Shown here: piece by piece, positions 1 to 43,972 of the stretch
Layout: the number at the start of each line of letters is the position of its first letter
Numbering within the stretch: position 1 is the first letter of the stretch
IMG/VR virus record: IMGVR_UViG_2681813201_000019
Length of the DNA: 43,972 bases
Strand: one strand, 5' to 3'
Origin: a virus
Taxonomy: Duplodnaviria > Heunggongvirae > Uroviricota > Caudoviricetes
The notes under the pieces: generated by a model
What the model was told of the DNA's origin: nothing
The model's input: the letters and a program-made list of their open reading frames with translations, nothing else
Database searches by the model: none
Translations under genes and position numbers: made by a program

Positions 1-879
1 ATAACAATCGACGATTGCTGGAAAGGCTGGGCCATACTCCTCCGGCAGAAGCAGAAAAAGCTTATTATGCTTCCATCGGAAACGATGATCTGGCAGCCTG
101 AGTTCACAGATAAAACACTCTCCAGGAAACCCGGGGCGGTTCAACTTCGCGACATCACGGCAGGAGAACTAGAACAATATGCTGCTGGCTTACGGGAAAA
201 ATTACGTCCGTCAACAGTAAACCGTATCCTCGCAATATTGTCCAAAATATGCTCTCTGGCAGTACGTGCTGGATGGATCACGCATTCCCCGATGTCACAT
301 GTCCGCTATCTGAAAGAAAATAACATTCGCTATCGCACACTATCAGCGACAGAAATCCCGCGCTTTATTGACGCGGCAACAGCGCTGCAAACACCGGCAG
401 CTGATTCTATATTGCTTGCTCTTTATACGGGGATGCGTATTGGTGAGGTATGTACCCTGAAATGGGAGTACTGGCACCTGGATATGCATCAACTCATACT
501 GCCTGATACAAAGTCCGGACACCCTTTCACCTGCCCACTTGCACCTCCAGCCATTGCAGTTGTCCAGTGCCAGCAGGACCTGATGCTCAGCAAAACTTAC
601 ATTTTTCCGCGACTAACCGACAATGCCCGCCCTCTGGCATATCCGCGTGCAACCTTTGCCCGTATTTGCCGGGATGCCGACATTGATAACCTGCGGATGC
701 ATGACCTGCGCCGTACCTTTGCCACCCGGGTACTACAGGCGACCGGGGATATTGCAATCGCTTCCCATCTGCTAAATCACCATTCACTCACGGCGACCCG
801 TCGCTACGCTTTTCACAATGCAGCGACATCACACGCAGTGGTTTCTCAGGTCATTGAAAGTTATGACACGAAAAAATGA
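1..879 (+). CDS. Tyrosine recombinase/integrase, catalytic C-terminal domain (5'-partial; reading frame is open to base 1)
   Basis: Frame 1 is open from position 1; catalytic motifs MHDLRRTFATR and LLNHHSLTATRRYA (R..HxxR..Y) are typical of phage-integrase-family tyrosine recombinases. Confidence 0.8.
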   Translation: MTIDDCWKGWAILLRQKQKKLIMLPSETMIWQPEFTDKTLSRKPGAVQLRDITAGELEQYAAGLREKLRPSTVNRILAILSKICSLAVRAGWITHSPMSHVRYLKENNIRYRTLSATEIPRFIDAATALQTPAADSILLALYTGMRIGEVCTLKWEYWHLDMHQLILPDTKSGHPFTCPLAPPAIAVVQCQQDLMLSKTYIFPRLTDNARPLAYPRATFARICRDADIDNLRMHDLRRTFATRVLQATGDIAIASHLLNHHSLTATRRYAFHNAATSHAVVSQVIESYDTKK

Positions 880-1076
880 ACCAATGATCTGTGATTCGTG
901 AAAGCAGTTCGCAGAAAGATTTAATCTTTCTGCATCCACGGTTGCGTCAGATATTTCTCGCAATCCCGGAAAACTCCCGCCCTTCATCAGAATTGGGCGG
1001 GCTATACGATTCTCTCTTGACGATATTGTTGATTGGGAAAATGCACATCGTCAAAACAAACTTAAAGGTGATATAA

Positions 1077-1715
1077 ATGGTTACTAAGAACACGGAAAAT
1101 AACGCTAATAATGCACTGAACATTCTTCCCGAATCAGCAAGCACAGCTGTAGACAACGATGAAAAATATCTGTCCTTTGCATTAGTTCTCGCTATCACGA
1201 TTATGGGCAACTTAGTAAAGCTCATCGGCACAGATGGCTTCATACTTTATACCTACACCCTGCAGGACACGGCTACTGCTCGTGCTGTTTTTAATGAATT
1301 AGCCAGGCGTCTCAAAAATTTCAATCGTCAGGAGGAGGTCTACACCACCGATTCCCTCACCTTTCGAATGAAATACATTTACGGTGTTACCCTGTTCGAA
1401 CATGATAGTAAATCTATCCTTAACCTTTTTGATAAGAAGGGTTATCCAGTATTGAGTGAATCAGGAGAACCCGGTTCTCTTGATGATATGTATCTTGACA
1501 TTCAAGCCCGATTACATGGCGGCTACGCCTCAAAAAAGTTTCTTCATTTACATGAACATTGTCTGTTATCTGCACACGTTACCCCGTCTGTGGAAAAGAC
1601 GCAACGTGGTATCCTGATTAAAGCAGGCAGGAAACTCGTTTCCTTTATCTATGCAGATAATGAATCTCGCAAAAATGATATTTTCAAAGCTGTAGTAGAC
1701 GTCATTAAATCCTGA
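1077..1715 (+). CDS. Hypothetical protein (212 aa)
   Basis: Intact ORF between the recombinase and the polymerase, followed by a hairpin plus T-run; no motif recognised. Confidence 0.45.
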   Translation: MVTKNTENNANNALNILPESASTAVDNDEKYLSFALVLAITIMGNLVKLIGTDGFILYTYTLQDTATARAVFNELARRLKNFNRQEEVYTTDSLTFRMKYIYGVTLFEHDSKSILNLFDKKGYPVLSESGEPGSLDDMYLDIQARLHGGYASKKFLHLHEHCLLSAHVTPSVEKTQRGILIKAGRKLVSFIYADNESRKNDIFKAVVDVIKS

Positions 1716-1718
1716 TTC

Positions 1719-1755
1719 ATTATGCCGGGGGGGACGAACTCCCGGCATTTTTTCG
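1719..1755 (+). terminator. Putative rho-independent terminator
   Basis: GC-rich inverted repeat (tgccggg...cccggca) followed by a T-run, directly after the 1077..1715 stop. Confidence 0.45.
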
Positions 1756-1764
1756 GAGTTAACT

Positions 1765-4320
1765 ATGAGCAATAATTTGCAGGACATCCTCGCTGCCGCA
1801 TCGGGGTATCAGTCCGTGACTTCAGAGCCAGCGCTCAATCTTAAAAGACCTAAAACGCTTGATGATTATCCTGTGATACCACCTGCATCAAAAAAAGTAT
1901 CTGTTATTTCAAGTGACCTGACACTCCATATCGGTTTTGATACCGAATATGTTTTCAATCCTGAAACACAACAGAATGATATTCTGTCATATCAGAGTTA
2001 TGTTGTCTTACCCGATAATACAGGTATATCGAACATTATCTATCCACCTGACTCACAGAAAAAATCCCGGCTGTCTTTTAAGAACTTTCTCTGTCAAACG
2101 ATTACACCGCTTCTTGAAACGGGTGTGATTACAAAATGGCCCGGTATTATTAATATATATGCGCATTTCATTCGTGCGGATATCACCTCCTTTGCCAATT
2201 TCTGGTCAGACTACAAAATTCTTCTGAAAGGAATACGCGGTACTGTCAGCAGCTTCAAAAATCGTTACGGTATCGATTTTGATGAACAGCAGGAACGTCG
2301 CGTAAAGACTGAACAGATAATGTTTGACAAACGAACTTCCCCTCCGCGTTGCAGTAACGTAGCTTTCATCGATACACTGCTTATCACTCCCGGGGGTATG
2401 GGTCTGGCTGAATGTGGTGAATTACTGGGTCTTCCCAAACTGACCATTCCTGCACCTTATTCCATAACCAATATGCGTGAATATCTTCTGGGCGACAGAG
2501 CAGGGTTTGAAGCCTATGCTCTGCGGGATGCCGAGATTGCGGTTCGTTATGCTTTACAGGTTCGCAATTTTTGCGCCCGGGAGCTGATGATTGATCGTGT
2601 CCCCGCCACCATCGGGGCGATGGCAGTTTCACGGTTCACCAAAACACTTAAAGAAAACAATATGTCTCCTGAAGTCTGCCTTGGGACACACATTAAAACC
2701 CGTGAACTCTGGCTCACGGAGAAACAGGCATTCCGGACGATTAAAAACCCCGCCAGTGTTCCTTCAAGAGAGCTGTTTGAAACGTTCCCGATCAACTGTT
2801 ACCACGGCGGACGCAATGAGTGTTTTATGATGGGGGTTACACCGTCTGATCACTGGTATGACTACGATCTGGCTGGAGCGTATACCACCGGGCTATTAGA
2901 TATCCTCATACCCGATTACGGAAACATCCGCCTCAGTAAAAATCCGGACGATTACTGTGGGCATGTAATGGGATTTGCGTTTGTCACATTTCAGTTCCCG
3001 GAATCAGTTCCCTATCCCAGCCTGCCGGTTCGGACCGATCAATATGGGTTATTCTTTCCATTAAGTGGCGAATCATGGGCAACGGCACCTGAAATCGAAC
3101 TTGCTCTGTCGCTCGGGGCAGAGATGACGATCCATAATGGGATCATCGTCCCCTGGATCTGTGACACCTCCCCACATAACAGCGAATCAACATCGGTGTT
3201 TCTTCCCTTTGTTCAACAGGTCCGTGAGAACCGTAATCGCCATATTAAAGGTTCTCTGGAGGAGAAATTCTGGAAAGAAATTGGCAACTCGCTTTATGGC
3301 AAACTTGCTCAGGGCCTTCGCGCCAAAACCGCCTTTGATACTGCCCGTGGATTAAACAGATCCCTCCCACCATCATCGGTTACTCAGCCATTCTTTGCTG
3401 CGCATGTGACGGGATTTATCCGCGCCGTTGTCGGGGAACTCATGAATGCTTTGCCTTCTGATTCATCGGTTGTCAGCGTCACAACCGATGGCTTTTTGAC
3501 AAATTGCCCACTTAACAAGATAAACATGAGCGGTCCACTGTCTTCCCGCTTCCAGTCGCTGTGCGATATTGTTGATCCGGGTTCATCAATGTTGACATGT
3601 AAGCATGAGGTCAGCCAGCTTATCGCCATGAAAACCCGGGGGCAGTTAACCTATAGAGCTATTCAGGGAAAACCTGTTGTTCATGCCAGGGCTGGCGTCA
3701 AACCTCCTGCCGATATTCCACGCAGTGACTATAACGACTATATGGTAGATCTTTACCTTAATCGTTTACCCGGTCAGACGTTATCCCGAAGTACGTTGAT
3801 ATCAACGCGTGAGATGTGGCTGTCGGAAAGCGATCTGGTATCCCGGGAACAGGATATCCGTCTTAATCTGGAATTCGATTTCAAACGCCAGCCCGTACAG
3901 CCCGCCATGAATGAAGGGCATTTACTGATGTCTTCCCGCCCATGGGATAATATGGAAGAGGCTCTGCAGCAACGCTCTCTTTTCGACGACTGGCGGCAAA
4001 CGCATACACTGAAGACCCTGGCTGACTGGGATGACTGGTGTGATTTTCTCTATTGCCGGACGGTGTTTTCTGATATGAAACTAAAAGTCGGAAGCAAACG
4101 TAGTGATGATATTTTAGTCAGACTATTTCTCCGGGCGCTGACTCAGTGCCAATGGGGGCTTATGCTGAAAGATAAAAAAAGTTATTCCTGTAAAGAGGTT
4201 GCTGAATGGCTGACGTCAGAAGGCTATTCAGTAACATGTCAAAAAGCACCTGCTGGATCTCCCGGGCCCGAAGGTCGCAGTAACGTATCTTCCCCAGACG
4301 AGGTTCAATGTATTGCGTGA
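1765..4320 (+). CDS. Family-B DNA polymerase, piPolB-like (primer-independent PolB of pipolins)
   Basis: 851 aa; Exo I-like HIGFDTEY, motif A-like YDYDLAGAY, motif B KEIGNSLYGKLAQ (Kx3NSxYG), motif C-like VSVTTDGF, and KTRG in AMKTRGQ; lies beside a recombinase and a UDG-like gene at a tRNA-Leu att site. Confidence 0.8.
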   Translation: MSNNLQDILAAASGYQSVTSEPALNLKRPKTLDDYPVIPPASKKVSVISSDLTLHIGFDTEYVFNPETQQNDILSYQSYVVLPDNTGISNIIYPPDSQKKSRLSFKNFLCQTITPLLETGVITKWPGIINIYAHFIRADITSFANFWSDYKILLKGIRGTVSSFKNRYGIDFDEQQERRVKTEQIMFDKRTSPPRCSNVAFIDTLLITPGGMGLAECGELLGLPKLTIPAPYSITNMREYLLGDRAGFEAYALRDAEIAVRYALQVRNFCARELMIDRVPATIGAMAVSRFTKTLKENNMSPEVCLGTHIKTRELWLTEKQAFRTIKNPASVPSRELFETFPINCYHGGRNECFMMGVTPSDHWYDYDLAGAYTTGLLDILIPDYGNIRLSKNPDDYCGHVMGFAFVTFQFPESVPYPSLPVRTDQYGLFFPLSGESWATAPEIELALSLGAEMTIHNGIIVPWICDTSPHNSESTSVFLPFVQQVRENRNRHIKGSLEEKFWKEIGNSLYGKLAQGLRAKTAFDTARGLNRSLPPSSVTQPFFAAHVTGFIRAVVGELMNALPSDSSVVSVTTDGFLTNCPLNKINMSGPLSSRFQSLCDIVDPGSSMLTCKHEVSQLIAMKTRGQLTYRAIQGKPVVHARAGVKPPADIPRSDYNDYMVDLYLNRLPGQTLSRSTLISTREMWLSESDLVSREQDIRLNLEFDFKRQPVQPAMNEGHLLMSSRPWDNMEEALQQRSLFDDWRQTHTLKTLADWDDWCDFLYCRTVFSDMKLKVGSKRSDDILVRLFLRALTQCQWGLMLKDKKSYSCKEVAEWLTSEGYSVTCQKAPAGSPGPEGRSNVSSPDEVQCIA

Positions 4321-4738
4321 AACGCTGAACATCCTTATCCCAGGACTTTTTATGGCGTTTGATGAACGGAACATAGGTCTGGTGAAAAAACTCACTAAGT
4401 GTTGGCATCGCACGATAATTATCGCGTTCTGCTTTAGGGTCATTTCCCAGTGCAATCGCCTCCTTGTGACGACGAGCTATCTGACGGGCTGTCCCCACAT
4501 CGATTTCAGGGAATCTGCCAATACTGATACTTTTTTTGGTACCGTGGAATGTGTAGCGCAGGAGGAAACGTTTGTTACCCGTTCGACCTGAGAGACATTT
4601 GAGGCCTATGACCTCGGTATCTGATACCTCAAGCTCTGTAGATCGGGTATCTGTGTTTGCCGGAAGGGCTTTGATGGATGAATTGGTGAATCGGAAGGAT
4701 TTTTGCATATTTATCCTCATGTATCTGATTGATATCAT
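4160..4738 (-). pseudogene. P4-type integrase N-terminal fragment (arm-binding and N-terminal domains only, catalytic domain missing)
   Basis: N-terminal region resembles the P4-like integrase arm-binding/SAM-like domain (LLRYTFHGTKKSISIGRFPEIDVGTARQIARRHKEAIALGNDP... FTQYIEPRLGKIRYCDLRAREIQQVLFDML); sequence then degenerates and the ORF runs into the convergent 3' end of the polymerase gene; no R..HxxR..Y domain. Confidence 0.55.
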
Positions 4739-4788
4739 GAAAATAATATATATCTGAAGGTGTTTTTATTACGGGGCAGGATTGAAGA

Positions 4789-5529
4789 ATGGAAAAGCTA
4801 TTAGACGCGTACAAACGGATATTGCAGGAAGTTAACGCCCAGTCATTTAACCTGAATGAGGATAAATACTCAGGCGTCTTTTTACCCGTGCCGTTTGAAG
4901 AATACTGGCATTCACCGATAAAAATCATGCTGGTTGGACGTGAAACCGCAGGCTGGAATACGCTGAATGGTAAGAATACGATATCACGGGTGTTGGGACT
5001 TATACCTGACGTCACCATCGGGCAAGTGGTTGAAGAAGCTGTAGATCGTTACAGGAAACATCTTCCGGTACAAAATTATGGCACCGCCAACCTCAAATCA
5101 CGTAGCCGCTTCACGCAATATCATTTCAGGCTGGCCCGGGAGCTTAATATTCTTCCCCAGGCAATCGTGTATGCCAATCTACTGGCGTGGGATTACGACG
5201 GACTGACCCCTCTCAATCGCCCTCAAAATGAAGTGCAGGAAGTCATATTAGCCTCGCTGAAGCTACTGGCGGTACAAATTAAACACCTTGAGCCTGATTT
5301 CATCATCTTTGCATCTGGAGCCCGGAGAACAGACTACATCATAAAACAGGTGCTTACTGAGCTAGGCGGCTATGAGACTTCTTCAGTCATTCCGGGGAAG
5401 CTGTGGGAGTTCAAAACAGGTAATACAATCTGTTTCAGAATTGCCCATCCAAGGGCTATGCGCGGACACCAGAAGTACAGAGATGAGGTGATTGCACGAA
5501 TTAAGCAACTTTGTACTCAGGGTGGCTAG
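4789..5529 (+). CDS. Uracil-DNA-glycosylase-like protein (family-4-like)
   Basis: N-terminal IMLVGRETAGW resembles the UDG GE(A/G)PG motif region and C-terminal FRIAHPRAMRGH resembles the HPS motif region; assignment by motif resemblance only. Confidence 0.45.
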   Translation: MEKLLDAYKRILQEVNAQSFNLNEDKYSGVFLPVPFEEYWHSPIKIMLVGRETAGWNTLNGKNTISRVLGLIPDVTIGQVVEEAVDRYRKHLPVQNYGTANLKSRSRFTQYHFRLARELNILPQAIVYANLLAWDYDGLTPLNRPQNEVQEVILASLKLLAVQIKHLEPDFIIFASGARRTDYIIKQVLTELGGYETSSVIPGKLWEFKTGNTICFRIAHPRAMRGHQKYRDEVIARIKQLCTQGG

Positions 5530-5702
5530 AGCATTACAGCTTGCTCAGCAGGGCCCCTTCCCGGAAGAGTACCGGAAAACAGGCAAAGCAACCTGGTTCT
5601 CTATGCTGGAGGCGACACGTTCGATTCGGCATTGCCAGGCTGGAGATTGCAGCTCATTGCACCCCGTGAGCACAGGATATGCACAGGACATGAATTTCAG
5701 GC

Positions 5703-5826
5703 ACAAAAAAACCACCCGGAGGTGGTTTCACGACACTGCTTATTGCTTTGATTTTATTCTTATCTTTCCCATGGTACCCGGAGCGGGACTTGAACCCGCA
5801 CAGCGCGAACGCCGAGGGATTTTAAA
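5703..5826. repeat. att direct repeat, left copy (3' 55 nt of leuZ plus 69 bp of downstream terminator region; not a complete tRNA)
   Basis: 124 bp identical, apart from 1 mismatch, to 42902..43025; identity ends exactly at the tRNA anticodon-loop position. Confidence 0.85.
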
Positions 5827-5932
5827 AACTATCAACCACCATTTATAAATCATAACCTTATGATTTTATTAACTTTGAAAATGGCTCTATACAACGCCAT
5901 TTGAATCTATTGTCACTTTTTATCGCCACTTT

Positions 5933-6934
5933 TTACCCTCTATTGTCAAAAGGGTTCAATTCAACAGCAGCCTCTAAATGACCTGGAGCAAAATGCGCAT
6001 AACGCATAGTCATTTTTATATCGCTATGCCCCAGTATTTTTTGCAACACAAGAATATTTCCGCCCCGCATCATAAAATGACTGGCAAACGTGTGACGTAG
6101 CACATGAGTTAATTGCCCATCAGGAAGCTCGATCTTCGCTCTCTTAATTGCAGCGTCAAAAGCCTCATAACATGGTGAAAATAGCGCTCCTCGTTTTTTG
6201 GGAAGCATAGCCTGCAATTGAGGTGAAATCGGTACAGTGCGGTTCTTCTTTCCTTTAGTTTTAACAAATGTGATTCGACCGGGCAGTACTTGAGATTGCT
6301 TTAATCCTTCTGCTTCACTCCACCGAGCACCAGTCGCAAGCCCAATACGGACAACAACCCCCAAATCTTTATTCCGTGACTCATCACACGCAATCAGAAG
6401 GCGTTCAATCTCATCTACATACAGAAACGCCAGTTCCTTTTCTTCCTCACGAAACTTGCGAATACCAGTCAGGGGGTTTTCACCAGACCACTCCCCAAGG
6501 CGCTTCAGTTCGGCAAAAACAGCATGTAGATATGACTGCTCGCGATTAACGGTTGCTTCACTAAGTTTTTTCTTCCCCTTGGGATTCCATTCTCCTGATA
6601 GCCTTCTTTCCCGATAAGTGGCAAACATATTTTTGTCAAACTGAGAAGCAAATGGATCTCCCAGCCTGGAACAAATCGCCTCAAGTTTGACTTTGCGCTC
6701 TGCACCAGAGGACAAGGTTTTACCGTACATCTCAAACCAACGAGCAATCAACTCAGAAAGACGAGGACCAGAACCATCTTGAAACTCGTCTCCAACTCTA
6801 CTATTCATTAAACGGCGCTCATAAGAGAGCGCCTCACTTTTTGTCGCAAACTGTTTACGAATGCGTTTTCCCGATGCCCCGTAGGGATAACATTCGCAAA
6901 GCCATTTACCTGATGGAATCTTACGAACCGACAT
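5933..6934 (-). CDS. int: Phage integrase (P2 Int family tyrosine recombinase)
   Basis: 333 aa; TGARWSEAEGLK, ITFVKTKGKKNRTVPIS and THVLRHTFASHFMMRGGNILVLQKILGHSDIKMTMRYAHF closely resemble P2 Int; lies about 100 bp from the att repeat. Confidence 0.9.
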   Translation of the reverse strand: MSVRKIPSGKWLCECYPYGASGKRIRKQFATKSEALSYERRLMNSRVGDEFQDGSGPRLSELIARWFEMYGKTLSSGAERKVKLEAICSRLGDPFASQFDKNMFATYRERRLSGEWNPKGKKKLSEATVNREQSYLHAVFAELKRLGEWSGENPLTGIRKFREEEKELAFLYVDEIERLLIACDESRNKDLGVVVRIGLATGARWSEAEGLKQSQVLPGRITFVKTKGKKNRTVPISPQLQAMLPKKRGALFSPCYEAFDAAIKRAKIELPDGQLTHVLRHTFASHFMMRGGNILVLQKILGHSDIKMTMRYAHFAPGHLEAAVELNPFDNRG

Positions 6935-6939
6935 TTTAG

Positions 6940-7287
6940 TTACTTATCACATAAATCAAATGCAGCCTTAGTGACATCCCCTAGGCTCTTTTTTAACCCT
7001 GGGGCGGCATCATTATCTAGCCAAAATGGATTATTGTTATCTAACGGTAACGCACCAAATGTTTTACCTTTTATTCGAGCCAAACCTGTAAGTGCATATA
7101 ACTTATTATCGTCAAAATTCATCACATAAGGATTACCATCAAGACACTGTAATTGAACCTCATCAGTATTAAATGGCCATACCCCATTGAAACTCTCACG
7201 TTCAATAGTTTTAAAAGGCATTGCGACGGCGGAAAAAGAAAACATAGATAAAAAAGTAACTAATAGTTGAACCTTTTTTACTTTCAT
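6940..7287 (-). CDS. Small secreted protein of unknown function (predicted signal peptide)
   Basis: N-terminus MKVKKVQLLVTFLSMFSFSAVA is signal-peptide-like; sits in the int to repressor cargo position. Confidence 0.5.
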   Translation of the reverse strand: MKVKKVQLLVTFLSMFSFSAVAMPFKTIERESFNGVWPFNTDEVQLQCLDGNPYVMNFDDNKLYALTGLARIKGKTFGALPLDNNNPFWLDNDAAPGLKKSLGDVTKAAFDLCDK

Positions 7288-7316
7288 ATCATTACCTCAA
7301 TTTAGCTCAAGTAAGA

Positions 7317-7967
7317 TTACAAATTAAAAAACGCCCTAGAAATGACACCGCCTACCAAAACCCCTACGCAGATAAAGAATATTATTTCTTTTGGATAAAG
7401 TCGGATTAATTCTGAAGCACGAAGTCGGACTTCTGGTAAGGTCGAACTCTCTGTGTGGCTTGATGCCGATTGTTGCTCTAACCACGACAATGCAGACTGT
7501 AACTGAGAACGAGTAAGATCGTTTAAACGTCCTGTACCGAAATTGATATGGCAATACCGCAGAAGTTTTTGTCGAAGTCCACAGTCTTCACTGTTACGTA
7601 GTAATAAACTTACAAGAGCCTTACAGGCATCATGATCTTTACATCGCTCAAGCATTGCATGCAGAAAACTCTCCGCTGTTTTATATTGATTTACTGTCAT
7701 ATCATCAATACCAGCTACACCAATCTCCGCATGTACTTTTTGCCAAATAATAAACGCTTCAGTATTGCTAGCTTCTGCAATAGCAGCAACCAAGCTATTC
7801 AGCTCCTTACGCTGAGCCTTAAGCAAAGGGCGATCGTCATCATCATTATTCGAAGGGATTGCGATATTGACGGTATGAGAACCATCATATCGCTCTATCT
7901 GAATATTCTTTTCGTGAAAATCACGCCCAGCAACGCGATTGTTTGAACCGTTTGAGTTGACGGCCAT
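7317..7967 (-). CDS. Hypothetical membrane-anchored protein (216 aa)
   Basis: C-terminal hydrophobic segment IIFFICVGVLVGGVI; N-terminal motif NNRVAGRDF resembles the C-terminal tail of the adjacent repressor. Confidence 0.45.
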   Translation of the reverse strand: MAVNSNGSNNRVAGRDFHEKNIQIERYDGSHTVNIAIPSNNDDDDRPLLKAQRKELNSLVAAIAEASNTEAFIIWQKVHAEIGVAGIDDMTVNQYKTAESFLHAMLERCKDHDACKALVSLLLRNSEDCGLRQKLLRYCHINFGTGRLNDLTRSQLQSALSWLEQQSASSHTESSTLPEVRLRASELIRLYPKEIIFFICVGVLVGGVISRAFFNL

Positions 7968-7982
7968 GTCACCTCCCTACTA

Positions 7983-8387
7983 TCACCTACCCTTAGTTTC
8001 GTTATAGTCACGACCAGCGATACGGTTATTACCACCAGAAATATTTAACTCACGTCCTGATAGCTGAGTTTCCTTTTCACTGATCGCACCTTTTAAAGCC
8101 CCAATCACCGCGTTTTTCACATCTAACGAAGCTGCTCGAAAGCGAGTAATCAACTCCTGCTCATCATCGTTATAAGTTTCAGGTGAGTGAATTCCCAACA
8201 CAACATACTGAACATCAAGGCCAAAACGAGACAGCGCTGCCAAATACGCAGCATCAGGAAAGCTATCTCCTTTCTCATATCTAAGCTGAGTTAGCTTTTT
8301 GACTCCACCAATGTCGCTCATGGCAACTTGACTAAGTCCCAATCTTTCCCTTTCCTCACGCAACCGCTGACCAATATCATTTTTCAT
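7983..8387 (-). CDS. Immunity repressor, XRE-family HTH (C/CI-like)
   Basis: N-terminal HTH (QRLREERERLGLSQVAMSDIGGVKKLTQLRYEKGDSFP); divergent from the early operon, the usual P2/186 immunity layout. Confidence 0.75.
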   Translation of the reverse strand: MKNDIGQRLREERERLGLSQVAMSDIGGVKKLTQLRYEKGDSFPDAAYLAALSRFGLDVQYVVLGIHSPETYNDDEQELITRFRAASLDVKNAVIGALKGAISEKETQLSGRELNISGGNNRIAGRDYNETKGR

Positions 8388-8462
8388 ACAAAAACCTTGA
8401 CAGGTATCTTTTTTGATACCAAAATGATTTCACGAGCTATTAGATGATCACAATATACCACT
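8388..8462. promoter_or_regulatory. Divergent early promoter/operator region between the repressor and the cox-like gene
   Basis: TTGACA -35-like hexamer followed by the palindrome GGTATC-tttttt-GATACC, plus a second TGATCA palindrome; position matches the Pe/Pc switch region of P2-like phages. Confidence 0.5.
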
Positions 8463-8669
8463 ATGAAACAAGTTCTTCACGATACCAGATCACGCATTCC
8501 GCGTAACACCGCCACAGGTCCAAGACTGGCACTTCGGCTGTCCCTCGAGGAGCGAGCCGTCATTGATGAAATGGCAGCTAAAGAACAACGCTCATCCTCT
8601 AACATGGCGCGCATGATCTTCCTTCGCGGCCTAGAGCTAACCCAGAAAGAACAAAACAAATCTTCCTGA
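8463..8669 (+). CDS. Small early regulatory protein (possible ribbon-helix-helix)
   Basis: 68 aa; first gene of the rightward early operon; RLALRLSLEERAVIDEMAAKE is RHH-like. Confidence 0.4.
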   Translation: MKQVLHDTRSRIPRNTATGPRLALRLSLEERAVIDEMAAKEQRSSSNMARMIFLRGLELTQKEQNKSS

Positions 8670-8685
8670 TCAGGAGGCTAGTGGG

Positions 8686-8889
8686 ATGTCAGGTATAACC
8701 ATCAATATCAATGTGAATGCCCCCTATGTATCCCTGCAGAAATATGCAGAGATAACAGGTATCCCTCTTAATACATGCAAAAAGATGTTGGCTGACGGTC
8801 GAATTATTATCCGCCCCAAACGCGCCAAAATGGAAAAGCCTGAAGTAAACCTTGTGGCGATGTTAAAAGACGCTTTGGCTAACAGCTAA
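8686..8889 (+). CDS. Cox/excisionase-like HTH protein
   Basis: 67 aa; YVSLQKYAEITGIPLNTCKKMLADGRIII resembles the Cox/AlpA HTH; position matches cox/apl. Confidence 0.5.
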   Translation: MSGITININVNAPYVSLQKYAEITGIPLNTCKKMLADGRIIIRPKRAKMEKPEVNLVAMLKDALANS

Positions 8890-8910
8890 AACAATGAACA
8901 GAGCACCATC

Positions 8911-9261
8911 ATGAAAAAAAACGCTAATAATCCATACTCCAAATTTCGTAATGGCGTAGAACGCCATGTACACCACGTCGCTACCAGTGCATCACGTAGT
9001 AACAGTCGCTATAACCTGAACGAAACACACGCAACACCGGATGGCCACGCTGTAAAACAAATCGGCGAGCATACCTGGCTGATTGAGAAAGCTGGAATCG
9101 TGGTCCACAAATGCCCACGCAATCCGTTTACCGGAAACCGCATTTTTGCATTGAGCTGCGGAGACAATCACTTCGGACAGGATTTCACATTATACGAAGC
9201 ACTTCGCACGGTTGATCGTCTGCTTCGCGGGCAAAGTTTTATTAAACAGGCTGATTTATAA
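8911..9261 (+). CDS. Hypothetical early protein
   Basis: 116-aa ORF in the early operon. Confidence 0.4.
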   Translation: MKKNANNPYSKFRNGVERHVHHVATSASRSNSRYNLNETHATPDGHAVKQIGEHTWLIEKAGIVVHKCPRNPFTGNRIFALSCGDNHFGQDFTLYEALRTVDRLLRGQSFIKQADL

Positions 9262-9271
9262 CAGGTGCTTT

Positions 9272-9586
9272 ATGACCAAAGAGCATGCACAAGGTGTATT
9301 TATCCGTTTTATTGATTTTCGCGGTGAACTGTTATTACGCGCATCCGCTATTGATGGAGTGGCTCCGGCGGGTAAAAACGGAGCCGACGAAGCCACTTAC
9401 GTTTATCTGAACGGCACGCGACTGCTTGTGGAACTTCCGTACCAGACCGTACGAGAAATCATTAGTGAAGCTGAAAAGGCACGCCTGGCTAATGGCGTGA
9501 ACCCTATATCGAAATTATTTGTATGGATTCAGAAACTGAAATTCAGAAAGCAGATTAAAGGGCGTTGCGATGGGCAAAGAATATAA
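9272..9586 (+). CDS. Hypothetical early protein (start taken at internal ATG, MTKEHAQGV...)
   Basis: ORF 9212..9586; the internal Met avoids overlap with the preceding gene. Confidence 0.4.
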   Translation: MTKEHAQGVFIRFIDFRGELLLRASAIDGVAPAGKNGADEATYVYLNGTRLLVELPYQTVREIISEAEKARLANGVNPISKLFVWIQKLKFRKQIKGRCDGQRI

Positions 9587-9812
9587 AACTCTCATTAACA
9601 AAGCACTTGAGCGTTTTTATTTTCGCTTAAGTGCATCAGGCGCTCATGCTGAACGAGCAGCCCGTGACTCATTGACCAGGGCAATCCGGAGTCTGTATGA
9701 CGTGGCTTTTTACGCTGATGATCTGGATGCACTTAACGAACTTTCCGAGCTGATCTGTGCCGCAGAATGCGGGGAACATATTGAACCGTATAAGCTGGGG
9801 AATATTGCATGA
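9570..9812 (+). CDS. Hypothetical early protein
   Basis: 80-aa ORF, overlaps its neighbours by a few bases (operon-like). Confidence 0.4.
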   Translation: MGKEYKTLINKALERFYFRLSASGAHAERAARDSLTRAIRSLYDVAFYADDLDALNELSELICAAECGEHIEPYKLGNIA

Positions 9813-9922
9813 GTATATTTATCTCATGGCTTGTTCTGATTATTTCGGTGGCCTGCGCCATTGGGATTATGCGAATTATTCATTCAGTAAAAAAGATTGA
9901 ACGCTTTTTCACTGGTGAATAA
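9809..9922 (+). CDS. Possible small hydrophobic membrane peptide (37 aa)
   Basis: ATGA start/stop overlap with the previous gene; predicted MSIFISWLVLIISVACAIGIMRIIHSVKKIERFFTGE; too short for the ORF track, read from the text. Confidence 0.3.
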   Translation: MSIFISWLVLIISVACAIGIMRIIHSVKKIERFFTGE

Positions 9923-10015
9923 CGATACAAATAAAGCATCAAATTAAATAAGAAAACGTGAAAACCATCCGTATTAACGGAGGTATTCGCACACGCAAAT
10001 AACGGAGATACAAAA

Positions 10016-10426
10016 ATGCACGCAAAAGAAGAAGGTATCATCAGAGCACTGAAAGAAATTTCAAAGACAGAAAACGAAGTAGCGAAAAAAGCCGTGGCAA
10101 ATGCACATATGGACGTCGCAACCCACACACTGATAGTCGCAAGAGTCACGGCAGAAGCAGCCGAAATTATCGCAAAACAGGATGCTGAACTGGCGGTTCT
10201 CAGAACACAACCAGTCACCGGACTGGATTTGTCTAACACCGGACGCCTTATTTACACAATTGGCTCGGAGCTACAGCGATACACCATTATCGCCGGATTA
10301 CAGGATAAATACCTGATCACTCCTCACCCCATAAGGGAATCAGAAATTCTGACAAATCTCCGCCTGATAGAACGCTCTCAAGTTGTATTCATTGATGACG
10401 CGCAATGTGCCGTATTTAACGCATAG
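10016..10426 (+). CDS. Hypothetical early protein
   Basis: 136-aa ORF. Confidence 0.45.
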   Translation: MHAKEEGIIRALKEISKTENEVAKKAVANAHMDVATHTLIVARVTAEAAEIIAKQDAELAVLRTQPVTGLDLSNTGRLIYTIGSELQRYTIIAGLQDKYLITPHPIRESEILTNLRLIERSQVVFIDDAQCAVFNA

Positions 10427-10449
10427 GGTTACTGGACAAAGGGGGCGCA

Positions 10450-10653
10450 ATGGCAATTAAGCATTTTCCCGTCGTTCGCTTTACCTCCAGAGGGCGCGAA
10501 TACGAGGTCGACGAACGCCTGATTACCACTATCGACAAACATCGTTCGGAAAAGGATGCACACCACATCTACCTCACTGACGGCACTTACTTCTGCGCCA
10601 CCAACGTGGCGCGGGTGAATCTTATCCGACAGGTACAGGAGCCACGCAGATGA
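10450..10653 (+). CDS. Hypothetical early protein
   Basis: 67-aa ORF. Confidence 0.4.
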   Translation: MAIKHFPVVRFTSRGREYEVDERLITTIDKHRSEKDAHHIYLTDGTYFCATNVARVNLIRQVQEPRR

Positions 10654-10916
10654 CCATTCTGGACTACATCGCTACTCATCCGGGGTGTAGCGGCGGAGAG
10701 ATCGCCGCAGCACTGAATACCCCAACCACAGCCATTAATGCTGAGTTACGCCGACTTTGGCGCGGCGGCTTAGTCATCAGAACAAACCGCAGCACAGGTG
10801 GTCGCGCTCGCAAAACAGGAGGCCAGGCTTCTTACCACGTAAACCCGATGCTGTTCGGGTGTAGTAATCCACTTACTCACATGTTTAACCAGCTACTGAA
10901 GGAAGCCAGAGCATGA
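10650..10916 (+). CDS. Small putative DNA-binding protein (winged-helix-like)
   Basis: 88 aa; ILDYIATHPGCSGGEIAAALNTPTTAINAELRRLWRGGLV resembles a winged HTH. Confidence 0.4.
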   Translation: MTILDYIATHPGCSGGEIAAALNTPTTAINAELRRLWRGGLVIRTNRSTGGRARKTGGQASYHVNPMLFGCSNPLTHMFNQLLKEARA

Positions 10917-11212
10917 GCACCATCAACCACCAGAAGCTACGCGAACTGGCATTTGCCCTGCAACGAATGGCAACGCCTCAAAAATTACTGGCATTTCGCG
11001 CAATGCTCTCGCCGTCTGCTGTGCTGGCACTGCTGGATCAGCTGGAGCACGCCAGAACCACTGCTCCAGCCATTCGCCTCACGCTCCATCATGAAATCGC
11101 TGATTTCTGCGCAACGCTGGGGGCACCTGGCGAACCGGAAACGCCGGAAGCAATGCAGCAAGAGCTGCTGCAACGCATCGATAACGTTTTTGATTTTTTT
11201 CTGAACCAGTAA
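10913..11212 (+). CDS. Hypothetical early protein
   Basis: 99-aa ORF, translationally coupled to the previous gene. Confidence 0.4.
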   Translation: MSTINHQKLRELAFALQRMATPQKLLAFRAMLSPSAVLALLDQLEHARTTAPAIRLTLHHEIADFCATLGAPGEPETPEAMQQELLQRIDNVFDFFLNQ

Positions 11213-11534
11213 GAAACCAGAACATGCACACACAAAAAAACCGCTTGCCATGCCTCAATCGGTCAGGTTACATTTCCGCTGCACCTCATAAAACGGGCGC
11301 CGGGATTCTCAACCCGATACAGAGCAAAGCGCATAACCGCGCAAGCGGTTTTTTTGTGCGTACTGTATTGCCACGTCTTTTTCGCGTCAGAATTATGGCG
11401 GGGCGTACGGGGCCGACTTCGGTCGGGCCGGATTCTTTGCTCTCCGGTGTTGAGAACCCTGTACGTCTCGCCACCCCGAGATTCTCAACTCTGGATGGTG
11501 AGTTATTTCTATCACCGAGCAAAGAGGCCACACC

Positions 11535-11765
11535 ATGGCAGACCGCAAACAGCACCGCGCTATCGCGGAGCGTCGTCACATCCAGACTGAAATCAACCGC
11601 AGACTTTCCCGCGCATCACGCGTCGCGCAAATCATGCACATCAATATGCTGCATGAGCGCAGCCACGCACTATCAAACATTTATTCCGCCTCTGTTTTCA
11701 GCTATCTGGCGGATGATCTGCACGAGCTTCAACAGCTCATCCAGCAGCAAAACAAACTCCATTAA
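11535..11765 (+). CDS. Hypothetical small basic protein
   Basis: 76-aa ORF with an AGAGG Shine-Dalgarno upstream; the overlapping 205-aa frame (11224..11841) looks non-coding. Confidence 0.35.
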   Translation: MADRKQHRAIAERRHIQTEINRRLSRASRVAQIMHINMLHERSHALSNIYSASVFSYLADDLHELQQLIQQQNKLH

Positions 11766-11837
11766 TTCCTGTTCCGGGCCTTTCCTGCACCTTGCGGCGG
11801 GAGGCCTTCGCACATCTGTAACAAGAGGATTGCCGCA

Positions 11838-12203
11838 ATGATTCTCGCCAACGACTTTCTTGAATACCTGCTCAACACAGAGCGTGATCTTGCCGCTCGC
11901 GTGCGTGATCGTTATGACATGTACCTGAAATCCCTGCCTGTACCGCAGCTCGCTGACGGAAAGATTGTTATTGATGGTCGCTACATGATTGACAGCCACG
12001 AGGGAAATTACAGGCTTTCCCGCATTGAAGGTGGCACCCCGTCCGTTATTGGCATTTACCAGCGCCCATCCTCTGCAATCGTCGATGTGATTGCCGACAG
12101 CATCCGCATCACACATCGCCATGCCGACACAGAAGACACCGTGCTGGAAATTCAGCGGCTGGCTACAGTCTGCCGCGACACCCTGAATGGCATGACGAAG
12201 TAA
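11838..12203 (+). CDS. Hypothetical protein upstream of the replication gene
   Basis: 121-aa ORF. Confidence 0.45.
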   Translation: MILANDFLEYLLNTERDLAARVRDRYDMYLKSLPVPQLADGKIVIDGRYMIDSHEGNYRLSRIEGGTPSVIGIYQRPSSAIVDVIADSIRITHRHADTEDTVLEIQRLATVCRDTLNGMTK

Positions 12204-12209
12204 ATCACT

Positions 12210-15032
12210 ATGACGGCAGAGTACATCAGGGACTGGCAACAACCGCGCCACGCAGTGGGGCGTGAAGGAACGGGGATCCCCGCTCCTGAATCCGCGCTTT
12301 CCTCCTGGCTGGATGCCTACCGGGTAGAGAACGAGCGCCGCCAGGAAATGGCTGATGCGGCGTTCTCCGCCACGCCGCTGGGCAACCTGATTAATAAAAG
12401 CCTGGACGCACAGGAAAAACAGGACAAAACCATCACACTGGCAGGAGACGCCAGAAAACAGGCACGCGGCGCAGTGGATGAAGCCATGACCTCGCTGCGC
12501 CTGCTGCCGTCCTATCTGCGCGATCCGCTTATTCGCCACCTCTCCTTCCTGCGCAAAAAACAGGAAGCCGATCGCCGGAAAGGCAAAAAGAGCTGGCAGG
12601 CGGAACGCTATGCACGCGGAACCCTGCGCAAAATATTCGAACGTCTGGACCGCACCGATCACCGCTGGCTGACACCGGGTTATCGCTCCCTTGCCGGACG
12701 CGAACGCCTGGACGATTTGCTTTACCTGCCGCAGCTCAACAAACACCAGATACAGACGCTGGCCACCATGACGGCGGCGATGTTCAGCAGCACCTTCGAA
12801 AAACTCTGCGATGGCTTTGGCGCGACTGATGGCGAACTGACCATGGATGTAACGCTGAAGGCGTATCAGATGCTGGCCCGCATGGCGTTACACCTGCACG
12901 CCATGCCTCCACATTATGACGCACTGACAACAGACAAAGACCGGAGGAACGAACCGGACACAGAGCTGCTGCCGGGCGCAATCCTTCGCCTGACCTGTGC
13001 GGAATGGTGGAAACGCAAACTGTGGCTGTTACGTTGCGAGTGGAGAGAAGAACAACTCCGCGCCGCCTGTCTGGTTTCCAGAAAAACATCGCCCTATCTG
13101 AGCCAGGACGCGTTAAGCGAGTTTCGCGCACAGCGCGAGAAAACACGCGATTTCCTGAAAAGTTTCATGCTGGAAAACGAAGACGGGTTCACGATTGATC
13201 TCGAGACAGTGTATTACGCGGGAGTAAGTAACCCGGTTCACCGTAAGGCAGAAATGATGGCCACCATGAAGGGACTGGAACTTCTGGCCGAAGCCCGTGG
13301 CGACAGAGCGGTGTTTCTGACTGTCACCTGCCCGTCAAAATACCACGCAACAACGGAGAACGGTCATCCGAACCCCAAATGGAACGGGGCCACCATGCGC
13401 GACTCCAGCGATTACCTGGTTAACACGTTTTTTGCGGCGGTCCGCAAAAAACTGAACCGCGACGGCCTGCGCTGGTATGGCATCCGCACGGTGGAGCCTC
13501 ACCATGACGGCACCGTGCACTGGCATATGATGGTCTTTGCTCATCCGGAAGAAATCGACAGCATCGTGGCCATCACCCGCGATATTGCCATTCAGGAAGA
13601 CCGCCACGAGCTGGGCAATGATATTACTCCGCGCTTTAAAGTGGAGTATGTCGACGGCTCAAAAGGCACACCAACCAGCTATATCGCGACCTACATCGGG
13701 AAAAACCTGGACAGCCGCGCCGTGGATGGCATCGACCCGAAAACGGGCAAACCACGCGTTGACCACGAAACCGGAAAATCAATGGCCGAGAGCGTGGAGC
13801 GCGCCATCGGTTGGGCACGCCTTCACCGGGTCCGCCAGTTCCAGTTCTTTGGCATCCCCTCCCGTCAGGTGTGGCGTGAACTCCGCCGCCTTGCCAGCCA
13901 GATGGCACGCAACCCGGAAGGCCCGCAACGGCTGAAGGATGACGCAATGGATGCGGTACTCGCTGCCGCTGATGCCGGATGTTTTGCCACCTACATAGAG
14001 AAACAGGGCGGCGTACTTGTTCCACGCAAAGACTACCTGATTCGCACCGCCTACGACCTCGCCGATGAGCTGAACGATTACGGCGAACAGAGTGTACAGA
14101 TTTACGGGATCTGGTCACCACTCATCGGGGAATCCTCCCGTGTGTGCACGCACCCGGATAACTGGAAGCTGGTAAGACGTAAACCGGAACAGGAAGGCAG
14201 CGCCCACGAAAATGGTTTTGACCTTCAGGGCGGCCCTGCCGCCCCTTGGACTCGTGGCAATAACTGTCCCCGTGTACAGGAAACGGACAACAACGGGACA
14301 GAACAGCCGGAAGAACGGCCAGCACCGTGGCCGCAGCTCCCTGACGGCGTTGAAGTGAACGAATGGATGCGCTCACTGAAACGGCACGAACGCCGGGCGC
14401 TGATGCGTTCGCTTCGTGACAAACAGGCAAAAAACAGCAGTGATGAAATGCAGAGCTGGACACAGAGCCGCAAACAGCAGCGGCCTTTGCCTGATAACCA
14501 CGAATTACTCGCTAAAGAATGGCGGGAGTCTGCTGAATCTCTCGGCCTGCATATCGGTGAACAACAGATGCAGCACCTGTTACGGGGCGGCAGTCTGTAC
14601 GTTGACGGCAGCATCATTGCACCGCAGGGGTTTGAAATTGTACGCAAACCGGATACCCGCCCGGACAGCCGAATCACGCAGCTCTGGCAGCGCCTGAGCC
14701 GTAATCACGGCGTAAGCAGCACGGAGATCCGCCATAACCCGGTCGCCAGCTATCTGGCGCAACTGGGGGCATCAGACCCTGAAGCCGCCGCACGCCTGGC
14801 ATCCACACTTCAGCAGGACCAGAACACCATGAAAACACCCGTTACCGTGCTTTCTGACATGCTGCGCGCCATCCGCGACACAGAGCACGCACAGAGAATC
14901 AGTGAAACCACTGAACGCGCCCGCCGCAAAGCAGACCTGCTGCGGGGTGGCCTGACCATTGGAAACAAAAAACAGACAGAAACGGGATTCACAAATCCCG
15001 TAAATGAGCAAAAAACGCGCCGCGATATATGA
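12210..15032 (+). CDS. A: Replication initiation endonuclease, gpA-like (rolling-circle HUH initiator)
   Basis: 940 aa; HUH motif HWHMMVF and tyrosine pair in TSYIATYIGKN typical of the P2 A / phiX174 A superfamily; expected position after the early genes. Confidence 0.85.
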   Translation: MTAEYIRDWQQPRHAVGREGTGIPAPESALSSWLDAYRVENERRQEMADAAFSATPLGNLINKSLDAQEKQDKTITLAGDARKQARGAVDEAMTSLRLLPSYLRDPLIRHLSFLRKKQEADRRKGKKSWQAERYARGTLRKIFERLDRTDHRWLTPGYRSLAGRERLDDLLYLPQLNKHQIQTLATMTAAMFSSTFEKLCDGFGATDGELTMDVTLKAYQMLARMALHLHAMPPHYDALTTDKDRRNEPDTELLPGAILRLTCAEWWKRKLWLLRCEWREEQLRAACLVSRKTSPYLSQDALSEFRAQREKTRDFLKSFMLENEDGFTIDLETVYYAGVSNPVHRKAEMMATMKGLELLAEARGDRAVFLTVTCPSKYHATTENGHPNPKWNGATMRDSSDYLVNTFFAAVRKKLNRDGLRWYGIRTVEPHHDGTVHWHMMVFAHPEEIDSIVAITRDIAIQEDRHELGNDITPRFKVEYVDGSKGTPTSYIATYIGKNLDSRAVDGIDPKTGKPRVDHETGKSMAESVERAIGWARLHRVRQFQFFGIPSRQVWRELRRLASQMARNPEGPQRLKDDAMDAVLAAADAGCFATYIEKQGGVLVPRKDYLIRTAYDLADELNDYGEQSVQIYGIWSPLIGESSRVCTHPDNWKLVRRKPEQEGSAHENGFDLQGGPAAPWTRGNNCPRVQETDNNGTEQPEERPAPWPQLPDGVEVNEWMRSLKRHERRALMRSLRDKQAKNSSDEMQSWTQSRKQQRPLPDNHELLAKEWRESAESLGLHIGEQQMQHLLRGGSLYVDGSIIAPQGFEIVRKPDTRPDSRITQLWQRLSRNHGVSSTEIRHNPVASYLAQLGASDPEAAARLASTLQQDQNTMKTPVTVLSDMLRAIRDTEHAQRISETTERARRKADLLRGGLTIGNKKQTETGFTNPVNEQKTRRDI

Positions 15033-15108
15033 AGCGCGCATAAAACAGGCAAAAACGGGATTTCAGAATCCCGTAAACGATTAATTAATCAACATAAGGA
15101 AAAGCGAC
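14975..15108. promoter_or_regulatory. Two 20-bp palindromes ACGGGATT-N4-AATCCCGT about 70 bp apart, immediately upstream of the parM-like gene (candidate parC/operator)
   Basis: Perfect 8-bp inverted arms with 4-bp spacers at about 14981..15000 and 15053..15072; no T-run, so not typical intrinsic terminators. Confidence 0.4.
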
Positions 15109-16068
15109 ATGAAAATTTGTATCGATGACGGCTCCACCAACATCAAGCTGGCATGGACTGAGAACGGCGAACGCCGCAACGCCATCAGCCCGAACAGCTT
15201 CAAGTCGGAATGGTCTGCGCCGTTCGGTGGCACGCAGCCCGCGAACTACATGCTTGATGGCGTGCGCTATGGTTTTGATCCGGTCAGCGATCGCTTTGTC
15301 CAGACGACCGACACGCAATACCAGTACAGCGATGTGAATGTCATTGCCATTCATCACGCGCTGGTCAAATCAGGCATCACACCACAGGAAGTGGATGTGG
15401 TTGTCACCCTGCCACTGAGCGAATATTTCGACACAAACGCACAGCCGGACATGGCCAACATCAACCGCAAAAAAGCAAACGTCATGCGCCCGGTGGCGTA
15501 CCAGAACGGAAAAGCATTCACTATCCGTAACGTACGGGTTATGCCTGAATCCATTCCGGCTGGTTTTAAAGCACTGGCTGACATGAGTCCGTTTGAATCC
15601 CTGCTGATTGTGGATTTAGGCGGAACCACGCTGGATGTGGCAAAGGTTCAGGGACAACTGGCAGGTATCAGCCAGGTGTTTTGCGATCCACACGTAGGCG
15701 TTTCCCTGATGGCCGATGCCGTACTGTCGGTGATGGCCACTAACGGTATGCGTACCAGTCACCACATCGCCAATACCATTATCGAACATCGCCATGATGA
15801 AGCCTGGCTGCGCCAGCACATCCACAATGACGCGCATTACGACAGCCTGATAGCGGTTATTCGTGAAAAGGAAGAAACACTGAAACAACGCGTGATCCGC
15901 GCGCTGGCGGGTTTTTCGGGTTACGGGCGGGTGATGGTTGTCGGTGGCGGGGCGGAGATTGTGGCACCCGCTATCCGCGAAGCCTGCGGAGTTAATGCGA
16001 CTTTCATCGCGGACGGGGTGCCACAGTTTGCTCTGGTTAATGGGCTGTACGCAATGGACAAGGAGTAA
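15109..16068 (+). CDS. parM: ParM/StbA-like actin-family segregation ATPase
   Basis: 319 aa; N-terminus MKICIDDGSTNIKLAW against R1 ParM MLVFIDDGSTNIKLQW, and similarity continues along the length (YSDVNVIAIHHAL, RRKANVMRPV, LLIVDLGGTTLDV, MVVGGGAE, LVNGLY). Confidence 0.85.
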   Translation: MKICIDDGSTNIKLAWTENGERRNAISPNSFKSEWSAPFGGTQPANYMLDGVRYGFDPVSDRFVQTTDTQYQYSDVNVIAIHHALVKSGITPQEVDVVVTLPLSEYFDTNAQPDMANINRKKANVMRPVAYQNGKAFTIRNVRVMPESIPAGFKALADMSPFESLLIVDLGGTTLDVAKVQGQLAGISQVFCDPHVGVSLMADAVLSVMATNGMRTSHHIANTIIEHRHDEAWLRQHIHNDAHYDSLIAVIREKEETLKQRVIRALAGFSGYGRVMVVGGGAEIVAPAIREACGVNATFIADGVPQFALVNGLYAMDKE

Positions 16069-16072
16069 ACCA

Positions 16073-16384
16073 ATGACGACACCAACCAGACGGATAAGTT
16101 TCTATCTGAAGCCCGCCGCCGTCAAGAACGAAGGCAAAGCATGCGCCTGGCTGGACAGCCTTACACCAGAAGCCCGCAAAAGTGGTCAACGTGTGGCTTT
16201 TCTGGCCGGACTGGCACTTATGAAAATTAATCCGGCAGAGGCTTACCGACTGGCTGCATGGGCTGACGATGAAGCGTTATCCCTGACACAAACCAGGACA
16301 GAACGCCCCGTGTCACAGCCAGCACCAACCGCACAGATAACCAGTCAGATGGCCGGAAATATCCGGGCGTTATTTCCCGAATAA
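16073..16384 (+). CDS. parR: ParR-like centromere-binding protein
   Basis: 103 aa from the internal ATG with AAGGAG Shine-Dalgarno; RRISFYLKP...ACAWLDSL...AFLAGLAL...NIRALFPE parallels R1 ParR (RRTIAFKLNP...VCDTLDSI...AALTAGLAL...ILRSLFPKE). Confidence 0.7.
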   Translation: MTTPTRRISFYLKPAAVKNEGKACAWLDSLTPEARKSGQRVAFLAGLALMKINPAEAYRLAAWADDEALSLTQTRTERPVSQPAPTAQITSQMAGNIRALFPE

Positions 16385-16447
16385 CACAACATCAGGGCGC
16401 ATCCGCCCTGATGACTTTAACCCGGGAACATAAACAAGGGGGACACA

Positions 16448-16780
16448 ATGCAACACATTGACAGAGAAAAAGCGCAGCGACTGATTGAGCGGATGGAAGC
16501 GCTGGCGCAAGAAGAAAATGTCAACATCCAAAAAATAGCTGAATGTGGCCAGATAGTTCTTCGTCGTGAAAAAGACCTCAAACAACTGATGTCTGGCAAA
16601 ACCAGCAAAACATGGGCTTCAGGCGAGGAAACGATTTATTGCAGCTTCTGCAATAAATCCCAGTACGAAGTCACAAAGGTGATTGCTGGACCGTCTGTTT
16701 ACATCTGCAATGAGTGCGTGGATTTGTGCAATGAAATTATCAGGAGAGAAGTGGCAGACAAAAAGGGAAAAAACACATGA
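16448..16780 (+). CDS. ClpX N-terminal zinc-binding-domain (C4 zinc finger) protein, no AAA+ module
   Basis: 110 aa; C-terminal [39 protein letters not shown] nearly matches the ClpX zinc-binding domain ([33 protein letters not shown]); N-terminal half is charged/helical. Confidence 0.75.
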
Positions 16781-17091
16781 ACAGAAAACAAAAACAAGAG
16801 TTGAAATACTTTTTACGTAAAGAAATTGCCAGGCTTGAAGATGCAGAATCACGATCATCAGAAATTCCGTTCGGAATGGATATCAACGACGCCCGTATGC
16901 TCCAGGCATACCGTATAGCTCAGGCTGCACTACAGGCAAAACCGTCAGATGGACTGGTTAGAGCAGTACGTTTCTATGAACTGGTAAAGCGTGAGAATCC
17001 GCCAACCGAAACCGGAGCATGGAAAGACGCTGTTGACTGGGTGCTCAGAGAAGCTTGCCAGACTGTAAACATTGGTATCAAAGGAGAGTGA
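16777..17091 (+). CDS. Hypothetical protein (104 aa)
   Basis: ORF translationally coupled to the ClpX-ZBD gene; ends ...NIGIKGE. Confidence 0.45.
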
Positions 17092-17093
17092 GA

Positions 17094-17585
17094 GTGCAGA
17101 TTTCACCGGTTACTCTTCGTGTTGCGAAGGCATTTATATCCAGACATCACCGACACAATAAACCCCCGGTGGGGCATAAATTCAGCATTGGTCTGAGAAA
17201 TGATGCCGGAGAATTGATAGGTGTGGCGACAGCCGGTCGACCTGTTGCACGACATTTGGATGATGGATTAACGCTTGAAGTAAATCGCACATGTACCACA
17301 GGAGAACGCAACGCTAACAGCGCGCTTTATGGTGCTGTCTGGCGGGCAGCAAAAGCTATGGGTTATCAACGTTGTATTACGTACACCCGGGCAGATGAAT
17401 CAGGAGCATCTCTTCGCGCAGCTGGTTTTGTTCGTGTGAAAGAGCTTCCTCCAAGAAAAAGCTGGGCGGAATCAAGCGTCGCCCTGCGGAGTAAACGCGA
17501 TCCAGTCGGAAACGGTGGTGTTCCTCGTGTGCTCTGGGAAATCAGGAGAATGAGTACCACTGGTATTCGCATCAAAGGAGAGTGA
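17094..17585 (+). CDS. Hypothetical protein, possibly GNAT-fold (GTG start)
   Basis: GTG 7 nt after AAGGAG; C-terminal region ...NANSALYGAVWRAAKAMGYQRCITYTRADESGASLRAAGF weakly resembles an acyl-CoA N-acyltransferase fold; ends ...GIRIKGE. Confidence 0.4.
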   Translation: MQISPVTLRVAKAFISRHHRHNKPPVGHKFSIGLRNDAGELIGVATAGRPVARHLDDGLTLEVNRTCTTGERNANSALYGAVWRAAKAMGYQRCITYTRADESGASLRAAGFVRVKELPPRKSWAESSVALRSKRDPVGNGGVPRVLWEIRRMSTTGIRIKGE

Positions 17586-17586
17586 T

Positions 17587-17850
17587 ATGGCAACTTTGAC
17601 AAAAAAAGAACGGGCATGGTTGAATGAATTACAGGACGTTCTTGATCGCTGCCCATCACCGAAAAAAATTGGTTTTTACACCATTGGCGATAAAAGCATT
17701 TACCTGTATGACCTGCGCCGCATGGATGAAATCATGGAGGCTCTTGATAATCGTTCGTCAATGGATTGGTGTGTTGCTGTTCATGATATGAATGCAGGGT
17801 TTGATGAAAAGATTTTGTTCCCCTCATCAGTTGAAAGCACAGCAGGATAA
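17587..17850 (+). CDS. Hypothetical protein (87 aa)
   Basis: ORF in the same operon. Confidence 0.45.
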   Translation: MATLTKKERAWLNELQDVLDRCPSPKKIGFYTIGDKSIYLYDLRRMDEIMEALDNRSSMDWCVAVHDMNAGFDEKILFPSSVESTAG

Positions 17851-17860
17851 GGACTAACAC

Positions 17861-18121
17861 ATGACAACTTTCACCGACAAAGAACTGATTAAAGAAATCA
17901 AAGAGCGCATAGGCAGCCTGGACGTTCGAGACAATATTGAGCGCCGTGCTTATGAAATTGCACTGGCATCACTGGAAGCAGAGCCAGTAGCATGGATGCA
18001 TGTAAATAACGGCATCGGAATACCAGCAATAACAAGGAGTAAAGAGGTTGCAGAGAGTTGGTTATCAAAAGGCTGGTATGTCCAACCCTTGCATCTAGCC
18101 CAGCCTGCATCAAAGCTATAG
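17861..18121 (+). CDS. Hypothetical protein (86 aa)
   Basis: Last ORF of the cargo operon, followed by a terminator. Confidence 0.45.
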   Translation: MTTFTDKELIKEIKERIGSLDVRDNIERRAYEIALASLEAEPVAWMHVNNGIGIPAITRSKEVAESWLSKGWYVQPLHLAQPASKL

Positions 18122-18130
18122 AAATGAGCC

Positions 18131-18160
18131 AAAACGCCCTCTTCCAGGGCGTTTATTTTA
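18131..18160 (+). terminator. Rho-independent terminator closing the cargo operon
   Basis: Hairpin aaacgccct-cttcc-agggcgttt followed by a T-rich run. Confidence 0.55.
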
Positions 18161-18161
18161 A

Positions 18162-18260
18162 TGCACAATAGTGCACAAATTTGCACAATTTTTTTGAACG
18201 ACTTTTTGCCCTTCCGGCCCCCGTGGCGGCTGGATCCGTCAAGGATCCGTGCGTGCACAA
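18162..18260. repeat. TGCACAA iterons (three copies at 10-bp spacing plus a fourth) and a GGATCCGT tandem pair in the cos-proximal region
   Basis: atGCACAAtagtGCACAAatttGCACAAttttttt at about 18162..18188; gGATCCGTcaaGGATCCGTgcgTGCACAAaaaaa at about 18231..18260. Confidence 0.4.
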
Positions 18261-18612
18261 AAAAACGCGTTTTTTCTGCGCGCAGGTGACGGGGGAACAG
18301 CCCGCGTTTCAGGGGGTAAATAGCGTTCCCTTAACGATGTCGCAGCGACACGACAGAATGGCCGTATTTCTCACGCTGAGCGTGAAAAATACGTGAGGGA
18401 TTCTGATTTGATGGGGTGAAAGGTAAGGCCGTCAAAATCGCACTGAGGCGGCGAGAACATGCAGTCAACGCGGTGGGATTGCGTAAGAGTCTGACCGTCG
18501 ATGGTGGCGATAAACTGGAAGGCGTCGTGAAATTATCTGACTGATACAGGAGCTGGAGAGTCGGGGCATAAATTTTTTATGCCCCGGCGAAGCAGCAGAC
18601 AAGCGAAGCGCG

Positions 18613-19659
18613 TCAGGATGTGGGCTGGATGTCTAACAGTGCGTAAGGGTTAAAGCGGATCACCTCTTCGCCAAGCCAGTCATTGATGTGCTTCATGGCC
18701 TCCATGACGGGCATCAGCTCGTTAATTGCGTAAACTCGCGCGGCCTTCTCCACATCACCAAACGCACTTTTTTCACCCGGCATCGCCCCCATCAGTTGCG
18801 GCGGAACGCGGTGCGCAGCCAGCACATCATCACGGGATGCCGCCTTAACATTCATGAACTCATCCTTTGCGGTGATCTGCTGGAACGGCAAAATTTGCAC
18901 CCCCTCTTTGCCCCCGTTGGGCGCATGAATGAGCACGTTTTTAAACGCACCACCACCACGCGCGCCCTGTAACGTTTCTTTCAGGGAGTCCATGCTTTCG
19001 CGGTTTACCTGCGCTGCACCAATGTAGATGATGCACCCGGCGTGGGAGCCGTTGTCGTAGTACAGTTTTCTGAACATGTCCGCCGAATGAGAAAGGCTGG
19101 CCGAGAGTAATGCGCCAAGATATTCCGGCATGCCGTAGATTTCCTGATTAATATCCGGATTCATCAGATGGCACACTTTGCCAGGGCGAAACTGAAACGC
19201 GTCCTTGCCATCCTGCACATACCACCATGATTCAAGATCGCTTCCGCGTCGCATGTATTTCGCCAGTGCGTGCCGTAATTTAAGCGGTTCGCCGAGCATA
19301 TTGCTTCGAAGCTCAAGGAATGCGTTACCGAACACAAACCAGTCCAGCGCCAGCGCCGAGAAATCCTGCCGGGAAAGCAGCGGGTGCGGAATATAGCAGC
19401 CGAGCAATACATTGCGCTTAAAGTAAAGCGCAGACTGATGCCAGGACGTTTGCCGGGCAGCTCTTGCCAGACCGTACCAGTCTACCGGGGTTTCATACCA
19501 CCGCCCGTTATCAGCACAGTACATATTGTCCAGCAGGTCATGCCCGGTCAGGCGATAAGGACCATCAAATGTGAATGCACTGAGCGATGATTCTTTCCTG
19601 AGCGCATCAGCGAGATCAATGCGTGAACTCATGCGCACTTTTTTATTTTTTCTGCTCAT
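18613..19659 (-). CDS. Q: Portal protein (gpQ)
   Basis: 348 aa, P2 gpQ-like in size and position, adjacent to the large terminase and divergent from O. Confidence 0.85.
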   Translation of the reverse strand: MSRKNKKVRMSSRIDLADALRKESSLSAFTFDGPYRLTGHDLLDNMYCADNGRWYETPVDWYGLARAARQTSWHQSALYFKRNVLLGCYIPHPLLSRQDFSALALDWFVFGNAFLELRSNMLGEPLKLRHALAKYMRRGSDLESWWYVQDGKDAFQFRPGKVCHLMNPDINQEIYGMPEYLGALLSASLSHSADMFRKLYYDNGSHAGCIIYIGAAQVNRESMDSLKETLQGARGGGAFKNVLIHAPNGGKEGVQILPFQQITAKDEFMNVKAASRDDVLAAHRVPPQLMGAMPGEKSAFGDVEKAARVYAINELMPVMEAMKHINDWLGEEVIRFNPYALLDIQPTS

Positions 19660-21410
19660 CAGAACTCCATAACCGTGAAACGCTCGTTTTCTCCTTCGCC
19701 GCCAATCGGTTCGTTAATGACAGCAAGCATGGTTGCCCACGCAAGGTCGCCGTGGCTGATCCCCCTCGCGCGGTCCGTTTCGTAAGTGATAAAGCCGCCC
19801 GGTGTTTTCACCTTACGCACGGCGTTAAAGGCCGCGACCAGCTCGCGTTCGGCGCGATCGTATTCCCACCGCCCGGCACGCATTATTTGCAGCATTTTCA
19901 GTACCAGCGACCGTTTTGATGACAGCGTGAAGGTGTACGGAATAGCAGCAGGGAAAAAACGTTTCACTATCTGATAAACAGCCTCCCCGTTCCCGCCCGT
20001 CACATCAATGCCGATGTGTTCCACGTTGTAGCGATACGTGAACTCTTCAATGACTCTGGCCTGTTCTTCAAACTCCAGCCCCTGAACGCGTCGCGTCTCC
20101 ACCGTTCGAAAACGGCCACCAGGAACAGCCGGAGGAACCACCACGGACACAGCGCCGCTGTCGCCGTTGCCACTGCTGCCGTTTGCGTCATACCCAATCC
20201 ATACCGGACGATTCCCCATCGGGCGGGGAGCAAAAGGTTTCCAGTCTTTCCAGTCGTCGTATCCGTCAACACCGCAGCCAATCAGGATATTCAGGTTAAA
20301 TGCCGATTCCCCTTCGCGAACAAACTCACACATATAGAGATTGAGGAACTCGTCTTCGGTATTTTCATCACGAATTTCGTCGATATCGGTGTGTTTCCAG
20401 CCGTGATTAACCACATCTTCCAGCGTGACAATTTGCCGCCACGTCCGGTCAGGGCAGATAAGCCCGTTATGCAGCGTTTTCCAGTCCACAGAAAAACGCT
20501 GGCGTTTATGCGAGGCCTTTTTCTCGTTCCAGCGGTCGCCGTTCCAGTAGGCGTATGCCTCGTGCGTTTCGGTGGATGGCGTGGAGAAGTAGGTGCGCCG
20601 CAGTCCGCTGAGGGTTGCCATAGCGCCAGCCACCTTGCGCAGTTCAGCAAAGCGACTGACCCAGAAAAATTCATCAAAATAAAAATTGCCCGTATAGGAC
20701 TGTGCCGACGCAGCAGAAGTGCCGAGAAAATGCAGCTCTGCGCCGTTGGAGAGGATGATTTTATCGCCCCCTTTCAGCTCCACATCAACTTCAGCCGCGG
20801 CCTTCTGAATAATGCTTTTAAACTGGAACGCCTGACGACGCGACGCAGACAAAAAAATCTGGTTACGCTGGTAAGGTTGCGCCACATCGTCACGCAGCGC
20901 CATCAGCAGTGCTTCCTGTGCAAAATACCAGGTCGCCCCAATCTGTCGGGATTTCAGGATCATCCTGTTACGTATCCCGGCTTCCCTGCAAAGGGTCAGG
21001 GAGTCAAACCAGCCCCGCTGATGCCACTCCAGCCTGCTGATGATTTTTTCCCGCAGTGCGGCAATCTGTTCCGGCGTGAAATGATTTTTGAGTTTTTTCG
21101 CCCGGCCTTTCTTTCCTGCGGCCATCACATCCGGCTGGCCATCATGTAGCTTTTTAAGCTGCCGGGTCAGCAGGTCTATTTCCTTAAAGTCACCGCCTGT
21201 TTTATTCTGTTTTTCAGTAAGCTGGATGAGGCGCGCATCGATGGACTGCGTGACACGCTGCACGGGTGGCGTTTCATCCCACTGGTCACGTTTTTTCCAC
21301 GCATAAATCGTGTTCGGGTTTATTCCCATCAGACGTGATATTTCTGCGGGCGGATAACCCTGCCAGTAAAGTTGCCGCGCACGCTGGCGCACAAAAGCGT
21401 CCTGAATCAT
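19659..21410 (-). CDS. P: Terminase large subunit (gpP)
   Basis: 583 aa; start overlaps the portal gene; terminase ATPase/nuclease in the P2 P position. Confidence 0.85.
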   Translation of the reverse strand: MIQDAFVRQRARQLYWQGYPPAEISRLMGINPNTIYAWKKRDQWDETPPVQRVTQSIDARLIQLTEKQNKTGGDFKEIDLLTRQLKKLHDGQPDVMAAGKKGRAKKLKNHFTPEQIAALREKIISRLEWHQRGWFDSLTLCREAGIRNRMILKSRQIGATWYFAQEALLMALRDDVAQPYQRNQIFLSASRRQAFQFKSIIQKAAAEVDVELKGGDKIILSNGAELHFLGTSAASAQSYTGNFYFDEFFWVSRFAELRKVAGAMATLSGLRRTYFSTPSTETHEAYAYWNGDRWNEKKASHKRQRFSVDWKTLHNGLICPDRTWRQIVTLEDVVNHGWKHTDIDEIRDENTEDEFLNLYMCEFVREGESAFNLNILIGCGVDGYDDWKDWKPFAPRPMGNRPVWIGYDANGSSGNGDSGAVSVVVPPAVPGGRFRTVETRRVQGLEFEEQARVIEEFTYRYNVEHIGIDVTGGNGEAVYQIVKRFFPAAIPYTFTLSSKRSLVLKMLQIMRAGRWEYDRAERELVAAFNAVRKVKTPGGFITYETDRARGISHGDLAWATMLAVINEPIGGEGENERFTVMEF

Positions 21411-21564
21411 TGCTCCCCCTGAGTAATTACAGGAAGATTACCCGCGAGCGAAACTGTTCTCCTTAACCCTCTGTTCTGGCCGTTTTCTTACAACAAAAGC
21501 CCTTTGTATCAGCCTGTTACGCTTTGCCATCATGACTGAAGAACCAGTCAGAGGGGCAAAAACT
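21411..21564. promoter_or_regulatory. Divergent late promoter region between P and O
   Basis: Intergenic region between divergently transcribed PQ and ONMLX operons; by analogy with P2 these are Ogr-dependent late promoters; no clean TGT-N12-ACA element seen by eye. Confidence 0.35.
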
Positions 21565-22401
21565 ATGGCTAATGAAAAAAAGACATCCCGCAAAAAGTTT
21601 CGCGTGGCTGTCTCCGGATCAACTGTTGATGGCCGTGAAATCAGTCCGGTGCATCTGCGTGAAGCCGCCGAGAACTTCAACCCGGATGTTTACGCTGCCC
21701 GCGTGAACGTTGAGCACTATCTCTCGCCATGCCCGTCAAGCGAATTTTCCGCAATGGGCGATGTCACCGCATTGAGTACGGAAGACATTACGGAAGGTCC
21801 GCTGGCCGGACGTACTGCGCTGTATGCAGAAATCGAACCGACCGAGCGCATGAAGCAGCTTGTTGCGGACGGCAAGAAAATCTATTCCAGTATCGAACTG
21901 CACCCGCAGTTCTCCGTTAACGGGCGCGCCTATCTGGTCGGGCTGGCGATGACCGACACCCCGGCAAGCCTGGGCACTGAGCGCCTGAAATTCACGGCAC
22001 AGCAACGTCAGGCGGTGATGACGTTTAACAGTATCCAGGGTGAAGCGCCGCTTATCTCCGAAGCCATCGAGTCTGAAATCATCGAAATGGCAGAACAACG
22101 CCAGGAAGAAGGCACCCAGTGGTTTAACCGCGTAATGGGGATTATTGGCCGTGGCCGCAAAGCGGATGACGCCAGTTTTTCCCGTATTCAGGAAGCGGTG
22201 GAAGGCGTCGCAACGTCACAGGCCGACATTATCGACCGTTTTAATGTGCTGGAAACCCGCCATCAGCAGGACCGCCAGAAAATTACGTCACTGACCACAG
22301 AGCTGGCAGCACTGAAGGAAAAACTGCGCACGCAGGACGGCGATCCGCAGAACCGCTTCACCGCAACGGGCGCAGCCTCCGACCAGCTGGCCGACTTCTG
22401 A
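21565..22401 (+). CDS. O: Capsid scaffolding protein (gpO); start at internal ATG (MANEKKTSRKKFRVAVSG...)
   Basis: N-terminus parallels P2 gpO (MAKKVSKFFRIGVEGDTCDGRVIS...); GAGGGG Shine-Dalgarno before the internal ATG. Confidence 0.85.
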   Translation: MANEKKTSRKKFRVAVSGSTVDGREISPVHLREAAENFNPDVYAARVNVEHYLSPCPSSEFSAMGDVTALSTEDITEGPLAGRTALYAEIEPTERMKQLVADGKKIYSSIELHPQFSVNGRAYLVGLAMTDTPASLGTERLKFTAQQRQAVMTFNSIQGEAPLISEAIESEIIEMAEQRQEEGTQWFNRVMGIIGRGRKADDASFSRIQEAVEGVATSQADIIDRFNVLETRHQQDRQKITSLTTELAALKEKLRTQDGDPQNRFTATGAASDQLADF

Positions 22402-22424
22402 TAAGACAAAGGAGCAAATTTTTT

Positions 22425-23477
22425 ATGAATCTGGTGATGTCAGATATTACCCGCAACAAGCTGGGTTGCTATATGGCGCAGCAGGCGTCGCTTAATAATA
22501 TCCCGGTATCTGCACTGGTGTCGCGATTTACCGTGGAACCCGCGGTGCAGCAGCGTTTTGAAAACGCCTCAAAGGAAAGTACCGAATTTACGAAAAGAAT
22601 TAACGTGATCGGCGTGACCGACCAGAAAGGCGAAAAAATCCTCCTGGATACCACAGGACCGATTGCGCGCACGAATACCAGTTATGACGGCACAAAACGC
22701 CGTAACCCGAATAACGTGGTTGATCTGAAAAACCGCAAATATCAGTGTGAACAGGTGAACTACGACACGTTTATTTCGTATCCGCAGCTTGATGCCTGGT
22801 CGGCACACCCTGATTTTCAGTCCCGCATCAGCGCACAGATTGCCCGACAGGTGGCGCTTGACCGCATCATGATCGGTTTCAACGGCACGTCTCACGCGGA
22901 TGAGTCCAACTTCAGCACCAACAAGCTGCTTCAGGACGTTAACGTGGGCTGGCTGGAGCACATCAGAACCGACGCCAGCGAACGCGTTATGAATGACGTG
23001 ACGCTGACCTCCCGCAACATGGACAACACCGTGGCGCACGCGGGTAAGTATGCGAACGCTGATGCACTGGTACAGGACGCGCGTTCATCCCTGCTGGATG
23101 AATGGCACAAGGAAGCTGACGACCTCGTGGTGATTATGGGGCGCAACCTGTTTAACTCGCTGCGTCTGCCCGTGCTGAACAGCATCAGCGGCCAGAATCC
23201 CAATGCGGAATTACTCGCCGGGCAGCTCATCCTGTCATCGCGCACCATTGGCGGGCTGGGCGTGTTCCTTGCGCCGTTCTTCCCGGATGCAACGATGCTG
23301 ATCACCTCGTTCAACAACCTGTCGATTTACTGGCAGAAAGGTTCAATGCGTCGCCTGATGAAAGACGAGCCGGAATACAACCGCATCGCCACCTACCAGT
23401 CCATCAATGACGCTTATGTCGTTGAAGACTATGGCAAGTGCGCGATGGTTACTGGCCTGAAGTTCGCCGACAGCTAA
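22425..23477 (+). CDS. N: Major capsid protein (gpN)
   Basis: 350 aa, P2 gpN-like, follows O. Confidence 0.9.
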   Translation: MNLVMSDITRNKLGCYMAQQASLNNIPVSALVSRFTVEPAVQQRFENASKESTEFTKRINVIGVTDQKGEKILLDTTGPIARTNTSYDGTKRRNPNNVVDLKNRKYQCEQVNYDTFISYPQLDAWSAHPDFQSRISAQIARQVALDRIMIGFNGTSHADESNFSTNKLLQDVNVGWLEHIRTDASERVMNDVTLTSRNMDNTVAHAGKYANADALVQDARSSLLDEWHKEADDLVVIMGRNLFNSLRLPVLNSISGQNPNAELLAGQLILSSRTIGGLGVFLAPFFPDATMLITSFNNLSIYWQKGSMRRLMKDEPEYNRIATYQSINDAYVVEDYGKCAMVTGLKFADS

Positions 23478-23522
23478 TCAACTCACGGCGGGCATCATGC
23501 CCGCCTGTAACGGAGAGAAAAA

Positions 23523-24323
23523 ATGATTACTCCTGCACAACAACACTGGCAGAACGTGATGGCACAGCGCGCAGGCCGGGCGAATGAAGGCGTGGACCAC
23601 GCCGCGCGTACCGCGCATGAAGAGGTGCTGTATCGTCTGCGTCTGGCACAGGCCCGGCTTAAGGGCGTACAGGCCAGAAGCGCGAAAGCCGCCATCAAAA
23701 AAGAGTTGTTGCCGGATTTTTCCGGCTGGATTGAGGGAACGCTGGAGGCTGACGGCGGGCAGCAGGATGAAGTGATTGCCACGCTGATGGTGTGGGCGAT
23801 TGACTGTGGCGATCTTCCGCTTGCGCTGCGTATTGGTGCGTATGTGGTCCGTCACAACCTCATCATGCCGGATAACTTTGGCCGTACTGCTGCCACGGTA
23901 CTGACCGAAGAAATCTGTAATCCGGTACTGACGCAGGCCGGGACGGATGCCGACGCGGATTTGTCCGCCTTTATCGAACCACTGGACACCCTCCGGGAGA
24001 TTGTCACCGACCAGGACATGCCGGACGAAGTGCGCGCCAAATTATGCAAAGCGTGCGCCTTTGCCCGCCGTGGCCTGAGTGATGCGGACAGCATGGCCCT
24101 GTCACTGAAGCTGCTGCGCGAAGCAATGCACCTGAACCCGAACGCAGGTGTGAAACGCGAGATTGCAACCCTTTCCCGCGCCCTGAAAAAAGCCGATTCC
24201 GCAGCCGAACCAGAAGACGCCAGCGCACAGCAGGCGCAGGACGAAAGCAGCAAAAGTAAAAAGACAACGCGGAAGCCTGCAACACGAAAAACCACCGCGA
24301 CGCAGAAGGCGAAGCGCGGTTAA
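23523..24323 (+). CDS. M: Terminase small subunit / endonuclease (gpM)
   Basis: MITPAQQHW...KKELLPDFSGWIEG...MPDEVRAKLCKA parallels P2 gpM (MTSPAQRHM...KRELLPFWLPWVNG...MPDEVRAKLHKI). Confidence 0.85.
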   Translation: MITPAQQHWQNVMAQRAGRANEGVDHAARTAHEEVLYRLRLAQARLKGVQARSAKAAIKKELLPDFSGWIEGTLEADGGQQDEVIATLMVWAIDCGDLPLALRIGAYVVRHNLIMPDNFGRTAATVLTEEICNPVLTQAGTDADADLSAFIEPLDTLREIVTDQDMPDEVRAKLCKACAFARRGLSDADSMALSLKLLREAMHLNPNAGVKREIATLSRALKKADSAAEPEDASAQQAQDESSKSKKTTRKPATRKTTATQKAKRG

Positions 24324-24426
24324 CGACTGACCCCGTCAGCGGGCGGCGTGCGCGGTGTTCCGGTTTGACTCCGTGACCGTTTACACCGCGCACCCACCGC
24401 CCGATTTTTTTTCAGGAGTGAACCCC

Positions 24427-24921
24427 ATGACTATGGTTGCCAGAACTGAACCCGGACCCGCAGAGGACGACATCACCGATACCGATGATGGCGATACCCG
24501 CATTTCAGCGGGTGCATTCTGGCCGGATATTGTGCTGCGCGAGCTGCGTCTGGCGGTACGACTGCCGGGGCGCGTGACCACCTCCCGCCTGCTGCATACT
24601 GCCACCGGGGCTGTGGCACACGTTACCCGCGAGCTGGAAGCATGGCAGCAGGAACAGCAGGCAGCTGGCCATCAGACGCTGGCCGATGTTCCGGCACCCG
24701 TAATTAACGGAGAAAGCGTCAATCTCTGGCACTGGCGCAATGCTGTTTATACCGCCACGCGCGCCCTGATTCTGGAGCGTTATCGTGATGCAGACACTAC
24801 GGACAAGGGAGACCGCCGGGCGGACGCTCTGGATATACAGACATCGGATTTGTGGCGTGATGTGAGCTGGGCCATCTCTGACATTCTGTGCCGCCCGCGA
24901 ATCTTTGCGGAGTTGTGCTGA
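24427..24921 (+). CDS. L: Head completion/stabilisation protein (gpL); start at internal ATG
   Basis: ORF 24355..24921 with AGGAG before the internal ATG (MTMVARTEPG...); size and position match gpL. Confidence 0.75.
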   Translation: MTMVARTEPGPAEDDITDTDDGDTRISAGAFWPDIVLRELRLAVRLPGRVTTSRLLHTATGAVAHVTRELEAWQQEQQAAGHQTLADVPAPVINGESVNLWHWRNAVYTATRALILERYRDADTTDKGDRRADALDIQTSDLWRDVSWAISDILCRPRIFAELC

Positions 24922-25121
24922 TGAAAGTGAAGGCACTGGAAGGCGACACCGTGGATTCGCTCTGTTTCCGGTACTACGGCACGACGCAGGGCGTCACCGA
25001 AAAGGTGCTGGATGCCAACCCCGGACTCTGTCAGCAGGTATTTCTGGACGCCGGGCAGGAAGTGGAGATGCCGGAGCCGGAGAAGAAGAAACGAGAAATG
25101 ATTCAGTTGTGGGGGGAGTAG
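24921..25121 (+). CDS. X: Tail protein X (gpX)
   Basis: 67 aa from the ATG overlapping the L stop (TGATG); same length as P2 gpX. Confidence 0.7.
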   Translation: MKVKALEGDTVDSLCFRYYGTTQGVTEKVLDANPGLCQQVFLDAGQEVEMPEPEKKKREMIQLWGE

Positions 25122-25123
25122 CA

Positions 25124-25447
25124 GTGAGCACCATTCAAACAGGGATCACAGAGCAGGTTATTGCGTGGCTCTTTGACCACCTGCCAACTGTGTATGCAGT
25201 AGGCGCGGCGGTCAGCATTTCCGCGCTGATGAGCCTTTATGACGGACGAACACTGGTTCAGACCGTAACGGGATCGCTGGCGTGCGGCGTTCTTGCCATG
25301 GCCGTGGCCGGGTCGTTGCGCTTCTTCGGGTTTCCTGAAGATGCCGTGACGTTTATCGGCGCATCAATCGGTTTTATGGGTGCAGAGAAAGCACGCGACA
25401 AGGTTATTGCGGCCTTTAATCGCAGGGTGAAGGAGAAGGACGAATGA
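25124..25447 (+). CDS. Putative holin (GTG start)
   Basis: About 107 aa with three hydrophobic segments, directly upstream of the endolysin; start codon uncertain. Confidence 0.5.
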   Translation: MSTIQTGITEQVIAWLFDHLPTVYAVGAAVSISALMSLYDGRTLVQTVTGSLACGVLAMAVAGSLRFFGFPEDAVTFIGASIGFMGAEKARDKVIAAFNRRVKEKDE

Positions 25448-25836
25448 GCAACACATTTAAATTCAGCAGCCGGAGCGAAAAGAATTTGCAGGGCGTAAAT
25501 CCTGATCTGGTGAAAGTGACCCGACGGGCACTGGAAATCTCGGAAGTGGATTTTGGTATCACCGAAGGGTTGCGCAGCCGTTACCGCCAGAAGCAACTGG
25601 TGGCCACGGGTAAGAGCCAGACCATGAACAGCCGCCACCTTACGGGGCATGCCGTGGATGTTGTGGCTTATATCGGCAGCCAGGTGTCATGGGAATGGCC
25701 GCTGTACGAAAAAATCGCAGCAGCATTCAGACAGGCCAGCCGGGAACTGAATATTCCGGTGGAATGGGGCGGCGACTGGAAGACCCTGAAAGACGGACCG
25801 CATTTTCAGTTACCACACGGAGCCTATCCGGCATGA
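25444..25836 (+). CDS. Endolysin, peptidase M15-type (L-alanyl-D-glutamate peptidase-like)
   Basis: 130 aa; zinc-ligand-like SRHLTGHAVD and DGPHFQL; in the lysis cassette position, though P2 gpK itself is a lysozyme. Confidence 0.7.
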   Translation: MSNTFKFSSRSEKNLQGVNPDLVKVTRRALEISEVDFGITEGLRSRYRQKQLVATGKSQTMNSRHLTGHAVDVVAYIGSQVSWEWPLYEKIAAAFRQASRELNIPVEWGGDWKTLKDGPHFQLPHGAYPA

Positions 25837-26240
25837 AGCTCTGGCCCACGCTGGGCGTCGCTTTCCTTCTGATTGCCGCATGGGGAACATCCATGCGTCT
25901 GTCGTGGTCGCTGGGCCGGGAGAACGCCAGAAACGAAGCGCAGGCCAGCACCCTGAAAAGTACCGTCGACACCCTGAATATCATCAGCGCCGGGGTACAG
26001 GATATGCAGCAGGTGCTGGCGCAACTCCGCGTGGAAAATCAGCAACGCAATCAGGACGGAGAGGTAAGACGTGAACAGCTACGCAACGATATTGCAAAAG
26101 ATGAATGCGCCCACGCTTTGCCTGACGCTCGTTTTACTGACAGGTTGCGCAGGCACGCAGAACGCGCCACGGCCAGCGCCGTCAGTCCGGCTTATACCGC
26201 AGACGCTGACCATACCGGTAATGCCTCCCCCCTTCCCTGA
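25833..26240 (+). CDS. i-spanin (Rz/LysB-like)
   Basis: N-terminal transmembrane segment (LWPTLGVAFLLIAAWGTSM) then a coiled-coil-like region; start overlaps the endolysin stop. Confidence 0.55.
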   Translation: MKLWPTLGVAFLLIAAWGTSMRLSWSLGRENARNEAQASTLKSTVDTLNIISAGVQDMQQVLAQLRVENQQRNQDGEVRREQLRNDIAKDECAHALPDARFTDRLRRHAERATASAVSPAYTADADHTGNASPLP

Positions 26241-26391
26241 CACTCCCACATGGGGAAATCTCGGTATATGGGGCGACCGCCTCCTGGATGCACTGGAAAC
26301 CTGTAACGCGGATAAACGGGCCATTGAATTACTGGAGCAGCGCAGACTGCAACGACTGAACAACGAGGACAACAGCCATGCTGAAAACTGA
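26101..26391 (+). CDS. o-spanin (Rz1/LysC-like lipoprotein), overlapping the i-spanin in another frame
   Basis: Lipobox LLTGC followed by a proline-rich sequence; overlaps the 3' end of the i-spanin gene. Confidence 0.5.
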   Translation: MNAPTLCLTLVLLTGCAGTQNAPRPAPSVRLIPQTLTIPVMPPPFPDTPTWGNLGIWGDRLLDALETCNADKRAIELLEQRRLQRLNNEDNSHAEN

Positions 26392-26845
26392 TTCCCTGCG
26401 TGAAGCCATGACCCGTTCATGCCGATGGTGTCAGGCCAACCCGGAAAAATTCACCATTTTCGTGGAGAGCGGCAACATTGAAACGACCGGAGAAACGCCC
26501 TCGTTTGTTTACCGCTATCAGATGGTGATGTTTGTCATGGATTACGCCGGGGAGCTGGACGACCTCACGCTGCCGCTACTGGCGTGGTTATCCGAAAATC
26601 AGCCACAGTTGTTGCTCAATCCGGAGCGTAATCAGGACATCAAATTCTCCGCCGTTATCAATGACGATGACAGCGCCGATCTCCTGTTTACGCTCCCCCT
26701 GCGGGAACGCGTTCGCATCACGCGCAGCAGTCAGGGCACACCGCAGGCAGAACACCTGCCTGAGCCAAAACCCCGCCTGCCATCTTCCGAAGGCGACTGG
26801 TCGCATGTATTCCAGGATGTGACGTGGGGTGAAAGCGATGGATAA
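26378..26845 (+). CDS. R: Tail completion protein (gpR)
   Basis: 155 aa, position and size as P2 gpR. Confidence 0.75.
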   Translation: MLKTDSLREAMTRSCRWCQANPEKFTIFVESGNIETTGETPSFVYRYQMVMFVMDYAGELDDLTLPLLAWLSENQPQLLLNPERNQDIKFSAVINDDDSADLLFTLPLRERVRITRSSQGTPQAEHLPEPKPRLPSSEGDWSHVFQDVTWGESDG

Positions 26846-27473
26846 GGCATTCACCCGCGTGGATGAAACCTTTGAGGCCATCCGCGACAGCCTGAATCAG
26901 CAGGCCATCAATAACATCGCCAGAAAGCTGGCACAGGATTTACGCCGCGCCCAGCAGGCGCGTATCCGGTCACAGAAAGCGCCGGACGGGACCGCGTGGA
27001 CACCACGCAGACGCCGCGTAACCCGGATACAGGAACGCATTCGCTTTATCTGGAATAACGAAGCACGCACGCTGAAAAACTGGCATCACGACACGGGGAA
27101 ATACGGGCGAACCATTACCGGGTGGGATGAGGATAAAAACAATATCCGCACGTTTTACCGGGATGACATCGACCGTTTTCTGGAAATACGCACCCGGCGC
27201 ATCAACCAGGACAGCACAAAGCGCGTCCCCATGTTCGTAAAACTGCGCACCGCCCGCTACCTGAAAGCCCGTGCAGATGCTTCCGGTGTGACGGTGGGTT
27301 ACAGCGGCGTGGCCGCACGTATTGCACGCGTTCATCAGTTCGGTGAGCGCGATCAGGTTGCGCCGGGCATTTTCACCGATTACCCGGTACGTGAGCTGCT
27401 GGGTATCAGCCAGGCAGATGAGCGCCTGATTTATAACACGGTGCTGGGCCGGATTGCGGAGGCTGTACGGTGA
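26829..27473 (+). CDS. S: Tail completion / virion morphogenesis protein (gpS)
   Basis: 214 aa in the P2 S position. Confidence 0.75.
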   Translation: MKAMDKAFTRVDETFEAIRDSLNQQAINNIARKLAQDLRRAQQARIRSQKAPDGTAWTPRRRRVTRIQERIRFIWNNEARTLKNWHHDTGKYGRTITGWDEDKNNIRTFYRDDIDRFLEIRTRRINQDSTKRVPMFVKLRTARYLKARADASGVTVGYSGVAARIARVHQFGERDQVAPGIFTDYPVRELLGISQADERLIYNTVLGRIAEAVR

Positions 27474-28051
27474 GCGCAGAACTCATGCGACTGCTGAGCA
27501 ACATCATCCGTACCGGGATCATCTCTGAAGTTGATGAGGAATCCTGGTGCGTGCGCGTTCGCAGCGGCGAACTGGAAACAGGCTGGCTGCGCTGGAACAC
27601 CACGCGCGCGGGAGCCTTCAATGTGTGGCTGCCGCCATCACCCGGCGAACAGGTGGTAATTGCCTGCATTGGCGGCAACCCGGAAACCGCCATGATAATT
27701 GGCAGCCTGTGGAGTGATGCCATTCCGGCCCCCGGCAAAAGCCTGAAAGAAATCGTGGTCAGCGCGCCGGATGGCGCGGTGTTCCGCTACGACGCGGACG
27801 CAGGCGCACTGAGCGCCAGCGGCATGAAAACAGCCACCCTGCAGGCATCCGTCAGCGTGACACTGGATACGCCCGTCGTGGAATGCACAGACCTTCTGAG
27901 AACGGCGACGCTTGACGTCACAAAAGGGGGAAAGATGAGCGGCAATATCACGCACAGCGGCGGCAATTTCACCTCAAACGGCATCACAGTGCATACGCAT
28001 AAACACGGTGGCGTTAAAGGTGGCAGCGATTCGACAGGAGGCCCGCAGTGA
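27470..28051 (+). CDS. V: Baseplate spike/assembly protein (gpV)
   Basis: 193 aa; glycine-rich C-terminus, P2 gpV-like. Confidence 0.85.
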   Translation: MSAELMRLLSNIIRTGIISEVDEESWCVRVRSGELETGWLRWNTTRAGAFNVWLPPSPGEQVVIACIGGNPETAMIIGSLWSDAIPAPGKSLKEIVVSAPDGAVFRYDADAGALSASGMKTATLQASVSVTLDTPVVECTDLLRTATLDVTKGGKMSGNITHSGGNFTSNGITVHTHKHGGVKGGSDSTGGPQ

Positions 28052-28398
28052 CAACCCGCTACACAGGAATGAACCCGGACGGAACGGGAAACCTGAACGA
28101 TATGGAGCACCTGAAACAGTCAGTCAGGGACATCCTGACCACCCCGCTGGCAAGCCGGGTTATGCGACGGGAATATGGCAGCCTTGTGCCTGATTTGATT
28201 GACGAACCCATGAATAACACCACGCGTCTGCAATGCATGAGTGCTGCCGTGATTGCGCTGACACGATGGGAACCCCGCATTGCCCTGGACGCTATCGACG
28301 TTGTCTGGAAGGCAGGAGGCCGCGCCGGGGTGACGCTGTCGGGCACTGTCATGCAGACCATGCAGAATGTTGAATTAACCATCACGCTGAGGGAGTAA
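28048..28398 (+). CDS. W: Baseplate wedge protein (gpW, GPW/gp25 family)
   Basis: 116 aa, P2 gpW-like. Confidence 0.85.
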   Translation: MTTRYTGMNPDGTGNLNDMEHLKQSVRDILTTPLASRVMRREYGSLVPDLIDEPMNNTTRLQCMSAAVIALTRWEPRIALDAIDVVWKAGGRAGVTLSGTVMQTMQNVELTITLRE

Positions 28399-28401
28399 AT
28401 C

Positions 28402-29298
28402 ATGCCTGCCGTTGACCTTTCCCAGTTACCGGACCCCGCCATTATCGCGGAGCCTGACTTTGAGGCAATTCTGGCTGACACAAAGGCCATGATGATTGCG
28501 GCTTATCCCGCCGAACAGCGTGAAGCCGTCTCCGCCGCGCTGGAGCTGGAATCGGAACCCCTGAACGTTATCGCCCAGACAACAGCGTTTCGTGAAATGC
28601 TGTTACGCCAGCGGGTCAATGAGGGGGCACGGGCCTGCATGTTAAGCCACAGCACCGGGACAGACCTGGACAACCTCGCGGGCAATATGAACACAAAGCG
28701 CCTGACCATCACTCCGGCAACGGATACCACCGACGCGGTGATGGAGAGTGACACCTCGCTGAGACTGCGGGCGCAGCGGGCGTACGACGGCCTGAGTGTT
28801 GCTGGCCCGTCAGGTGCATACGAGTATTTTGCCCGCAGCGCCAGCGGTCTGGTGCGTGATGCGCGGGCTATCAGTCCGTCTCCGGCCAACGTGACGGTTT
28901 CCATTCTGTCCACTGAAGGCGACGGCACAGCAACGGAGGCGTTGCTTAATACCGTTCGCGCCGTTCTGAATGCAGAGGATACCCGCCCGGTGGCCGACCG
29001 CCTGACCGTACAGAGTGCCAGAATCGTGACATGGCGGCTGAATGCAAAACTGTACTTTTACCCCGGCCCGGAATCCGAACCTATTCTGGCTGCGGCTGAA
29101 TCGTCGTTCAGGAAGTGGCTGGCTGAGCAGGGGCTTATCGGTCAGGACGTGGCGTTGTCCGCCATTGCTGCCGCACTGCATGTGCACGGTGTGCAACGCG
29201 TGGAGATAATCGAACCCACACAAAATATGGCCATCAGCGACATACAGGCGGCGCGCTGTGAGTCATTCACCATCAGCGAAGGTGGGCGTAATGAGTAA
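28402..29298 (+). CDS. J: Baseplate protein J (gpJ)
   Basis: 298 aa, P2 gpJ-like. Confidence 0.85.
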   Translation: MPAVDLSQLPDPAIIAEPDFEAILADTKAMMIAAYPAEQREAVSAALELESEPLNVIAQTTAFREMLLRQRVNEGARACMLSHSTGTDLDNLAGNMNTKRLTITPATDTTDAVMESDTSLRLRAQRAYDGLSVAGPSGAYEYFARSASGLVRDARAISPSPANVTVSILSTEGDGTATEALLNTVRAVLNAEDTRPVADRLTVQSARIVTWRLNAKLYFYPGPESEPILAAAESSFRKWLAEQGLIGQDVALSAIAAALHVHGVQRVEIIEPTQNMAISDIQAARCESFTISEGGRNE

Positions 29299-29821
29299 TT
29301 CACTGTTACCGCCATCAGCCAGCAATTTCATGCGTTGTGCCGAAGCTGTCGGAACGCGCATTACAGACATTCCGGTAGACCTCAACACACTGTGGTCGCC
29401 GGACACCTGCCCGGTGCATCTGCTGCCTTATCTCGCCTGGGCATTTTCCGTTGACCGCTGGGATCGCAACTGGCCGGAAGAGACAAAGCGACAGGTGATT
29501 CGTGATGCATGGCTGATACACCGACACAAAGGGACCATCAGCGCACTGCGCCGGGCCATTGAGCCGCTGGGATACCTCATTCGTGTGTCTGAGTGGTGGG
29601 AGTTCGGCGGAGAACCGGGAACATTTACCGTTGAAGTCGGCACGCTGGACAGTGGCGTGACGGAGGAAATGTATCTGGAAATGGAGCGGTTGATTGCTGA
29701 TGCCCGCCCGGTCAGCCGCCACATGACAGGGCTGAATATCATTCAGGAGATCCCGGGGGATATTTTCGCGGCGGCAGCAACTTACGACGGTGAAGTCATT
29801 ACCATTTATCCGGACGATTAA
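29291..29821 (+). CDS. I: Baseplate protein I (gpI); start at internal ATG overlapping the J stop
   Basis: MSNSLLPP...LWSPDTCPVHLLPYLAWAFSVDRWD parallels the P2 gpI N-terminus. Confidence 0.85.
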   Translation: MSNSLLPPSASNFMRCAEAVGTRITDIPVDLNTLWSPDTCPVHLLPYLAWAFSVDRWDRNWPEETKRQVIRDAWLIHRHKGTISALRRAIEPLGYLIRVSEWWEFGGEPGTFTVEVGTLDSGVTEEMYLEMERLIADARPVSRHMTGLNIIQEIPGDIFAAAATYDGEVITIYPDD

Positions 29822-29823
29822 GC

Positions 29824-31974
29824 ATGAGTACCACAACACGAAAATTTAAAACCATTATCACTGATACTGGTGCCAAAAAATTAGCTCAGGCAGCCGCGCC
29901 AGGTGGTAATCCTGTCCGCCTGACTCACATGGCCGTGGGCGACGGTGGCGGCACGTTGCCCACACCAGACAGTAAGCAGACCCGTCTGGTGCATGAGGTG
30001 TGGCGACATACTGTTAATCGCGTCATCCTGGACGCAACACATCAGAACCGCATTATTGCGGAGCTGGTTATTCCTCCTGAAACGGGCGGATTCTGGATCC
30101 GGGAAATTGGTGTATTTGATGAGCACGGCGATTTGATCGCGGTGGGCAATACTGCCGAAAGTTACAAGCCAGCCGTTGCCAAAGGATCCGGACGTGCACA
30201 AACATTTCGCACCATTCTGACCGTATCCAGCACTGCCACCGTGGCGCTTACCGTGGATAACACCATGGTTATGGCCACAGTGGATTACGTGAATGACAAA
30301 CTGAAAGAACATGAACAGTCACGACGTCACCCGGACGCCTCGCTGACCGCAAAAGGCTTTGTTCAACTCAGTAGCGCCACCAACAGCACGTCTGAAGCAC
30401 TGGCCGCAACGCCGAAAGCGGTCAAGGCAGCCTATGACCTTGCTAACGGGAAATATACCGCACAGGACGCCACTACAGCGCGAAAAGGTCTTGTCCAGCT
30501 CAGTAGTGCCACCAACAGCACGTCTGAAACGCTCGCCGCAACACCAAAAGCGGTAAAGGCCGCGTATGATCTTGCTAACGCAAAATATACCGCTCAGGAC
30601 GCCACGACGGCACAAAAAGGGATTGTCCAGCTCAGTAGTGCCACCAACAGCACGTCTGAAACACTGGCCGCGACATCGAAAGCGGTTAAGGCAGTAATGG
30701 ATGAAACAAATAAGAAAGCCCCATTAAACAGCCCGGCGCTGACCGGAACGCCAACAACACCAACTGCGCGACAGGGAACGAATAATACCCAAATCGCAAG
30801 CACGGCTTTCGTTATGGCTGCGATTGCCGCCCTTGTAGATTCGTCACCTGATGCACTGAACACGCTGAACGAGCTGGCTGCGGCGCTGGGCAACGACCCG
30901 AATTTTGCGACCACCATGACTAACGCGCTTGCGGGTAAGCAACCGAAAGATGCCACCCTGACGGCGCTGGCCGGGCTTGCTACTGCGGCAGACAGGTTTC
31001 CGTATTTTACGGGGAATGATGTCGCCAGCCTGGCAACTCTGACAAAAGTCGGGCGGGATATTCTTGCGAAATCGACCGTTGCCGCCGTTATCGAATACCT
31101 CGGTTTACAGGAAACGGTAAACAGGGCTGGTAACGCCGTGCAAAAAAATGGCGATACCTTGTCCGGTGGGCTTACTTTTGAAAATGACTCAATCCTTGCC
31201 TGGATTCGAAATACTGACTGGGCGAAGATTGGATTTAAAAATGATGCCGATGGTGACACTGATTCATACATGTGGTTTGAAACAGGCGACAACGGCAATG
31301 AATATTTCAAATGGAGAAGCCGCCAGAGCACCACAACAAAAGACCTGATGACGCTGAAATGGGATGCACTAAATATTCTTGTTAATGCTGTCATTAATGG
31401 CAGTCTTGGAGTTGGTTCGACGAATGCGTTAGGTGGTAGCTCTATTGTTCTTGGTGATAATGACACCGGATTTAAACAGAATGGAGACGGTATTCTGGAT
31501 GTTTATGCTAATAGTCAGCGTGTATTCCGCTTTCAGAATGGAGTGGCTATTGCTTTTAAAAATATTCAGGCCGGGGATGGTAAAAAATTCACGCTATCCA
31601 GCTCCAACAACTCCACAAAGAATGCAATGTTTAATTTATGGGGTGCTTCAACCCGTCCAGTAGTTGCAGAGTTAGGCGATGAGGCAGGATGGCATTTCTA
31701 TAGCCAGCGAAATACAGATAACTCGGTAATATTTTCTGTTAACGGTCAGATACAGCCCAGCAACTGGGGGAATTTTGATTCACGCTATGTAAAAGATGTT
31801 CGCCTGGGTACGCGTGTTGTTCAATTGATGGCGCGTGGTGGTCGTTATGAAAAAGCCGGACACGCAATTACCGGATTAAGAATCATTGGTGAAGTAGATG
31901 GCGATGATGAAGCCATCTTCAGACCAATACAAAAATACATCAATGGCACATGGTATAACGTCGCACAGGTGTAA
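29824..31974 (+). CDS. H: Tail fibre protein (gpH): constant N-terminal part plus invertible C-terminal part
   Basis: 716 aa; N-terminus MSTTTRKFKTIITDTGAKKLA...MAVGDGGG...HEVWRH parallels P2 gpH; three tandem copies of a roughly 44-aa repeat (KGxVQLSSATNSTSExLAAT(P/S)KAVKA...) at aa 177-295. Confidence 0.85.
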   Translation: MSTTTRKFKTIITDTGAKKLAQAAAPGGNPVRLTHMAVGDGGGTLPTPDSKQTRLVHEVWRHTVNRVILDATHQNRIIAELVIPPETGGFWIREIGVFDEHGDLIAVGNTAESYKPAVAKGSGRAQTFRTILTVSSTATVALTVDNTMVMATVDYVNDKLKEHEQSRRHPDASLTAKGFVQLSSATNSTSEALAATPKAVKAAYDLANGKYTAQDATTARKGLVQLSSATNSTSETLAATPKAVKAAYDLANAKYTAQDATTAQKGIVQLSSATNSTSETLAATSKAVKAVMDETNKKAPLNSPALTGTPTTPTARQGTNNTQIASTAFVMAAIAALVDSSPDALNTLNELAAALGNDPNFATTMTNALAGKQPKDATLTALAGLATAADRFPYFTGNDVASLATLTKVGRDILAKSTVAAVIEYLGLQETVNRAGNAVQKNGDTLSGGLTFENDSILAWIRNTDWAKIGFKNDADGDTDSYMWFETGDNGNEYFKWRSRQSTTTKDLMTLKWDALNILVNAVINGSLGVGSTNALGGSSIVLGDNDTGFKQNGDGILDVYANSQRVFRFQNGVAIAFKNIQAGDGKKFTLSSSNNSTKNAMFNLWGASTRPVVAELGDEAGWHFYSQRNTDNSVIFSVNGQIQPSNWGNFDSRYVKDVRLGTRVVQLMARGGRYEKAGHAITGLRIIGEVDGDDEAIFRPIQKYINGTWYNVAQV
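31088..31113. other. gix/hix-like recombination site (left boundary of the invertible segment), inside gpH at codons 422-430
   Basis: TTATCGAATACCTCGGTTTACAGGAA; inverted partner at 33766..33791; the core ACCTCGGTTTAC resembles the Mu gix site (TTCCTGTAAACCGAGGTTTTGGATAA, as recalled). Confidence 0.6.
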
Positions 31975-31977
31975 ATT

Positions 31978-32505
31978 ATGCAGCATTTAAAAAATATTAA
32001 GTCCGGAAATCCAAAAACAAAAGAACAATATCAGCTAACAAAGAATTTTGATGTTATCTGGTTATGGTCCGAAGACGGTAAAAACTGGTATGAGGAAGTA
32101 AATAACTTTCAGGACGACACCATAAAGATTGTATACGACGAAAATAATATTATTGTTGCCATAACCAAAGATGCCTCAACGCTTAATCCCGAAGGCTTTA
32201 GTGTCGTTGAGATTCCAGATATAACAGCCAATCGTCGTGCCGATGATTCAGGGAAGTGGATGTTTAAGGACGGAACTGTGGTTAAGCGGATTTATACAGC
32301 AGACGAACAGCAACAACAGGCCGAATCACAAAAGGTCGCGTTGCTTTCTGAAGCTGAAAGCGTTATTCAGCCACTGGAACGCGCTGTCAGGCTGAATATG
32401 GCGACGGATGAGGAACGCACACGACTGGAGTCATGGGAACGCTACAGCGTTCTGGTCAGCCGTGTGGATACAGCAAATCCCGAATGGCCACAAAAGCCTG
32501 AGTAA
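31978..32505 (+). CDS. G: Tail fibre assembly chaperone (gpG), currently in the expressed orientation
   Basis: 175 aa; [21 protein letters not shown]...; paired with the tail-fibre C-terminus. Confidence 0.85.
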
Positions 32506-32510
32506 AAATT

Positions 32511-32530
32511 AAGGCCCGATATCGGGCCTT
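32511..32530. terminator. Palindromic hairpin between the convergent G and G' genes (possible bidirectional terminator)
   Basis: aaggcccgatatcgggcctt. Confidence 0.4.
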
Positions 32531-32533
32531 CTC

Positions 32534-33067
32534 TCATTCTGGTTGTTCGGGAAACGTTACTGGCAGGCTGGAGGTGTCTGTAGATTCGACTTTCTGCGCA
32601 AAGAGCATCCACTCGGTTAATTTCTGCTTATTCTCGTCGGAAATGATGCCCAGCCGTAGCTGTGAGTCCCATAGCTGGGTTTTATCCCTGACAAGTTGCA
32701 ACAGGCTTTGCTTTTCATTTTCCGCTTGTTGTCTCTGCTCTTCCTCGGTATAAGTTCGCTTTATCACTACGCCATCTTTGAACATCCATTTCCCCGAAAT
32801 ATCAGCCCGGCGATTTGCTGTAATATCAGGTAATTCAACGACGCTTGCGCCTTCCGGATTAATTGCTGAAACATCCTTTTCAATACAAATAATAACGCCG
32901 TTATGGTCATAGACCATTTTCAAAGTGTCTGGCTGGAAATTCTTTTGTTCCTCATACCAGTTTTTTCCATCATCTGAATAAAGCCATTTGATGTTAAATT
33001 GCTTTGTTAGCTGGTATTGCTCTTTTGTTTTAGGGTTGCCAGCAGTAATGTTTTTTAAGTGCATCAT
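32534..33067 (-). CDS. Alternative tail fibre assembly chaperone (G'), inverted orientation
   Basis: 177 aa; [24 protein letters not shown]... is a paralogue of gpG on the opposite strand inside the invertible segment. Confidence 0.8.
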   Translation of the reverse strand: MMHLKNITAGNPKTKEQYQLTKQFNIKWLYSDDGKNWYEEQKNFQPDTLKMVYDHNGVIICIEKDVSAINPEGASVVELPDITANRRADISGKWMFKDGVVIKRTYTEEEQRQQAENEKQSLLQLVRDKTQLWDSQLRLGIISDENKQKLTEWMLFAQKVESTDTSSLPVTFPEQPE

Positions 33068-33069
33068 CG

Positions 33070-33780
33070 TTAAATACTCCCCGCGTTATACCACGTCCCA
33101 TTAATGCAATACTGAATTGGCCTTGCCTGTGTTGTATCAATTAATTCATCACGGTTTCCGTTAACTGAACCCGTAACGACATAACCTGACCTGTCAGACC
33201 AGCCGGGACCATTCCATGTCTGAACAGATGACAGACCGCCAAGGCGAATACCTGTAATAAACCTTGAGTTACATTCTGCCTGCGTATATGCACCAACATC
33301 TCCCGCTGAAGGTTTTCGTGTCGTGGTATAGAAATCTGACCAACCTAATTCAAACCCATAACCATCACGAGCCGACCTGTAGGAAATGCCACCATTTTTA
33401 TAATTCACACGGAATTGTACGGCAGGACAGCTACCAGCATTTATATTAAAGTGAAGAATTAATACAGATGCACCACCAATCAGGGCGTTATATGCACCAC
33501 TATCCCAATTCCATCCAACGGATGTATCACCATTAACAGTATTACCTGTTTGTCGGAGTGCAAATGCATTGACATTTTTGGCACTAATTGAAATATCGCT
33601 AGAACCATCAAAACCAACTCCAGCAATTTTTCGTGCTGTTTTCAGCTTTGTTGCAGTAGCGGCATTGCCGGACAGTTCCCCAGAAAGGCCACCGCTGAAT
33701 GTTTGTCGATTGGTCCAGGTATTCGCTGTACTGAGTAACGGTATTTTCTCCCCGCTTGTGCCGAGTTCTCGTAAACCGAG
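33070..33780 (-). CDS. Alternative tail-fibre C-terminal cassette with no start codon (would fuse to the gpH constant region after inversion)
   Basis: Reading the minus strand from the gix-like site gives an open frame of about 232 codons (LGLRELGTSGEKIPLL...INGTWYNAGSI) in phase with the gpH crossover codons; ends with the same INGTWYN motif as the current gpH C-terminus. Confidence 0.6.
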   Translation of the reverse strand, partial: LGLRELGTSGEKIPLLSTANTWTNRQTFSGGLSGELSGNAATATKLKTARKIAGVGFDGSSDISISAKNVNAFALRQTGNTVNGDTSVGWNWDSGAYNALIGGASVLILHFNINAGSCPAVQFRVNYKNGGISYRSARDGYGFELGWSDFYTTTRKPSAGDVGAYTQAECNSRFITGIRLGGLSSVQTWNGPGWSDRSGYVVTGSVNGNRDELIDTTQARPIQYCINGTWYNAGSI

Positions 33781-33791
33781 GTTTTAAATAA
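33766..33791. other. gix/hix-like recombination site (right boundary of the invertible segment)
   Basis: TTCTCGTAAACCGAGGTTTTAAATAA, inverted relative to 31088..31113 and just upstream of the invertase gene. Confidence 0.6.
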
Positions 33792-33827
33792 TGGCCGTTT
33801 CTGGCCTGCATGGCATGATTTGCGCTT

Positions 33828-34445
33828 TTGGACGGGAGATTCAGTGTGCTGATTGGCTATGTAAGGGTATCAACAAATGACCAGAATACAGACCTGCAAC
33901 GAAACGCTCTTGTTTGTGCAGGATGTGAACAAATATTTGAAGATAAATTAAGCGGGACAAAGACAGACCGACCGGGATTAAAACGCGCTTTAAAGCGCCT
34001 TCAAAAAGGTGACACGCTGGTTGTCTGGAAACTGGATCGCCTCGGGCGAAGCATGAAACATCTGATTTCTCTCGTCGGGGAACTACGGGAGCGAGGGATT
34101 AATTTTCGCAGTCTGACCGACAGCATAGACACATCTTCTCCAATGGGGCGTTTTTTCTTCCACGTGATGGGTGCCCTGGCTGAAATGGAACGTGAATTAA
34201 TTGTTGAACGTACACTGGCCGGGCTGGCGGCAGCGCGCGCAAGGGGGCGCACAGGCGGACGTCGACCGAAGCTGACAAAAGAACAGCATGAGCAAATAGC
34301 AAGGCTAATCAAAAACGGGCACGACAGAAAACAACTGGCAATAATTTACGGCATTGGCACATCGACGATTTATCGTTATCACCCTGTAGGCGATATACAG
34401 ACTGAAGAAACAACCGGGCAGACTCAGGAAAATGAAAACCGCTAA
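33828..34445 (+). CDS. Serine DNA invertase (Gin/Hin/Cin/Pin family)
   Basis: LIGYVRVSTNDQNTDLQRNAL...GDTLVVWKLDRLGRS... and a C-terminal HTH; the true start may be the internal GTG (VLIGY...) 18 nt downstream. Confidence 0.9.
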   Translation: MDGRFSVLIGYVRVSTNDQNTDLQRNALVCAGCEQIFEDKLSGTKTDRPGLKRALKRLQKGDTLVVWKLDRLGRSMKHLISLVGELRERGINFRSLTDSIDTSSPMGRFFFHVMGALAEMERELIVERTLAGLAAARARGRTGGRRPKLTKEQHEQIARLIKNGHDRKQLAIIYGIGTSTIYRYHPVGDIQTEETTGQTQENENR

Positions 34446-34468
34446 TCTGACCATTAGCGGTTTTTGTG
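34439..34468. terminator. Hairpin plus T-run after the invertase gene (between convergent invertase and gpU)
   Basis: ccgctaatctgaccattagcgg followed by tttttg. Confidence 0.45.
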
Positions 34469-34473
34469 TTAAA

Positions 34474-34968
34474 TCAGAACAGCCCTTTAACTGAACTGGC
34501 CGCGCTGTTAAGAGATGATGTCACCTTATCTTTGAATCCGGACAGCATATCACTGAACGATGAGGATTGCAGGCGCTCCCGCAAATCCTCATCACAGCGT
34601 TCAAGAGTCAGTGAAAATTCTATCTTTTTCGCCTTACCGTAGCGATCAAACTCGGAGCGGGTCGTATTCGTTTCAGTCAGGACATACATGCCGTAAATCT
34701 GCCCGACGCCATCAATCAAAGGCCAGGGTCGTCCTGTATACGCCTGCGTGGTCAGCAGCGACAGCGACACTTCGCCACCTGTAATTTCAGGATAAAGCAC
34801 ACCAGAAAGAACGATGCGATCATCACCTGCACCGATATACTGCCAGCTTGCTGAACGGTTAACGCGTTCATTTTTCACATGCCGCCAGCTTTTGTTTTGC
34901 TGTAACTGCTGATGCGGCAGCGTGCGCAGCTCAAAAACAAACATGCCGTAGATCATCATCATGGCCAT
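34474..34968 (-). CDS. U: Tail protein U (gpU)
   Basis: RSWRHVKN.RVNRS...IGAGDD...LSGVLYPEITGG...GRPWPLIDGVG parallels P2 gpU. Confidence 0.85.
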   Translation of the reverse strand: MAMMMIYGMFVFELRTLPHQQLQQNKSWRHVKNERVNRSASWQYIGAGDDRIVLSGVLYPEITGGEVSLSLLTTQAYTGRPWPLIDGVGQIYGMYVLTETNTTRSEFDRYGKAKKIEFSLTLERCDEDLRERLQSSSFSDMLSGFKDKVTSSLNSAASSVKGLF

Positions 34969-34974
34969 GACTCC

Positions 34975-37818
34975 TCAATCTTTATCGTAAAAACTGCCAC
35001 GCCCGGCACGGGCGCGCCGTTCCATTTCTGCCCTGACCATTTCACCGACCAGTTTCGCCAGTTCGCGGGGATTCTGCGTAACAACGTTATGCAGATGAAC
35101 ATGAATTTCACCACCAAATCCGGAGGCAACAGGCTCCCGGTTACGGGAAGTTACAGGAACTGATGCCACTGGAGATCGTATAGCCTCCGCCACCGGGCGG
35201 GAGCTGGCCGCAACAACAGGGACCAGCGCCGGAGGCAGCGGAGCCGGGACCACGGGTGTGATATTAATTGCGGGGGCAGGCTTACTGACCTGCGCAATCT
35301 TCCGCTCCTGCCACTCCCCACGAACAGCAAGTGCTCGGGGCAGGTTTTTAAAGACAATATCGCCGGGGCCAATGCGTTTTTTCGTCTCCTCAACCAGCTT
35401 ACCTGTGTTATCAGCAATTTTGCTGAGTCTGCGCAGCGTACCGGTATTGCTGTCTGTGAGCGGTTTATTGTCTTTGGGGTTATCACCTCCGGTGCCATTG
35501 CCATTTTCCACAGGCTTCGGCGGATTGATTTTCGCCAGGTCCCCCTGAAGCAAGGCAACCTTGTCCTGAAGAATGGCCGCACGCTGTGCGTCTTCGATTT
35601 TCTTGCGCGCCCTTTCCGCTTCATCCGGAAGCACACCAAGCTTTTCAAGTATCCACGCCAGCGTATCCAGCAACATTTTTGCAGGTGTCAGAACAAGTTG
35701 TAACGCACCGCCAAGAACGTTACCGAATATCTCGCCAGCACTGGTACATTTATCCAGAGTTTCCTTGCTGGACTCCATCGGTGACAGCAGCGATTTAAAC
35801 CAGTTAAACACCTGGCTGATCCCACTCCCGATTGCGTCAAAAACAGGACCAAACCGTTCAAAGGTTTCGCGCAACGGGGTCAGCCTTTCCATAATCCCGC
35901 TGAACACCCAGGCAAAAAATGCCCTGATGGGATCCCAGTATTTCCAGATAAGAACGGCAGCTCCGGCAAGCGCAGCCACGATAAGACCAACCGGACTGAA
36001 CAACGCCCCGATAGCGCCTCCCAGTAAAGAAACGGAACCCGTCACCATTCCCCATAGTGCTGGCAGAACCCTGACAGCATTCATTGATCCGGTCAGGAGG
36101 GAAAAACCAAGACGCAGTTTTGCCAGCGGGCCAGCAAGCACACCAATAGCCAGCGACAACGAGCCAACCGTTGCAGTCATTGCCAGCAGTGCACCGCCTG
36201 CAATCAGTAGCTGGCGCGTCAGTGCGGGATGGGCCTGCGCCAGCGCCGTCACCTTTGATACCACACGCGTGAGCCACTGCGTGACAGAACGCAGCGGACC
36301 GTCAATCAGATCTGCAATGCGGATGCGCAACCCTTCCCATGCACTGCTGAGTGATTTCAGATCGCCGTCAAGGTTGTTGGCCATAACCTTTGCCGTGCGT
36401 TCAGCCTCACCGCGCGCGCCTTCAAGTTCTTTTCTCAGTTTGGGTAAGGAGCCGTCACCTGCCGCATCAACGAGGGCCATAAATGATGTGAAAGCCTCTT
36501 CTCCGGCAATGTCCTTAAAGAACGATACCCGGTCAACTTCCCCGTATTTGCGGGTAGCTTTATAAAGGTCAGCCAGCACATCCTCCATCGGGCGCATTTT
36601 GCCCCCGGCATCCGAGACAGACACGCCAAGCTCTTTCAGCGCCTCTGCTGCCGCCTTTGGCGGTGATGCCAGACGAGCCAGGCTGGCACGCATTGCCGTA
36701 CCAGCATCACTCCCCCTGATACCCATATTCGCCAGCACGCCCGCCATCGCTGCGGCCTGCTCCAGCGATATTCCCAGCTTACCCGCCACCGGACCTGCAT
36801 ATTTCATGGTTTCACCCAGTGCGCGAAGGTCAGTGTTGGTACGGGTAAACGCTGCGGTGAGTGTGTCGCCGACCCGGTCCATCTGGTCAGCAGAAAGACC
36901 GAACTGCGTCAGAATATTTGAGCCAATATCCGCCGTCTCACCGAGGTCCATACCGCCAGCCGTTGCCATGCTCAGTACGCCAGGGAGCGCAGCCTGAATG
37001 GCCTGTGGTGTAAAGCCAGCCATTGCAAGAAATGCCTGTCCACTGGCGGCATCGCCTGCGGTGAACTGCGTTTCAGAGCCAAGTTTTAACGCCTGCTCAC
37101 GCAGCGCCTTAAACTGCGGGCTGTTCTGGTCGATTCGCGTCAGTGCCTGAACGCGGGACATCTCTTTGCCGAACCCGATCGCAGGCTGCAAAAAACGCCC
37201 GGCAGCATAGCCGCCCGCCGCTGCCGCACCAATTGCCAGCGCACCACCTGTTTTCAGTTTTCCCGCTGTTTCCTGCGCGCGCGAATACCGCTCACGCGCC
37301 CGTGTTACACGCGCAAGCGCCTGCCGTTCGCGTTCAAGCTGGTTGTTGTACTGTTCGGTGCGTCTGATGGCCTGCTGGATGGTGTTATCGCTGCCTGTCA
37401 GGGAAATGCCGTGGCGTTTCAGCTCTCCGCCAAGCTCCCGCATTTTCTGAATTTCCCGTGTGCGCGATTCATTCAGGCGTTCAAGCCGGGTGCTTAACTG
37501 CTGCATCAGCTTTTGTTGTTTTTCGCTGAGCACTGTACCCGTGCGTTGTAACTGATTAAGGGCGTTAAGCTGGCGTCGTGCTTTCACGATGCCCGCATCC
37601 GCTTTACTGACAGCGTCACGGGCGCGCTCAAATGATCGCGCCTGACGCTCGAGATTTTTGATCGCCCCCTGCGTTCGCTGGATGGAGTCACCAAACTGCC
37701 CCATCAGGCGGCGGGCGTTTTCGGCAGGCCGGGTCAGCCTGTCAACGGCGCTGAAAGCGACCCGGATATCAAGAGTCTTCATTGTCTGCATTCCCGCTAC
37801 GAAGTGCCGCCCGCTCAC
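34975..37818 (-). CDS. T: Tail tape measure protein (gpT)
   Basis: 947 aa, coiled-coil and Ala/Gly-rich central region; lies between E/E' and U. Confidence 0.85.
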   Translation of the reverse strand: MSGRHFVAGMQTMKTLDIRVAFSAVDRLTRPAENARRLMGQFGDSIQRTQGAIKNLERQARSFERARDAVSKADAGIVKARRQLNALNQLQRTGTVLSEKQQKLMQQLSTRLERLNESRTREIQKMRELGGELKRHGISLTGSDNTIQQAIRRTEQYNNQLERERQALARVTRARERYSRAQETAGKLKTGGALAIGAAAAGGYAAGRFLQPAIGFGKEMSRVQALTRIDQNSPQFKALREQALKLGSETQFTAGDAASGQAFLAMAGFTPQAIQAALPGVLSMATAGGMDLGETADIGSNILTQFGLSADQMDRVGDTLTAAFTRTNTDLRALGETMKYAGPVAGKLGISLEQAAAMAGVLANMGIRGSDAGTAMRASLARLASPPKAAAEALKELGVSVSDAGGKMRPMEDVLADLYKATRKYGEVDRVSFFKDIAGEEAFTSFMALVDAAGDGSLPKLRKELEGARGEAERTAKVMANNLDGDLKSLSSAWEGLRIRIADLIDGPLRSVTQWLTRVVSKVTALAQAHPALTRQLLIAGGALLAMTATVGSLSLAIGVLAGPLAKLRLGFSLLTGSMNAVRVLPALWGMVTGSVSLLGGAIGALFSPVGLIVAALAGAAVLIWKYWDPIRAFFAWVFSGIMERLTPLRETFERFGPVFDAIGSGISQVFNWFKSLLSPMESSKETLDKCTSAGEIFGNVLGGALQLVLTPAKMLLDTLAWILEKLGVLPDEAERARKKIEDAQRAAILQDKVALLQGDLAKINPPKPVENGNGTGGDNPKDNKPLTDSNTGTLRRLSKIADNTGKLVEETKKRIGPGDIVFKNLPRALAVRGEWQERKIAQVSKPAPAINITPVVPAPLPPALVPVVAASSRPVAEAIRSPVASVPVTSRNREPVASGFGGEIHVHLHNVVTQNPRELAKLVGEMVRAEMERRARAGRGSFYDKD

Positions 37819-38005
37819 GCCAGCTAACCACTTCGCCGGGCGTCATCATGAAGATTTCGGCGGGCGACCAGTTAAAAATGGCGGCAATATCCGCCACCAG
37901 ATCTTCGATGTGCTCAAAGCACACCAGGGTGATTACGCTGCCGTCTCCTGCACGCTCTTCGCGCCAGAGTCTGGCTCGCTCATAAAATTTACAGCCACAG
38001 CGCAC
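37769..38005 (-). CDS. E' frame: extension of the tail assembly chaperone reached by a -1 frameshift (E+E' fusion)
   Basis: Open -1 frame overlapping the 3' part of E and the start of T, as in the P2 E/E' arrangement; an A7 run (about 38031..38037) and a TTTT slip site lie just upstream in the E frame. Confidence 0.4.
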   Translation of the reverse strand: MRCGCKFYERARLWREERAGDGSVITLVCFEHIEDLVADIAAIFNWSPAEIFMMTPGEVVSWRERAALRSGNADNEDS

Positions 38006-38307
38006 AACTGAATAAAATCGCGTGACGACATTTTTTTAATCATCACTTCATCCAGTCGTGGCGAGGTCACGCGAGGCAACAGCGTGAACATGGTATCCGC
38101 TTTCAGATTCAGCACATCAGACAGCGACAGACCACGCAGGGATCCAGCCTGCTCAATAGCCCCGGTGATCTCCACATACGTGATTTTTTCGCCACCACGC
38201 TCAATTGGTCGGGTCAGTTTTACGCCACGTTCGACAGCCATATCCTCAACTGCCGTCACATTATCCGCCACGGTGTTATTCCGGGTTTCAGTATCGATGT
38301 CTTTCAT
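37933..38307 (-). CDS. E: Tail assembly chaperone (gpE)
   Basis: 124-aa ORF between the tail tube and tape measure genes. Confidence 0.7.
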   Translation of the reverse strand: MKDIDTETRNNTVADNVTAVEDMAVERGVKLTRPIERGGEKITYVEITGAIEQAGSLRGLSLSDVLNLKADTMFTLLPRVTSPRLDEVMIKKMSSRDFIQLCAVAVNFMSEPDSGAKSVQETAA

Positions 38308-38362
38308 CTGTTGTCTCCTTTTCAGTCAGAGGCGACGCACTGCGCCGCCAGCATATTACTTA

Positions 38363-38875
38363 TCAGCCAAGCCCAAGCGCGGAACGGATGCGATCGGGCA
38401 CAATGTCCTTGCCGTCCTTCCGGTAAATGAAGTTCAGCAGGTCAATCTCCCACAACGGGCGATCGTTAACACTCAGCTTGTAGTAGGTGTTTTTAATGGC
38501 GTAAGTGTGTGATGTGGCTTCGCCCTGTTTGGCTTCCCCCATATCAATTTCCGTCACACGTCCGCGCATTTCGACTTCATACAGGTCGCTTTCTGCATCG
38601 GTGTAGTATTCACCCGCAAAACGCAGCAGCGTGCCGTCAATCGTGCCGCCATACTTAAGGAACAGCTCACGAACTGCGCCCCCCATGACAAAGCTCGCAT
38701 CAAGCGCGGAGTCGTCCAGACCGAGATCAATACTTACCGCACCCATCATGCCACCACCCCGGTAGCTGTCGGTTTTGCGCGTCAGCTTAGGCAGAGTGAC
38801 GGACGTCACCTTACCCACTTCGTTTTCACCATCCACAAACAGCGTAAAAAAGCGAAGATGTTTTGGCACAGCCAT
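38363..38875 (-). CDS. FII: Tail tube protein (gpFII)
   Basis: 170 aa, immediately downstream of the sheath gene. Confidence 0.85.
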   Translation of the reverse strand: MAVPKHLRFFTLFVDGENEVGKVTSVTLPKLTRKTDSYRGGGMMGAVSIDLGLDDSALDASFVMGGAVRELFLKYGGTIDGTLLRFAGEYYTDAESDLYEVEMRGRVTEIDMGEAKQGEATSHTYAIKNTYYKLSVNDRPLWEIDLLNFIYRKDGKDIVPDRIRSALGLG

Positions 38876-40059
38876 CAGGCACCTCCCAGCACCGCAAATG
38901 CGGGTTCAAAGTATTCATCAGTAAACGTCTGGTAAAGCTCCATGTCTTCCAGTGGCGGAACGGGCGTATATTTGTAGCGAATACGCACACGTCCCTGACG
39001 TAAATCCGTGGTGCTGTTATCCACCACGTCATACCAGCACTCCGCGCCAATCAGTTTCCCGGCAGTCACCAGTGAATCCAGTTTTGCCCTGATGGCACTG
39101 ATAACATCCTTCACATTCGCAGGCGTCAGTGGACTGTCGATGGTTTCAAACTGCGCTTCCGCAATTGAATCAGCCAGCACCTGTGCGGTTCGGGTATACA
39201 CCTCAAAGATGTAGGCGTTCGTTTCCGGTGTGCGGTTACCCCAGAAGCGGAACCCGTTGCGACGAATAATGGTCGTGATTTCTTTGTTGTTGAGGCTGTT
39301 GGCATCGCTGTCTTCGGCCTGCAACGACCAGAACACATGCCTGGACATTCCCAGCACATTTTTAACCGGAACGTTGGACAGCGATTTGTGCCAGCCCTGC
39401 TCATGGTCAATGTACGCACGAAGGCCGCACGCATAAGCAGGCGCGGGGAACGTTTCGTTTTTGCCACTTTTCGGGTTGTAGGCGATGAAGTCAGGCCATA
39501 AGAGCATCACCTCACGTTCGTTGAATTTCTGGCGGTAGGTAATCGCCTCAGCCATCGTGTTACAACCATGACATGTGGCATACACAAACGCGCGCAGTTT
39601 ACCTGCAATCACGCACAGGGATTTTGTTACCGCCTCCGTGTCCAGCTCCGGCGCGGCCAGAATACGCGGACGGTATCCGATGCTTTCATCCTGCTCTGCA
39701 ACAAGCAGCGCATACATCCCCGTATAGCTGCCGTCATCCTCAGAACCACCGATAACCAGTTGATCCTGCGTCTTTCCGTCTTCTTCTTTGTGTTCAGCCA
39801 CGCGAACGACGATCACCTTTGTGCTCACCTGGTCTGCGATGGCCTTAAGCGCACGATAAAGCGTCCCCGTTGTTCCGCATTTTCCCAGCACGTCATTGAC
39901 GCGGGTCAGCAGTGTGGGCTTGTTCAGCGGGAACAGCTCCGCGTCCGCATCATCCGCCGTTGCCACGATACCGATAACGCTGGAATCAACATCGTTAATC
40001 GCTGTTACCAGGTCGGTATTTTCCGTAACACGGGCACCATGAAAACGAGTTTCACTCAT
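38875..40059 (-). CDS. FI: Tail sheath protein (gpFI)
   Basis: 394 aa, contractile-tail sheath in size and position. Confidence 0.85.
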   Translation of the reverse strand: MSETRFHGARVTENTDLVTAINDVDSSVIGIVATADDADAELFPLNKPTLLTRVNDVLGKCGTTGTLYRALKAIADQVSTKVIVVRVAEHKEEDGKTQDQLVIGGSEDDGSYTGMYALLVAEQDESIGYRPRILAAPELDTEAVTKSLCVIAGKLRAFVYATCHGCNTMAEAITYRQKFNEREVMLLWPDFIAYNPKSGKNETFPAPAYACGLRAYIDHEQGWHKSLSNVPVKNVLGMSRHVFWSLQAEDSDANSLNNKEITTIIRRNGFRFWGNRTPETNAYIFEVYTRTAQVLADSIAEAQFETIDSPLTPANVKDVISAIRAKLDSLVTAGKLIGAECWYDVVDNSTTDLRQGRVRIRYKYTPVPPLEDMELYQTFTDEYFEPAFAVLGGA

Positions 40060-40216
40060 AGCTTCAGCCCCTTGTATCCGTTAAATGATTCGGCAACAAT
40101 CATCACCCACCACGCGCGTAATCTCACCCCTGCGCCGTTCTCCCGACCCGGCGACAACAAAAAGCAGTAACCCCCTCCGCACACACATGCGACCATGCCG
40201 CACAGGGAGGGAGCAG
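40060..40216. promoter_or_regulatory. Divergent promoter region between FI (leftward) and D (rightward)
   Basis: 157-bp intergenic region separating divergently transcribed late genes; a GGGAGGG Shine-Dalgarno precedes the D start. Confidence 0.35.
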
Positions 40217-41326
40217 ATGACCGACACCACCATGCAATTGCTCAGCCAGGGCACAGACCCCGTAAAAATGCCGGATTTTGATATTCTCGCGGAGGGTAAA
40301 ACGCTGTCCGGCGTGGCAGAGCGCCTGATGAGCCTGTCGCTGACCGACAACCGGGGATTTGAGGCAGACCAGCTCACCATCACGCTGGATGATGCGGATG
40401 GTCAGTTGCAGCTACCGCCACGGGGCGCGCGCCTGACGGTTCTCATTGGCTGGAAAGGCGAACCGCTGACAGAAAAAGGGTCTTACATTGTTGATGAAAT
40501 CGCACACGAAGGACCGCCGGACAGGCTGACTGTTTCAGCCAGAAGCGCAGATTTCCGGGATGAATTTAACGTTAAACGTGAGGTGTCCTGGCATGATGTG
40601 ACCGTTGAGCGTGTGGTATCCGCCATCGCTCATCGGTACGGTCTGAAACCGCAAATCAGCGAAATGCTGATGGATATCGAAATCGACCACGCCGACCAGA
40701 CCGAAGAAAGTGACATGTCCTTCCTTACGCGCATGGCGGAAATGCTGGGCGCAATCACTACGGTAAAAAGCGGTAATCTGTTATTCATCATGCCCGGTGG
40801 TGGCGTGAACGCACAGGGCCAGCCGTTGCCATCGTTCGCCATCACGCGCAGCAGCGGCGATCGCCATCAGTTCCGCATTGCTGACCGCGAGGCGTATACG
40901 GGGGTACGCGCCTACTGGCTTGATCTTAATTACGGGAAAAAGAAAAAAGTCAGCGTGAAACGCCGCAAACCGCCAAAACCGAAAAAAGAGAAAAGCAGCA
41001 GCCGTGAAGGTGATTATATGGAAGGCGCGGAAGGCAATGTGTTTGTGTTACGCAAGACTTATCAGAACGAGCAGGCAGCAAGACGCGCAGCGGCGGCAAA
41101 GTGGCAACAACTACAACGCGGAGCCGCATCATTCTCCATCACGCTGGCACGTGGACGAGCAGAACTCTACCCCGAAATGCATGGCACGGTAACAGGATTT
41201 AAAAGCGAGATTGATAATCAGGACTGGATTATTGCAAAAGCCGAGCACACCATTGATAACAGCGGCTTTACCACGCAGCTTGAGCTTGAGGCAAAAATCC
41301 CGGAATGGATAGCGGAAACAGAGTGA
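40217..41326 (+). CDS. D: Tail protein D (gpD); start at internal ATG (MTDTTMQLL...)
   Basis: About 370 aa, P2 gpD-like, upstream of ogr; the ORF-track start at 40085 lies inside the divergent promoter region. Confidence 0.8.
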   Translation: MTDTTMQLLSQGTDPVKMPDFDILAEGKTLSGVAERLMSLSLTDNRGFEADQLTITLDDADGQLQLPPRGARLTVLIGWKGEPLTEKGSYIVDEIAHEGPPDRLTVSARSADFRDEFNVKREVSWHDVTVERVVSAIAHRYGLKPQISEMLMDIEIDHADQTEESDMSFLTRMAEMLGAITTVKSGNLLFIMPGGGVNAQGQPLPSFAITRSSGDRHQFRIADREAYTGVRAYWLDLNYGKKKKVSVKRRKPPKPKKEKSSSREGDYMEGAEGNVFVLRKTYQNEQAARRAAAAKWQQLQRGAASFSITLARGRAELYPEMHGTVTGFKSEIDNQDWIIAKAEHTIDNSGFTTQLELEAKIPEWIAETE

Positions 41327-41368
41327 GCAACTTAGAATAGCGGCAGCACCACGTTAAAGGAGGTCGCT

Positions 41369-41629
41369 ATGTTCCGTTGTCCGCTTTGTGGCGCATCTGC
41401 CCGTATCCGCACCAGTCGTCCGGAAAATGATTCAAACACCGTGCGGCAAAAGTATTACCAGTGTAACAACCTGGAATGCGGCGTATGCTTCTCAACACTG
41501 GAAGCTTTCCATAAATTCACATCGAAACACGCCTCCGGCGTTCACTCATCAGAAGGTATCCCGTGGCATGAGCTGCCAGCTTCACACAGGGGAAACAATC
41601 AGATGAGTTTGCCTTTACCTCAGAATTAA
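41369..41629 (+). CDS. ogr: Ogr/Delta-family zinc-finger late transcription activator
   Basis: MFRCPLCGASARIRTSR...YYQCNNLECGVCF parallels P2 Ogr (MFHCPLCQHAAHARTSR...YHQCQNVNCSATF). Confidence 0.85.
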   Translation: MFRCPLCGASARIRTSRPENDSNTVRQKYYQCNNLECGVCFSTLEAFHKFTSKHASGVHSSEGIPWHELPASHRGNNQMSLPLPQN

Positions 41630-41818
41630 CAGGCAGAATTGCCGGAGTAACAAAAAAGCGATAGATTACGTGCGGGTGCCTTTCGGCTGATGGTCGGAGG
41701 GAATACCCGAAGGCCGGATGTGGAAAGGCCCCGGAAAACATTTCTGTTTAACCGAGGCCCTAACCCGTCAACCTAGCAAGTGATAGGTTAGCGCCTCTCC
41801 AACAAAGGAGCAAGCGCT

Positions 41819-41959
41819 ATGTCGCAAAAATCGCTTACGGCCATCACGTTCTGCGTGACGGTAATCCTCATCATCTGGATGCTGCACGGTTCGCTGTGTG
41901 AAATACGGATGAGCTTCTGGGGAGCGGAGTTTGCGGCGTTCTTACAGTGTAAGCAGTAA
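41819..41959 (+). CDS. Hok/Gef-family type I toxin (46 aa)
   Basis: MSQKSLTAITFCVTVILIIWMLHGSLCEIRMSFWGAEFAAFLQCKQ has one transmembrane helix and the SLCEIR...AAF signature of Hok; a long structured leader lies upstream and a terminator downstream. Confidence 0.7.
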   Translation: MSQKSLTAITFCVTVILIIWMLHGSLCEIRMSFWGAEFAAFLQCKQ

Positions 41960-42046
41960 GGAAACCGCGACGGGGAGGCAACTCCCCGTCAATCGGTTGC
42001 CAGGGTAAGGCCGATAAGGCACCCTATCTCATAGGCATGAATAACA

Positions 42047-42080
42047 ACCCCGCAGCGTAAAAACTGCGGGGTTTCTTTTT
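42047..42080 (+). terminator. Rho-independent terminator of the hok-like transcript
   Basis: ccccgcagcgtaaaaactgcgggg followed by tttcttttt. Confidence 0.5.
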
Positions 42081-42148
42081 GGAACTCTCACTAGCTAGTG
42101 AGCCGTTAACTGCACATAATGCTCGCACAACAAATCAGTTAAAAGAGA

Positions 42149-42544
42149 TTACTCAGCATTCTCCTGCTTCCATTGCCGGATCATTTCATCGGTAACATCA
42201 CTTTCATAACATACCACGTCATACCCTCCAGTACGGCTATATGCACTGCGTCCACCACATCTACTACCATTCCTTGCATGATTATACGGACACGCACAAT
42301 TGCCTGGATAAGATTCAATGGATTCTTTAATTATTTCTTTCTTGATCTGAGCATCTGACTTTCCTGTTGCTGCATACCCACTAAAAGATACCAAACAAAG
42401 GCAGATTGCCATTAATAAACCACATCGCATACCGATACACTCTATTACTAACCAATCATAGCCCACATCATAAAATCGAGATGAGGAGTACAACACCTTT
42501 AACAAGAAGGTGCCATCACGATAATATGCCGTGCAATTCATCAA
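42149..42544 (-). CDS. Hypothetical Cys-rich secreted protein (start possibly at an internal Met)
   Basis: Signal-peptide-like MRCGLLMAICLCLVSFSGYAA and a Cys-rich region PGNCACPYNHARNGSRCGG; prophage cargo between ogr and attR. Confidence 0.4.
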   Translation of the reverse strand: MMNCTAYYRDGTFLLKVLYSSSRFYDVGYDWLVIECIGMRCGLLMAICLCLVSFSGYAATGKSDAQIKKEIIKESIESYPGNCACPYNHARNGSRCGGRSAYSRTGGYDVVCYESDVTDEMIRQWKQENAE

Positions 42545-42901
42545 AAAAAAGATCTATATCAAAGAGATAGAGTTATTATCAGTGCTGCAGACATCAGCAT
42601 TCGAGGCAGCAGAAAGACAGTAAATCTAACGAATTTGTCTTTTTCTCAAGATGTTGTCAGATTAAAAAAGATAGAGTAGCGCAGACACCTTTTGGTGGAT
42701 GGTAGGAGGAAAAATGAAGTTGAGTGGGAAGATCCCAGAAAAAACTTTGGTTTAACCAAGGCCCTAGTTCAATATGCGAAATGCAGATGAGTTGCAGGAG
42801 AGTTTTGCTTCACCCTTAGAGTTTAAACAGACGTGTACTATCATTATTTCTGCATATCGCCACACCATCGCCACTTTACCGCCATTTAACAAAATACAAA
42901 T

Positions 42902-43025
42902 ACAAAAAAACCACCCGAAGGTGGTTTCACGACACTGCTTATTGCTTTGATTTTATTCTTATCTTTCCCATGGTACCCGGAGCGGGACTTGAACCCGCAC
43001 AGCGCGAACGCCGAGGGATTTTAAA
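42902..43025. repeat. att direct repeat, right copy (overlaps the functional leuZ 3' half and its terminator)
   Basis: Identical to 5703..5826 except for one base in the terminator loop. Confidence 0.85.
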
Positions 43026-43057
43026 TCCCTTGTGTCTACCGATTCCACCATCCGGGC
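42971..43057 (-). tRNA. leuZ: tRNA-Leu (anticodon UAA-type)
   Basis: Minus-strand 87-nt sequence gcccggatggtggaatcggtagacacaagggatttaaaatccctcggcgttcgcgctgtgcgggttcaagtcccgctccgggtacca; last gene of the pgsA-glyW-cysT-leuZ cluster. Confidence 0.95.
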
Positions 43058-43069
43058 TCGGGAAGAAAG

Positions 43070-43143
43070 TGGAGGCGCGTTCCGGAGTCGAACCGGACTA
43101 GACGGATTTGCAATCCGCTACATAACCGCTTTGTTAACGCGCC
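43070..43143 (-). tRNA. cysT: tRNA-Cys (GCA)
   Basis: Minus-strand 74 nt ggcgcgttaacaaagcggttatgtagcggattgcaaatccgtctagtccggttcgactccggaacgcgcctcca. Confidence 0.95.
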
Positions 43144-43196
43144 AAATTCTTCAGGCCTTTCAGCCAGACATCCGCTGACGCCGATGTCTTTTAAAC

Positions 43197-43272
<76 letters not shown>

Positions 43273-43423
43273 ATTCATCAAGCAATCAGTTAATCACTTG
43301 ATTTTATTATCGTCTGGCAATCAGTGCCGCCGTTCGATGCGTTGCATTCTACTTACCTGGCGCGATGAGTCAACGATATTTTTCACCACTTTTGATCGTT
43401 TGCTGAAAATTGCGCCGAAACGA

Positions 43424-43972
43424 TCACTGATCAAGCAAATCTGCACGCGCAGCGCTCAAATATTGCAACATTGACCACAGAGTCAGTACCGCAGCCACAA
43501 AGAAAAGTGCAATACCGGCGTACTCAACCCAAATGTTCGGACGCCACAGCAGCCATGCCAACGCCACCATCTGGGCAGTGGTTTTCACTTTCCCAATCCA
43601 GGAGACAGCCACGCTACTGCGTTTACCCAACTCCGCCATCCATTCGCGTAGCGCAGAAATAATAATTTCACGGGCGATCATCGTTGCCGCCGGTAAGGTC
43701 ACCCACCAGCTGTGGTAATGCTCGGTTACCAGCACCATGGCGATAGCCACGAGAACTTTATCTGCTACAGGGTCAAGGAAAGCACCAAACCGGGTACTCT
43801 GGTTCCAGCGGCGTGCCAGAAAACCATCGAACCAGTCAGTCACCGCCGCGACGCAGAAAATGAGCGCGGCGGCAAACGGCGACCAGGTGACAGGCAGATA
43901 AAAGACCAATACAAAGAATGGGATAAGGATGACACGGAACAGTGTAAGCAACGTAGGGATATTAAATTGCAT
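43424..43972 (-). CDS. pgsA: CDP-diacylglycerol--glycerol-3-phosphate 3-phosphatidyltransferase
   Basis: 182 aa; [27 protein letters not shown]...[10 protein letters not shown]... matches the CDP-alcohol phosphatidyltransferase PgsA; lies upstream of glyW-cysT-leuZ as in E. coli. Confidence 0.95.

Follow-up and report, generated by a model that had tools for sequence, protein, structure and literature searches.

The window (the whole 43,972-nt stretch of DNA that was analysed) is 100% identical over 5.9 kb to Escherichia coli O145:NM strain FWSEC0002 (CP031919.1/NZ_CP031919.1). Coordinates outside the window refer to the source-genome locus of FWSEC0002 (L001) and to comparison loci (L002-L006), of which L002 is from strain PapRG-06-5 and L003 is the intact-pipolin reference. 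The following features were located.

1..141, + strand: IS3-family element, 3' end only, with IS629-like inverted repeats; its right inverted repeat reaches to 141, and the complete IS occupies L001 18834-20141
142..879, + strand: 5'-truncated IntP2/XerC-like tyrosine recombinase, lacking about 131 first codons of a 376-378-aa gene
902..1087, + strand: HTH_17 excisionase-like remnant; its first 5 codons, with the start, and the intergenic region before them fell to a 143-bp deletion at 901/902
1077..1715, + strand: 212-aa conserved pipolin orphan, directly upstream of piPolB, as in L002-L006
1722..1748, + strand: hairpin and T-run resembling a terminator, in the gap between the orphan and the start of piPolB (consensus scan only)
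1765..4320, + strand: piPolB gene, 851 aa; codons 1-824 native (to nt 4236), codons 825-851 (4237-4317) a new tail
4235, no strand: junction of a 5,819-bp deletion (L003 12472-18290 missing relative to intact pipolins)
4235..4708, - strand: IntSXT/P4-type integrase remnant; N-terminal 158 of 405 aa with the Arm DNA-binding domain and no catalytic domain
4789..5529, + strand: 246-aa UDG-superfamily protein (divergent, family-4-like), by fold comparison
5695..5831 (124-nt core 5703-5826), no strand: middle att copy, a duplicate of the leuZ 3' half and terminator; pipolin right end and prophage distal att
5827..42901, no strand: P2-like (myovirus) prophage in tandem at the pipolin att; integrase at 5933-6934 (- strand)
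42971-43057, - strand: intact leuZ tRNA-Leu (TAA), found by ARAGORN, carrying the tRNA-proximal att copy 42902-43025
Beyond leuZ: cysT, glyW and pgsA (annotation)

att repeats and element boundaries

Direct repeats of 124 nt at 5703-5826 and 42902-43025 share 99% identity, and their length and identity are far beyond chance expectation. The repeat spans the 3' 55 nt of tRNA-Leu(TAA) and 69 nt downstream, including the terminator hairpin. In the source genome, a further copy lies beside yecA (L001 6751-6887); it is 97% identical over 137 nt to window 5695-5831. All three att copies terminate at one identical base in the anticodon loop, and the middle copy has one mismatch. With its left att 13.2 kb outside the window start, the pipolin measures about 19 kb, of which the window holds only the right 5.8 kb. 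The polymerase gene is enclosed by these terminal repeats (L001 6751-6887 and window 5695-5831), and the element sits between yecA and leuZ with the leuZ 3' half as att, which is the Leu-tRNA integration of E. coli pipolins. The original prediction of an element bounded by a repeat of the tRNA-Leu 3' end was borne out, and the left-hand repeat whose absence was to count against it is present. Its element end at 5702 needs correction; the right end is 5826 because the att copy belongs to the element.

Primer-independent DNA polymerase

Pipolins and their primer-independent family B DNA polymerase (piPolB) were first described in 2017, with SxTTDG and KH-X8-KTRG as defining motifs of the polymerase (Redrejo-Rodriguez et al., 2017, PMC5695915). 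Both motifs occur in the 851-aa protein, as S571-V-T-T-D575-G, in which Thr takes the place of the first catalytic Asp, and as K613-H614, eight residues and K623-T-R625-G in the place of KxY. The reading frame and the motifs of the original prediction were found where it had placed them: DTEY at 59-62 (Exo I), K504x3 followed by NSLYGK at 508-513 (motif B), TTDG at 573-576 within SVTTDG (PolC), and KTRG at 623-626 preceded by K613-H614. The Exo I DxE residues (D59, E61) and the PolA catalytic Asp (D368) are also in place, and D368, K504, T574, D575, and K613 are invariant across 48 homologues. The gene retains all catalytic residues in an open frame. In the characterised E. coli enzyme, mutations were made at residues with exactly the numbers of D59, E61, D368, K613, H614, K623, and R625, and the mutants include K613A, H614A, K623A, and R625A. 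This numbering and the tight clustering of E. coli piPolBs suggest that the gene encodes the same enzyme (KDU42669, from E. coli 3-373-03_S1_C2). Over residues 1-824, the protein agrees with the main 866-aa E. coli piPolB cluster at 819/824 positions (99% identity); this cluster sits in pipolin-syntenic loci. Past residue 824 the sequence is unrelated, and family matches to the 851-aa protein end at about residue 824-827. Of 5426 complete E. coli genomes, 296 have the gene, all with at least 95% DNA identity, so it is not especially rare.

The weak matches to PHROG DNA-polymerase families and to Pfam DNA_pol_B_2 (E=0.0018, below the gathering score) would fit an ordinary family B polymerase that just happens to sit close to a tRNA, be it chromosomal Pol II, a casposon PolB, or a protein-primed phage PolB. 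Against this, the piPolB-specific SxTTDG and KH-X8-KTRG are present, the closest homologues (99% identity) lie within pipolin synteny, and neither Pfam DNA_pol_B nor any NCBIfam model matches the protein. The YxDTDS and KxY motifs of Pol II and casposon polymerases differ from those found here, and neither cas1 nor a terminal-protein gene was found in the locus. The tests of motif and synteny refute an ordinary polymerase, which we consider close to impossible, and the original prediction of a pipolin-like element with a piPolB-type polymerase stands.

Searches of PDB chains by sequence found no polymerase for piPolB, with the single sequence or with a 48-sequence profile, and fold comparison alone succeeded. 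The AlphaFold model of the 866-aa form (pLDDT 87), which is 99% identical to the window protein over 1-824, has a predicted protein-primed-PolB-like fold. Its top nine PDB matches in Foldseek are phi29 DNA polymerase (E 1e-16 to 1e-13), which makes protein-primed PolB, not Pol II, the nearest solved fold. The best match (E=1e-16, TM 0.65 normalised to phi29) has exonuclease and palm motifs in common with piPolB. However, identity is 12%, and piPolB differs in the Thr at the first PolC Asp, KTRG instead of KxY, additional sequence at the N-terminus (about 50 residues, modelled with low confidence), and about 140 further residues at the C-terminus; the pipolin has no terminal protein gene. From the literature, piPolB would start DNA synthesis without a primer and presumably replicate the excised circle or aid damage tolerance. 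In vivo replication of pipolins by piPolB is not demonstrated in the available text of the cited pipolin papers. Upstream of the gene, the putative terminator has a 10-bp stem with 7 GC pairs, followed by TTTTTCGG. A promoter scan gave fewer sigma-70-like sites than in shuffles, a result that carries no information on promoters.

Orphan and UDG-like proteins

The 212-aa orphan has no match in Pfam, NCBIfam, or PHROG. The 246-aa protein has no match in Pfam, NCBIfam, or PDB at the sequence level, and its family profile found nothing relevant among PDB sequences. Its AlphaFold model (pLDDT 89.2) has the predicted alpha/beta fold of the uracil-DNA glycosylase (UDG) superfamily, with Foldseek matches to 4zby (family-4 UDG, E=1.3e-5), 1ui0, UdgX, and SMUG1 (E 1e-5 to 1e-4, probability 1.0; TM 0.45-0.59 on target length). 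Among 32 homologues, G50-R-E-T-A-G-W-N57 is invariant except for near-invariant A54, H220-P-R222 is invariant, and the family has a single invariant Cys. The sequence signature of family-4 UDGs includes the motifs GE(A/G)PG and HP(S/A), together with 4Fe-4S cysteines. GRETAG and HPR resemble the two motifs, but the single invariant Cys and the absence of a Pfam UDG match leave a family-4 assignment by sequence tentative.

Lesions in the recombination module

Intact pipolins among the comparison loci have the order IntP2, excisionase, orphan, piPolB, WYL, DUF2787, IntSXT, UDG-like gene, and leuZ. Based on the literature, an IntSXT-type tyrosine integrase of an intact element would recombine the att of about 130 nt, which runs from within the tRNA anticodon loop to the far side of the terminator, and an IntP2-type recombinase and an excisionase would be encoded beside piPolB. 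In the window, the polymerase does lie between a tyrosine recombinase and a UDG-like gene, as originally predicted, but the recombinase frame is 5'-truncated and fused to an IS, and the DNA separating these genes also holds the 212-aa frame and, in antisense orientation, an integrase remnant.

Three lesions were mapped to the base. The first is the IS629-like element with an associated deletion of about 3.8 kb, which removed the N-terminal third of the IntP2 recombinase and part of hsdM, a pseudogene in the cargo module. The IS has terminal repeats TGAACCGCCCCGGGAATCCTGGAGA and TCTCCAGGAAACCCGGGGCGGTTCA, and its RefSeq IS3 family transposase ends at window 101. It is flanked by TGG on one side and ACT on the other, and thus lacks a target-site duplication. 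Similarity to pipolins that lack the IS begins at window 142, as does the alignment to the intact 376-aa IntP2 gene of PapRG-06-5 (L002 19608-20738). The 270-aa recombinase frame (67-879) begins inside IS sequence and has a Pfam Phage_integrase match at 91-251 (E=2e-22). Its catalytic domain is complete, and the IS could drive its expression.

The second lesion is in the excisionase gene, where window 901/902 corresponds to L003 8997/9141 in blastn alignment. The intact gene encodes 66 aa (L003 9126-9326, PF12728; L002 20889-21089), and the strain annotation has no gene at the remnant. The IntP2 and excisionase genes beside piPolB, part of the gammaproteobacterial pipolin core, are thus represented by truncated remnants only.

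Through the third lesion, piPolB runs from codon 824 straight into the interior of the IntSXT integrase gene. By blastn, window 902-4235 aligns with L003 9141-12471 and window 4235-5826 with L003 18291-19881. The genes lost are a 108-aa ORF, a DeoR/WYL regulator, a DUF726-like gene, DUF2787, two to three orphans, and the catalytic half of the integrase; the core WYL and DUF2787 genes lie inside the deleted L003 12472-18290. Instead of the intact core IntSXT near att, residues 1-158 of 405 are left. This remnant agrees at 157 of 158 residues with the start of the intact 405-aa integrase (L003 17547-18764), matches Pfam Arm-DNA-bind_3 (E=8e-15), and is annotated by RefSeq as a pseudogene without its C-terminus.

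Implicit in the original prediction was an intact pipolin that mobilises and replicates itself, with recombinase, piPolB, and UDG between functional att sites. The nearly perfect att repeats, the open piPolB frame with all catalytic residues, and the surviving recombinase catalytic domain agree with such an element. It is nevertheless very improbable, given an IntSXT of 158/405 aa lacking its catalytic domain, an IntP2 that lost about 131 N-terminal codons and is fused to the IS, the missing excisionase start, the deleted WYL and DUF2787 core genes, and the hsdM pseudogene. The literature also suggests that pipolins in tandem with prophages are inactivated (available text of PMC11551731). On this gene content, the FWSEC0002 copy is probably immobile. 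It could still be mobilised in trans, either by the integrase of the prophage, for which this att also serves, or by a recombinase encoded at another place in the genome.

The window segment is the right end of a pipolin, a mobile element with a primer-independent DNA polymerase, in E. coli O145. Our reading, to which we give a probability of about 0.93, is that window 1-5831 represents the right-hand core module of an E. coli pipolin of about 19 kb at leuZ that is decayed and probably immobile.

Adjacent prophage

Annotations of the P2-like prophage include portal, terminase, P2-family capsid, gpA-like replication endonuclease, ogr/Delta, tail sheath, and tail tube. Its integrase has Pfam Int_N and Phage_integrase domains. 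A close relationship between this integrase and a pipolin recombinase was considered as an explanation for the common att and rejected, as identity to either one is 25-26% over the catalytic domain. The prophage would have integrated later into leuZ regenerated at the pipolin att, giving three att copies and leaving the pipolin 37 kb from the tRNA. This order, pipolin first and prophage later, is suggested by the tRNA-proximal position of the prophage and by PapRG-06-5, which has the same deleted pipolin without the prophage. Tandem islands at tRNA sites (P4- or P2-like) are similar in that successive elements use one tRNA 3' half, leave one att copy per junction, and have the newest element beside the intact tRNA. 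Unlike in those islands, the identity segment here has an unusual length of 124 nt, with 69 nt beyond the tRNA, and the integrases of the two elements are about 25% identical.

Comparison with published pipolins

The element shares with E. coli tRNA-Leu pipolins (PMC5695915, PMC7385651) the species, the leuZ site, att-type direct repeats, type I restriction-modification cargo, a piPolB with identical numbering of the mutated catalytic residues, and a UDG-like gene beside attR. There is no difference in kind, and the locus is part of the 2020 data set, in which FWSEC0002 (CP031919.1) is named among eight strains with a pipolin, an adjacent myovirus prophage, and three att repeats (Flament-Simon et al., 2020, PMC7385651). 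A monophyletic pipolin subgroup marked by deletions between IntSXT and piPolB, by ISs close to IntP2, and often by a cointegrated prophage is described in the available text of Mateo-Caceres and Redrejo-Rodriguez (2024, PMC11551731), where the link between truncation and cointegration is called open. The window resembles this truncated Enterobacterales subgroup (Fig. 3B, pipolin 2, in the part of the paper available) in its IntSXT-piPolB deletion, IS beside IntP2, truncated tyrosine recombinases, and cointegrated prophage. That paper reports truncated recombinases, and the available part of its text has no mention of the polymerase C-terminus; the FWSEC0002 deletion also swaps the last 42 conserved piPolB residues.

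The locus itself is already published (PMC7385651, main text and supplement; PMC11551731) and is known, not new. A real and fairly unusual system was recognised from raw sequence alone, and the discovery value is small, as pipolins date from 2017, the E. coli survey with this strain and accession from 2020, and the truncated prophage-linked subgroup from 2024. The present analysis adds the base-level endpoints of the three lesions. This map makes the FWSEC0002 copy unsuitable as a model of a functional pipolin.

C-terminal truncation of piPolB

The piPolB protein differs from family-length members in its C-terminus. It lacks residues 825-866 of the 866-aa form (a 42-aa tail) and has in their place 27 unrelated residues, translated in antisense to the integrase remnant. 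These last 27 codons are not polymerase sequence, a point missed by the original prediction. The lost tail is conserved and gap-free (KNAxR, VPxT, FP) in 46 diverse homologues with 28-48% identity, and the 866-aa model predicts tail helices at 825-830 and 846-858 with good confidence. A helix-turn-helix cut by the deletion (SY..ELAEWLT..GY.TT..DVKNAKR; helices 809-818 and 825-830) is no more than a guess from secondary structure, as none of eight C-terminal segments matched a helix-turn-helix family in Pfam.

Loss of a tail that is so conserved and forms predicted helices may have made the polymerase a dead relic, inactivated or destabilised by the loss and by the 27 antisense-derived residues, with a frame that is open only because the deletion is recent. 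Within the deleted clade, the window and PapRG-06-5 differ by seven nonsynonymous and four synonymous substitutions (dN/dS about 0.5), compared with six and 14 (about 0.13) between the window and the intact type, which points the same way; these counts, 11 substitutions within the clade, are far too small for a test. Insertion sequences also interrupt piPolB in other genomes (H26, H28, H32). However, the exact 851-aa protein is on 97 contigs, the arrangement is shared by at least 30 complete genomes from different lineages, none with a broken frame, every catalytic motif is upstream of residue 626, and phi29 DNA polymerase aligns without the extra C-terminal region. On balance we doubt that the enzyme is dead, while regarding this as a real possibility.

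The deletion made a natural piPolB variant without the conserved 42-aa tail, and its frame is uninterrupted in no fewer than 30 complete genomes. A more speculative proposal, which we consider quite unlikely, is that the variant, provided it has kept its activity, gives the host an advantage such as damage tolerance, and that this explains the persistence of an element that can no longer move; or the P2-like phage integrase, with the same 124-nt att, could move the pipolin in trans. The tail-less 851-aa piPolB is a ready natural truncation for probing the role of the conserved C-terminal region.

Identity of the Polymerase

Pipolins are mobile elements carrying piPolB, a primer-independent family-B DNA polymerase, and the original prediction assigned window positions 1-5702 to such an element. 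The features concerned are the following.

67-879, upstream of the polymerase: tyrosine recombinase ORF, 270 aa (Pfam Phage_integrase, E=2e-22)
1077-1715, upstream of the polymerase: orphan ORF, 212 aa
1765-4320, plus strand: polymerase ORF, 851 aa (ORF listing)
4160-4738, antisense to the polymerase 3' end: ORF of 192 aa, sole domain Arm DNA-binding
4789-5529, downstream of the polymerase: UDG-like ORF, 246 aa
5827-42901: complete P2-like prophage, own integrase at 5933-6934
42971-43272, minus strand: glyW-cysT-leuZ cluster (ARAGORN)

The 851-aa family-B polymerase was confirmed in the ORF listing with its cited motifs, DTEY at residues 59-62, K504x3NSLYGK at 508-513, SVTTDG at 571-576, and K613-H614-X8-K623-T-R625-G. 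Two features define piPolBs: SxTTDG replaces YxDTDS, and KH-X8-KTRG replaces KxY (PMC5695915). Every residue altered in the E. coli piPolB mutants D59A/E61A, D368A, K613A, H614A, K623A, and R625A (PMC5695915) is present in the window protein with identical numbering. The protein matches the dominant 866-aa E. coli cluster (1387 members) at 819 of 824 residues, and an exhaustive HMMER search found 2073 relatives. In a 48-sequence alignment (members 29-48% identical to the window protein), D368, K504, T574, D575, and K613 show no variation and D59, E61, and R625 almost none. The Pfam DNA_pol_B_2 match was below threshold (E=0.0018) and a PDB sequence search returned no match; other PolBs are barely visible from piPolB by sequence methods. 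In the AlphaFold model of the intact 866-aa form (pLDDT 87.3), the best structural match is phi29 DNA polymerase (E=1.2e-16, TM 0.65 on phi29), and archaeal and eukaryotic PolBs rank next. This model-based ranking agrees with piPolB being a sister group of protein-primed PolBs.

The piPolB of strain PapRG-06-5 (locus L002) starts with GTG (L002 21768), and its window counterpart with ATG. A terminator-like hairpin (1722-1748, plus strand; 10-bp stem with seven GC pairs, then a T-run) lies directly after the 212-aa orphan gene and 17 nt ahead of the piPolB start codon, and could insulate or attenuate piPolB transcription.

Gene Neighborhood

Loci with the 866-aa form (L003-L006) run from type I R-M, an orphan, an IntP2-type recombinase (378 aa), an HTH_17 excisionase, and the 212-aa orphan to piPolB, and then through a small ORF, a DeoR/WYL regulator, DUF726-like and DUF2787 genes, and orphans to an IntSXT/P4-type integrase (405 aa, minus strand), the 246-aa gene, and leuZ. 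This order is the published gammaproteobacterial pipolin core; together with the identical numbering of the key residues and the 819/824 identity, it supports the pipolin reading. A family search with the 246-aa protein gave no match. The label "UDG-like" is supported at the level of predicted fold, because its model (pLDDT 89) matches family-4 UDG, UdgX, and SMUG1, and because among homologues HPR is invariant, as is GRETAGWN save for a near-invariant A54. The predicted placement of the polymerase between a tyrosine recombinase and a UDG-like gene therefore holds.

Boundaries of the Element

The repeat of the tRNA-Leu 3' end proved to be a 124-nt direct repeat (5703-5826 and 42902-43025; 99% identity), far beyond chance, made of the 55 nt at the 3' end of tRNA-Leu(TAA), anticodon loop onward, and 69 nt downstream with a terminator hairpin. 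Over its first 5.9 kb the window matches E. coli O145:NM FWSEC0002 (NZ_CP031919.1; locus L001) and other O145 genomes at 100% identity. Extension leftward in L001, as had been proposed, located another att copy adjoining yecA (L001 6751-6887; 97% identity over 137 nt with window 5695-5831), and the anticodon-loop end base is common to all three copies. These ends give the pipolin a length of about 19 kb (L001 6751-25831), of which only the right 5.8 kb falls in the window. Leftward from the window start are an IS3-family element, type I R-M with an hsdM pseudogene, and a cold-shock-domain gene, then a YecA-like gene, an M48 peptidase, a DUF262 gene, and chromosomal yecA. The DUF262 gene of this cargo module (L001 7231-18831) is GmrSD-like, and the 3' end of the pipolin's second YecA-family gene is 75% identical to chromosomal yecA over 81 nt.

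Decay of the Pipolin

The pipolin copy in the window is decayed, with three lesions mapped by blastn against the intact locus and pairwise alignment. The first is a 5,819-bp deletion joining L003 12471 to L003 18291 at window 4235, which removed the last 42 piPolB codons, WYL, DUF2787 and neighboring genes, and the integrase past residue 158; beyond it the polymerase frame reads antisense into the integrase remnant for a further 27 codons. The piPolB tail removed in this way is not junk: across 46 diverse homologues it has no gaps and shows conservation (KNAxR, VPxT, FP), and family alignments to the window polymerase end at residues 824-827; the predicted 866-aa model has tail helices at 825-830 and 846-858. 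The second lesion is an IS629-like element whose end lies at window 141; its two flanks differ (TGG vs ACT) and so form no target duplication. Relative to PapRG-06-5, about 3.8 kb is absent there (the hsdM 5' end, two genes, and about 131 recombinase codons), and the 270-aa recombinase ORF is an IS-recombinase hybrid. The third, a 143-bp deletion at 901/902, removed the excisionase start. The first lesion is not tied to the other events, since PapRG-06-5 carries it without the IS or the prophage.

Of 5426 complete E. coli genomes, 296 carry the piPolB gene (DNA identity at least 95%), always on the chromosome. Some 30 genomes share the deleted arrangement, and 97 contigs encode the exact 851-aa protein. 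Within the deleted clade, piPolB differs by seven nonsynonymous and four synonymous changes, compared with six and 14 against the intact type, which hints at relaxed constraint, the substitutions being too few for a test. In the complete genomes of ESDR8, STEC346, and Z1323CEC0006 (survey entries H26, H28, and H32), IS2 or IS3-family elements interrupt piPolB, suggesting that its loss is under way in some lineages.

All E. coli pipolins lie at a Leu-tRNA gene flanked by att repeats, and eight strains including FWSEC0002 (CP031919.1 in the supplement) have three repeats, caused by a myovirus prophage at the shared site (PMC7385651). PMC11551731 describes a monophyletic Enterobacterales subgroup in which IntSXT-piPolB deletions and truncated recombinases occur, ISs lie close to IntP2, and prophages are often cointegrated, a link it terms an open question. 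Because that strain and the truncated subgroup are already described, the window pipolin is a correct rediscovery of a system known down to the strain; as a degraded example it is of low interest.

The Tandem Prophage

The prophage most likely arrived later than the pipolin, given its tRNA-proximal position. Its integrase shares just 25-26% identity with each of the two pipolin recombinases, so any trans-action would rest on shared att use and not on kinship.

The prophage also encodes a ParM-type segregation ATPase and a partition/stability gene (15109-16384, plus strand) adjoining a gpA-like replication endonuclease. Such genes are unusual in an integrating P2-type phage and are suggestive of a plasmid-like maintenance option. 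Three tandem 132-nt units (30351-30746; 100/84/66% identity) lie within a tail-fiber gene and are in-frame 44-codon repeats of the receptor-binding protein. In the tail-fiber region (~31-35 kb, GC ~0.44), a serine recombinase ("recombinase family protein"; 33846-34445, plus strand) adjoins duplicated, opposed tail-fiber assembly genes and a partial tail-fiber gene, an arrangement resembling an invertible host-range switch of the Cin/Gin type. Toward its tRNA-proximal end, the prophage has a Hok/Gef-family toxin gene (41819-41959, plus strand) beside ogr/Delta.

Follow-up and report, generated by a model that had tools for sequence, protein, structure and literature searches.

A minus-strand ORF at 4160-4738 of the window (the whole stretch of DNA analysed here, 43,972 nt) begins like a tyrosine-recombinase integrase and ends inside the convergent gene for the pipolin polymerase piPolB, raising the question of whether this overlap is a native arrangement with a functional short protein or the trace of a rearrangement. 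An earlier note, made from the sequence alone, had read the ORF as the remnant of a P4-type integrase ending in some 20 unrelated residues, and had placed there a recombination or deletion junction from which the polymerase C-terminus might also derive. Pipolins are integrative elements that encode piPolB, a primer-independent family B DNA polymerase. Judged by comparison with intact pipolins, the feature is very probably the scar of one illegitimate-recombination deletion of ~5.8 kb within a pipolin integrated at leuZ (tRNA-Leu). The features of the window that bear on this reading are the following:

67..879, plus strand: second pipolin recombinase gene (IntP2-type in the literature; Pfam Phage_integrase), 5'-truncated by an IS3-family element
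901..902, no strand: second deletion, of 143 bp, located by alignment with PS10-3
1765..4320, plus strand: chimeric piPolB gene, 851 aa; codons 1-824 native, codons 825-851 and the stop junction-derived
4160..4738, minus strand: integrase remnant ORF, 192 aa; probable CDS 4163..4708 (182 aa)
4160..4234, minus strand: read-through tail of the integrase remnant, 24 codons and stop; antisense of piPolB codons about 800-824
4235..4236, no strand: deletion junction, from alignment to both sides of undeleted pipolins
4236..4708, minus strand: integrase-derived part, residues 1-158 of 399, from BLASTP and from Pfam on the intact orthologue
4237..4320, plus strand: new piPolB tail CQKAPAGSPGPEGRSNVSSPDEVQCIA and stop; antisense of integrase codons about 131-158
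4789..5529, plus strand: 246-aa gene, retained intact and divergent from the integrase; no Pfam or NCBIfam match
5703..5826, no strand: att repeat, an internal copy of the tRNA-Leu 3' part and flank; 124-nt direct repeat, 99% identical to 42902-43025
42902..43025, no strand: second att copy, overlapping the tRNA-Leu(taa) gene (42971..43057, minus strand)

The sole Pfam match of the remnant ORF was to Arm-DNA-bind_3 (PF13356, formerly DUF4102; residues 17-106, E 7.7e-15, 55 bits against a cut-off of 27), and the tyrosine-recombinase catalytic domain (PF00589) was absent from the window copy, as the earlier note had claimed. BLASTP aligned ORF residues 11-169 at 99% identity with residues 1-159 of an intact integrase of 399 aa, in which Pfam placed the Arm domain at 7-96, the core-binding domain at 119-199 and the catalytic domain at 213-377. 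The remnant keeps the Arm domain and roughly half of the core-binding domain; with no catalytic domain left at all, the fragment would, we infer, be unable to catalyse recombination, and by its domain content the window holds a gene fragment rather than a member enzyme of the Arm-DNA-bind_3 class integrases. The unrelated end of the protein comprises the last 24 residues (LLNSLLTSAIQQPLYRNNFFYLSA), which are antisense of piPolB. The start codon is likely the ATG at 4708 (MQKSF...) rather than 4738, because AGGA lies 5 nt upstream, the start matches that of the intact orthologue and RefSeq annotates it there. The RefSeq entry, a pseudogene that corresponds to window 4232..4708, is named 'Arm DNA-binding domain-containing protein, missing C-terminus', and an NCBIfam search found no family for the remnant. 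That the ORF is indeed a remnant is borne out by about 460 E. coli genomes in which the sequence of window 4235..5200 (92-97% identity) is the 5' part of the intact 399-aa gene, there adjoining the same 246-aa gene and tRNA-Leu; the 246-aa gene keeps the integrase and tRNA-Leu as neighbours at every reference locus.

On the opposite strand the piPolB ORF is uninterrupted over 851 codons. Compared with the 866-aa piPolB of 99-3165, 814 of 824 residues were identical (99%) and similarity ceased past residue 824, residues 825-851 being integrase antisense, so the suspicion of a junction-derived polymerase C-terminus held. The catalytic aspartate D368 (context YDYD368L) and the KH-X8-KTRG motif that stands in place of KxY (C-K613-H614-EVSQLIAM-K623-T-R625-G) are both found in the window protein; D368, K613 and T574-D575-G576 were invariant across the 30 sequences of a piPolB homologue alignment. 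By these residues, the catalytic core is intact. Pfam DNA_pol_B_2 scored below its cut-off on the window protein (17.7 vs 25.8 bits), a piPolB sequence search of the PDB gave no meaningful match, and an NCBIfam search found no family for it. The AF2 model of the native 866-aa orthologue was confident (pLDDT 85 (85.3), pTM 0.84), and its best structural match was phi29 DNA polymerase (E 2.7e-14, TM (target) 0.63-0.66), a family B fold of the protein-primed type.

The conserved C-terminal region of piPolB is incomplete in the window, native residues 825-866 having been replaced by 27 unrelated ones. A first search with native piPolB gave near-identical E. coli sequences only, and tail conservation was taken from a search of 50%-representative homologues. 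Across 28 homologues of 30-50% identity the 42 lost residues aligned gap-free; P860 was invariant, and N830, A831, R833, T845 and F862 occurred in 20-24 of 29 sequences. That such distant homologues run through the native tail argues for the 866-aa form being native and the 851-aa form derived. In the AF2 model the lost tail contributes helices 825-831 and 846-858, the last two of the C-terminal helical domain, and because these conserved helices are missing, the activity or partner interactions of the 851-aa protein are probably impaired. Separately, IS insertions lie within piPolB in RM12761, RM13516, ESDR8 and XPFI_3_2.

The genes for piPolB (866 aa) and the att-proximal integrase (399 aa) converge in undeleted E. 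coli pipolins, with six conserved core genes between them: a 108-aa ORF, an HTH regulator, DUF726, DUF2787 and two orphan genes. The portions of PMC11551731 drawn on here describe a gammaproteobacterial pipolin core adjoining the integrase that comprises DUF2787, a WYL/HTH regulator and orphan genes. Three E. coli pipolins (99-3165, YY76-1 and CV839-06), all of which carry the core genes, served as independent undeleted references for mapping the junction. In the three-way alignment, left homology stopped and right homology started at window 4235/4236, which locates the breakpoint inside the element as had been proposed. The window lacks 5,810 bp relative to 99-3165, 5,809 bp relative to YY76-1 and 7,157 bp relative to CV839-06, the last figure because an IS3-family element inserted in the CV839-06 integrase is counted in. 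With the ~5,810 bp went the last 42 piPolB codons, all six core genes and integrase codons 159-399.

The deletion put integrase codon 158, in antisense, directly after piPolB codon 824, and each truncated gene now runs along the antisense strand of the other up to a chance stop codon. The outcome is a piPolB of 851 aa whose last 27 residues are foreign, an Arm-only integrase fragment of 182 aa whose last 24 are foreign, and the convergent overlap. The overlap of the two ORFs measures 161 nt (4160-4320), close to the 160 nt or so given in the earlier note, and both read-through tails (27 and 24 codons) come near the length that chance gives before a stop (~21 codons); the overlap itself therefore needs no special explanation.

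Of 5,426 complete E. coli genomes, 33 carried the identical junction, most of them O145:H28, whereas 288 had the piPolB 3' region and ~460 the integrase region. The overlap was found only in genomes with this one junction, and in more than 250 other pipolins both genes were full-length and about 5.8 kb apart, which argues against a native overlapping gene pair. Junction-bearing copies were 99.3-100% identical to one another; the exact 851-aa product was found on 331 public contigs and the exact 182-aa product on 595. CE0021a, considered as a second truncation point (~window 4274), proved to be an IS100 insertion and not a deletion. Identity to undeleted pipolins was lower on the integrase side of the junction (96.8-97.5%) than on the piPolB side (98.8-99.9%). 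Pseudogene decay was rejected as the cause because 11-14 of the 12-15 codons that differ between the remnant and intact alleles do so synonymously and 1 non-synonymously; since the differences are mostly synonymous, they reflect allelic divergence dating from the intact gene. Neither truncated gene shows further decay within the window, which fits a recent deletion. The lack of further decay and the uninterrupted ORFs would also be compatible with one or both products still being used. A consensus scan of 3900-5000 for sigma-70-like promoters found none and was uninformative either way, and a terminator scan of the same interval was likewise uninformative.

Several other origins of the junction were weighed. 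Only its abruptness would point to an assembly or sequencing artefact joining separate regions, a reading we regard as scarcely conceivable: the 33 complete genomes come from different laboratories and platforms and carry the junction in one aligned piece each, and its products appear on hundreds of independent contigs. Alternatively, a transposable element (for instance an IS that deleted adjacent DNA and was itself later lost) or site-specific recombination at a pseudo-att site could have made the deletion. IS elements are common in the region (IS3-family, IS100, ISKpn26, IS2 and IS903B), and 1217KP carries an independent piPolB-integrase deletion with ISKpn26 at its junction. An IS is, however, normally kept after IS-mediated adjacent deletion, and the junction in the window contains no IS sequence or IS end. 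Microhomology at the junction is limited to 1-2 nt (C; CA in the YY76-1 allele), and a search at both breakpoints for direct or inverted repeats of at least 9 nt and for att-like sequence found none. The only similarity to the att repeat near the breakpoints is a single 9-mer ~70 nt from the left one; this 9-mer and a displaced shared 8-mer, CAGTAACG, 43 nt from the right breakpoint, were considered as recombination substrates and treated as chance. On this evidence a transposon-mediated or pseudo-att origin appears improbable.

A different kind of alternative concerns function: the 182/192-aa Arm-only protein could be a selected gene product that binds arm-type sites at the shared leuZ att region and modulates excision or integration of the neighbouring P2-like prophage or of incoming pipolins, with the overlap as a working arrangement. 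Every junction-bearing genome examined has the ORF intact, its exact product occurs on the 595 contigs mentioned above, its differences from intact alleles are nearly all synonymous, and it keeps the native start, the AGGA Shine-Dalgarno-like sequence and the upstream region; moreover, the portions of PMC11551731 drawn on here report frequent prophage cointegration beside deleted pipolins. Against this, a single junction shared at 99.3-100% identity indicates that conservation of the ORF reflects recent common descent rather than selection, and the synonymous differences, which distinguish alleles of the uninterrupted integrase from one another, are older than the deletion. The core-binding domain (119-199) is cut midway, at residue 158, and runs on into a random tail; RM12761 and PS10-3 carry the junction with no adjacent prophage. 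The integrase has also been inactivated separately elsewhere, by IS100, by the IS3-family element of CV839-06 and by the ISKpn26-associated deletion of 1217KP, a pattern that speaks for loss rather than for a designed product. We consider a selected Arm-only protein very unlikely. There is similarly only a slim chance that the deleted pipolin has been domesticated, such that the Arm-only fragment is expressed, binds arm sites of the shared leuZ att region and affects how the tandem P2-like prophage or superinfecting pipolins integrate or excise, and the 851-aa piPolB is kept as a host-serving polymerase. Such a polymerase would no longer be tied to its conserved C-terminal helices or to the adjacent core genes. 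A single illegitimate-recombination deletion is the reading we retain.

The pipolin features in the window are piPolB, two recombinase genes (both truncated) and right-hand att copies; the left att lies outside the window. The second recombinase gene measures 813 nt, compared with 1,131-1,137 nt for intact copies in RM12761, 1217KP and CV839-06, and an IS3 transposase abuts it in the annotation of the 100%-identical strain 99-3311, whose island runs ~13 kb further, to yecA, with type I R-M and DUF262 genes aboard. The 143-bp deletion takes the upstream region and first 5 codons of a 66-aa HTH (excisionase-like) gene; no HTH gene is annotated at this site in RM12761 or 99-3311. Because the second recombinase is cut by the IS3 element and the start of the excisionase-like gene is lost, in addition to the att-proximal integrase, we infer that the element in this strain is fixed in the chromosome and most likely immobile. 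The IS3 element in the second recombinase, the 143-bp deletion and the IS insertions in piPolB fit a decaying element.

A P2-like prophage of ~37 kb lies between the att copy at 5703-5826 and that at 42902-43025, and in strains without it the integrase is ~1 kb from tRNA-Leu. At the att copy 5703..5826 the pipolin ends on its right side and the cointegrated prophage begins on its left. Since the deletion occurs without the prophage (RM12761 and PS10-3, as above), and the same P2-like integrase module adjoins undeleted pipolins in 99-3165 and H10407, neither event requires the other.

The consequence for annotation is that, in O145:H28 genomes, the 'DNA-directed DNA polymerase' of 851 aa and the 'integrase' of 182 aa are deletion products whose last 27 and 24 residues, respectively, are meaningless antisense read-through. 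The 851-aa variant is unfit as a representative piPolB for alignments or expression work because the conserved C-terminal element is missing. The pipolin of this O145:H28 STEC lineage has lost its att-proximal integrase. The separability of deletion and prophage cointegration also bears on a point left open in the 2024 paper (PMC11551731), as far as the portions drawn on here go.

With respect to known integrases, the earlier label 'P4-type' stands for the domain architecture and the tRNA-gene targeting but not for sequence kinship. The intact orthologue has the Arm, core-binding and catalytic architecture of P4 Int and of tRNA-targeting island integrases, and, as for P4-type integrases, att lies at the 3' end of a tRNA gene within a long direct repeat (124 nt, tRNA-Leu); the window copy, unlike P4 Int, is entirely without a catalytic domain. 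Compared directly, the intact integrase and P4 Int were 23% identical over ~330 residues (E 2e-8). NCBIfam NF007246/PRK09692, which we take to be the model for P4/CP4-57-type integrases, scored 27 bits against a cut-off of 434. In a tblastn of the intact integrase against phage genomes, the best matches reached at most 28% identity and P4 was not among the 30 matches listed. The pipolin literature, in the portions of PMC11551731 drawn on here, classes the att-proximal integrase in the IntSXT family. By these comparisons the kinship to P4 Int is distant only, and 'P4-type' is loosely right.

The polymerase corresponds to that characterised from E. coli 3-373-03_S1_C2 by Redrejo-Rodriguez et al. 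(Cell Rep 2017, PMC5695915), in which the KH-X8-KTRG residues and D368 were mutated. The window protein has the same numbering (D368, K613, H614, K623, R625) and phi29-like PolB fold, and differs in having 851 instead of 866 residues, the last 42 native residues being swapped for 27 unrelated ones.

Deleted pipolins of this kind are already known from the consulted portions of two papers. Flament-Simon et al. (Sci Rep 2020, PMC7385651) described Arm-only truncated 'XerC_2' proteins and truncated piPolBs in pipolins of phylogroup D E. coli, reading them as a loss of recombinase activity with reduced horizontal transfer. By that description, the pipolins of LREC247, 250 and 251 share with the window an Arm-only recombinase, a shortened piPolB and the Leu-tRNA site; they are stated to be without any recombinase activity, whereas the junction-bearing RM12761 has a full-length IntP2-type recombinase. 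Mateo-Caceres and Redrejo-Rodriguez (NAR 2024, PMC11551731, Fig. 3B, 'pipolin 2') reported a pipolin clade deleted between IntSXT and piPolB. The window agrees with these truncated enterobacterial pipolins, as the same portions present them, in element type, host order, deletion between the same two genes and predicted truncated tyrosine recombinase; in both, the variant is clonally or monophyletically distributed and the same tRNA holds a cointegrated prophage. Likened by description and not by breakpoint, the window is an instance of that group with nothing essential differing. Those portions of the 2024 paper do not state the base-level junction, the two antisense-derived tails or the loss of the conserved piPolB C-terminal element. 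To the known deleted pipolin, the present analysis adds the junction at base level, the chimeric antisense-derived tails and the separability of deletion and prophage cointegration.

The window is part of an E. coli O145-type chromosome; over bases 1-12000 it matches strains 99-3311 and FWSEC0002 at 100% identity. It carries the following features.

67..879: IntP2-type recombinase, 270 aa, its 5' part cut off by an IS3-family element, one end of which is at the window start
901/902: 143-bp deletion relative to strain PS10-3 (about 2993-3135 of its locus, L007), in an excisionase-like HTH gene
1765..4320, plus strand: piPolB ORF, 851 aa, family B polymerase
4160..4738, minus strand: integrase remnant ORF, 192 aa
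5703-5826 and 42902-43025: att repeat pair, 124 nt, 99% identical
~5827-42901: P2-like prophage, ~37 kb, cointegrated at leuZ beside the pipolin, between the att copies
5933..6934: prophage integrase

The piPolB and remnant ORFs are convergent and overlap by 161 nt, close to the roughly 160 nt given in the earlier note. That note had also described the minus-strand ORF as lacking a catalytic domain; a Pfam search found none, the sole domain being Arm-DNA-bind_3 (residues 17-106, E 7.7e-15). In identical genomes RefSeq labels this gene a pseudogene ('Arm DNA-binding domain-containing protein, missing C-terminus', corresponding to window 4232..4708), and the likely start is the ATG at 4708, because AGGA lies 5 nt upstream and the intact orthologue has the same start.

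The ORF had been proposed to mark a recombination or deletion junction, and alignment with undeleted pipolins mapped the breakpoint. When 3700-5200 was megablasted against 5,426 complete E. coli genomes, the whole stretch was found in one piece in 33. A further ~460 genomes matched window 4235..5200 only, at 92-97% identity; there the region is the 5' portion of a 399-aa 'site-specific integrase' gene that is intact, with the same 246-aa gene and tRNA-Leu after it. The piPolB 3' region (3200-4234) was fully covered in 288 genomes. In strain 99-3165 the two flanks lie ~5.8 kb apart, in the order piPolB (866 aa), a 108-aa ORF, an HTH regulator, DUF726, DUF2787, two orphan genes, the integrase (399 aa, convergent with piPolB) and the 246-aa gene. 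A three-way alignment placed the end of left homology and the start of right homology at window 4235/4236, with a microhomology of 1 nt (C), or 2 nt (CA) with the YY76-1 allele. Relative to 99-3165 the window lacks 5,810 bp, relative to YY76-1 5,809 bp, and relative to CV839-06, whose integrase has an extra IS3-family insertion, 7,157 bp. No IS end, repeat of at least 9 nt or att-like sequence was found at either breakpoint, and the deletion looks like simple illegitimate recombination.

Of the integrase, native residues 1-158 remain, with the Arm domain (7-96) and roughly half the core-binding domain (119-199); the catalytic domain (213-377) is wholly lost. The fragment's ending, previously noted as roughly 20 unrelated residues, consists of 24 residues encoded antisense to piPolB. 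Reciprocally, residues 1-824 of window piPolB match the native protein at 99% identity, and the sequence beyond them is unrelated: 42 native residues, VTDVKNAVRAKIPQMKFSSVTPRMKSLMDTIARKYPTFCLPV, are replaced there by 27, CQKAPAGSPGPEGRSNVSSPDEVQCIA, that are antisense of integrase codons; the suspicion that the polymerase C-terminus was junction-derived was thus borne out. Tails of 27 and 24 codons are about as long as read-through to a chance stop would be expected to run, and the overlap is therefore a by-product of the deletion.

Among 1.84 billion 50%-identity representatives, 568 piPolB homologues were found at E <= 1e-30, and most full-length ones align to query residue 860-864. In an alignment with 28 homologues of 30-50% identity, the 42 residues at the native C-terminus line up almost gap-free; P860 is invariant, and N830, A831, R833, T845 and F862 occur in 20-24 of the 29 sequences. 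The window's 27-residue tail matches no conserved tail position in this alignment. In an AlphaFold2 model of native piPolB (pLDDT 85.3, pTM 0.84) the C-terminal domain is helical (helices 730-743, 752-770, 780-793, 809-818, 825-831 and 846-858). This domain comes after the KTRG motif (residues 623-626) in the sequence, and the deletion takes away its last two helices. Structures of phi29 DNA polymerase are the model's best PDB matches (E 2.7e-14, TM 0.63-0.66 on target). The catalytic residues studied by experiment, D368, K613, H614, K623 and R625 (PMC5695915), are all present in window piPolB. From sequence and model, we infer that the catalytic core is intact and that a conserved C-terminal element is missing; piPolB function is therefore probably impaired.

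The junction is the same in every genome that bears it, with 99.3-100% identity across it. Carriers are mostly O145:H28/NM; others are G1/2, G6/7, G8, PapRG-06-5, PS10-3, YJR, GPEC1292, CUVM53, UTME-3 and C325. The exact 851-aa product occurs in 331 public contigs and the exact 182-aa product in 595. Between the remnant and intact alleles 12-15 codons differ, 11-14 of them synonymously; this is allelic divergence from when the gene was intact. This codon comparison gave no sign of post-deletion decay, suggesting that the deletion is recent, or at least that too little time has passed for decay. Among carriers, IS elements lie in piPolB of RM12761, RM13516, ESDR8 and XPFI_3_2, 1-2 nt length differences occur in RM12275 and RM8995, and the IntP2-type recombinase of PS10-3 is split into two CDS. 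The piPolB match is ~9 nt longer in PS10-3, YJR, GPEC1292 and CM196106; in PS10-3, the one of the four that was aligned, this is a 9-nt in-frame duplication at window 4022, TGACTGGGA, giving 854 aa. The PS10-3 start codon is GTG, versus ATG.

Deletion and prophage cointegration are separable. Of the 33 junction-bearing genomes, at least 8 carry the P2-like prophage. In RM12761 and PS10-3 the junction is the same, but tRNA-Leu lies directly downstream and there is no prophage; the same P2-like integrase module adjoins the undeleted pipolins of 99-3165, H10407 and B2C. The two are therefore independent events. CE0021a has similar sequence over window 4274-12000, then P2-type replication endonuclease and portal genes. 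Within the prophage, 30351-30746 holds a 132-nt unit three times in tandem, the copies being 100%, 84% and 66% identical to the first.

The pipolin integrase has also been inactivated independently elsewhere: by IS100 at about window 4274 in CE0021a (locus L005, 5113-7435), by an IS3-family insertion and a frameshift in CV839-06 (L009, 15112-17666), and by an ISKpn26-associated deletion in 1217KP (L006, 5673-7644), leaving full-length piPolB (866 aa) and an 861-nt integrase remnant. In the window, the IntP2-type recombinase retains 813 nt, versus 1,131-1,137 nt intact (RM12761, 1217KP, CV839-06). The 143-bp deletion takes the upstream region and first 5 codons of the 66-aa HTH gene, located between this recombinase and a 212-aa gene; RM12761 and 99-3311 have no HTH gene annotated at this place. 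The window pipolin is most likely immobile. RM12761 has the same kind of IS as at the window start, within piPolB.

The 246-aa protein (4789-5529), without a Pfam or NCBIfam match, is always divergently paired with the pipolin integrase beside tRNA-Leu; the pair also occurs in roughly 170 genomes without a piPolB match, and the 1217KP copy has an internal stop. Upstream of the window, between the IS3 element and yecA, 99-3311 carries the island's distal portion (L008, 7901-19501) with type I R-M (M subunit pseudogene), a cold-shock-domain protein, an M48 peptidase and a DUF262 protein, defence-type cargo of the sort described for pipolins.

The earlier note was right in observation and interpretation, save for its loose 'P4-type' label. 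The intact orthologue's architecture (Arm-DNA-bind_3, core-binding and catalytic domains) and location at a tRNA-gene att site match a P4-like design, but P4 Int is distant (23% identity, E 2e-8), the score for NCBIfam PRK09692 is 27 bits (cut-off 434), and the best phage integrase matches, among those listed, reach at most 28% identity. Pipolin literature assigns the att-proximal integrase to the IntSXT family and the other recombinase to IntP2 (PMC11551731). 'P4-type' is acceptable for the architecture, not as a close family assignment.

The variant is already known, and the scar is ordinary. Flament-Simon et al. 2020 reported truncated piPolBs and a truncated 'XerC_2' with the Arm DNA-binding domain only in some E. 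coli pipolins, and tied such truncations to reduced horizontal transfer (PMC7385651). According to Mateo-Caceres & Redrejo-Rodriguez 2024, 'a considerable number' of Enterobacterales pipolins have IntSXT-to-piPolB deletions; recombinases in this group are predicted to be truncated, its piPolBs form a monophyletic clade, and adjacent prophages are often cointegrated. How deletion and cointegration relate is left open in that paper (PMC11551731). Our additions to these accounts are few: the junction at single-base resolution, the antisense derivation of the two tails, the absence of a conserved C-terminal element from this piPolB, the separability of deletion and cointegration, and independent integrase inactivation in other strains. 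The scar's main practical use is as a caution for annotation and for the choice of piPolB sequence to study. The window is one instance of the deleted-pipolin group of the 2024 paper (PMC11551731).

Follow-up and report, generated by a model that had tools for sequence, protein, structure and literature searches.

Probable successive integration of a pipolin and a P2-like prophage at the tRNA gene leuZ in Escherichia coli O145:NM FWSEC0002

Two mobile elements lie side by side at the tRNA gene leuZ of Escherichia coli O145:NM FWSEC0002, and the locus raises the questions of how they came to share one site and whether either can still leave it. We analysed a stretch of 43,972 nucleotides from this strain (the window; source record L001). 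A repeat search of the window revealed two direct copies of a 124-bp block, at 5703-5826 and 42902-43025, which match at 123 of 124 positions (99% identity) and differ solely by G versus A in a terminator loop. The next longest dispersed repeats in the window reach only 36 nt at 64-78% identity, and the 124-nt repeat therefore stands far above chance. A preliminary description of this DNA had proposed that repeats of about 124 bp bracket a P2-like prophage, and prophage genes are indeed found between the two copies. ARAGORN located an intact tRNA-Leu(UAA) gene, leuZ (87 nt, anticodon taa), at 42971-43057 on the minus strand; by these limits the right copy consists of the 3' 55 nt of leuZ (42971-43025) and 69 bp downstream (42902-42970). 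According to the annotation, leuZ is the final gene of a tRNA-Gly/tRNA-Cys/tRNA-Leu cluster in the synteny pgsA-tRNA Gly-Cys-Leu ... yecA. The 69 bp contain a terminator-like hairpin at 42928-42907, so that the repeat reaches past the tRNA into the terminator, as the same description had claimed.

A third copy upstream of the window, which a discrete left element called for, is present. This copy, att1, lies immediately after yecA at L001:6759-6882 (window -13241 to -13118), 18.9 kb upstream of the middle copy, att2, with which it aligns over 132-137 nt at 97%. The three copies are in register and nearly identical. Their identity block ends on one side at GGGATTTTAAA, the anticodon loop of tRNA-Leu(taa), and begins on the other directly past the T-run of the terminator. 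With the third repeat beside yecA, the layout is yecA-att1-pipolin-att2-P2-like prophage-att3/leuZ. The middle copy (att2, 5703-5826, minus strand) comprises a displaced 3' 55 nt of leuZ with the terminator block. It bounds the pipolin on the right and the prophage on the left, and carries the G variant of O145 pipolins. In att3 (42902-43025, minus strand), by which the functional leuZ and its terminator are made complete, the variant is A and the left flank is of phage type.

Judging by its gene content, the element to the left of att2 is a decayed pipolin that is probably not autonomous. A plus-strand gene at 1765-4320 would encode an 851-aa piPolB, the DNA polymerase of family B by which pipolins are recognised. 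Its translation shows the exonuclease and polymerase motifs FDTEY, KEIGNSLYGKL (KxxxNSLYG), TTDG, and KTRG, and RefSeq names it 'DNA-directed DNA polymerase' or 'DNA polymerase type-B family protein'. The PHROG match to DNA polymerases was weak, and searches of Pfam, NCBIfam, and PDB sequences gave no family match; the identification therefore rests on the motifs, the RefSeq naming, and the published list of pipolin carriers, in which FWSEC0002 is named (PMC7385651). Att-like direct repeats are also present, and in pipolin-only relatives the right repeat overlaps the tRNA-Leu gene leuZ. With the polymerase gene to its left and att1 beyond, att2 is the right border of a pipolin-like element, as had been suggested.

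The pipolin retains all three of its recombination genes, each of them damaged. A tyrosine recombinase of XerC/IntP2 type (67-879, plus strand; Pfam Phage_integrase, E=2.3e-22; weak XerC/XerD matches in NCBIfam) has its N-terminus cut away by an IS3-family insertion sequence, the 3' end of which lies at 1-101 (plus strand; RefSeq IS3 CDS at L001:18888-20101). The remaining ORF of 270 aa, compared with 376 aa in PapRG-06-5, has lost about 130 N-terminal residues through the IS3 insertion, and blastn homology to the uninterrupted PapRG-06-5 pipolin starts again only at position 142. An excisionase-like HTH gene remnant (902-1087, plus strand) is without its start codon owing to a 143-bp deletion; blastn of L009 against L001 showed that L009 positions 16761-16903 are missing from L001, the HTH coding sequence in L009 being 16889-17089. 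The third gene, on the minus strand at 4160-4738, is a pseudogene for an IntSXT/P4-type integrase, of which the N-terminal arm DNA-binding fragment is left (Pfam Arm-DNA-bind_3, E=7.7e-15; labelled by RefSeq 'incomplete, missing C-terminus'). An identical IntSXT truncation occurs in strains with the pipolin only. A conserved hypothetical gene (annotation; 4789-5529, plus strand) occupies the att-proximal end. With all three recombination genes damaged, self-mobility of this pipolin is unlikely.

Between att2 and att3 lies a P2-type prophage, which appears intact from its sequence, one small gene being frameshifted in the annotation. By RefSeq and PHROG it follows the P2 gene order, with att beside int, an int-C-cox switch, gpA, portal and terminase divergent from scaffold, capsid, and small terminase, then tail genes, gpD, and ogr. 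The P2-type integrase gene is intact (5933-6934, minus strand; 333 aa; Pfam Int_N and Phage_integrase; PHROG integrase, E=1.4e-76). It is followed by genes for a C-like HTH immunity repressor (7983-8387, minus strand; Pfam HTH_31 and PHROG transcriptional regulator/repressor families), a Cox-like excisionase/repressor (8686-8889, plus strand; phrog_575, E=1.2e-27), and a gpA-type replication endonuclease (12210-15032, plus strand; RefSeq; phrog_91, E=5e-276). The head module in RefSeq (18613-24323) has portal and large terminase on the minus strand and scaffold, P2-family major capsid, and small terminase on the plus strand. Late control gene D and the ogr/Delta zinc-finger activator gene close the P2 gene order on the right (40217-41629, plus strand; RefSeq, coordinates converted from the record). 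A record classed as Xuanwuvirus, Peduoviridae, matches the int-att region at 98% identity. One ATCGCCAC motif lies at 5922-5929 in the int-side arm (5827-5932) and two lie in the ogr-side arm (42856-42874, plus strand). The window holds 7 matches to ATCGCCAC where 2.2 were expected, a number reached by 2 of 100 shuffles, and these three are less than 100 bp from the prophage att borders, all on one strand. They are candidate arm-type Int sites, for which this distribution is suggestive only.

How often each element is found at the site was determined in 5426 complete E. coli genomes. The site was empty in 3790 of these, counting matches that covered at least 80% of the length of the reconstructed site; the best were full-length at 99.9% identity. 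A yecA|att|phage int junction was present in 491 genomes, a pipolin-type end|att|leuZ junction in 501, and a phage right end|att|leuZ junction in 615. Not all 501 pipolin-type ends belong to pipolins, that of MS6198 being a remnant without piPolB. The tandem arrangement of pipolin and prophage occurred in 30 genomes and the reverse order of the two elements at leuZ in none of the 5426. Since the 30 tandem genomes represent few independent lineages, this asymmetry is weaker than it appears.

A base change in the repeat reveals the donor of each copy. RM9872, an O145 strain, carries this pipolin but no prophage; its att next to leuZ reads G and the one on the yecA side reads A. FWSEC0002 has the G copy in the internal position (att2), and its leuZ copy (att3) reads A and has the phage flank. 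The A variant together with the phage-type left flank identifies the phage as the donor of att3; as read from these sequences, the phage brought its own copy of the block. Among O145 sister strains, those with the identical pipolin and no prophage have a base-perfect junction. The G in the terminator loop proved not to be a general pipolin marker, as PapRG-06-5 and MS6198 carry A in both copies, and this tracing is therefore valid within the O145 lineage only. It would fit loss of the prophage from a tandem ancestor equally as well as its gain. Taken together, the three in-register copies, the empty, single, and tandem sites, the O145 sisters, and the donor base change support the earlier proposal that one tRNA att site was used serially.

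We therefore favour, with a probability of roughly 90%, a history in which two successive tyrosine-recombinase integrations into the anticodon-loop region of leuZ gave rise to the pipolin-prophage arrangement. The attachment site of each element would hold a copy of the part that it displaces, namely the tRNA from the anticodon loop to the 3' end (55 nt) and the 69-bp spacer and terminator. The crossover would take place at the anticodon-loop end of the block. As the element carries a replacement for the 3' part of the tRNA and for the terminator, leuZ would stay functional, and the displaced copy would come to lie at the opposite end of the element. Integration of the pipolin would have come first and produced yecA-att1-pipolin-att-leuZ. 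The intact leuZ copy would then have served a P2-like temperate phage as its target; the pipolin-derived block would have been pushed inward as att2, and leuZ would have received the phage's own block as att3.

The opposite order, in which the phage came first and the pipolin later integrated into the partial copy displaced to the yecA side, would also yield yecA-att-pipolin-att-prophage. Three direct repeats arise from either order, and nothing specific speaks for this one. The pipolin would, however, have had to use a site from which the 5' half of the anticodon stem is missing. Prophage-free O145 strains that carry this pipolin have its specific G copy at leuZ. Its recombinases are defective, and in its truncated form it is widespread where the prophage is absent. 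These observations make the reverse history very improbable.

Whether the elements can still move bears on another reading, in which the locus is a fixed composite island, both elements being dead remnants and the repeats scars without recombination. The damage to three of three pipolin recombination genes agrees with it, as does the report that pipolin excision was not detectable and that tandem pipolins follow the host phylogeny (PMC7385651). In O145:H28 RM13514, moreover, an IS3-flanked deletion has fused the two elements, with the loss of piPolB, att2, and, from the prophage, int and the early region. Against it, the prophage has its int, cox, repressor, gpA, and full structural module intact, and sister strains differ precisely by the presence or absence of the prophage. 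An excised form of the prophage is also represented: the IMG/VR contig UViG_2548876853_000002, with 96.5-99% identity to the prophage, is arranged as in attP, with int, att (A variant), and the ogr side in this order. This contig comes from an isolate draft assembly and could in principle reflect a false join at the 124-bp repeat or the presence of a tandem dilysogen. A long exact pattern of the phage attP matched no viral contig; a shorter one matched this one viral contig and no metagenome contig. A search of the phage collection with the reconstructed attP found no virion-derived genome of this phage; matches to 520873 and vB_EcoM-... records, which are predicted prophages, were rejected as attP evidence since they still contain yecA. 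A fixed island is, on balance, unlikely.

The preliminary description had held that the piece between the repeats could excise alone or together with its neighbour. Excision alone is plausible for the prophage, given its intact int and cox and the attP-form contig, and the prophage would probably still be excisable through Int and Cox acting on att2 x att3. It is not plausible for the pipolin. No pattern of a circular pipolin junction matched in viral or metagenome contigs, so that the search for circular junctions, also proposed there, found the prophage form only. The pipolin would now be immobile unless it received help or was lost through RecA-dependent recombination at the 124-137-bp repeats. 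Because joint excision would need the arms of two unrelated systems, homologous recombination between repeats, and not a site-specific route, is the only way in which it would be expected. The flanks of att1 and the pipolin-side flank of att2 are unrelated to the phage arms, and the pipolin recombinase and the phage Int share 23% identity.

The same observations weigh on a functional coupling, in which phage Int/Cox or phage particles mobilise the integrase-dead pipolin in a satellite-like manner, or the defence cargo of the pipolin selects which phage settles. The truncated pipolin clade often has co-integrated prophages, a relation that its authors left open (PMC11551731), and the three att copies are almost identical. 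The low identity of the recombinases and the unrelated flanks argue against such coupling, as does the missing circle junction. The 56-kb composite would exceed a P2-size genome of about 35-37 kb, and the phage end lies beside yecA without a pipolin in 491 genomes compared with 30 tandem ones. Coupling of this kind is thus hardly credible as the origin of the arrangement. We would likewise give only slight odds to a functional pairing in which Int/Cox, or RecA acting on the long shared block, occasionally moves the pipolin or the composite as a hitch-hiker, or in which the defence cargo filters leuZ phages.

Under the serial history, the leuZ pair is a textbook case of a tRNA gene turned into an integration hotspot common to unrelated elements. 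It also holds lessons for annotation: three att copies mean two elements and not one 56-kb island, and the inner element may be a non-autonomous relic.

The tandem arrangement of pipolin and prophage in FWSEC0002 is already known. A three-repeat pipolin with a neighbouring myovirus prophage was first noted in ETEC H10407, and Flament-Simon et al. (2020, Sci Rep; PMC7385651) described eight strains, FWSEC0002 among them, in which three att repeats occur together with a neighbouring myovirus prophage. Mateo-Caceres et al. (2024, NAR; PMC11551731) reported a clade of truncated-integrase pipolins with frequent prophage co-integration, so that a link between pipolin truncation and co-integration has been raised before. 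In locus (tRNA-Leu between pgsA and yecA), three-repeat layout, prophage class, and strain, our case does not differ essentially from these published E. coli pipolins (PMC7385651, PMC11551731). The present analysis adds the junction counts in 5426 genomes, the donor tracing, the attP-form contig, the deletion-fusion in RM13514, and the occurrence of the IntSXT truncation in strains that have no prophage.

Tandem accretion at one att site is familiar from the ICE and CIME arrays of Streptococcus thermophilus and from islands arranged in tandem at tRNA genes. In such arrays a defective element usually has the same att arms as its neighbour, whose integrase can mobilise it. The leuZ locus resembles them in that three direct att copies bound two adjacent elements, the inner copy being common to both. 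It differs in that the pipolin and the prophage share neither att arms nor integrase specificity, their arms being unrelated and their recombinases only distantly related.

Integration into the anticodon loop with duplication of the 3' part is reportedly one of the sublocations in the classification of tRNA-gene integration by Williams in 2002. The leuZ case agrees with this class: the block runs from the anticodon loop through the 3' end, the tRNA is intact and would be regenerated by element DNA, a tyrosine recombinase gene lies beside att, and relatives have single-copy empty sites. Unlike in that class, the leuZ block extends beyond the tRNA by a further 69 bp, which take in the operon terminator, and three unrelated element types carry it in essentially the same form at one gene. 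Long att identity is known from HP1 and other phages. The repeat had been called unusually long; its 124 bp are real, but the length is not peculiar to this locus, as essentially the same block (121-137 bp) is found in the pipolin, the P2-like phage, and the unrelated lambdoid phage mEp390 (NC_019721). The annotated 121-bp attP of mEp390, a 'putative prophage insertion site', covers the same 3' half of leuZ and terminator, lies beside the int gene, and has the same right boundary in the anticodon loop. It differs from the FWSEC0002 repeat in its 88.5% identity, a compensatory T-stem change, another terminator loop, and another phage family and integrase. The repeat would be long because each incoming element must replace the displaced tRNA 3' half and the operon terminator, and the compensatory T-stem change and the kept terminator stem of mEp390 indicate selection to restore both the tRNA and the terminator.

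Repeat search and alignment of the direct repeat at 5703-5826 and 42902-43025 showed that the two copies match over 124 nt with a single mismatch. The remaining dispersed repeats of the window were just 36 nt long at 64-78% identity, so chance is no concern for the 124-nt repeat. Because ARAGORN places tRNA-Leu(taa) on the minus strand at 42971-43057, with tRNA-Cys and tRNA-Gly after it, the right copy consists of the 3' 55 nt of leuZ plus 69 bp downstream, exactly as the preliminary description had it. Within these 69 bp, at 42928-42907, GAAACCACC-TTCG-GGTGGTTTT forms a terminator-like hairpin with a T-run behind it. The first 6 kb of the window matched the chromosome of E. coli O145:NM FWSEC0002 (NZ_CP031919.1) and that of strain 99-3311 at 100%. 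Examination of the 20 kb upstream in FWSEC0002 (region L001, window coordinate plus 20000) revealed a third copy, att1, at L001:6759-6882, directly after yecA, with the middle copy, att2, 18.9 kb to its right. Such a copy had been predicted on the view that the left element is discrete; since it was found, the left element need not be taken as a fused remnant. The locus thus reads yecA, att1, pipolin (18.9 kb), att2, P2-like prophage (37.2 kb), att3/leuZ, cysT, glyW and pgsA, which confirms for FWSEC0002 two elements in tandem at leuZ separated by an att repeat. On the right, each of the three copies ends at GGGATTTTAAA within the anticodon loop, and on the left just beyond the terminator T-run; the alignment of att1 with att2 extends 8 bp more leftward.

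Occupancy of the site was determined in 5426 complete E. coli genomes with synthetic junction sequences as queries, a genome being counted when one place covered at least 80% of the query. The empty site, yecA joined through att to leuZ, was present in 3790/5426 genomes, and about 30% of the genomes were occupied. The yecA-att-phage int junction was found in 491 genomes, the phage right end-att-leuZ junction in 615, and the pipolin right end-att-leuZ junction in 501, the last taking in remnants without piPolB such as that of MS6198. These counts mark leuZ as an integration hotspot. The tandem junction, pipolin-att-phage int, occurred in 30 genomes, including H10407, 99-3165, 2014EL-1346-6 and FWSEC0002, whereas the reverse order, phage right end-att-pipolin left end, was found in none of the 5426. 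Each element was found alone, and in tandem the prophage always lay beside the intact tRNA. Because the 30 tandem genomes come from few lineages, this asymmetry of order is suggestive, not strong.

The origin of the individual att copies could be traced through a single terminator-loop base. The O145 sister strain RM9872 carries an identical pipolin without the prophage, and matched the synthetic pipolin-att-leuZ junction perfectly. Its leuZ-proximal att has G and its yecA-side att has A. In FWSEC0002 the G copy, with the pipolin flank retained, is the internal att2, and the copy that completes leuZ is an A variant with a phage flank. The two states are therefore one precise reciprocal exchange apart. 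This distribution places the exchange on the tRNA side of block position 17, with the phage bringing a complete block of its own, and it fits gain and loss of the prophage alike. The G variant was limited to the O145 lineage; in PapRG-06-5, which carries an uninterrupted pipolin, and in MS6198 each of the two copies has A. Together with the three att copies and the single, tandem and empty sites, the tracing supports, with qualifications, the earlier interpretation of serial use of one tRNA att site.

Annotation, Pfam and PHROG assignments gave the right-hand element a complete P2 gene order: an intact 333-aa integrase (5933-6934), a C-like repressor, a Cox-like excisionase/repressor (phrog_575, E=1e-27), gpA, portal and terminase genes divergent from those for scaffold, P2-family capsid and small terminase, lysis and tail genes, gpD and ogr. 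The motif ATCGCCAC occurs in both prophage arms, at 5922, 42856 and 42867, and as a candidate arm-type Int site is only suggestive. After gpA, where P2 has accessory genes, lie genes for an actin-like segregation protein of the ParM type (phrog_691, E=5e-90) and for a small partition/stability protein (15109-16384); such a plasmid-type partition module could hint at an episomal phase. A Hok/Gef-family toxin gene (41819-41959, plus strand) separates ogr from the att3 arm in low-GC surroundings (41% GC at 42001-43000); it probably represents a moron (accessory gene) or serves stabilisation. The tail-fibre segment (29824-34445) comprises a tail-fibre gene (29824-31974), two assembly genes (31978-32505 and 32534-33067), a partial tail-fibre gene (about 33070-33780) and a DNA invertase gene (33828-34445; phrog_125, E=1e-96). 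Within the tail-fibre gene, a 132-nt unit, which gives the fibre shaft a repeat of 44 residues, stands three times in tandem at 30351-30746, with identities of 100%, 84% and 66%. The positions and orientations of the two assembly genes are swapped between FWSEC0002 and O145:H28 RM13514 (L007:33920-38541); the segment has therefore flipped between these strains, which suggests a functioning host-range switch.

The genes on the pipolin include DUF262, a type I restriction-modification system whose M subunit is broken, an IS3, a recombinase, piPolB, an integrase fragment and a hypothetical gene. The 851-aa B-family polymerase (1765-4320) has the motifs FDTEY, KxxxNSLYG, TTDG and KTRG; it was not covered by curated profile libraries or by a PDB sequence search, and RefSeq names its ORF a DNA polymerase. 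FWSEC0002 is among the listed pipolin carriers (PMC7385651). The 3' end of piPolB overlaps an opposite-strand IntSXT-type integrase fragment at 4160-4320, so the final 50 or so residues of the polymerase as annotated may result from read-through into DNA of integrase origin, brought there by the deletion. Judged from its sequence, the recombination module is wrecked: the XerC/IntP2-type recombinase has lost about 130 N-terminal residues through the IS3 insertion (270-aa ORF versus 376 aa in PapRG-06-5), an excisionase-like HTH gene is without its start owing to a 143-bp deletion, and just an arm-binding fragment is left of the IntSXT-type integrase. This IntSXT truncation is also seen in strains that have a pipolin but no prophage. 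The pipolin's own 'YecA family protein' is 75% identical to chromosomal yecA over 81 nt at its 3' end (L001:15631-15711 versus L001:5964-6044), probably reflecting only a common C-terminal metal-binding motif.

Of the proposal that the prophage could excise alone or together with its neighbour, the first part is plausible. Given Int and Cox, and att copies with arms on either side, excision of the prophage through att2 x att3 would be the expected reaction. Excision of the pipolin by its own enzymes could not be expected. The pipolin recombinase has only 23% identity with the phage Int, and the arms of the two elements are unrelated; therefore neither phage help nor joint site-specific excision through att1 x att3 is expected. 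Homologous recombination between the 124-137-bp repeats could lead to low-frequency loss of either or both elements. The 34.9-kb IMG/VR contig UViG_2548876853_000002 reads early genes, int, a single 124-bp block of the A variant, and ogr, D and tail genes, at 96.5-99% identity to the prophage (last 14.4 kb of the contig read); from its size and blastn coordinates we infer that it ends in the tail-fibre region. This order is the attP arrangement. Since the contig comes from an isolate draft assembly, a mis-join across the repeat or a tandem dilysogen is also possible. Pattern searches of viral and metagenome contigs found no circular pipolin junction.

Decay by a route other than att recombination is visible in RM13514 (NZ_CP006027.1). 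At 20751-22709, a deletion beside IS3 took the pipolin recombinase, piPolB, att2 and the prophage int-to-replication region, joining pipolin cargo directly to the prophage portal gene and leaving one fused remnant with two att copies. The island of MS6198 (NZ_CP015834.1, 5764-20498), derived from a pipolin, has its two att copies and shares the cargo of DUF262, type I restriction-modification and cold-shock-domain protein, but piPolB and recombinase genes are absent. Remnants of this sort, which would escape polymerase-based screens, may account for many of the 501 pipolin-end genomes. Four phage-collection records (vB_EcoM-..., ON470596.1 1-19865 and three similar) begin with host yecA and the 124-bp att block, followed by a myovirus-type structural module of another kind, which combines lambda-like head genes with a contractile tail. 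These records are prophage extractions including host DNA, and show one more phage type using leuZ.

Three att repeats, first noticed in H10407, have been reported in some genomes, since pipolins and a prophage use one integration site; a similar myovirus prophage adjoins the pipolin in eight strains, FWSEC0002 among them, and the tandem state was tied to pipolins that are inherited vertically and have probably been inactivated (Flament-Simon et al. 2020, PMC7385651). A pipolin clade in which IntSXT and IntP2 are truncated and a prophage is frequently co-integrated has also been described, as has the hotspot at tRNA-Leu between pgsA and yecA (Mateo-Caceres et al. 2024, PMC11551731). The observation is thus confirmed and its interpretation supported with qualifications, and the arrangement was already known. 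The junction counts, donor tracing, attP-form contig, prophage-independent truncation and RM13514 fusion are incremental additions.

The preliminary description had called the repeat unusually long and extending into the terminator. The terminator is indeed included. The lambdoid phage mEp390 is unrelated to the prophage, yet has the same block next to its integrase: its annotated 121-bp attP covers the leuZ/terminator block at 88.5% identity. It differs by a compensatory T-stem pair (C/G to T/A) and by a changed terminator loop with the stem kept, and the longest perfect stretch of the alignment lies at the anticodon-loop end. That three unrelated element types carry the same functional unit points to selection for restoring the operon terminator together with the 3' half of the tRNA, the recombination event probably taking place at the anticodon end. 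Since unrelated elements share the block, its length is a property of this integration site and no oddity of this locus.

Follow-up and report, generated by a model that had tools for sequence, protein, structure and literature searches.

A diversifying terminal motif shared by a P2-type prophage repressor and an adjacent membrane protein: a possible link between the lysogeny switch and the cell membrane

Introduction

In amyloid-signalling systems the products of adjacent genes share a motif of ~17-26 residues, one protein carrying it at its C-terminus and the other at its N-terminus. This arrangement, which we describe here for a phage repressor and its neighbour, is found in the fungal pair HET-S/NWD2 and in the bacterial pairs Bell/NLR (BASS) and Bab/Agp (BASS11). 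The Bab/Agp pair, from an E. coli prophage, has been proven experimentally to signal in this way and has the same gene layout as the pair described here (bioRxiv 10.1101/2024.11.07.622273). On the side of the membrane protein, the relevant described system is Flk (Fluke/RflH), a regulator of flagellar type III secretion in Salmonella and E. coli with a tail-anchored topology (PMC13344023). On the side of the operon, Vibrio phage K139 offers a similar gene order, cI - orf2 - glo - int, encoding a repressor, an unknown protein, a periplasmic protein, and an integrase; all are transcribed from the lysogenic promoter, and Glo is annotated as a periplasmic exclusion protein.

P2-like prophages are common, and to our knowledge the cue upon which prophages of the present kind leave their host is largely unknown. 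The DNA analyzed here, called the window below, is a stretch of 43,972 nucleotides from a Caudoviricetes virus (IMG/VR record IMGVR_UViG_2681813201_000019). An earlier reading of its letters, referred to here as the original prediction, had drawn attention to a motif shared by the repressor and the protein encoded next to it.

Results

The immunity repressor, a 134-aa XRE protein of the C type, is encoded on the minus strand (8387..7983; the protein ends in LNISGGNNRIAGRDYNETKGR) and heads a leftward, lysogenic operon. Downstream of it are the genes for a 216-aa protein, hereafter the partner (7967..7317, minus strand; N-terminus MAVNSNGSNNRVAGRDFHEKN), which combines the shared motif with a Flk-like domain and a C-terminal anchor; for a secreted DUF2511/YebY-like protein of 115 aa (7287..6940, minus strand; Pfam DUF2511, phrog_2950); and, at the end of the operon, for a tyrosine integrase (6934..5933, minus strand; Pfam Int_N and Phage_integrase). 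No terminator-like site was found on the minus strand from 8387 to 5933. A control region (8388..8462), containing a promoter-like site on the plus strand (TTGACA-17-CAAAAT, 8397-8425), separates the repressor gene from a divergent early operon, whose Arc-like (8463-8669) and Cox-like (8686-8889) genes were recognized by PHROG matches. A small HTH protein encoded first, int encoded last, and a divergent Cox-type operon make up the layout of a P2-type C repressor, which recurs in enterobacterial relatives. The region is present in 521 of 5,426 complete E. coli genomes.

Within the repressor, residues 1-64 form the XRE helix-turn-helix domain, 74-109 a helical hairpin, and 105-134 the tail. Its matches to Pfam HTH_31, HTH_19, and HTH_3 all fell under their cutoffs, and its PHROG matches (8/4/3) were to 'transcriptional repressor'. 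In the AF2 model, pLDDT exceeded 90 at residues 11-60 and was below 50 at residues 105-134, and the tail is accordingly read as disordered. A LexA-type (S24) self-cleavage domain is absent. At the junction with the partner gene (7968..7985, minus strand), direct reading of the sequence gave TGA TAG TAG GGAGGTGAC followed by ATG, that is, three in-frame stop codons and a Shine-Dalgarno sequence before the start of the partner. The three stops rule out a read-through fusion protein, and the same junction excludes fusion of the two proteins by frameshifting.

The original prediction held that the end of the repressor and the beginning of the next protein share a motif written in different codons, and both observations were borne out. 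BLASTP of the repressor against the partner returned a single significant segment, aligning repressor residues 114-130 (LNISGGNNRIAGRDYNE; 7998..8048, minus strand), which are followed by a basic cap, TKGR, with partner residues 3-19 (VNSNGSNNRVAGRDFHE; 7911..7961, minus strand); 10 of the 17 positions were identical and 15 of 17 positive (E=2e-5, pairwise BLASTP). When the window was scanned in six frames with a regular expression, the motif was met at two places only, the repressor tail and the start of the partner. Of the 10 identical residues, 4 are written with the same codon in both genes, where codon usage predicts 4.3; across pairs, 125 identical codons were counted at 284 identical residues, against 130.1 expected. 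Codon likeness no higher than codon usage predicts argues for selection at the protein level and against gene conversion, and recent duplication is excluded on the same grounds. Chance similarity is likewise excluded, by the E value, by the uniqueness of the motif in the window, and by the permutation tests described below. The partner model had pLDDT below 50 at residues 1-28, so that both copies of the motif are read as disordered ends.

When the motif was looked for in related repressors it was present in dozens of them, which speaks against a chance resemblance. Enterobacterial repressor homologues (in Serratia, Yersinia, Klebsiella, Salmonella, Erwinia, Dickeya, Hafnia, and Enterobacter) keep the tail motif (I/V)N(V/I)(S/T)G.G.R.AGRD(Y/F).E.KK, and both gene families, repressor and partner, retain the motif down to about 60% identity. 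In 26 partner homologues (58-85% identity), residues S5, G7, N10, R11, G14, D16, and E19 were invariant. In most pairs the end of the motif is separated by 0-10 residues from the C-terminus of the repressor, and in the partner the motif begins at residue 2-17; in some partners (L050, L148) it occurs in two or three repeats. The tail motif is followed by a basic cap with a mean charge of +2.1 (34 pairs). Complementary charge of the two flanks was considered, yet on the partner side the flank is barely acidic (-0.4) and we make no such claim.

The two copies also change together. At ~45 independent loci, from prophages of the Entero-, Pseudomonas-, Aeromonas-, Burkholderia-, and Comamonas-types, the repressor tail and the N-terminus encoded downstream belong to one motif class and switch class jointly, as in the pairs TVDYGNAQIGQASAGDIVN / TVSFGGAQIDQAAAGDINN (L015), GSGSVQIGHIGGDY / GDGGIQVGSVGGDL (L078), QIFNGDISGQFAGNQIIN / QEFNGTAQGQFSSRDIIN (L011), and QVFHGAVSGGVAARDIINN / QEFQGNVDGGVAGRDIVNQ (L146). 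None of 100,000 permutations, which left shared ancestry in, reached the cognate tail/N-terminus score (z 5-12). With the partner chosen by rule, as the nearest ORF downstream that encodes 100 aa or more, the cognate sum over 73 loci was 2636, compared with 1693+-75 after permutation; for the 32 loci with repressor identity below 60% it was 989, compared with 686+-40. The excess persisted (z 9.8, 8.9, and 5.2) when permutation was confined to module loci, which were defined from non-cognate matches. Inside one motif class, non-cognate pairs scored as high as cognate ones; specificity at the level of the individual pair is thus not supported, and the co-variation holds at the level of the class.

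Could the likeness nonetheless be without function, whether it arose by chance, by gene conversion or a recent duplication, or when one gene was split in two? In favour of this are the shortness of the motif and the position of the genes, next to each other in one frame. Opposed to it are the E value, the retention of the motif in both families, the permutation results, codon identity at the expected level, and the three in-frame stops between the genes. Furthermore, no fused HTH-partner protein was present among the 240 matches listed, of 426 found, by two word-index searches, or in the 132 clusters of an exhaustive partner-profile search. We regard a functionless origin as extremely improbable.

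The distribution of motif classes bears on a different possibility, that both ends are recognized by one host protease, chaperone, or targeting machinery, for example as a degron or as a processing site with A-G as at LexA-type cleavage sites. A core of small residue-G-(R)-D/N-hydrophobic is common to most classes, and motif class roughly tracks host taxonomy, both points in favour of such a signal; in addition, RVAGRD in the motif resembles RVAAGEP in the LexA cleavage region. Pectobacterium, however, has two motif classes, AGRD and GQFAGNQI, each with its own matched partner, and several variants are present in Gilliamella and Pseudomonas. Matched diversification within one genus is not demanded by a single conserved host factor, which leaves a host signal very unlikely. 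The original prediction had proposed an interaction, processing, or degradation signal linking the repressor to a membrane protein. The link is upheld by conservation in both families and by co-variation, whereas processing and degradation have become less likely in light of Pectobacterium.

The repressor tail and the partner are gained and lost together. A tail-less repressor in the P2-like prophage P0224 and chromosomal homologues in Pseudomonas come without such a partner, and in P2-like prophages the motif does not extend to relatives that lack the tail, P0224 being one. Six or seven tail-bearing repressors had no detectable partner within 4 kb, and the tail may therefore have a function of its own. 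Perhaps it mediates oligomerization or autoinhibition of the repressor, and the partner N-terminus imitates it in order to compete or to tether; the two copies would then bind one pocket, for example on the repressor core, and not each other. Mimicry of this sort predicts selection for likeness equally well, and of all protein parts only the repressor core recurs in every module, the domains of the partners being variable. On the other hand, in the AF2 models the tail does not dock onto the core of the repressor, nor does the N-terminus of the partner dock onto the partner's helical domain (pLDDT <50 in each case), and mimicry requires a third co-varying surface. We consider it possible but doubtful.

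The membrane anchorage foreseen for the 216-aa protein is supported by its sequence and by the AF2 model. A hydrophobic stretch, EIIFFICVGVLVGGVISRAFFNL, at residues 194-216 (7320..7388, minus strand) is its predicted C-terminal transmembrane anchor, the AF2 model has a helix at residues 192-215 over this segment, and every homologue ends in a hydrophobic segment. The protein matched phrog_5825 over its full length (E=4e-103), and its homologues carry precomputed Pfam PF27202. Residues 37-166 (7470..7859, minus strand) constitute a helical cytoplasmic domain similar to that of Flk (NCBIfam PRK10715, E=8.6e-16); at 58.1 bits over these residues only, against a curated cutoff of 353, the protein is not an Flk equivalog. 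A regulator of the Rha family also carries the first half of the domain, at its C-terminus, and weak PHROG matches to 'anti-repressor Ant' were obtained, this likeness to phage regulators of the Rha/Ant type being weak and confined to ~60 residues. Elsewhere the partners are of several domain types: Flk-like tail-anchored, two-TM, zinc-ribbon plus TM, and bitopic with a Cys domain in the periplasm. With a single exception, the partners examined are predicted membrane proteins whose tag faces the cytoplasm; that exception, L078, has no predicted membrane segment. Called cargo in the original prediction, the 216-aa gene is instead a conserved partner that travels with this type of repressor.

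Such a gene order, an HTH gene and then a small membrane protein gene, often with a 4-bp overlap or a very short gap, also invites comparison with toxin-antitoxin and abortive-infection systems. The partner would be a latent membrane-damaging effector that the repressor tail inhibits or triggers. Several partners are small two-TM proteins, and the proven output of amyloid signalling is a membrane-targeting death domain. Yet the 216-aa protein matched no toxin or defence family in Pfam, NCBIfam, or PADLOC, and the recognizable toxin domain that follows the HTH antitoxin of a type II toxin-antitoxin system was not found. PADLOC returned no defence model for the 216-aa or the 115-aa protein; for other partners it gave weak coiled-coil matches to LmuB or JetC, and the zinc-ribbon partner L126 matched the candidate model PDC-S64 at residues 12-55 (E=8.5e-05). 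Most partners, moreover, have not a pore-former but a large conserved helical domain in the cytoplasm, akin to the C-termini of Flk and Rha. A system of this kind is unlikely in our judgment, as is its corollary, the death or lysis of a cell whose repressor is lost or rearranged. About 500 complete E. coli genomes carry an intact copy of the gene, which is compatible with toxin-antitoxin or abortive-infection function and is not evidence for it.

The 115-aa protein beside the pair, described beforehand as secreted, indeed has a signal-peptide-like N-terminus, in keeping with a location in the periplasm. It belongs to Pfam DUF2511 (PF10709; 28.4 bits, cutoff 21) and matched YebY in the PDB (7n0j, E=0.0027). 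In 45 related loci examined by tblastn it had no homologue. The DUF2511/YebY-like protein is variable cargo in the same operon, outside the repressor-partner module.

Discussion

We propose that the shared peptide is a like-with-like interaction tag that couples the repressor to a membrane partner, the partner acting as an anti-repressor or sensor. On the sequence evidence, we place the probability of this reading at roughly 0.55. The tag would be a terminal one, evolving in step at the C-terminus of the repressor and at the N-terminus of a membrane partner encoded directly downstream in the same lysogenic operon. The two copies have been selected to stay alike and not to be complementary, and like-with-like pairing is the simplest mechanism for that. 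The tail of the repressor might stack with the cytoplasmic N-terminus of its partner as parallel beta strands, possibly in an amyloid-like assembly. Repressor would thereby be tethered or captured at the inner membrane, and the partner would be a membrane-bound regulator of repressor availability. Upon clustering of the partner, its N-terminal tags would recruit repressor tails, operators would lose repressor, and the balance would shift to Cox and the lytic cycle. We infer that the two ends bind directly and that they do so in a beta or amyloid geometry; which way the partner regulates the repressor is a guess.

A more specific version of the proposed coupling, a prion-like or amyloid templating switch, is put forward only tentatively. 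An envelope or periplasmic cue may cluster the partner, whose tags would then convert and sequester the repressor tails. The result would be all-or-none inactivation of the repressor, specific to an immunity class, and it may operate in prophages whose repressors lack a LexA-type cleavage domain.

The co-variation points to an undescribed physical link between the phage lysogeny switch and the cell membrane. We found no prior description of a motif shared by repressor tail and partner in the literature on the motif strings, on repressors with amyloid and membrane proteins, or on the tails of P2-like repressors. If the reading is correct, the lysogeny switch would receive input by a new route, through a repressor physically joined to a membrane protein by a matched tag that diversifies. 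The existence of many tag classes would be explained as well, since prophages residing in the same cell would be insulated from each other by having different classes. If the copies do stack like with like as beta strands, the tag would be a compact, swappable address for protein-protein contact.

Among the described systems, K139 is alike in its operon and differs in its proteins: its cI is 215 aa long and its orf2 product is a BRCT-domain protein. We rejected cI and orf2 as a pair of the same kind, since their ends lack a shared motif. In ICEBs1 and Gram-positive phages the XRE repressor ImmR is encoded beside ImmA, a protein that controls it, as is proposed here for the partner. ImmA, however, is a soluble metalloprotease, and the partner has no protease motif. 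Flk shares with the partner a homologous cytoplasmic helical domain (residues 37-166 of the partner) and the tail-anchored topology; unlike the partner, Flk proteins are 320-430 aa long, have a Pro-rich start (MQP.SGP) without a G-rich motif, are chromosomal, and are not paired with a repressor. Anti-sigma/sigma pairs such as RseA-sigmaE, and other cases in which a transcription factor is sequestered at the membrane, resemble the module in that a membrane protein with a cytoplasmic N-terminal binding element is co-transcribed with the DNA-binding protein that it would hold, and some partners (L015, L009, L010, L050, L136, and L148) have the full bitopic layout with a periplasmic domain. There is no relation in sequence or fold to these pairs, and recognition here would rely on a linear motif common to both proteins in place of a folded anti-sigma domain. 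Since the proposed target is a repressor, capture would switch genes on.

The module also resembles amyloid-signalling pairs. In addition to the shared terminal motif of adjacent genes, the module has in common with them the position of the motif in a terminal extension of very low confidence, read as disordered; a composition rich in G/N/Q/D with alternating hydrophobic residues; and motif classes that diversify and stay matched within the pair. In two Comamonas loci (L078 and L074) the motif has a G-phi-Q-phi-G core, as noted for RHIM/PP/BASS3. The enterobacterial motif (NNR-AGRD-Y/F-E) is short and strongly charged, as amyloid cores seldom are, and this is a point against an amyloid reading. 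Ten tails and N-termini gave no match to the Pfam amyloid families RHIM, PP/Ses_B, and HET-s at E up to 10, and HTH proteins or repressors are not mentioned in the amyloid-signalling literature searched. Measured against BASS and FASS, the module has the terminal motif shared by adjacent genes and the unstructured, G/N/Q-rich extension with hydrophobic positions, and it lacks the large sensor and the membrane-targeting death domain. The C-terminal copy is carried by a DNA-binding repressor and not by a Bell, HeLo, or Bab death domain, and the N-terminal copy by a small membrane protein and not by an NLR/STAND protein or large sensor. If the two copies do stack like with like as beta strands, amyloid-type signalling would extend from cell-death effectors to transcriptional control.

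The prophage and its lysogenic operon

A P2-like prophage of ~37 kb lies inside the window, delimited by att sites that form a 107-bp exact direct repeat (5720-5826 and 42919-43025). The repeat overlaps the 3' part of a tRNA-Leu(taa) gene (42971-43057, minus strand), and the integration site is the leuZ-cysT-glyW tRNA cluster. Escherichia phage 520873 is 98% identical to the region. Among 5,426 complete E. coli genomes, 521 carry the region, most of them with at least 99% identity. Consecutive minus-strand genes encode the XRE repressor (8387..7983, 134 aa), a partner protein (7967..7317, 216 aa), a secreted DUF2511/YebY-like protein (7287..6940, 115 aa), and the integrase (6934..5933), with gaps of 15, 29, and 5 nt; no terminator-like sites were seen between these four genes. 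Arc-like and Cox-like genes are oppositely oriented, starting at 8463, with the Arc-like ribbon-helix-helix gene (8463-8669, plus strand; phrog_3431, E = 1e-28) following the early promoter and preceding the Cox-like gene. This is the layout of a P2-type switch with a lysogenic operon headed by the repressor; in P2, C and int are co-transcribed. The Arc-like gene is kept along with cox in enterobacterial relatives, and P2 itself is not known to carry one at the equivalent position.

In the reference genome of phage 520873 (NC_049344 / CP025923), the 216-aa gene is unannotated and appears as three tblastn pieces (2459-3065), reflecting either a frameshift or sequence errors. Just outside the prophage are a 192-aa ORF (4160-4738, minus strand), apparently similar to a P4-type integrase over its N-terminal portion, and a 246-aa ORF (4789-5529, plus strand) without a match in Pfam, NCBIfam, or PADLOC. 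Together they may be a remnant of another element beside the same tRNA site.

A motif shared by repressor and partner

Residues 114-130 of the repressor (LNISGGNNRIAGRDYNE) align with residues 3-19 of the partner (VNSNGSNNRVAGRDFHE) with 10 of 17 identities and 15 of 17 positives (pairwise E = 2e-5), placing the motif on both proteins where the original prediction had it; six-frame translation of the window revealed no further copies. The two copies had also been held, from their differing codon usage, not to be a recent duplication, and the count agrees: the same codon is used at 4 of the 10 identical residues, versus 4.3 expected. A read-through fusion of the two proteins is ruled out by the sequence TGA TAG TAG and a GGAGG ribosome-binding site at the junction.

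In the AF2 model, the repressor has a confident HTH domain at 1-64 followed by a pair of helices (74-109); its tail (105-134) has pLDDT <50, which we read as disorder. Residues 1-41 of the partner, modeled with very low confidence, are read likewise; they precede a helical domain modeled with confidence (46-172, pLDDT ~88), and the predicted membrane anchor is the last helix, 192-215. Across 34 pairs, the motif starts at partner residue 2-17 and in most ends 0-10 residues from the repressor C-terminus; the basic cap that follows it in the repressor averages +2.1 in charge.

Both families conserve the motif. Residues S5, G7, N10, R11, G14, D16, and E19 are invariant among 26 members (58-85% identity) of the partner family (phrog_5825, E = 4e-103; precomputed Pfam PF27202). 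The search of related repressors proposed with the original prediction recovered the motif in homologues from Serratia, Yersinia, Klebsiella, Salmonella, Erwinia, Dickeya, Hafnia, Pectobacterium, and Enterobacter, which yield the tail consensus (I/V)N(V/I)(S/T)G.G.R.AGRD(Y/F).E.KK. Remoter repressors carry different G-rich tails, e.g. FHG.VGQ...G...N...KKK.

Co-variation of tail and N-terminus

Loci around 160 repressor homologues (L-numbers) were compared, half of them on one-genome-per-species contigs and the other 80 on viral contigs of IMG/VR. Where the repressor tail is G-rich, the next downstream gene usually opens with a motif of that type, and tail and N-terminus switch class jointly across loci: TVDYGNAQIGQASAGDIVN with TVSFGGAQIDQAAAGDINN in Jeongeupia (L015), GSGSVQIGHIGGDY with GDGGIQVGSVGGDL in Comamonas (L078), QIFNGDISGQFAGNQIIN with QEFNGTAQGQFSSRDIIN in Pectobacterium (L011), and, on viral contigs, QVFHGAVSGGVAARDIINN with QEFQGNVDGGVAGRDIVNQ (L146), AENIYNF with ANNIYNI (L118), and MEIKGDNNVQI with MKITGNGNTQV (L153).

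To avoid selection by eye, the partner was taken as the first same-strand downstream ORF of at least 100 aa, and local alignment scores between tail (last 40 aa) and N-terminus (first 60 aa) were summed over cognate pairs. The sum was 2636 versus 1693 ± 75 permuted for 73 loci (repressor identity <90%) and 989 versus 686 ± 40 for 32 loci (<60%); none of 100,000 permutations attained the observed sum in either set, although permutation leaves shared ancestry in. Restricted to module loci, defined solely by non-cognate matches, the excess was z = 9.8 (n = 45), 8.9 (n = 35), and 5.2 (n = 16), again with shared ancestry not removed. Independent drift after an old duplication would make cognate and non-cognate likeness equal; the higher cognate likeness indicates that similarity of the two ends is being preserved. 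Because identical codons occur at 125 of 284 identical residues in 29 pairs, versus 130.1 expected from codon usage, the likeness is maintained at the protein level and not by DNA homogenization. Matching is at the level of the class: within one class (Pseudomonas, Gilliamella), non-cognate scores equal cognate ones.

For six or seven tail-bearing repressors, no partner was detected within 4 kb. Among them, the repressors of L014, L019, L026, L027, L037, and L158, mostly from Lysobacter, Stenotrophomonas, and relatives, have G-rich, KKK-capped tails that no N-terminus of a nearby ORF matches; these tails may have a function of their own, or the partner may be encoded elsewhere.

Possible mechanism

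Two peptides can be kept alike for two general reasons, like-with-like pairing or fit to a common third site (mimicry). A degradation signal was among the roles originally proposed. Pectobacterium, however, has two classes, each pair-matched (AGRD in the homologous protein P0158; GQFAGNQI in P0170 and L011), which speaks against that role and makes a single host factor recognizing both ends unlikely; direct pairing is favored in turn. The main rival is mimicry, in which the partner N-terminus would imitate the tail and occupy its site on the repressor core, and this too would keep the peptides alike. We give a direct, tag-mediated interaction of repressor and partner a probability of roughly 55%. 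The repressor tail would pair with the cytoplasmic N-terminus of the partner at the membrane, possibly by parallel in-register beta stacking, as in amyloid-signaling motifs; a specific amyloid-type switch is improbable. Direct binding, beta geometry, and direction of control are inferred, and the partner could act as an anti-repressor, a co-repressor, or a latent membrane effector. The proposed link between the repressor and a membrane-anchored protein is supported by conservation in both families and by class co-variation.

Partner diversity and relatives

The flagellar regulator Flk has an N-terminal domain homologous to the partner's helical one (E = 8.6e-16); the match is far under the equivalog cutoff. 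Flk is a tail-anchored cytoplasmic protein (PMC13344023). Host Flk and phage partner have the helical domain and tail anchor in common, but Flk (320-430 aa) has a Pro-rich start (MQP.SGP...) and lacks the motif, where the partner has its G-rich tag. When 1.84 billion representatives were searched exhaustively with the profile, the whole family came to only 132 clusters at 50% identity (P0241-P0372; E. coli-type Flk is P0354), and nearly all members other than true Flk begin with some G-rich motif class. Flk may be a domesticated relative of the phage partners. One member, P0351 (270 aa), belongs to the Rha family of regulators (Pfam Phage_pRha, E = 6e-26) and has at its C-terminus the initial half of the Flk-like domain (QRKRISTAVYNL...IWQMLHAKFGVNSVKELTASQYQPVIDWL), which connects this domain of the partner with regulatory proteins of phages.

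Some downstream partners do not match the Flk-like profile, yet tag and membrane location persist; only the L078 partner lacks a predicted membrane segment. There are small two-TM partners (L004, L118, L013, L059, L065, L151, L153), a zinc-ribbon and TM partner (L126), and partners that combine several TM segments with a different cytoplasmic domain (L045, L122). Bitopic partners (L015, 4402-5322; L009, 4426-5415; L010, 4423-5400; L050, 4411-5193; L136, 4508-5533; L148, 4426-5370) run from tag through helical region, long coiled coil, and one TM segment to a Cys-containing periplasmic domain with the conserved pattern C.F.GK.Y.(V)GSI..N....(I/V)(E/Q)CV. This layout looks like that of a transmembrane sensor; the related P0335 has a weak DUF1496 match.

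P0224 (119 aa), a tail-less homologous repressor in a P2-like prophage, has behind it unrelated genes with no motif in common: a 117-aa CxxC-pair protein, a 140-aa tail-anchored coiled-coil protein, and int (L162, 3501-4632). The slot has a different occupant, again membrane-anchored. Chromosomal Pseudomonas homologues likewise have unrelated downstream genes and no common motif. The DUF2511 gene was found in none of 45 related loci examined and is variable cargo; the 216-aa gene, previously also labeled cargo, belongs to the immunity module.

Comparison with known systems

The operon order cI-orf2-glo-int of Vibrio phage K139 is the same as here, with no motif common to cI and orf2. Bacterial amyloid-signaling motifs were discovered via the same gene layout as that of the repressor/partner pair, and Bab/Agp of an E. 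coli prophage experimentally proves this layout as amyloid signaling (bioRxiv 10.1101/2024.11.07.622273). The present pair differs in domains and polarity, its enterobacterial motif is very charged, and Pfam amyloid-motif models did not match the ten tails and N-termini scanned. Two Comamonas pairs, GSVQIGHIGG/GGIQVGSVGG (L078, 3992-4906) and GSVQVGYAGG/GNLQVGIAHG (L074, 3950-4965), have a G-phi-Q-phi-G core, the hallmark reported for the RHIM, PP, and BASS3 amyloid motifs, and no Pfam RHIM or PP match. The amyloid-signaling literature searched does not mention HTH proteins or repressors, and no prior description of a repressor/membrane-partner tag arrangement was found in full-text searches. 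Paired terminal motifs in adjacent genes are already known; here they are carried by the immunity repressor of a phage and by a membrane protein.

Follow-up and report, generated by a model that had tools for sequence, protein, structure and literature searches.

The window, that is, the whole stretch of DNA analyzed (43,972 bp), carries a P88-like prophage (Xuanwuvirus, P2 family) that is integrated next to dmsABC. Indeed, the cassette studied is 100% identical to the corresponding region of the chromosome of E. coli NU14, where dmsABC and a phage integrase border the prophage, so that the integrated P2-like prophage that an earlier note on this DNA had assumed as host element was borne out. 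The replication gene of the prophage, and the only one identified, is gene A (plus strand; 12210 - 15032), coding for an HUH rolling-circle replication endonuclease of 940 amino acids (Phage_GPA, 1.7e-130); it contains a homologue of the nick region of the P2 origin (plus strand; 14230 - 14267; P2 nt 29892), about 730 bp upstream of the first of two palindromic sites. These sites are followed by a gene for an actin-like segregation ATPase (parM) and a gene for a ribbon-helix-helix adaptor (parR), the order of elements (sites, parM, parR) being that of plasmid parMRC loci. Both the cassette and the idea of an episomal stage occur in annotation and literature and are already known, since Rousset et al. 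(2022) drew attention to the cassette and suggested an episomal state, as did Pfeifer et al. (2021). In this prophage, the cassette is intact and selectively maintained.

An actin-like ATPase and its adaptor

The parM gene (plus strand; 15109 - 16068), preceded by a ribosome-binding site (AAGGA; 15096 - 15100), encodes a protein of 319 amino acids with both Pfam domains of its family (StbA_N, 6.9e-82; ParM C-terminal domain, 2.1e-68). It matches the structures of R1 ParM (1mwk and others; E = 2e-92) over residues 2 to 316 and is approximately 47% identical, over its full length, to the StbA protein of R1-type IncF plasmids. The motifs IDDGST, VMPESIPAG, and DLGGTTLD are identical in the prophage ParM and R1 ParM, and we take IDDGST, PESIPAG, and DLGGTTLD to serve nucleotide binding and catalysis in the latter protein. 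Hence, the locus encodes an actin-fold ParM/StbA ATPase, as found in type II partition systems, with intact nucleotide-binding motifs. The gene is under strong purifying selection (dN/dS of 0.056) and is full length in 83 of 84 relatives; this selection, acting despite integration, indicates that the cassette does something for the phage. The prophage ParM proteins cluster separately from those of plasmids, the closest of which reach at most 52% identity. A match of 62% to a 'plasmid' ParM of Apirhabdus was discarded, as it concerned a frameshifted R1-type parM adjoining umuDC and the percentage referred to the best segment only.

The parR gene (plus strand; 16073 - 16384; 103 amino acids) starts with an ATG codon at 16073, 5 nt past the parM stop codon, the mechanically called open reading frame from 15938 being the same frame extended upstream. 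It thus provides the small adaptor directly downstream of parM that type II partition systems require. Its product belongs to the Plasmid_stab_B family (PF10784, 1.6e-25), as does the ParR protein of R1/NR1, and displays 25 - 28% identity to plasmid ParR/StbB proteins. A PDB search with the single ParR sequence returned only spurious antibody matches, so that a profile search was needed; a ParR profile that included the prophage protein matched ParR of pB171 (PDB 2JD3) at 1.1e-17. Both suggestions of the earlier note, namely that the 319-aa protein is ParM-like and that the next gene resembles parR, hence stood up to formal comparison. The N-terminus of ParR (MTTPTRRISFYLKP) is invariant, except for three rare single-locus substitutions, and the form TRR(I/V)SFYL is common to the E. 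coli, Hafnia, and Plesiomonas lineages; that of Serratia reads NRKISFYL, its repeat layout being different as well. The linker is hypervariable (dN/dS of 0.77, compared with 0.19 for residues 1 to 64), and the C-terminal tail, NIRALFPE, is conserved. This tail is comparable to that of R1/NR1 ParR; indeed, its motif (K/R)xN(A/I)xxLFP aligns with the C-termini of plasmid ParR proteins, and xN(I/A)xxLFP is kept across otherwise hypervariable phage ParR alleles.

Two conserved dyads upstream of parM

Two perfect 20-bp palindromes of the form ACGGGATT-N4-AATCCCGT were found upstream of parM, as the earlier note had described; the elements named in that note are hence all present, albeit with small corrections to coordinates. 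Site 1 (ACGGGATTcacaAATCCCGT; 14982 - 15001) lies inside gene A, 31 nt ahead of its stop codon, in agreement with the overlap claimed for the first palindrome, and site 2 (ACGGGATTtcagAATCCCGT; 15055 - 15074) falls within the 76 bp that separate gene A from parM, 73 bp (about seven helical turns) from site 1. Each palindrome is part of one of two 42-nt direct repeats (14966 - 15007 and 15039 - 15080; 81% identical and 73 bp apart), which together make up a parC-like region (plus strand; 14966 - 15080). Allowing up to three mismatches, the palindrome pattern was matched only twice in the 43,972 bp of the window, 0.16 matches being expected, and none of 100 shuffles gave two or more matches. In E. 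coli, Hafnia, and Plesiomonas, two GGG-N-CCC dyads spaced by 72 - 73 bp are kept and the inner palindrome is not conserved; in the P2-like prophages of the latter two genera, both the dyad of site 1 and its position are retained. At site 2, substitutions in one arm are tolerated among 82 close relatives.

Both sites are candidate ParR sites. Their location upstream of parM, together with the conserved dyads and spacing, agrees with the parC position that had been suggested for them, but an R1-style array of iterons is lacking. Indeed, parC of R1 is an A/C-rich array of ten 11-bp direct repeats flanking the promoter, whereas the prophage has two 20-bp dyads 73 bp apart, one of them within a coding gene. 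As two isolated dyads fall far short of ten iterons, the sites could be an operator only. A weak candidate promoter (TTCAGA-16 nt-ATTAAT; plus strand; 15062 - 15092) would overlap site 2, and the block ATTAATCAA (15084 - 15092) is conserved in three lineages. No convincing sigma-70 promoter for the cassette was returned by a stricter consensus scan, and the best match in a looser scan agreed at 8 of 12 positions only. A consensus scan gave no terminator on the plus strand between gene A and parM. Directly 3' of parR, a hairpin with a 10-bp stem (16390 - 16413) and a T-rich tail on the minus strand likely marks the end of the transcription unit of the cassette.

Distribution among P2-like prophages

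The cassette was present in 1308 of 5426 complete E. coli genomes (about 24%). Of its 1456 copies in these genomes, 1454 were chromosomal, which argues against a stable plasmid lifestyle. Furthermore, 1278 - 1308 E. coli genomes possessed the cassette, compared with 1356 that had the same gene A type. A single P88-like prophage without the cassette was found, indicating that the latter is dispensable for chromosomal residence as a prophage. Relatives of ParM with 53 - 62% identity occurred in P2-like prophages of Hafnia, Plesiomonas, Serratia, and Enterobacter, and every ParM found with at least 53% identity to the query was encoded between gene A and the portal gene of a P2-like prophage. In E. 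coli, Plesiomonas, and Serratia, parM follows gene A directly, and in Enterobacter two genes intervene. Gene A and ParM do not strictly co-diverge, as gene A of Hafnia is 33% identical and its ParM 62%, which indicates module shuffling. A 167-aa open reading frame between gene A and parM of Hafnia was compared with the C-terminal extension of the 940-aa gene A product, to which it might have been homologous, but no similarity was seen. Cassette-bearing phages are active, P88 being inducible and phiSM spontaneously active. The best reading of these data is that the module is a long-standing, near-core part of P88-like (Xuanwuvirus) and related P2-family phage lineages.

Possible roles of the cassette

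The reading favored here, with a probability of roughly 0.6 and judged from sequence, is that the cassette may be a functional type II (ParMRC-like) segregation module that works on the free circular phage genome and not on the integrated prophage. ParR dimers would bind the two GGGA...TCCC dyads, which would lie on the same helical face because they are 73 bp apart, through the invariant N-terminal ribbon-helix-helix strand, and the conserved C-terminal tail would capture filaments of ATP-bound ParM. As such a filament lengthened between two copies carrying ParR, circular phage genomes would be pushed apart, so that phage copies would reach both cell halves and both daughter cells instead of being lost or clumped. 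Such action would be confined to free circular DNA, either after infection and before integration, after excision, or during rolling-circle replication driven by the gene A product (gpA). In the integrated state, the module would not be needed and would probably be off or low, silenced either through co-transcription with a repressed early operon or through autorepression by ParR at site 2.

Two systems of other integrated elements resemble the one proposed. The srpMRC system of SXT/R391 integrative and conjugative elements stabilizes the excised element, possesses a small centromere with only four 13-bp repeats, and is expressed on induction only (Carraro et al., 2015; PMC4489591). Like the prophage cassette, it is an actin-type partition system on a normally integrated element, and it acts on the transient excised circle. 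However, the relationship of SrpM and SrpR to ParM and ParR is remote, SrpR having no recognizable ParR domain; moreover, the host element of srpMRC is conjugative and not a phage, and the function of srpMRC has been demonstrated, whereas that of the prophage cassette is proposed. Similarly, the AlpAC/alpS system of prophage CGP3 of C. glutamicum is switched on early after excision, and efficient replication of the phage DNA depends on it (Donovan et al., 2015; PMC4446434). It too combines an actin-like filament with a DNA-binding adaptor from an integrated prophage, the adaptor binding upstream of its own operon, but its actin-like family and its adaptor differ, its host is Gram-positive, and the prophage is large and cryptic. 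Compared with R1/NR1 parMRC (stbAB; IncF, type II), with which the cassette shares its order of cis site, parM, and parR, the prophage differs in its distinct ParM clade and in its host, an integrating phage with a rolling-circle replicon.

It is not obvious what a phage whose rolling-circle replication is followed by lysis would gain from partition, which counts against a segregation role. It is possible, although unlikely, that ParM and ParR are mainly accessory to rolling-circle replication by gpA, localizing or stimulating this HUH nickase, and that inheritance is secondary. The cassette remains adjacent to gene A, close to the origin-like site, the R1 ParM and ParR proteins stimulate nicking by the TraI relaxase, and the requirement of AlpAC for efficient CGP3 replication offers a precedent, but gene A types have been swapped relative to ParM and the intervening genes in Enterobacter separate the two.

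It is improbable that P88-like phages are true phage-plasmids, in which the cassette keeps the prophage as a stable low-copy plasmid in a substantial share of the lysogens. This possibility for cassette-bearing prophages was raised by Rousset et al. (2022) and Pfeifer et al. (2021), and other phages with plasmid partition genes are known, namely the P1-like phage-plasmid D6 (ParM/StbA type; its ParM is 48% identical) and the P2-like phage KS14 (RepB plus ParA), a plasmid prophage that shares P2-type morphogenesis genes. These two phages are kept as plasmids with plasmid replicons, however, whereas the prophage described here retains its integrase, is integrated, and possesses the lytic rolling-circle gene A as sole identified replicon; the chromosomal location of nearly all E. 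coli copies also speaks against a plasmid state. One circular 'plasmid' record (pZ1323PEC0009-2; 34,461 bp) is a complete P88-like phage, but a 99.9% identical copy of this phage is integrated in a different strain from the same study, so that the circle may represent phage DNA after excision or induction. The record 'Escherichia phage 520873', considered as evidence for an episome, was rejected, as it is linear, carries host yecA and an IS100, and hence represents a prophage cut-out and not a replicon.

As to the palindromes, it is scarcely probable that, instead of being ParR sites, they act as RNA hairpins or terminators, for instance on the minus strand to keep antisense late transcription out of gene A, or belong to an origin. 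A consensus scan found both to be terminator-like (a hairpin followed by a T-run) on the minus strand only, with no T-run on the plus strand, and the calculated folding energy of the hairpins is about -10 to -11 kcal/mol. Yet, between them and the portal gene at 18613, the minus strand carries no gene, the hairpin downstream of parR is already available, Plesiomonas and Hafnia keep only the outer GGG/CCC and the spacing without a stable stem, the 82 close relatives show no consistent compensatory substitutions on either strand, and the palindromes match no Rfam family. The P2 origin is located in the 3' part of gene A; nevertheless, a role of the palindromes as replication origin was rejected, because the sequence homologous to the P2 nick site maps to about 14249.

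Lastly, it is very unlikely that the cassette is accessory cargo that counters incoming plasmids or phages, through defense, exclusion, or incompatibility, instead of serving self-segregation, for, although it resides in the interval between gene A and gene Q, an anti-phage hotspot of P2 (gene A - portal) according to Rousset et al. (2022), with HicAB and a KAP NTPase among the neighboring genes in relatives, neither ParM nor ParR matched any known defense family (PADLOC-DB v2, library dated 2023; E ≤ 0.1), and, unlike such cargo, the cassette is nearly universal in its lineage, keeps its gene A-proximal position across deep divergence, and has its cis sites partly embedded in gene A.

Beyond segregation of the free phage genome, a bolder and still doubtful proposal is that a P2-family lineage present in about one quarter of E. 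coli genomes might have made an actin-like ParMRC machine integral to its life cycle, either in a plasmid or carrier state adopted facultatively in alternation with integration or for filament-based positioning coupled to gpA replication, with a minimal two-dyad site, partly within the replication gene, as centromere. Knowing the role of the cassette would show the use of cytoskeletal partition machines outside plasmids, beside AlpAC and srpMRC, the only two cases studied, and would also clarify the border between integrating phages and phage-plasmids.

A ParMRC-type cassette in a P88-like prophage

The earlier note had placed a plasmid-type partition cassette inside an integrated P2-like prophage, and this location was confirmed. 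Indeed, a query covering positions 14960-16400 was 100% identical to the chromosome of E. coli NU14, in which the element adjoins dmsABC and starts with integrase, C, and cox genes. Its further order is gene A, parM, parR, and five small genes, followed on the opposite strand by the portal and terminase genes. Gene A (12210..15032; Phage_GPA, 1.7e-130) encodes the rolling-circle replication endonuclease gpA. The element is P88-like (genus Xuanwuvirus, Peduoviridae).

The parM gene (15109..16068, plus strand) encodes a protein of 319 amino acids with both ParM domains of Pfam (StbA_N, 6.9e-82; C-terminal domain, 2.1e-68). Residues 2-316 align with sequences from crystal structures of the plasmid R1 ParM (E=2e-92), and the motifs IDDGST, VMPESIPAG, and DLGGTTLD are the same in both proteins, so that the likeness to R1 ParM claimed before holds. 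The next gene, parR (16073-16384, plus strand), starts with an ATG at 16073, 5 nt past the parM stop codon, and codes for 103 amino acids. Its identity to plasmid ParRs is only 22-28%, and as a single query it found no match in the PDB. Its proposed relatedness to ParR was nevertheless supported by Pfam Plasmid_stab_B (ParR/StbB; 1.6e-25) and by a ParR profile including the window protein, which matched the pB171 ParR structure 2JD3 at 1.1e-17. RefSeq labels the two products 'plasmid segregation protein ParM' and 'plasmid partitioning/stability family protein', and PHROGs labels both 'partition protein'.

Selection was assessed over 84 copies, namely the window, public records, and IMG/VR contigs. 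Full-length parM was present in 83 of these, with a dN/dS of 0.056. Over the whole of parR, dN/dS was 0.30, with values of 0.19 in residues 1-64 and 0.77 in the linker. Apart from three rare single-locus substitutions, the sequence MTTPTRRISFYLKP at the ParR N-terminus does not vary. ParR has a hypervariable linker and retains the C-terminal tail NI(R/Q)A(L/F)FP(E/K), with which the C-termini of plasmid ParRs align. Such a pattern would be expected if ParR had a head that binds DNA, a flexible linker, and a tail that binds ParM. As judged from its sequence, the cassette is a true ParMRC-type module that is intact and maintained by selection.

The parR gene is also mosaic. For roughly half of the E. 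coli matches, nucleotide similarity ends about 18 codons into the gene (near 16127), and at least three to four deep allele classes share the N-terminus and C-terminal tail, with a helical core that differs by about 50% and a completely different linker. The gene A-gene Q hotspot, the anti-phage cargo interval defined by Rousset et al. 2022, seems to have its left edge inside parR. Variable cargo starts immediately downstream of parR, since this gene is directly followed by a HicAB toxin-antitoxin pair in a Serratia prophage (7450-8084 of record L090) and by a KAP-family NTPase in an Enterobacter prophage (7411-8757 of record L092). In the window, a 10-bp-stem hairpin (16390-16413) closes the cassette unit, and the interval 16448-18121 encodes a ClpX-type zinc-finger protein (16448-16780; PF06689, 2.8e-18), a Mom-like DNA modification protein (17094-17585; phrog_1384, 1.2e-41; RefSeq 'XF1762 family'), and three further small proteins without assigned function; PADLOC gave no significant match for these proteins (best E 0.019). 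Upstream of gene A, in the early region, are an SPFH-domain protein (around 10340-11164; 15381-16205 in record L003) and a small gene (around 11535-11765; 16576-16806 in L003) at a position annotated 'derepression protein' in related records. An invertible host-range segment is suggested by the content of the tail-fibre region (around 32531-34442; 37572-39483 in L003), where opposed tail-fibre-assembly genes occur together with a truncated tail gene and an invertase-like gene of the recombinase family.

The palindromes and the candidate parC

The two palindromes ACGGGATT-N4-AATCCCGT reported upstream of parM were both recovered, site 1 (14982-15001) inside the 3' end of gene A, and site 2 (15055-15074) in the 76-bp gap preceding parM. 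No third match occurred in the window with three mismatches permitted, and none of the shuffled sequences yielded two palindromes. Each palindrome is surrounded by a 42-nt direct repeat, with a repeat spacing of 73 bp. Comparable pairs precede parM in other lineages, namely CGGG-N10-CCCG twice in E. coli (spacing 73 bp), TGGG-N10-CCCA and CGGG-N10-CCCA in Hafnia (73 bp), and two 26-nt repeats, GCGGGACAAC...CCCG, in Plesiomonas (72 bp).

Both palindromes appeared terminator-like on the minus strand in a consensus scan and could thus be read as minus-strand terminators or RNA hairpins. However, there is no minus-strand gene near them, substitutions among close relatives show no consistent compensation on either strand, and no Rfam family matched. 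In addition, E. coli, Hafnia, and Plesiomonas agree in the outer GGG/CCC and in the spacing, but not in the inner palindrome, and the Hafnia and Plesiomonas versions form no stable stem, which favours candidate protein-binding dyads over an RNA hairpin. A P2-type nick site was ruled out, as sequence homologous to the annotated ori nick region of P2 (P2 nt 29892) maps to 14230-14267 within gene A (nick site around 14249), which places the likely rolling-circle origin about 730 bp upstream of site 1.

In the three lineages with this layout, the ParR strand reads TRR(I/V)SFYL. The layout differs in Serratia and Enterobacter, which have GGGAAC...GTTCCC inverted repeats, and Serratia ParR starts with NRKISFYL, a weak hint that ParR strand and site layout may co-vary over four lineages. 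The dyads resemble a centromere of the ParMRC family only in part, since R1-type parC has another design, in which A/C-rich 11-bp iterons flank a promoter. The srpC site of SXT/R391 ICEs is functional with just four 13-bp repeats.

No plus-strand terminator was found between gene A and parM, and a consensus scan found no good sigma-70 promoter. Of the candidates, TTCAGA-16 nt-ATTAAT near 15062-15089 is the best; it overlaps site 2, with its -10 element within the ATTAATCAA block that is kept in three lineages. Expression may occur either by co-transcription with the early operon, silent in lysogens, or from a weak, ParR-repressed promoter. Some genomes carry two or three cassette copies, and we infer that the partition system is quiet in lysogens.

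Distribution and age of the association

Of 5426 complete E. coli genomes, 1308 carried the cassette, and 1454 of its 1456 places were chromosomal. In the P88-like lineage it is nearly a core component, since the same gene A type occurred in 1356 genomes (at least 80% coverage) versus 1278 for the cassette. A rare P88-like prophage with parM, parR, and palindrome 2 deleted was seen once (NZ_CP115358.1); there, palindrome 1 persists in gene A, and a frameshifted ead/Ea22-like gene comes directly after gene A, ahead of the portal gene.

Among 50,697 phage records, ParM relatives were confined to P88-like phages and the P1-like phage-plasmid D6 (48% identical). Plasmid ParMs comprise a class of 95-99% identity, which represents P88-like DNA within plasmid records, and, after a gap, a remainder of at most 52%. 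The ParMs of Hafnia (62%), Plesiomonas (62%), Serratia (58%), and Enterobacter (53%) all lie between gene A and the portal gene of a P2-like prophage, followed by a PF10784 protein. Similarly, in a scan of species-representative genomes, all real matches of at least 58% identity had gene A upstream, and all those of at most 52% lacked it; the only apparent exception was a frameshifted R1-type gene. Relatives of 49-50% identity occur in a Dickeya ICE and a Mangrovibacter integrated plasmid. In a neighbour-joining tree, phage ParMs form two adjacent clades apart from the plasmid clades. The association of ParM with P2-family phages is of long standing and does not stem from recent acquisition. 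An E. coli-type P88-like prophage with a 97% identical ParM lies on a 226-kb contig labelled Vagococcus sp. WN89Y (NZ_JBQPOM010000071.1), probably a contaminated or mislabelled assembly.

A probable role at the free-circle stage

A circular sequence of 34,461 bp deposited as plasmid pZ1323PEC0009-2 (NZ_CP148288.1), from a cat isolate from South Korea, consists of a whole P88-like phage with integrase. The same phage is chromosomal, at 99.9% identity, in human isolate Z1323HEC0067 of the same accession series. The 'phage 520873' record was rejected as an episome, being a linear prophage cut-out. Together with the chromosomal census, the integrase, and gene A as the sole replication gene identified, these records speak against stable maintenance as a plasmid.

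In outline, both the cassette and its interpretation had been published before: Rousset et al. 2022 noted the cassette and raised an episomal state, and P88 was flagged by Pfeifer et al. 2021, who suggested 'episomal and integrative states'. No functional study of the P88-like partition cassette was found in the literature. Functional precedents are srpMRC of ICEs, AlpAC of prophage CGP3, and the stimulation of the HUH relaxase TraI by R1 ParM/ParR. New from the present analysis are the conserved two-dyad site, the deep phage-specific ParM clade, the finding that the cassette is near-core in its lineage, and the pattern of selection. The arena of the partition module is likely a transient free-circle stage, at which it would most likely segregate or position the free circular phage genome.

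Follow-up and report, generated by a model that had tools for sequence, protein, structure and literature searches.

In an integrated prophage of the P88-like (Xuanwuvirus) type, the interval from the replication gene gpA to the portal gene gpQ is best read as a mosaic accessory region, in which independent modules occupy the known gpA-gpQ hotspot. I put the probability of this reading at about 0.65. The window, which is the whole 43,972-nucleotide stretch of viral DNA that was analysed (IMGVR_UViG_2681813201_000019), has in this interval seven tightly packed, co-directional plus-strand ORFs (15109-18121). Module 1 would be parM-parR, a predicted R1-type type II partition cassette belonging to the lineage backbone, module 2 would comprise g3 and g4, and module 3 g5, g6, and g7 (Table 1). 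The biochemical roles proposed below are predictions in every case.

Table 1. Coordinates of the genes and sequence features in and around the gpA-gpQ interval
Feature	Position	Strand	Description
gpA	12210-15032		replication gene, left flank; Pfam Phage_GPA 1.7e-130
candidate parC-like centromere/operator	14966-15080	.	two 42-nt direct repeats, 73 bp apart
42-nt repeat 1	14966-15007		within the last codons of gpA
42-nt repeat 2	15039-15080		intergenic, immediately upstream of parM
20-bp palindromes	14982-15001, 15055-15074		ACGGGATT-N4-AATCCCGT, one per repeat
parM	15109-16068	+	319 aa, actin-fold segregation ATPase (predicted)
parR	16073-16384	+	103 aa, adaptor/centromere-binding protein (predicted); 4-nt gap after parM
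parR-g3 hairpin	16390-16413	+	perfect 10-bp stem, 4-nt loop, -18.4 kcal/mol
g3	16448-16780	+	110 aa; ~58-aa N-terminal region, then C4 zinc-binding domain (ZBD)
g4	16777-17091	+	104 aa, Ead/Ea22 mosaic pool; start overlaps g3 stop (ATGA)
boundary sequence ATCAAAGGAGAGTGA, copy 1	17077-17091	+	g4 last codons '..IKGE*' + g5 RBS
g5	17094(GTG)-17585	+	163 aa, XF1762-family, Mom-like GNAT fold
boundary sequence ATCAAAGGAGAGTGA, copy 2	17571-17585	+	g5 last codons '..IKGE*' + g6 RBS
g6	17587-17850	+	87-aa alpha/beta protein
g7	17861-18121	+	86 aa, Ead/Ea22 mosaic pool fragment, N-terminal type
intrinsic-terminator-like hairpin + T-rich tail	18132-18162	+	stem-loop 18132-18154, -13.4 kcal/mol, then ATTTTAAT
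portal gene gpQ	18613-19659	-	right flank

The initial annotation described seven co-directional genes, none of them a canonical P2 gene, closed by a terminator and lying between gene A and the portal gene. This description holds in all its parts. The ORF layout, the same seven CDS annotated by RefSeq in 100%-identical E. coli O145 chromosome(s), and the final hairpin with its T-run agree with each other, and both flanking genes had been named correctly. The intergenic gaps from parM to g7 are, in order, 4, 63, -4, 2, 1, and 10 nt, and a Shine-Dalgarno-like sequence lies upstream of all seven starts. The GC content of the cargo is 0.48, down from 0.58 in gpA. The tight gene packing and the single terminator would also be consistent with selection for co-expression.

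A simple consensus scan, which weak or activator-dependent promoters could escape, gave no sigma-70-like promoter belonging to the block itself, and no plus-strand terminator was found between gpA and g7. The block is probably transcribed rightward by read-through, as a tail or extension of the early replication operon. The terminator-like hairpin closes the block, and the constant cos/portal-side flank starts there. The hairpin between parR and g3 sits at the variable slot's left junction and is not followed by a U-run on the plus strand; an mRNA 3′ stabiliser, an attenuator, and a recombination junction are its candidate roles.

The position had been recognized as the P2 old/tin slot, a variable cargo site, and it matches the hotspot between gpA and gpQ published by Rousset et al. 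in 2022 (PMC9122126). According to that study, the slot is enriched in defence systems and holds a putative partition system in about one quarter of the P2-like phages. The study's supplementary table has rows such as 'StbA + Plasmid_stab_B + zf-C4_ClpX + hypothetical x3'. The partition genes and the StbA/Plasmid_stab_B/zf-C4_ClpX arrangements had thus already been reported there.

How is the slot organized among related phages? The blastn breakpoints in P88-like phages indicate that the constant left flank gpA-parM-parR ends at about 16384-16439 and that the constant right flank resumes at about 18147-18162 (at 18095 in P88). In each of the eight P88-like phage records examined, the parM-parR pair is a constant element. 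Two of the seven genes are therefore lineage backbone rather than cargo, which goes part of the way to refuting the initial reading. The modules downstream are swapped. P88 lacks 17088-18094, g7 is missing from both PhiR44_2 and P88, and the cargo after parR differs in P88_4B11, Shae_phiSM, 520873, and 569R5. Among 5426 complete E. coli genomes, 1307 have parMR and 153 have g5; g3 together with the first part of g4 was found at 80% coverage or more in 87, and the complete block (80% or more) in 39.

It had been suggested that the seven genes form one accessory system for maintenance, exclusion, or host take-over. A co-adapted system working as a unit would fit the co-directional and tightly packed arrangement, in which two junctions are translationally coupled and a single terminator is present, and also the recurrence of an identical seven-gene block in several E. 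coli lineages, including O145 and UTI89/NU14. However, the modules are found apart in P88, PhiR44_2, and other Xuanwuvirus, and the last five genes (g3-g7) recur separately in lambdoid phages, phage-plasmids, and other P2-like phages. The prevalence of parMR and that of the full block differ more than 30-fold, and exact boundary repeats flank g5. A single seven-gene system is thus highly improbable; what was found are independent modules of unequal prevalence between constant flanks.

The ParM-like, ParR-like, and ClpX zinc-binding-domain-only identities assigned at first were borne out by Pfam matches. ParM matches StbA_N (6.9e-82, 273 bits) and the ParM C-terminal family (2.1e-68, 230 bits), both far above the cut-offs, and its residues 2-316 match the R1 ParM structure 1mwk (E 2e-92). 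The nucleotide-binding motifs DDGST, DLGGTTLD, and GGGAE are kept, and the identity to the ParM of thousands of enterobacterial plasmids is 46-52%. The parM gene is under purifying selection (pN/pS ~0.1). ParR matches Plasmid_stab_B (PF10784; 1.6e-25, 89 bits against a cut-off of 25). Comparison of ParR alleles shows conservation at both ends, over the first ~65 aa and at the C-terminal tip NI(R/Q)xLFPE, with a hypervariable linker between them; the pN/pS of parR is 0.2-0.45. The tail aligns with KKNAMKLIN at the C-terminus of IncFII ParR. Judged by sequence, ParM and ParR are an R1-type type II pair, in which the predicted ParR tail would bind ParM.

The two 42-nt repeats are a candidate ParR-binding parC. 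Their palindrome matches twice in the window, where 0.16 matches would be expected by chance; none of 100 shuffles reached two. All eight P88-like phages have the repeats, yet these phages are ~95% identical, so that the conservation has little power and covariation could not show. Related IncFII and IncI plasmids have two repeat blocks upstream of parM. There are only two candidate ParR sites in the prophage, compared with two clusters of short repeats in the IncFII plasmid examined. In R1-type systems, parC is an array of sites for ParR ahead of parM, about ten iterons in classical R1, and it also contains the autoregulated promoter. In the prophage, ParR would bind the pair of palindrome-bearing repeats straddling the gpA stop codon, and its conserved tail would capture ParM filaments. 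The filaments would then push apart or position circular extrachromosomal phage genomes, which would be the gpA products formed after infection or induction.

Alternatively, ParMR may let the phages live as low-copy plasmid prophages, as Rousset et al. proposed (PMC9122126), and the other genes of the block would be passengers. The R1-type ParM/ParR pair is bona fide and evolves under purifying selection, which agrees with such a lifestyle, and one complete P88-like genome was deposited as a circular 'plasmid' of 34,461 bp. In the other plasmid record examined, the prophage lies within a larger phage-plasmid. Of the 1455 parMR places in complete E. coli genomes, 1453 are in chromosomal prophages, unlike a ParMRC system on an autonomous low-copy replicon. 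The copy in the window is itself integrated and accompanied by an integrase gene. This type of ParR is nearly absent from plasmids (7 matches in 72,556 records), and the sizes of most other matching plasmid records range from 227 kb to 1.4 Mb. The replication of P2 needs gpA of the early operon, and the immunity repressor should shut this operon in the lysogen; by analogy, gpA-dependent replication should be off in a P88-like lysogen. The plasmid-prophage lifestyle is unlikely on these grounds, and stable plasmid maintenance by ParMR is less likely than the handling of phage circles by this backbone module.

In module 2, residues 64-99 of g3 match PF06689 (2.8e-18, 66 bits against a cut-off of 27). 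Residues 59-104 match the E. coli ClpX ZBD structure 1ovx (2.5e-19). The NCBIfam clpX models match g3 at model positions 6-52 and 3-49 only, with ~50 bits against cut-offs of ~360-370. As a candidate ClpX unfoldase g3 was rejected, the AAA+ module being absent from its 110 aa. Among g3 homologues, the ZBD is nearly invariant and the N-terminal part is divergent, and full-length homologues were found in Escherichia and Salmonella only. The phage ZBD is still ClpX-like in sequence, despite having no DNA match to the host clpX. Genes of the g3 type also occur in the gpA-gpQ slot of P2-like phages without parMR, and they adjoin ead/Ea22-like genes in phage-plasmids. On its own, the ClpX ZBD is known to form dimers and to compete in vitro for the docking of adaptors, and the free ZBD in trans inhibits RssB-mediated sigma-S degradation (PMC7226468). 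By analogy, g3 may be a free copy of the adaptor-docking ZBD that acts as a decoy or forms mixed dimers with ClpX, and it would keep SspB/RssB-type adaptors and ZBD-dependent substrates off ClpXP. The extra N-terminal region of ~58 aa may make g3 more than a decoy, or something different. The translation of g3 is coupled to that of g4, which belongs to PHROG 26213/660. Over its 104 aa, g4 shares 94% identity with P88 gp20, and its last 75 residues are 59% identical to a lambdoid 689R5 protein.

Four of the genes had been listed as unknown. This applies to g6 only, which has no recognisable relative of known fold, while g4 and g7 belong to the Ead/Ea22 mosaic pool and g5 is an XF1762-family Mom-like GNAT. 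The g7 protein belongs to PHROG 5117/660/60, and its N-terminus is 58% identical to a 689R5 protein annotated 'Ea22 protein'. The g5 protein matches NCBIfam XF1762_fam (NF045478; 1.3e-60, 203.3 bits against a cut-off of 50) and PHROG 1384 'Mom-like' (9.5e-42). Its score for Pfam Mom (PF25680) is 22.2 bits, under the cut-off of 27.1, and hhalign gave an E of only 0.015 against Mu Mom. The best PDB match of its AF2 model (pLDDT 84.5) is Mu Mom 8bv8 (TM 0.74, E 2.7e-8), and generic GNATs trail at TM ~0.6. It is 93% identical to Kapi1_007 of a P22-like phage, and there are 5186 relatives, with 70-92% identity across Enterobacterales among those aligned. A literature search on the XF1762 family found no described function and no paper.

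Is g5 a DNA modification enzyme? The catalytic residues of Mom are R111, S124, D149, and R151, plus H58, Y59, and Y159, and deletion of its HTH-like insertion (~175-209) abolishes momylation (PMC13219725). In g5, H19 aligns with Mom H58 and R65 with R111, while S76 falls at Mom S122/S124 in an ambiguous register. In the C-terminal half, which was aligned by eye and not by a tool, the D149 equivalent is kept, and R151 and Y159 are replaced. The HTH-like insertion is absent, the model showing only a low-confidence loop of ~20 residues at about 125-144. DNA modification by g5 is doubtful because of the missing insertion and, by eye, the replaced R151 and Y159. The g5 protein is predicted to be a Mom-like GNAT acyl or aminoacyl transferase that comes with g6 and g7.

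The two boundary sequences flanking g5 are identical over 15 nt and are the only copies in the window, where 0.04 would be expected. Similar gene ends are found in lambdoid phages and Kapi1, and in lambdoid and P22-like phages g5 and g6 are located in nin-type or early-left regions. Module 3 may have been drawn from a small early-gene pool common to lambdoid phages, phage-plasmids, and P2-like phages, within which exchange would occur at short conserved gene-end/RBS junctions.

The g3-g7 part might instead be an anti-phage exclusion system expressed in the lysogen like old/tin, for example with the ZBD-only protein acting against ClpX-requiring phages such as Mu. The growth of Mu depends on ClpX, and the ZBD is used by MuA and lambda O. 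The inhibition of adaptor-mediated ClpXP degradation by the free ZBD in vitro (PMC7226468) and the enrichment of defence systems in the slot (PMC9122126) are in line with this idea. However, none of the seven proteins matched a PADLOC family at E <= 0.01, the consensus scan gave the block no promoter of its own, and the same genes lie elsewhere in early lytic operons (the nin-type or early-left regions). Thus, the exclusion option of the initial annotation left no sign here. The early lytic location fits take-over or counter-defence at the time of infection better than prophage-expressed defence, and I regard exclusion as improbable compared with the mosaic of early-gene modules.

The block shares with the P2 old/tin hotspot cargo its position between gpA and gpQ, adjoining cos, and the StbA + Plasmid_stab_B (+ zf-C4_ClpX + hypotheticals) arrangements listed there (PMC9122126). 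It differs in that none of its genes is homologous to old, tin, or a PADLOC defence protein, and in that, in the P88 lineage, parMR forms a constant flank and not variable cargo. Compared with Mu Mom, which carries out tRNA-Gly-dependent adenine N6 modification, g5 shares the GNAT fold and the H58/R111 equivalents. In contrast, it is 163 aa long against 231-241 aa, without the HTH-like insertion, belongs to a separate and highly conserved family, and lies in early rather than late regions. Compared with the N-terminal ZBD of E. coli ClpX (PDB 1ovx, 2ds5-2ds8), g3 has 31 of the 46 aligned residues identical and all four Cys kept. It differs by lacking the AAA+ unfoldase module, by an N-terminal extension absent from ClpX, and by being encoded by temperate phages and phage-plasmids.

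The closest relatives of module 1 are the parMRC (stbAB) systems of R1 and R100. The prophage ParM aligns end to end with R1 ParM, keeps the nucleotide-binding motifs, and is 46.5% identical to the ParM of an IncFII (R1/R100-type) plasmid. ParR shares the N-terminal region and the C-terminal tail with IncFII ParR, and the order parM-parR with repeats upstream is the same. On the other hand, the prophage ParR is 103 aa long against 116 aa, with 26% identity, and two palindrome-bearing 42-nt repeats, with no recognisable promoter between them, take the place of two clusters of short iterons. Moreover, the pair lies in an integrating P2-like prophage, directly after gpA. A second comparison is with AlpAC/alpS of the Corynebacterium glutamicum prophage CGP3, in which an early induced operon encodes an actin-like system that acts on excised prophage DNA, links circular phage DNA to filaments, and is required for efficient replication (PMC4446434). 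The host phylum and the phage type are different, and the likeness drawn here is functional; the R1-type ParMR of the prophage lies downstream of a rolling-circle initiator gene. Both prophages, however, encode in their integrated state an actin-like ATPase and a DNA-binding adaptor, co-transcribed in CGP3, with the adaptor site (a candidate site in the present case) upstream of the operon. By this analogy, CGP3 AlpAC would be the functional model for ParMR.

The prophage in the window is P2-like, belongs to the P88 type (genus Xuanwuvirus), and is integrated. Phages PhiR44_2 and P88 match 15033-18160 at 97.5% identity, UTI89/NU14 at 99.9%, and chromosomes of E. coli O145 strains at 100%. Seven plus-strand ORFs lie there between gpA and the portal gene gpQ, separated by gaps of 4, 63, -4, 2, 1, and 10 nt, with a Shine-Dalgarno-like sequence before every start. 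The block ends in a hairpin (18132-18154) followed by a T-rich tail. Since the RefSeq annotation has exactly the same seven CDSs and the ORF layout agrees, the observation of seven genes in the initial annotation is confirmed. The GC content is 0.58 in gpA and drops across the block, first to 0.53 and finally to 0.48. The left recombination junction of the variable slot, between parR and g3, bears another hairpin (16390-16413, -18.4 kcal/mol), with a perfect 10-bp stem; a U-run is absent on the plus strand, while the minus strand has a T-rich tail. An Rfam search of 14500-18700 at E <= 0.1 gave no match, and a 19-nt P2 cos query gave none at up to three mismatches. By analogy with P2, the cos site must lie at 18160-18612.

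Genes of the gpA-gpQ interval and its flanks
Feature	Position	Strand	Remark
gpA	12210-15032	+	940 aa, Phage_GPA 1.7e-130
parM	15109-16068	+	
parR	16073-16384	+	
g3	16448-16780	+	
g4	16777-17091	+	
g5	17094-17585	+	GTG start
g6	17587-17850	+	
g7	17861-18121	+	
portal gene	18613-19659	-	
terminase gene	19659-21410	-	

Two other places in the window carry additional genes. A second tyrosine integrase (67-879, plus strand, Phage_integrase 2.3e-22) is followed, on the same strand up to 5529, by three ORFs of 212, 851, and 246 amino acids, for which no Pfam or PADLOC match was found. This group (GC 0.41-0.50) directly adjoins the prophage integrase (5933-6934, minus strand) and may represent a satellite or small integrative island arranged in tandem with the prophage. 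A lysogeny-side cargo position, flanked by the prophage integrase and the HTH repressor (7983-8387), holds two minus-strand genes at 6940-7967; one has a DUF2511 match (2.3e-6), and the other, a 216-aa ORF (7317-7967), has no match in Pfam or PADLOC.

Do the seven genes form one system? The gpA-gpQ locus beside cos has been surveyed in 18,150 E. coli P2-like prophages and is a hotspot, occupied by old/tin in P2 (Rousset et al. 2022, PMC9122126). The same survey noted a putative partition system in this locus in about a quarter of P2-like phages. Thus, the slot had been recognised correctly. The breakpoints were mapped by blastn against eight P88-like phage loci. The left flank, gpA-parM-parR, is constant and ends at 16384-16439, and the right flank is constant from 18147-18162 (from 18095 in P88). 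Between the flanks, P88 has only g3-g4 in common and lacks 17088-18094, PhiR44_2 has g3-g6 in common, and P88_4B11, Shae_phiSM, 520873, and 569R5 have unrelated genes in the slot. The prevalence is also unequal: among 5426 complete E. coli genomes, parMR is present in 1307, g5 in 153, g3 with the first part of g4 in 87 (at least 80% coverage), and at least 80% of the whole block in 39. Furthermore, the modules recur elsewhere. The g5 and g6 genes were found at 93-100% identity beside Ead/Ea22-like genes, both in the nin-type region of a lambdoid siphovirus and in the early-left operon of a P22-like phage. The g4 and g7 proteins are members of the Ead/Ea22 mosaic pool (PHROG 660/5117), and a short motif is common to the two. 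An exact 15-nt direct repeat, ATCAAAGGAGAGTGA, brackets g5 (17077-17091 and 17571-17585); it encodes the '...IKGE*' ends of g4 and g5 and includes the ribosome-binding site of the following gene. Similar '(I/G)KGE*' gene ends are present in lambdoid and P22-like phages, and the two copies look like module-boundary sequences, possibly points of recombination or exchange. None of the seven proteins matched the PADLOC defence models.

The proposal of one uncharacterised seven-gene accessory system is therefore only partly upheld. The slot and the domain calls stand, while the breakpoints, the unequal prevalence, and the modules recurring elsewhere leave a single system unsupported, and parMR is a backbone element of the P88 lineage that had already been noted in the literature. 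The block is a mosaic of accessory cargo, the data show no new kind of system, and the apparent unit reduces to ordinary phage mosaicism within an already mapped hotspot.

The domain calls are borne out as follows. Both Pfam ParM domains were matched (6.9e-82 and 2.1e-68), ParR matches Plasmid_stab_B (1.6e-25), and residues 59-104 of the 110-aa g3 protein are the ClpX C4 zinc-binding domain (ZBD), with the AAA+ module absent. Over its whole length, ParM can be aligned with the R1 ParM of known structure (E 2e-92), and its phosphate- and adenosine-binding motifs are retained. The parM gene is under purifying selection (pN/pS about 0.1), which is weaker in parR (0.2-0.45). Beside a nearly constant ParM there are many ParR alleles, from 98% down to 39% identity, whose differences fall only in the linker between two conserved parts, the first ~65 residues and the C-terminal tip NI(R/Q)xLFPE. 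In 569R5, the allele switch begins at window position 16127. In the R1 system, the C-terminal tail of ParR is the ParM-binding peptide, and KKNAMKLIN, at the C-terminus of an IncFII ParR, is aligned with the phage tip. The phage ParM is 46-52% identical to the ParM of thousands of conjugative plasmids. Since this ParR type matches just 7 of 72,556 plasmid records, the ParMR here is a phage-specific lineage. I found no paper on ParM in P88.

Immediately upstream of parM there are two 42-nt direct repeats, 73 bp apart, one inside the end of gpA and the other intergenic. Each contains a palindrome, ACGGGATT-N4-AATCCCGT, which is found nowhere else in the window (0.16 matches expected). Two repeat blocks likewise precede parM in related IncFII and IncI plasmids. 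Thus, the two palindrome repeats are a candidate parC (centromere) or operator, although the sites number just two. The available relatives are too alike for palindrome covariation: a search of genome contigs for divergent parM loci returned only loci of 97-98% identity, and the divergent ParR alleles are uninformative because their N-terminus is the same. Phasing of A-tracts in the candidate parC was dropped, as the spacings are irregular (4, 13, 13, 9, 8 ...).

Why would an integrating phage carry ParMR? No sigma-70-like promoter and no plus-strand terminator was found between gpA and parM or between parR and g3; in a tool scan and a relaxed scan, the best candidate upstream of parM fits the consensus at no more than 7 of 12 positions, and upstream of g3 there was no candidate. 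This suggests that the early replication operon and the seven-gene block would be co-transcribed. R1-type ParMR is present in about a quarter of complete E. coli genomes, almost always on integrated prophages: 1453 of the 1455 parMR places are chromosomal, the window copy is integrated as well, and the plasmid-borne copy examined in the E. coli collection is a prophage within a larger phage-plasmid. These locations speak against the usual state being a stable plasmid lysogeny.

The plasmid-borne copy lies on pCREC455-3 (NZ_CP183151.1), where a P88-like prophage with parMR and g3-g6 sits within a 129-kb phage-plasmid. This larger element encodes a RepB of its own, another ParM/ParR pair, Ref, Icd, and ash. 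A similar block (98.0% identity across the same 2822 nt) is also present on the strain's chromosome. Since the prophage is inserted in an element with its own ParM/ParR, this copy was rejected as evidence of a plasmid life. A PLSDB record from an E. coli isolate from a cat (NZ_CP148288.1), entered as a circular, non-mobilizable 'plasmid' of 34,461 bp, is a complete P88-like genome: it has int, gpA, parM, parR, and structural genes. Either an episomal prophage or an induced replicative form may underlie this record.

The best precedent is AlpAC of CGP3, an integrated Corynebacterium prophage, where an actin-like protein induced early is paired with an adaptor whose binding site lies upstream of its operon; AlpAC connects the circular phage DNA, once excised, with filaments, and efficient replication depends on it (PMC4446434). 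Together with the parMR locations, this precedent suggests that ParMR would handle circular phage genomes. It may position or separate the circles made by gpA after infection or induction, and might also distribute unintegrated copies to both daughters while lysogeny is established. The prevalence of ParMR on integrated prophages favours a role in handling replicating phage circles over simple plasmid maintenance.

The g3 ZBD is identical to that of E. coli ClpX at 31 of 46 residues and retains all four Cys. Full-length homologues differ in the first ~58 residues but share a ClpX-like, nearly constant ZBD. At the DNA level, the ZBD-coding part has ceased to match host clpX, and a recent capture of clpX DNA was rejected because these 144 nt match 221 genomes and not all 5426. 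Selection, not recent capture, thus holds the protein sequence near ClpX. Relatives of 45-54% identity occur in the gpA-gpQ slot of P2-like phages without parMR, and others in phage-plasmids, directly after ead/Ea22-like genes; the latter weakens the idea of a specific coupling of g3 to gpA. In phage-plasmid-like elements of two E. coli plasmids (NZ_CP027369.1 and NZ_CP021720.1), ZBD-only genes whose DNA is 75-80% identical to the g3 ZBD are preceded directly by ead/Ea22-like genes and followed by DUF551 or DUF4752 genes. A distant search had 105 of its 233 matching places on plasmids.

[quoted passage not shown] The most economical mechanism would be a docking decoy for adaptors or substrates, or a mixed dimer with ClpX. 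The recurrence of ZBD-only proteins of ClpX-like sequence across several kinds of temperate elements suggests mimicry of the protease docking site. I tentatively propose, with a probability of about 0.3, that the g3 family are ZBD mimics of temperate phages. They would be made early after infection or induction and would either titrate ZBD-dependent substrates and adaptors of the SspB/RssB type or pair with ClpX in mixed dimers. ClpXP proteolysis might thereby be reprogrammed, for example stabilising sigma-S or a phage protein, or blocking ClpX-dependent rivals such as Mu. If true, g3 would regulate a host AAA+ protease as a phage-encoded domain mimic; no report of such a regulator or of a phage-encoded ZBD-only protein was found in the searchable literature. 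Like the role of ParMR in an integrating phage, this is a modestly interesting and testable lead.

For g6, fold searches of the PDB and BFVD gave no informative match. The g5 protein belongs to the XF1762 family (NCBIfam 1.3e-60), and its PHROGs label is Mom-like (9.5e-42). The family has 5186 relatives, 24 of which were aligned and are 70-92% identical to g5 across enterobacterial genera; I found no paper on it. XF1762 is a large and very conserved Mom-like GNAT branch. The AlphaFold model of g5 (pLDDT 84.5) shows a GNAT fold. Among solved structures, it is closest to Mu Mom (8bv8, TM 0.74), which moves glycine from Gly-tRNA onto adenine N6 and requires R111, S124, and R151 among others, plus an HTH-like insertion at 175-209 (PMC13219725). 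In contrast, the 163-aa g5 lacks the HTH-like insertion, having just a ~20-residue low-confidence loop in the model, and scores below the Pfam Mom cut-off. Thus, g5 was not accepted as a Mom and is regarded as an XF1762 member. In the alignment with Mu Mom, H19 falls at H58 and R65 at R111, and a serine lands at the S122/S124 position, where the alignment register is ambiguous. The g5 protein is probably an acyl or aminoacyl transferase.
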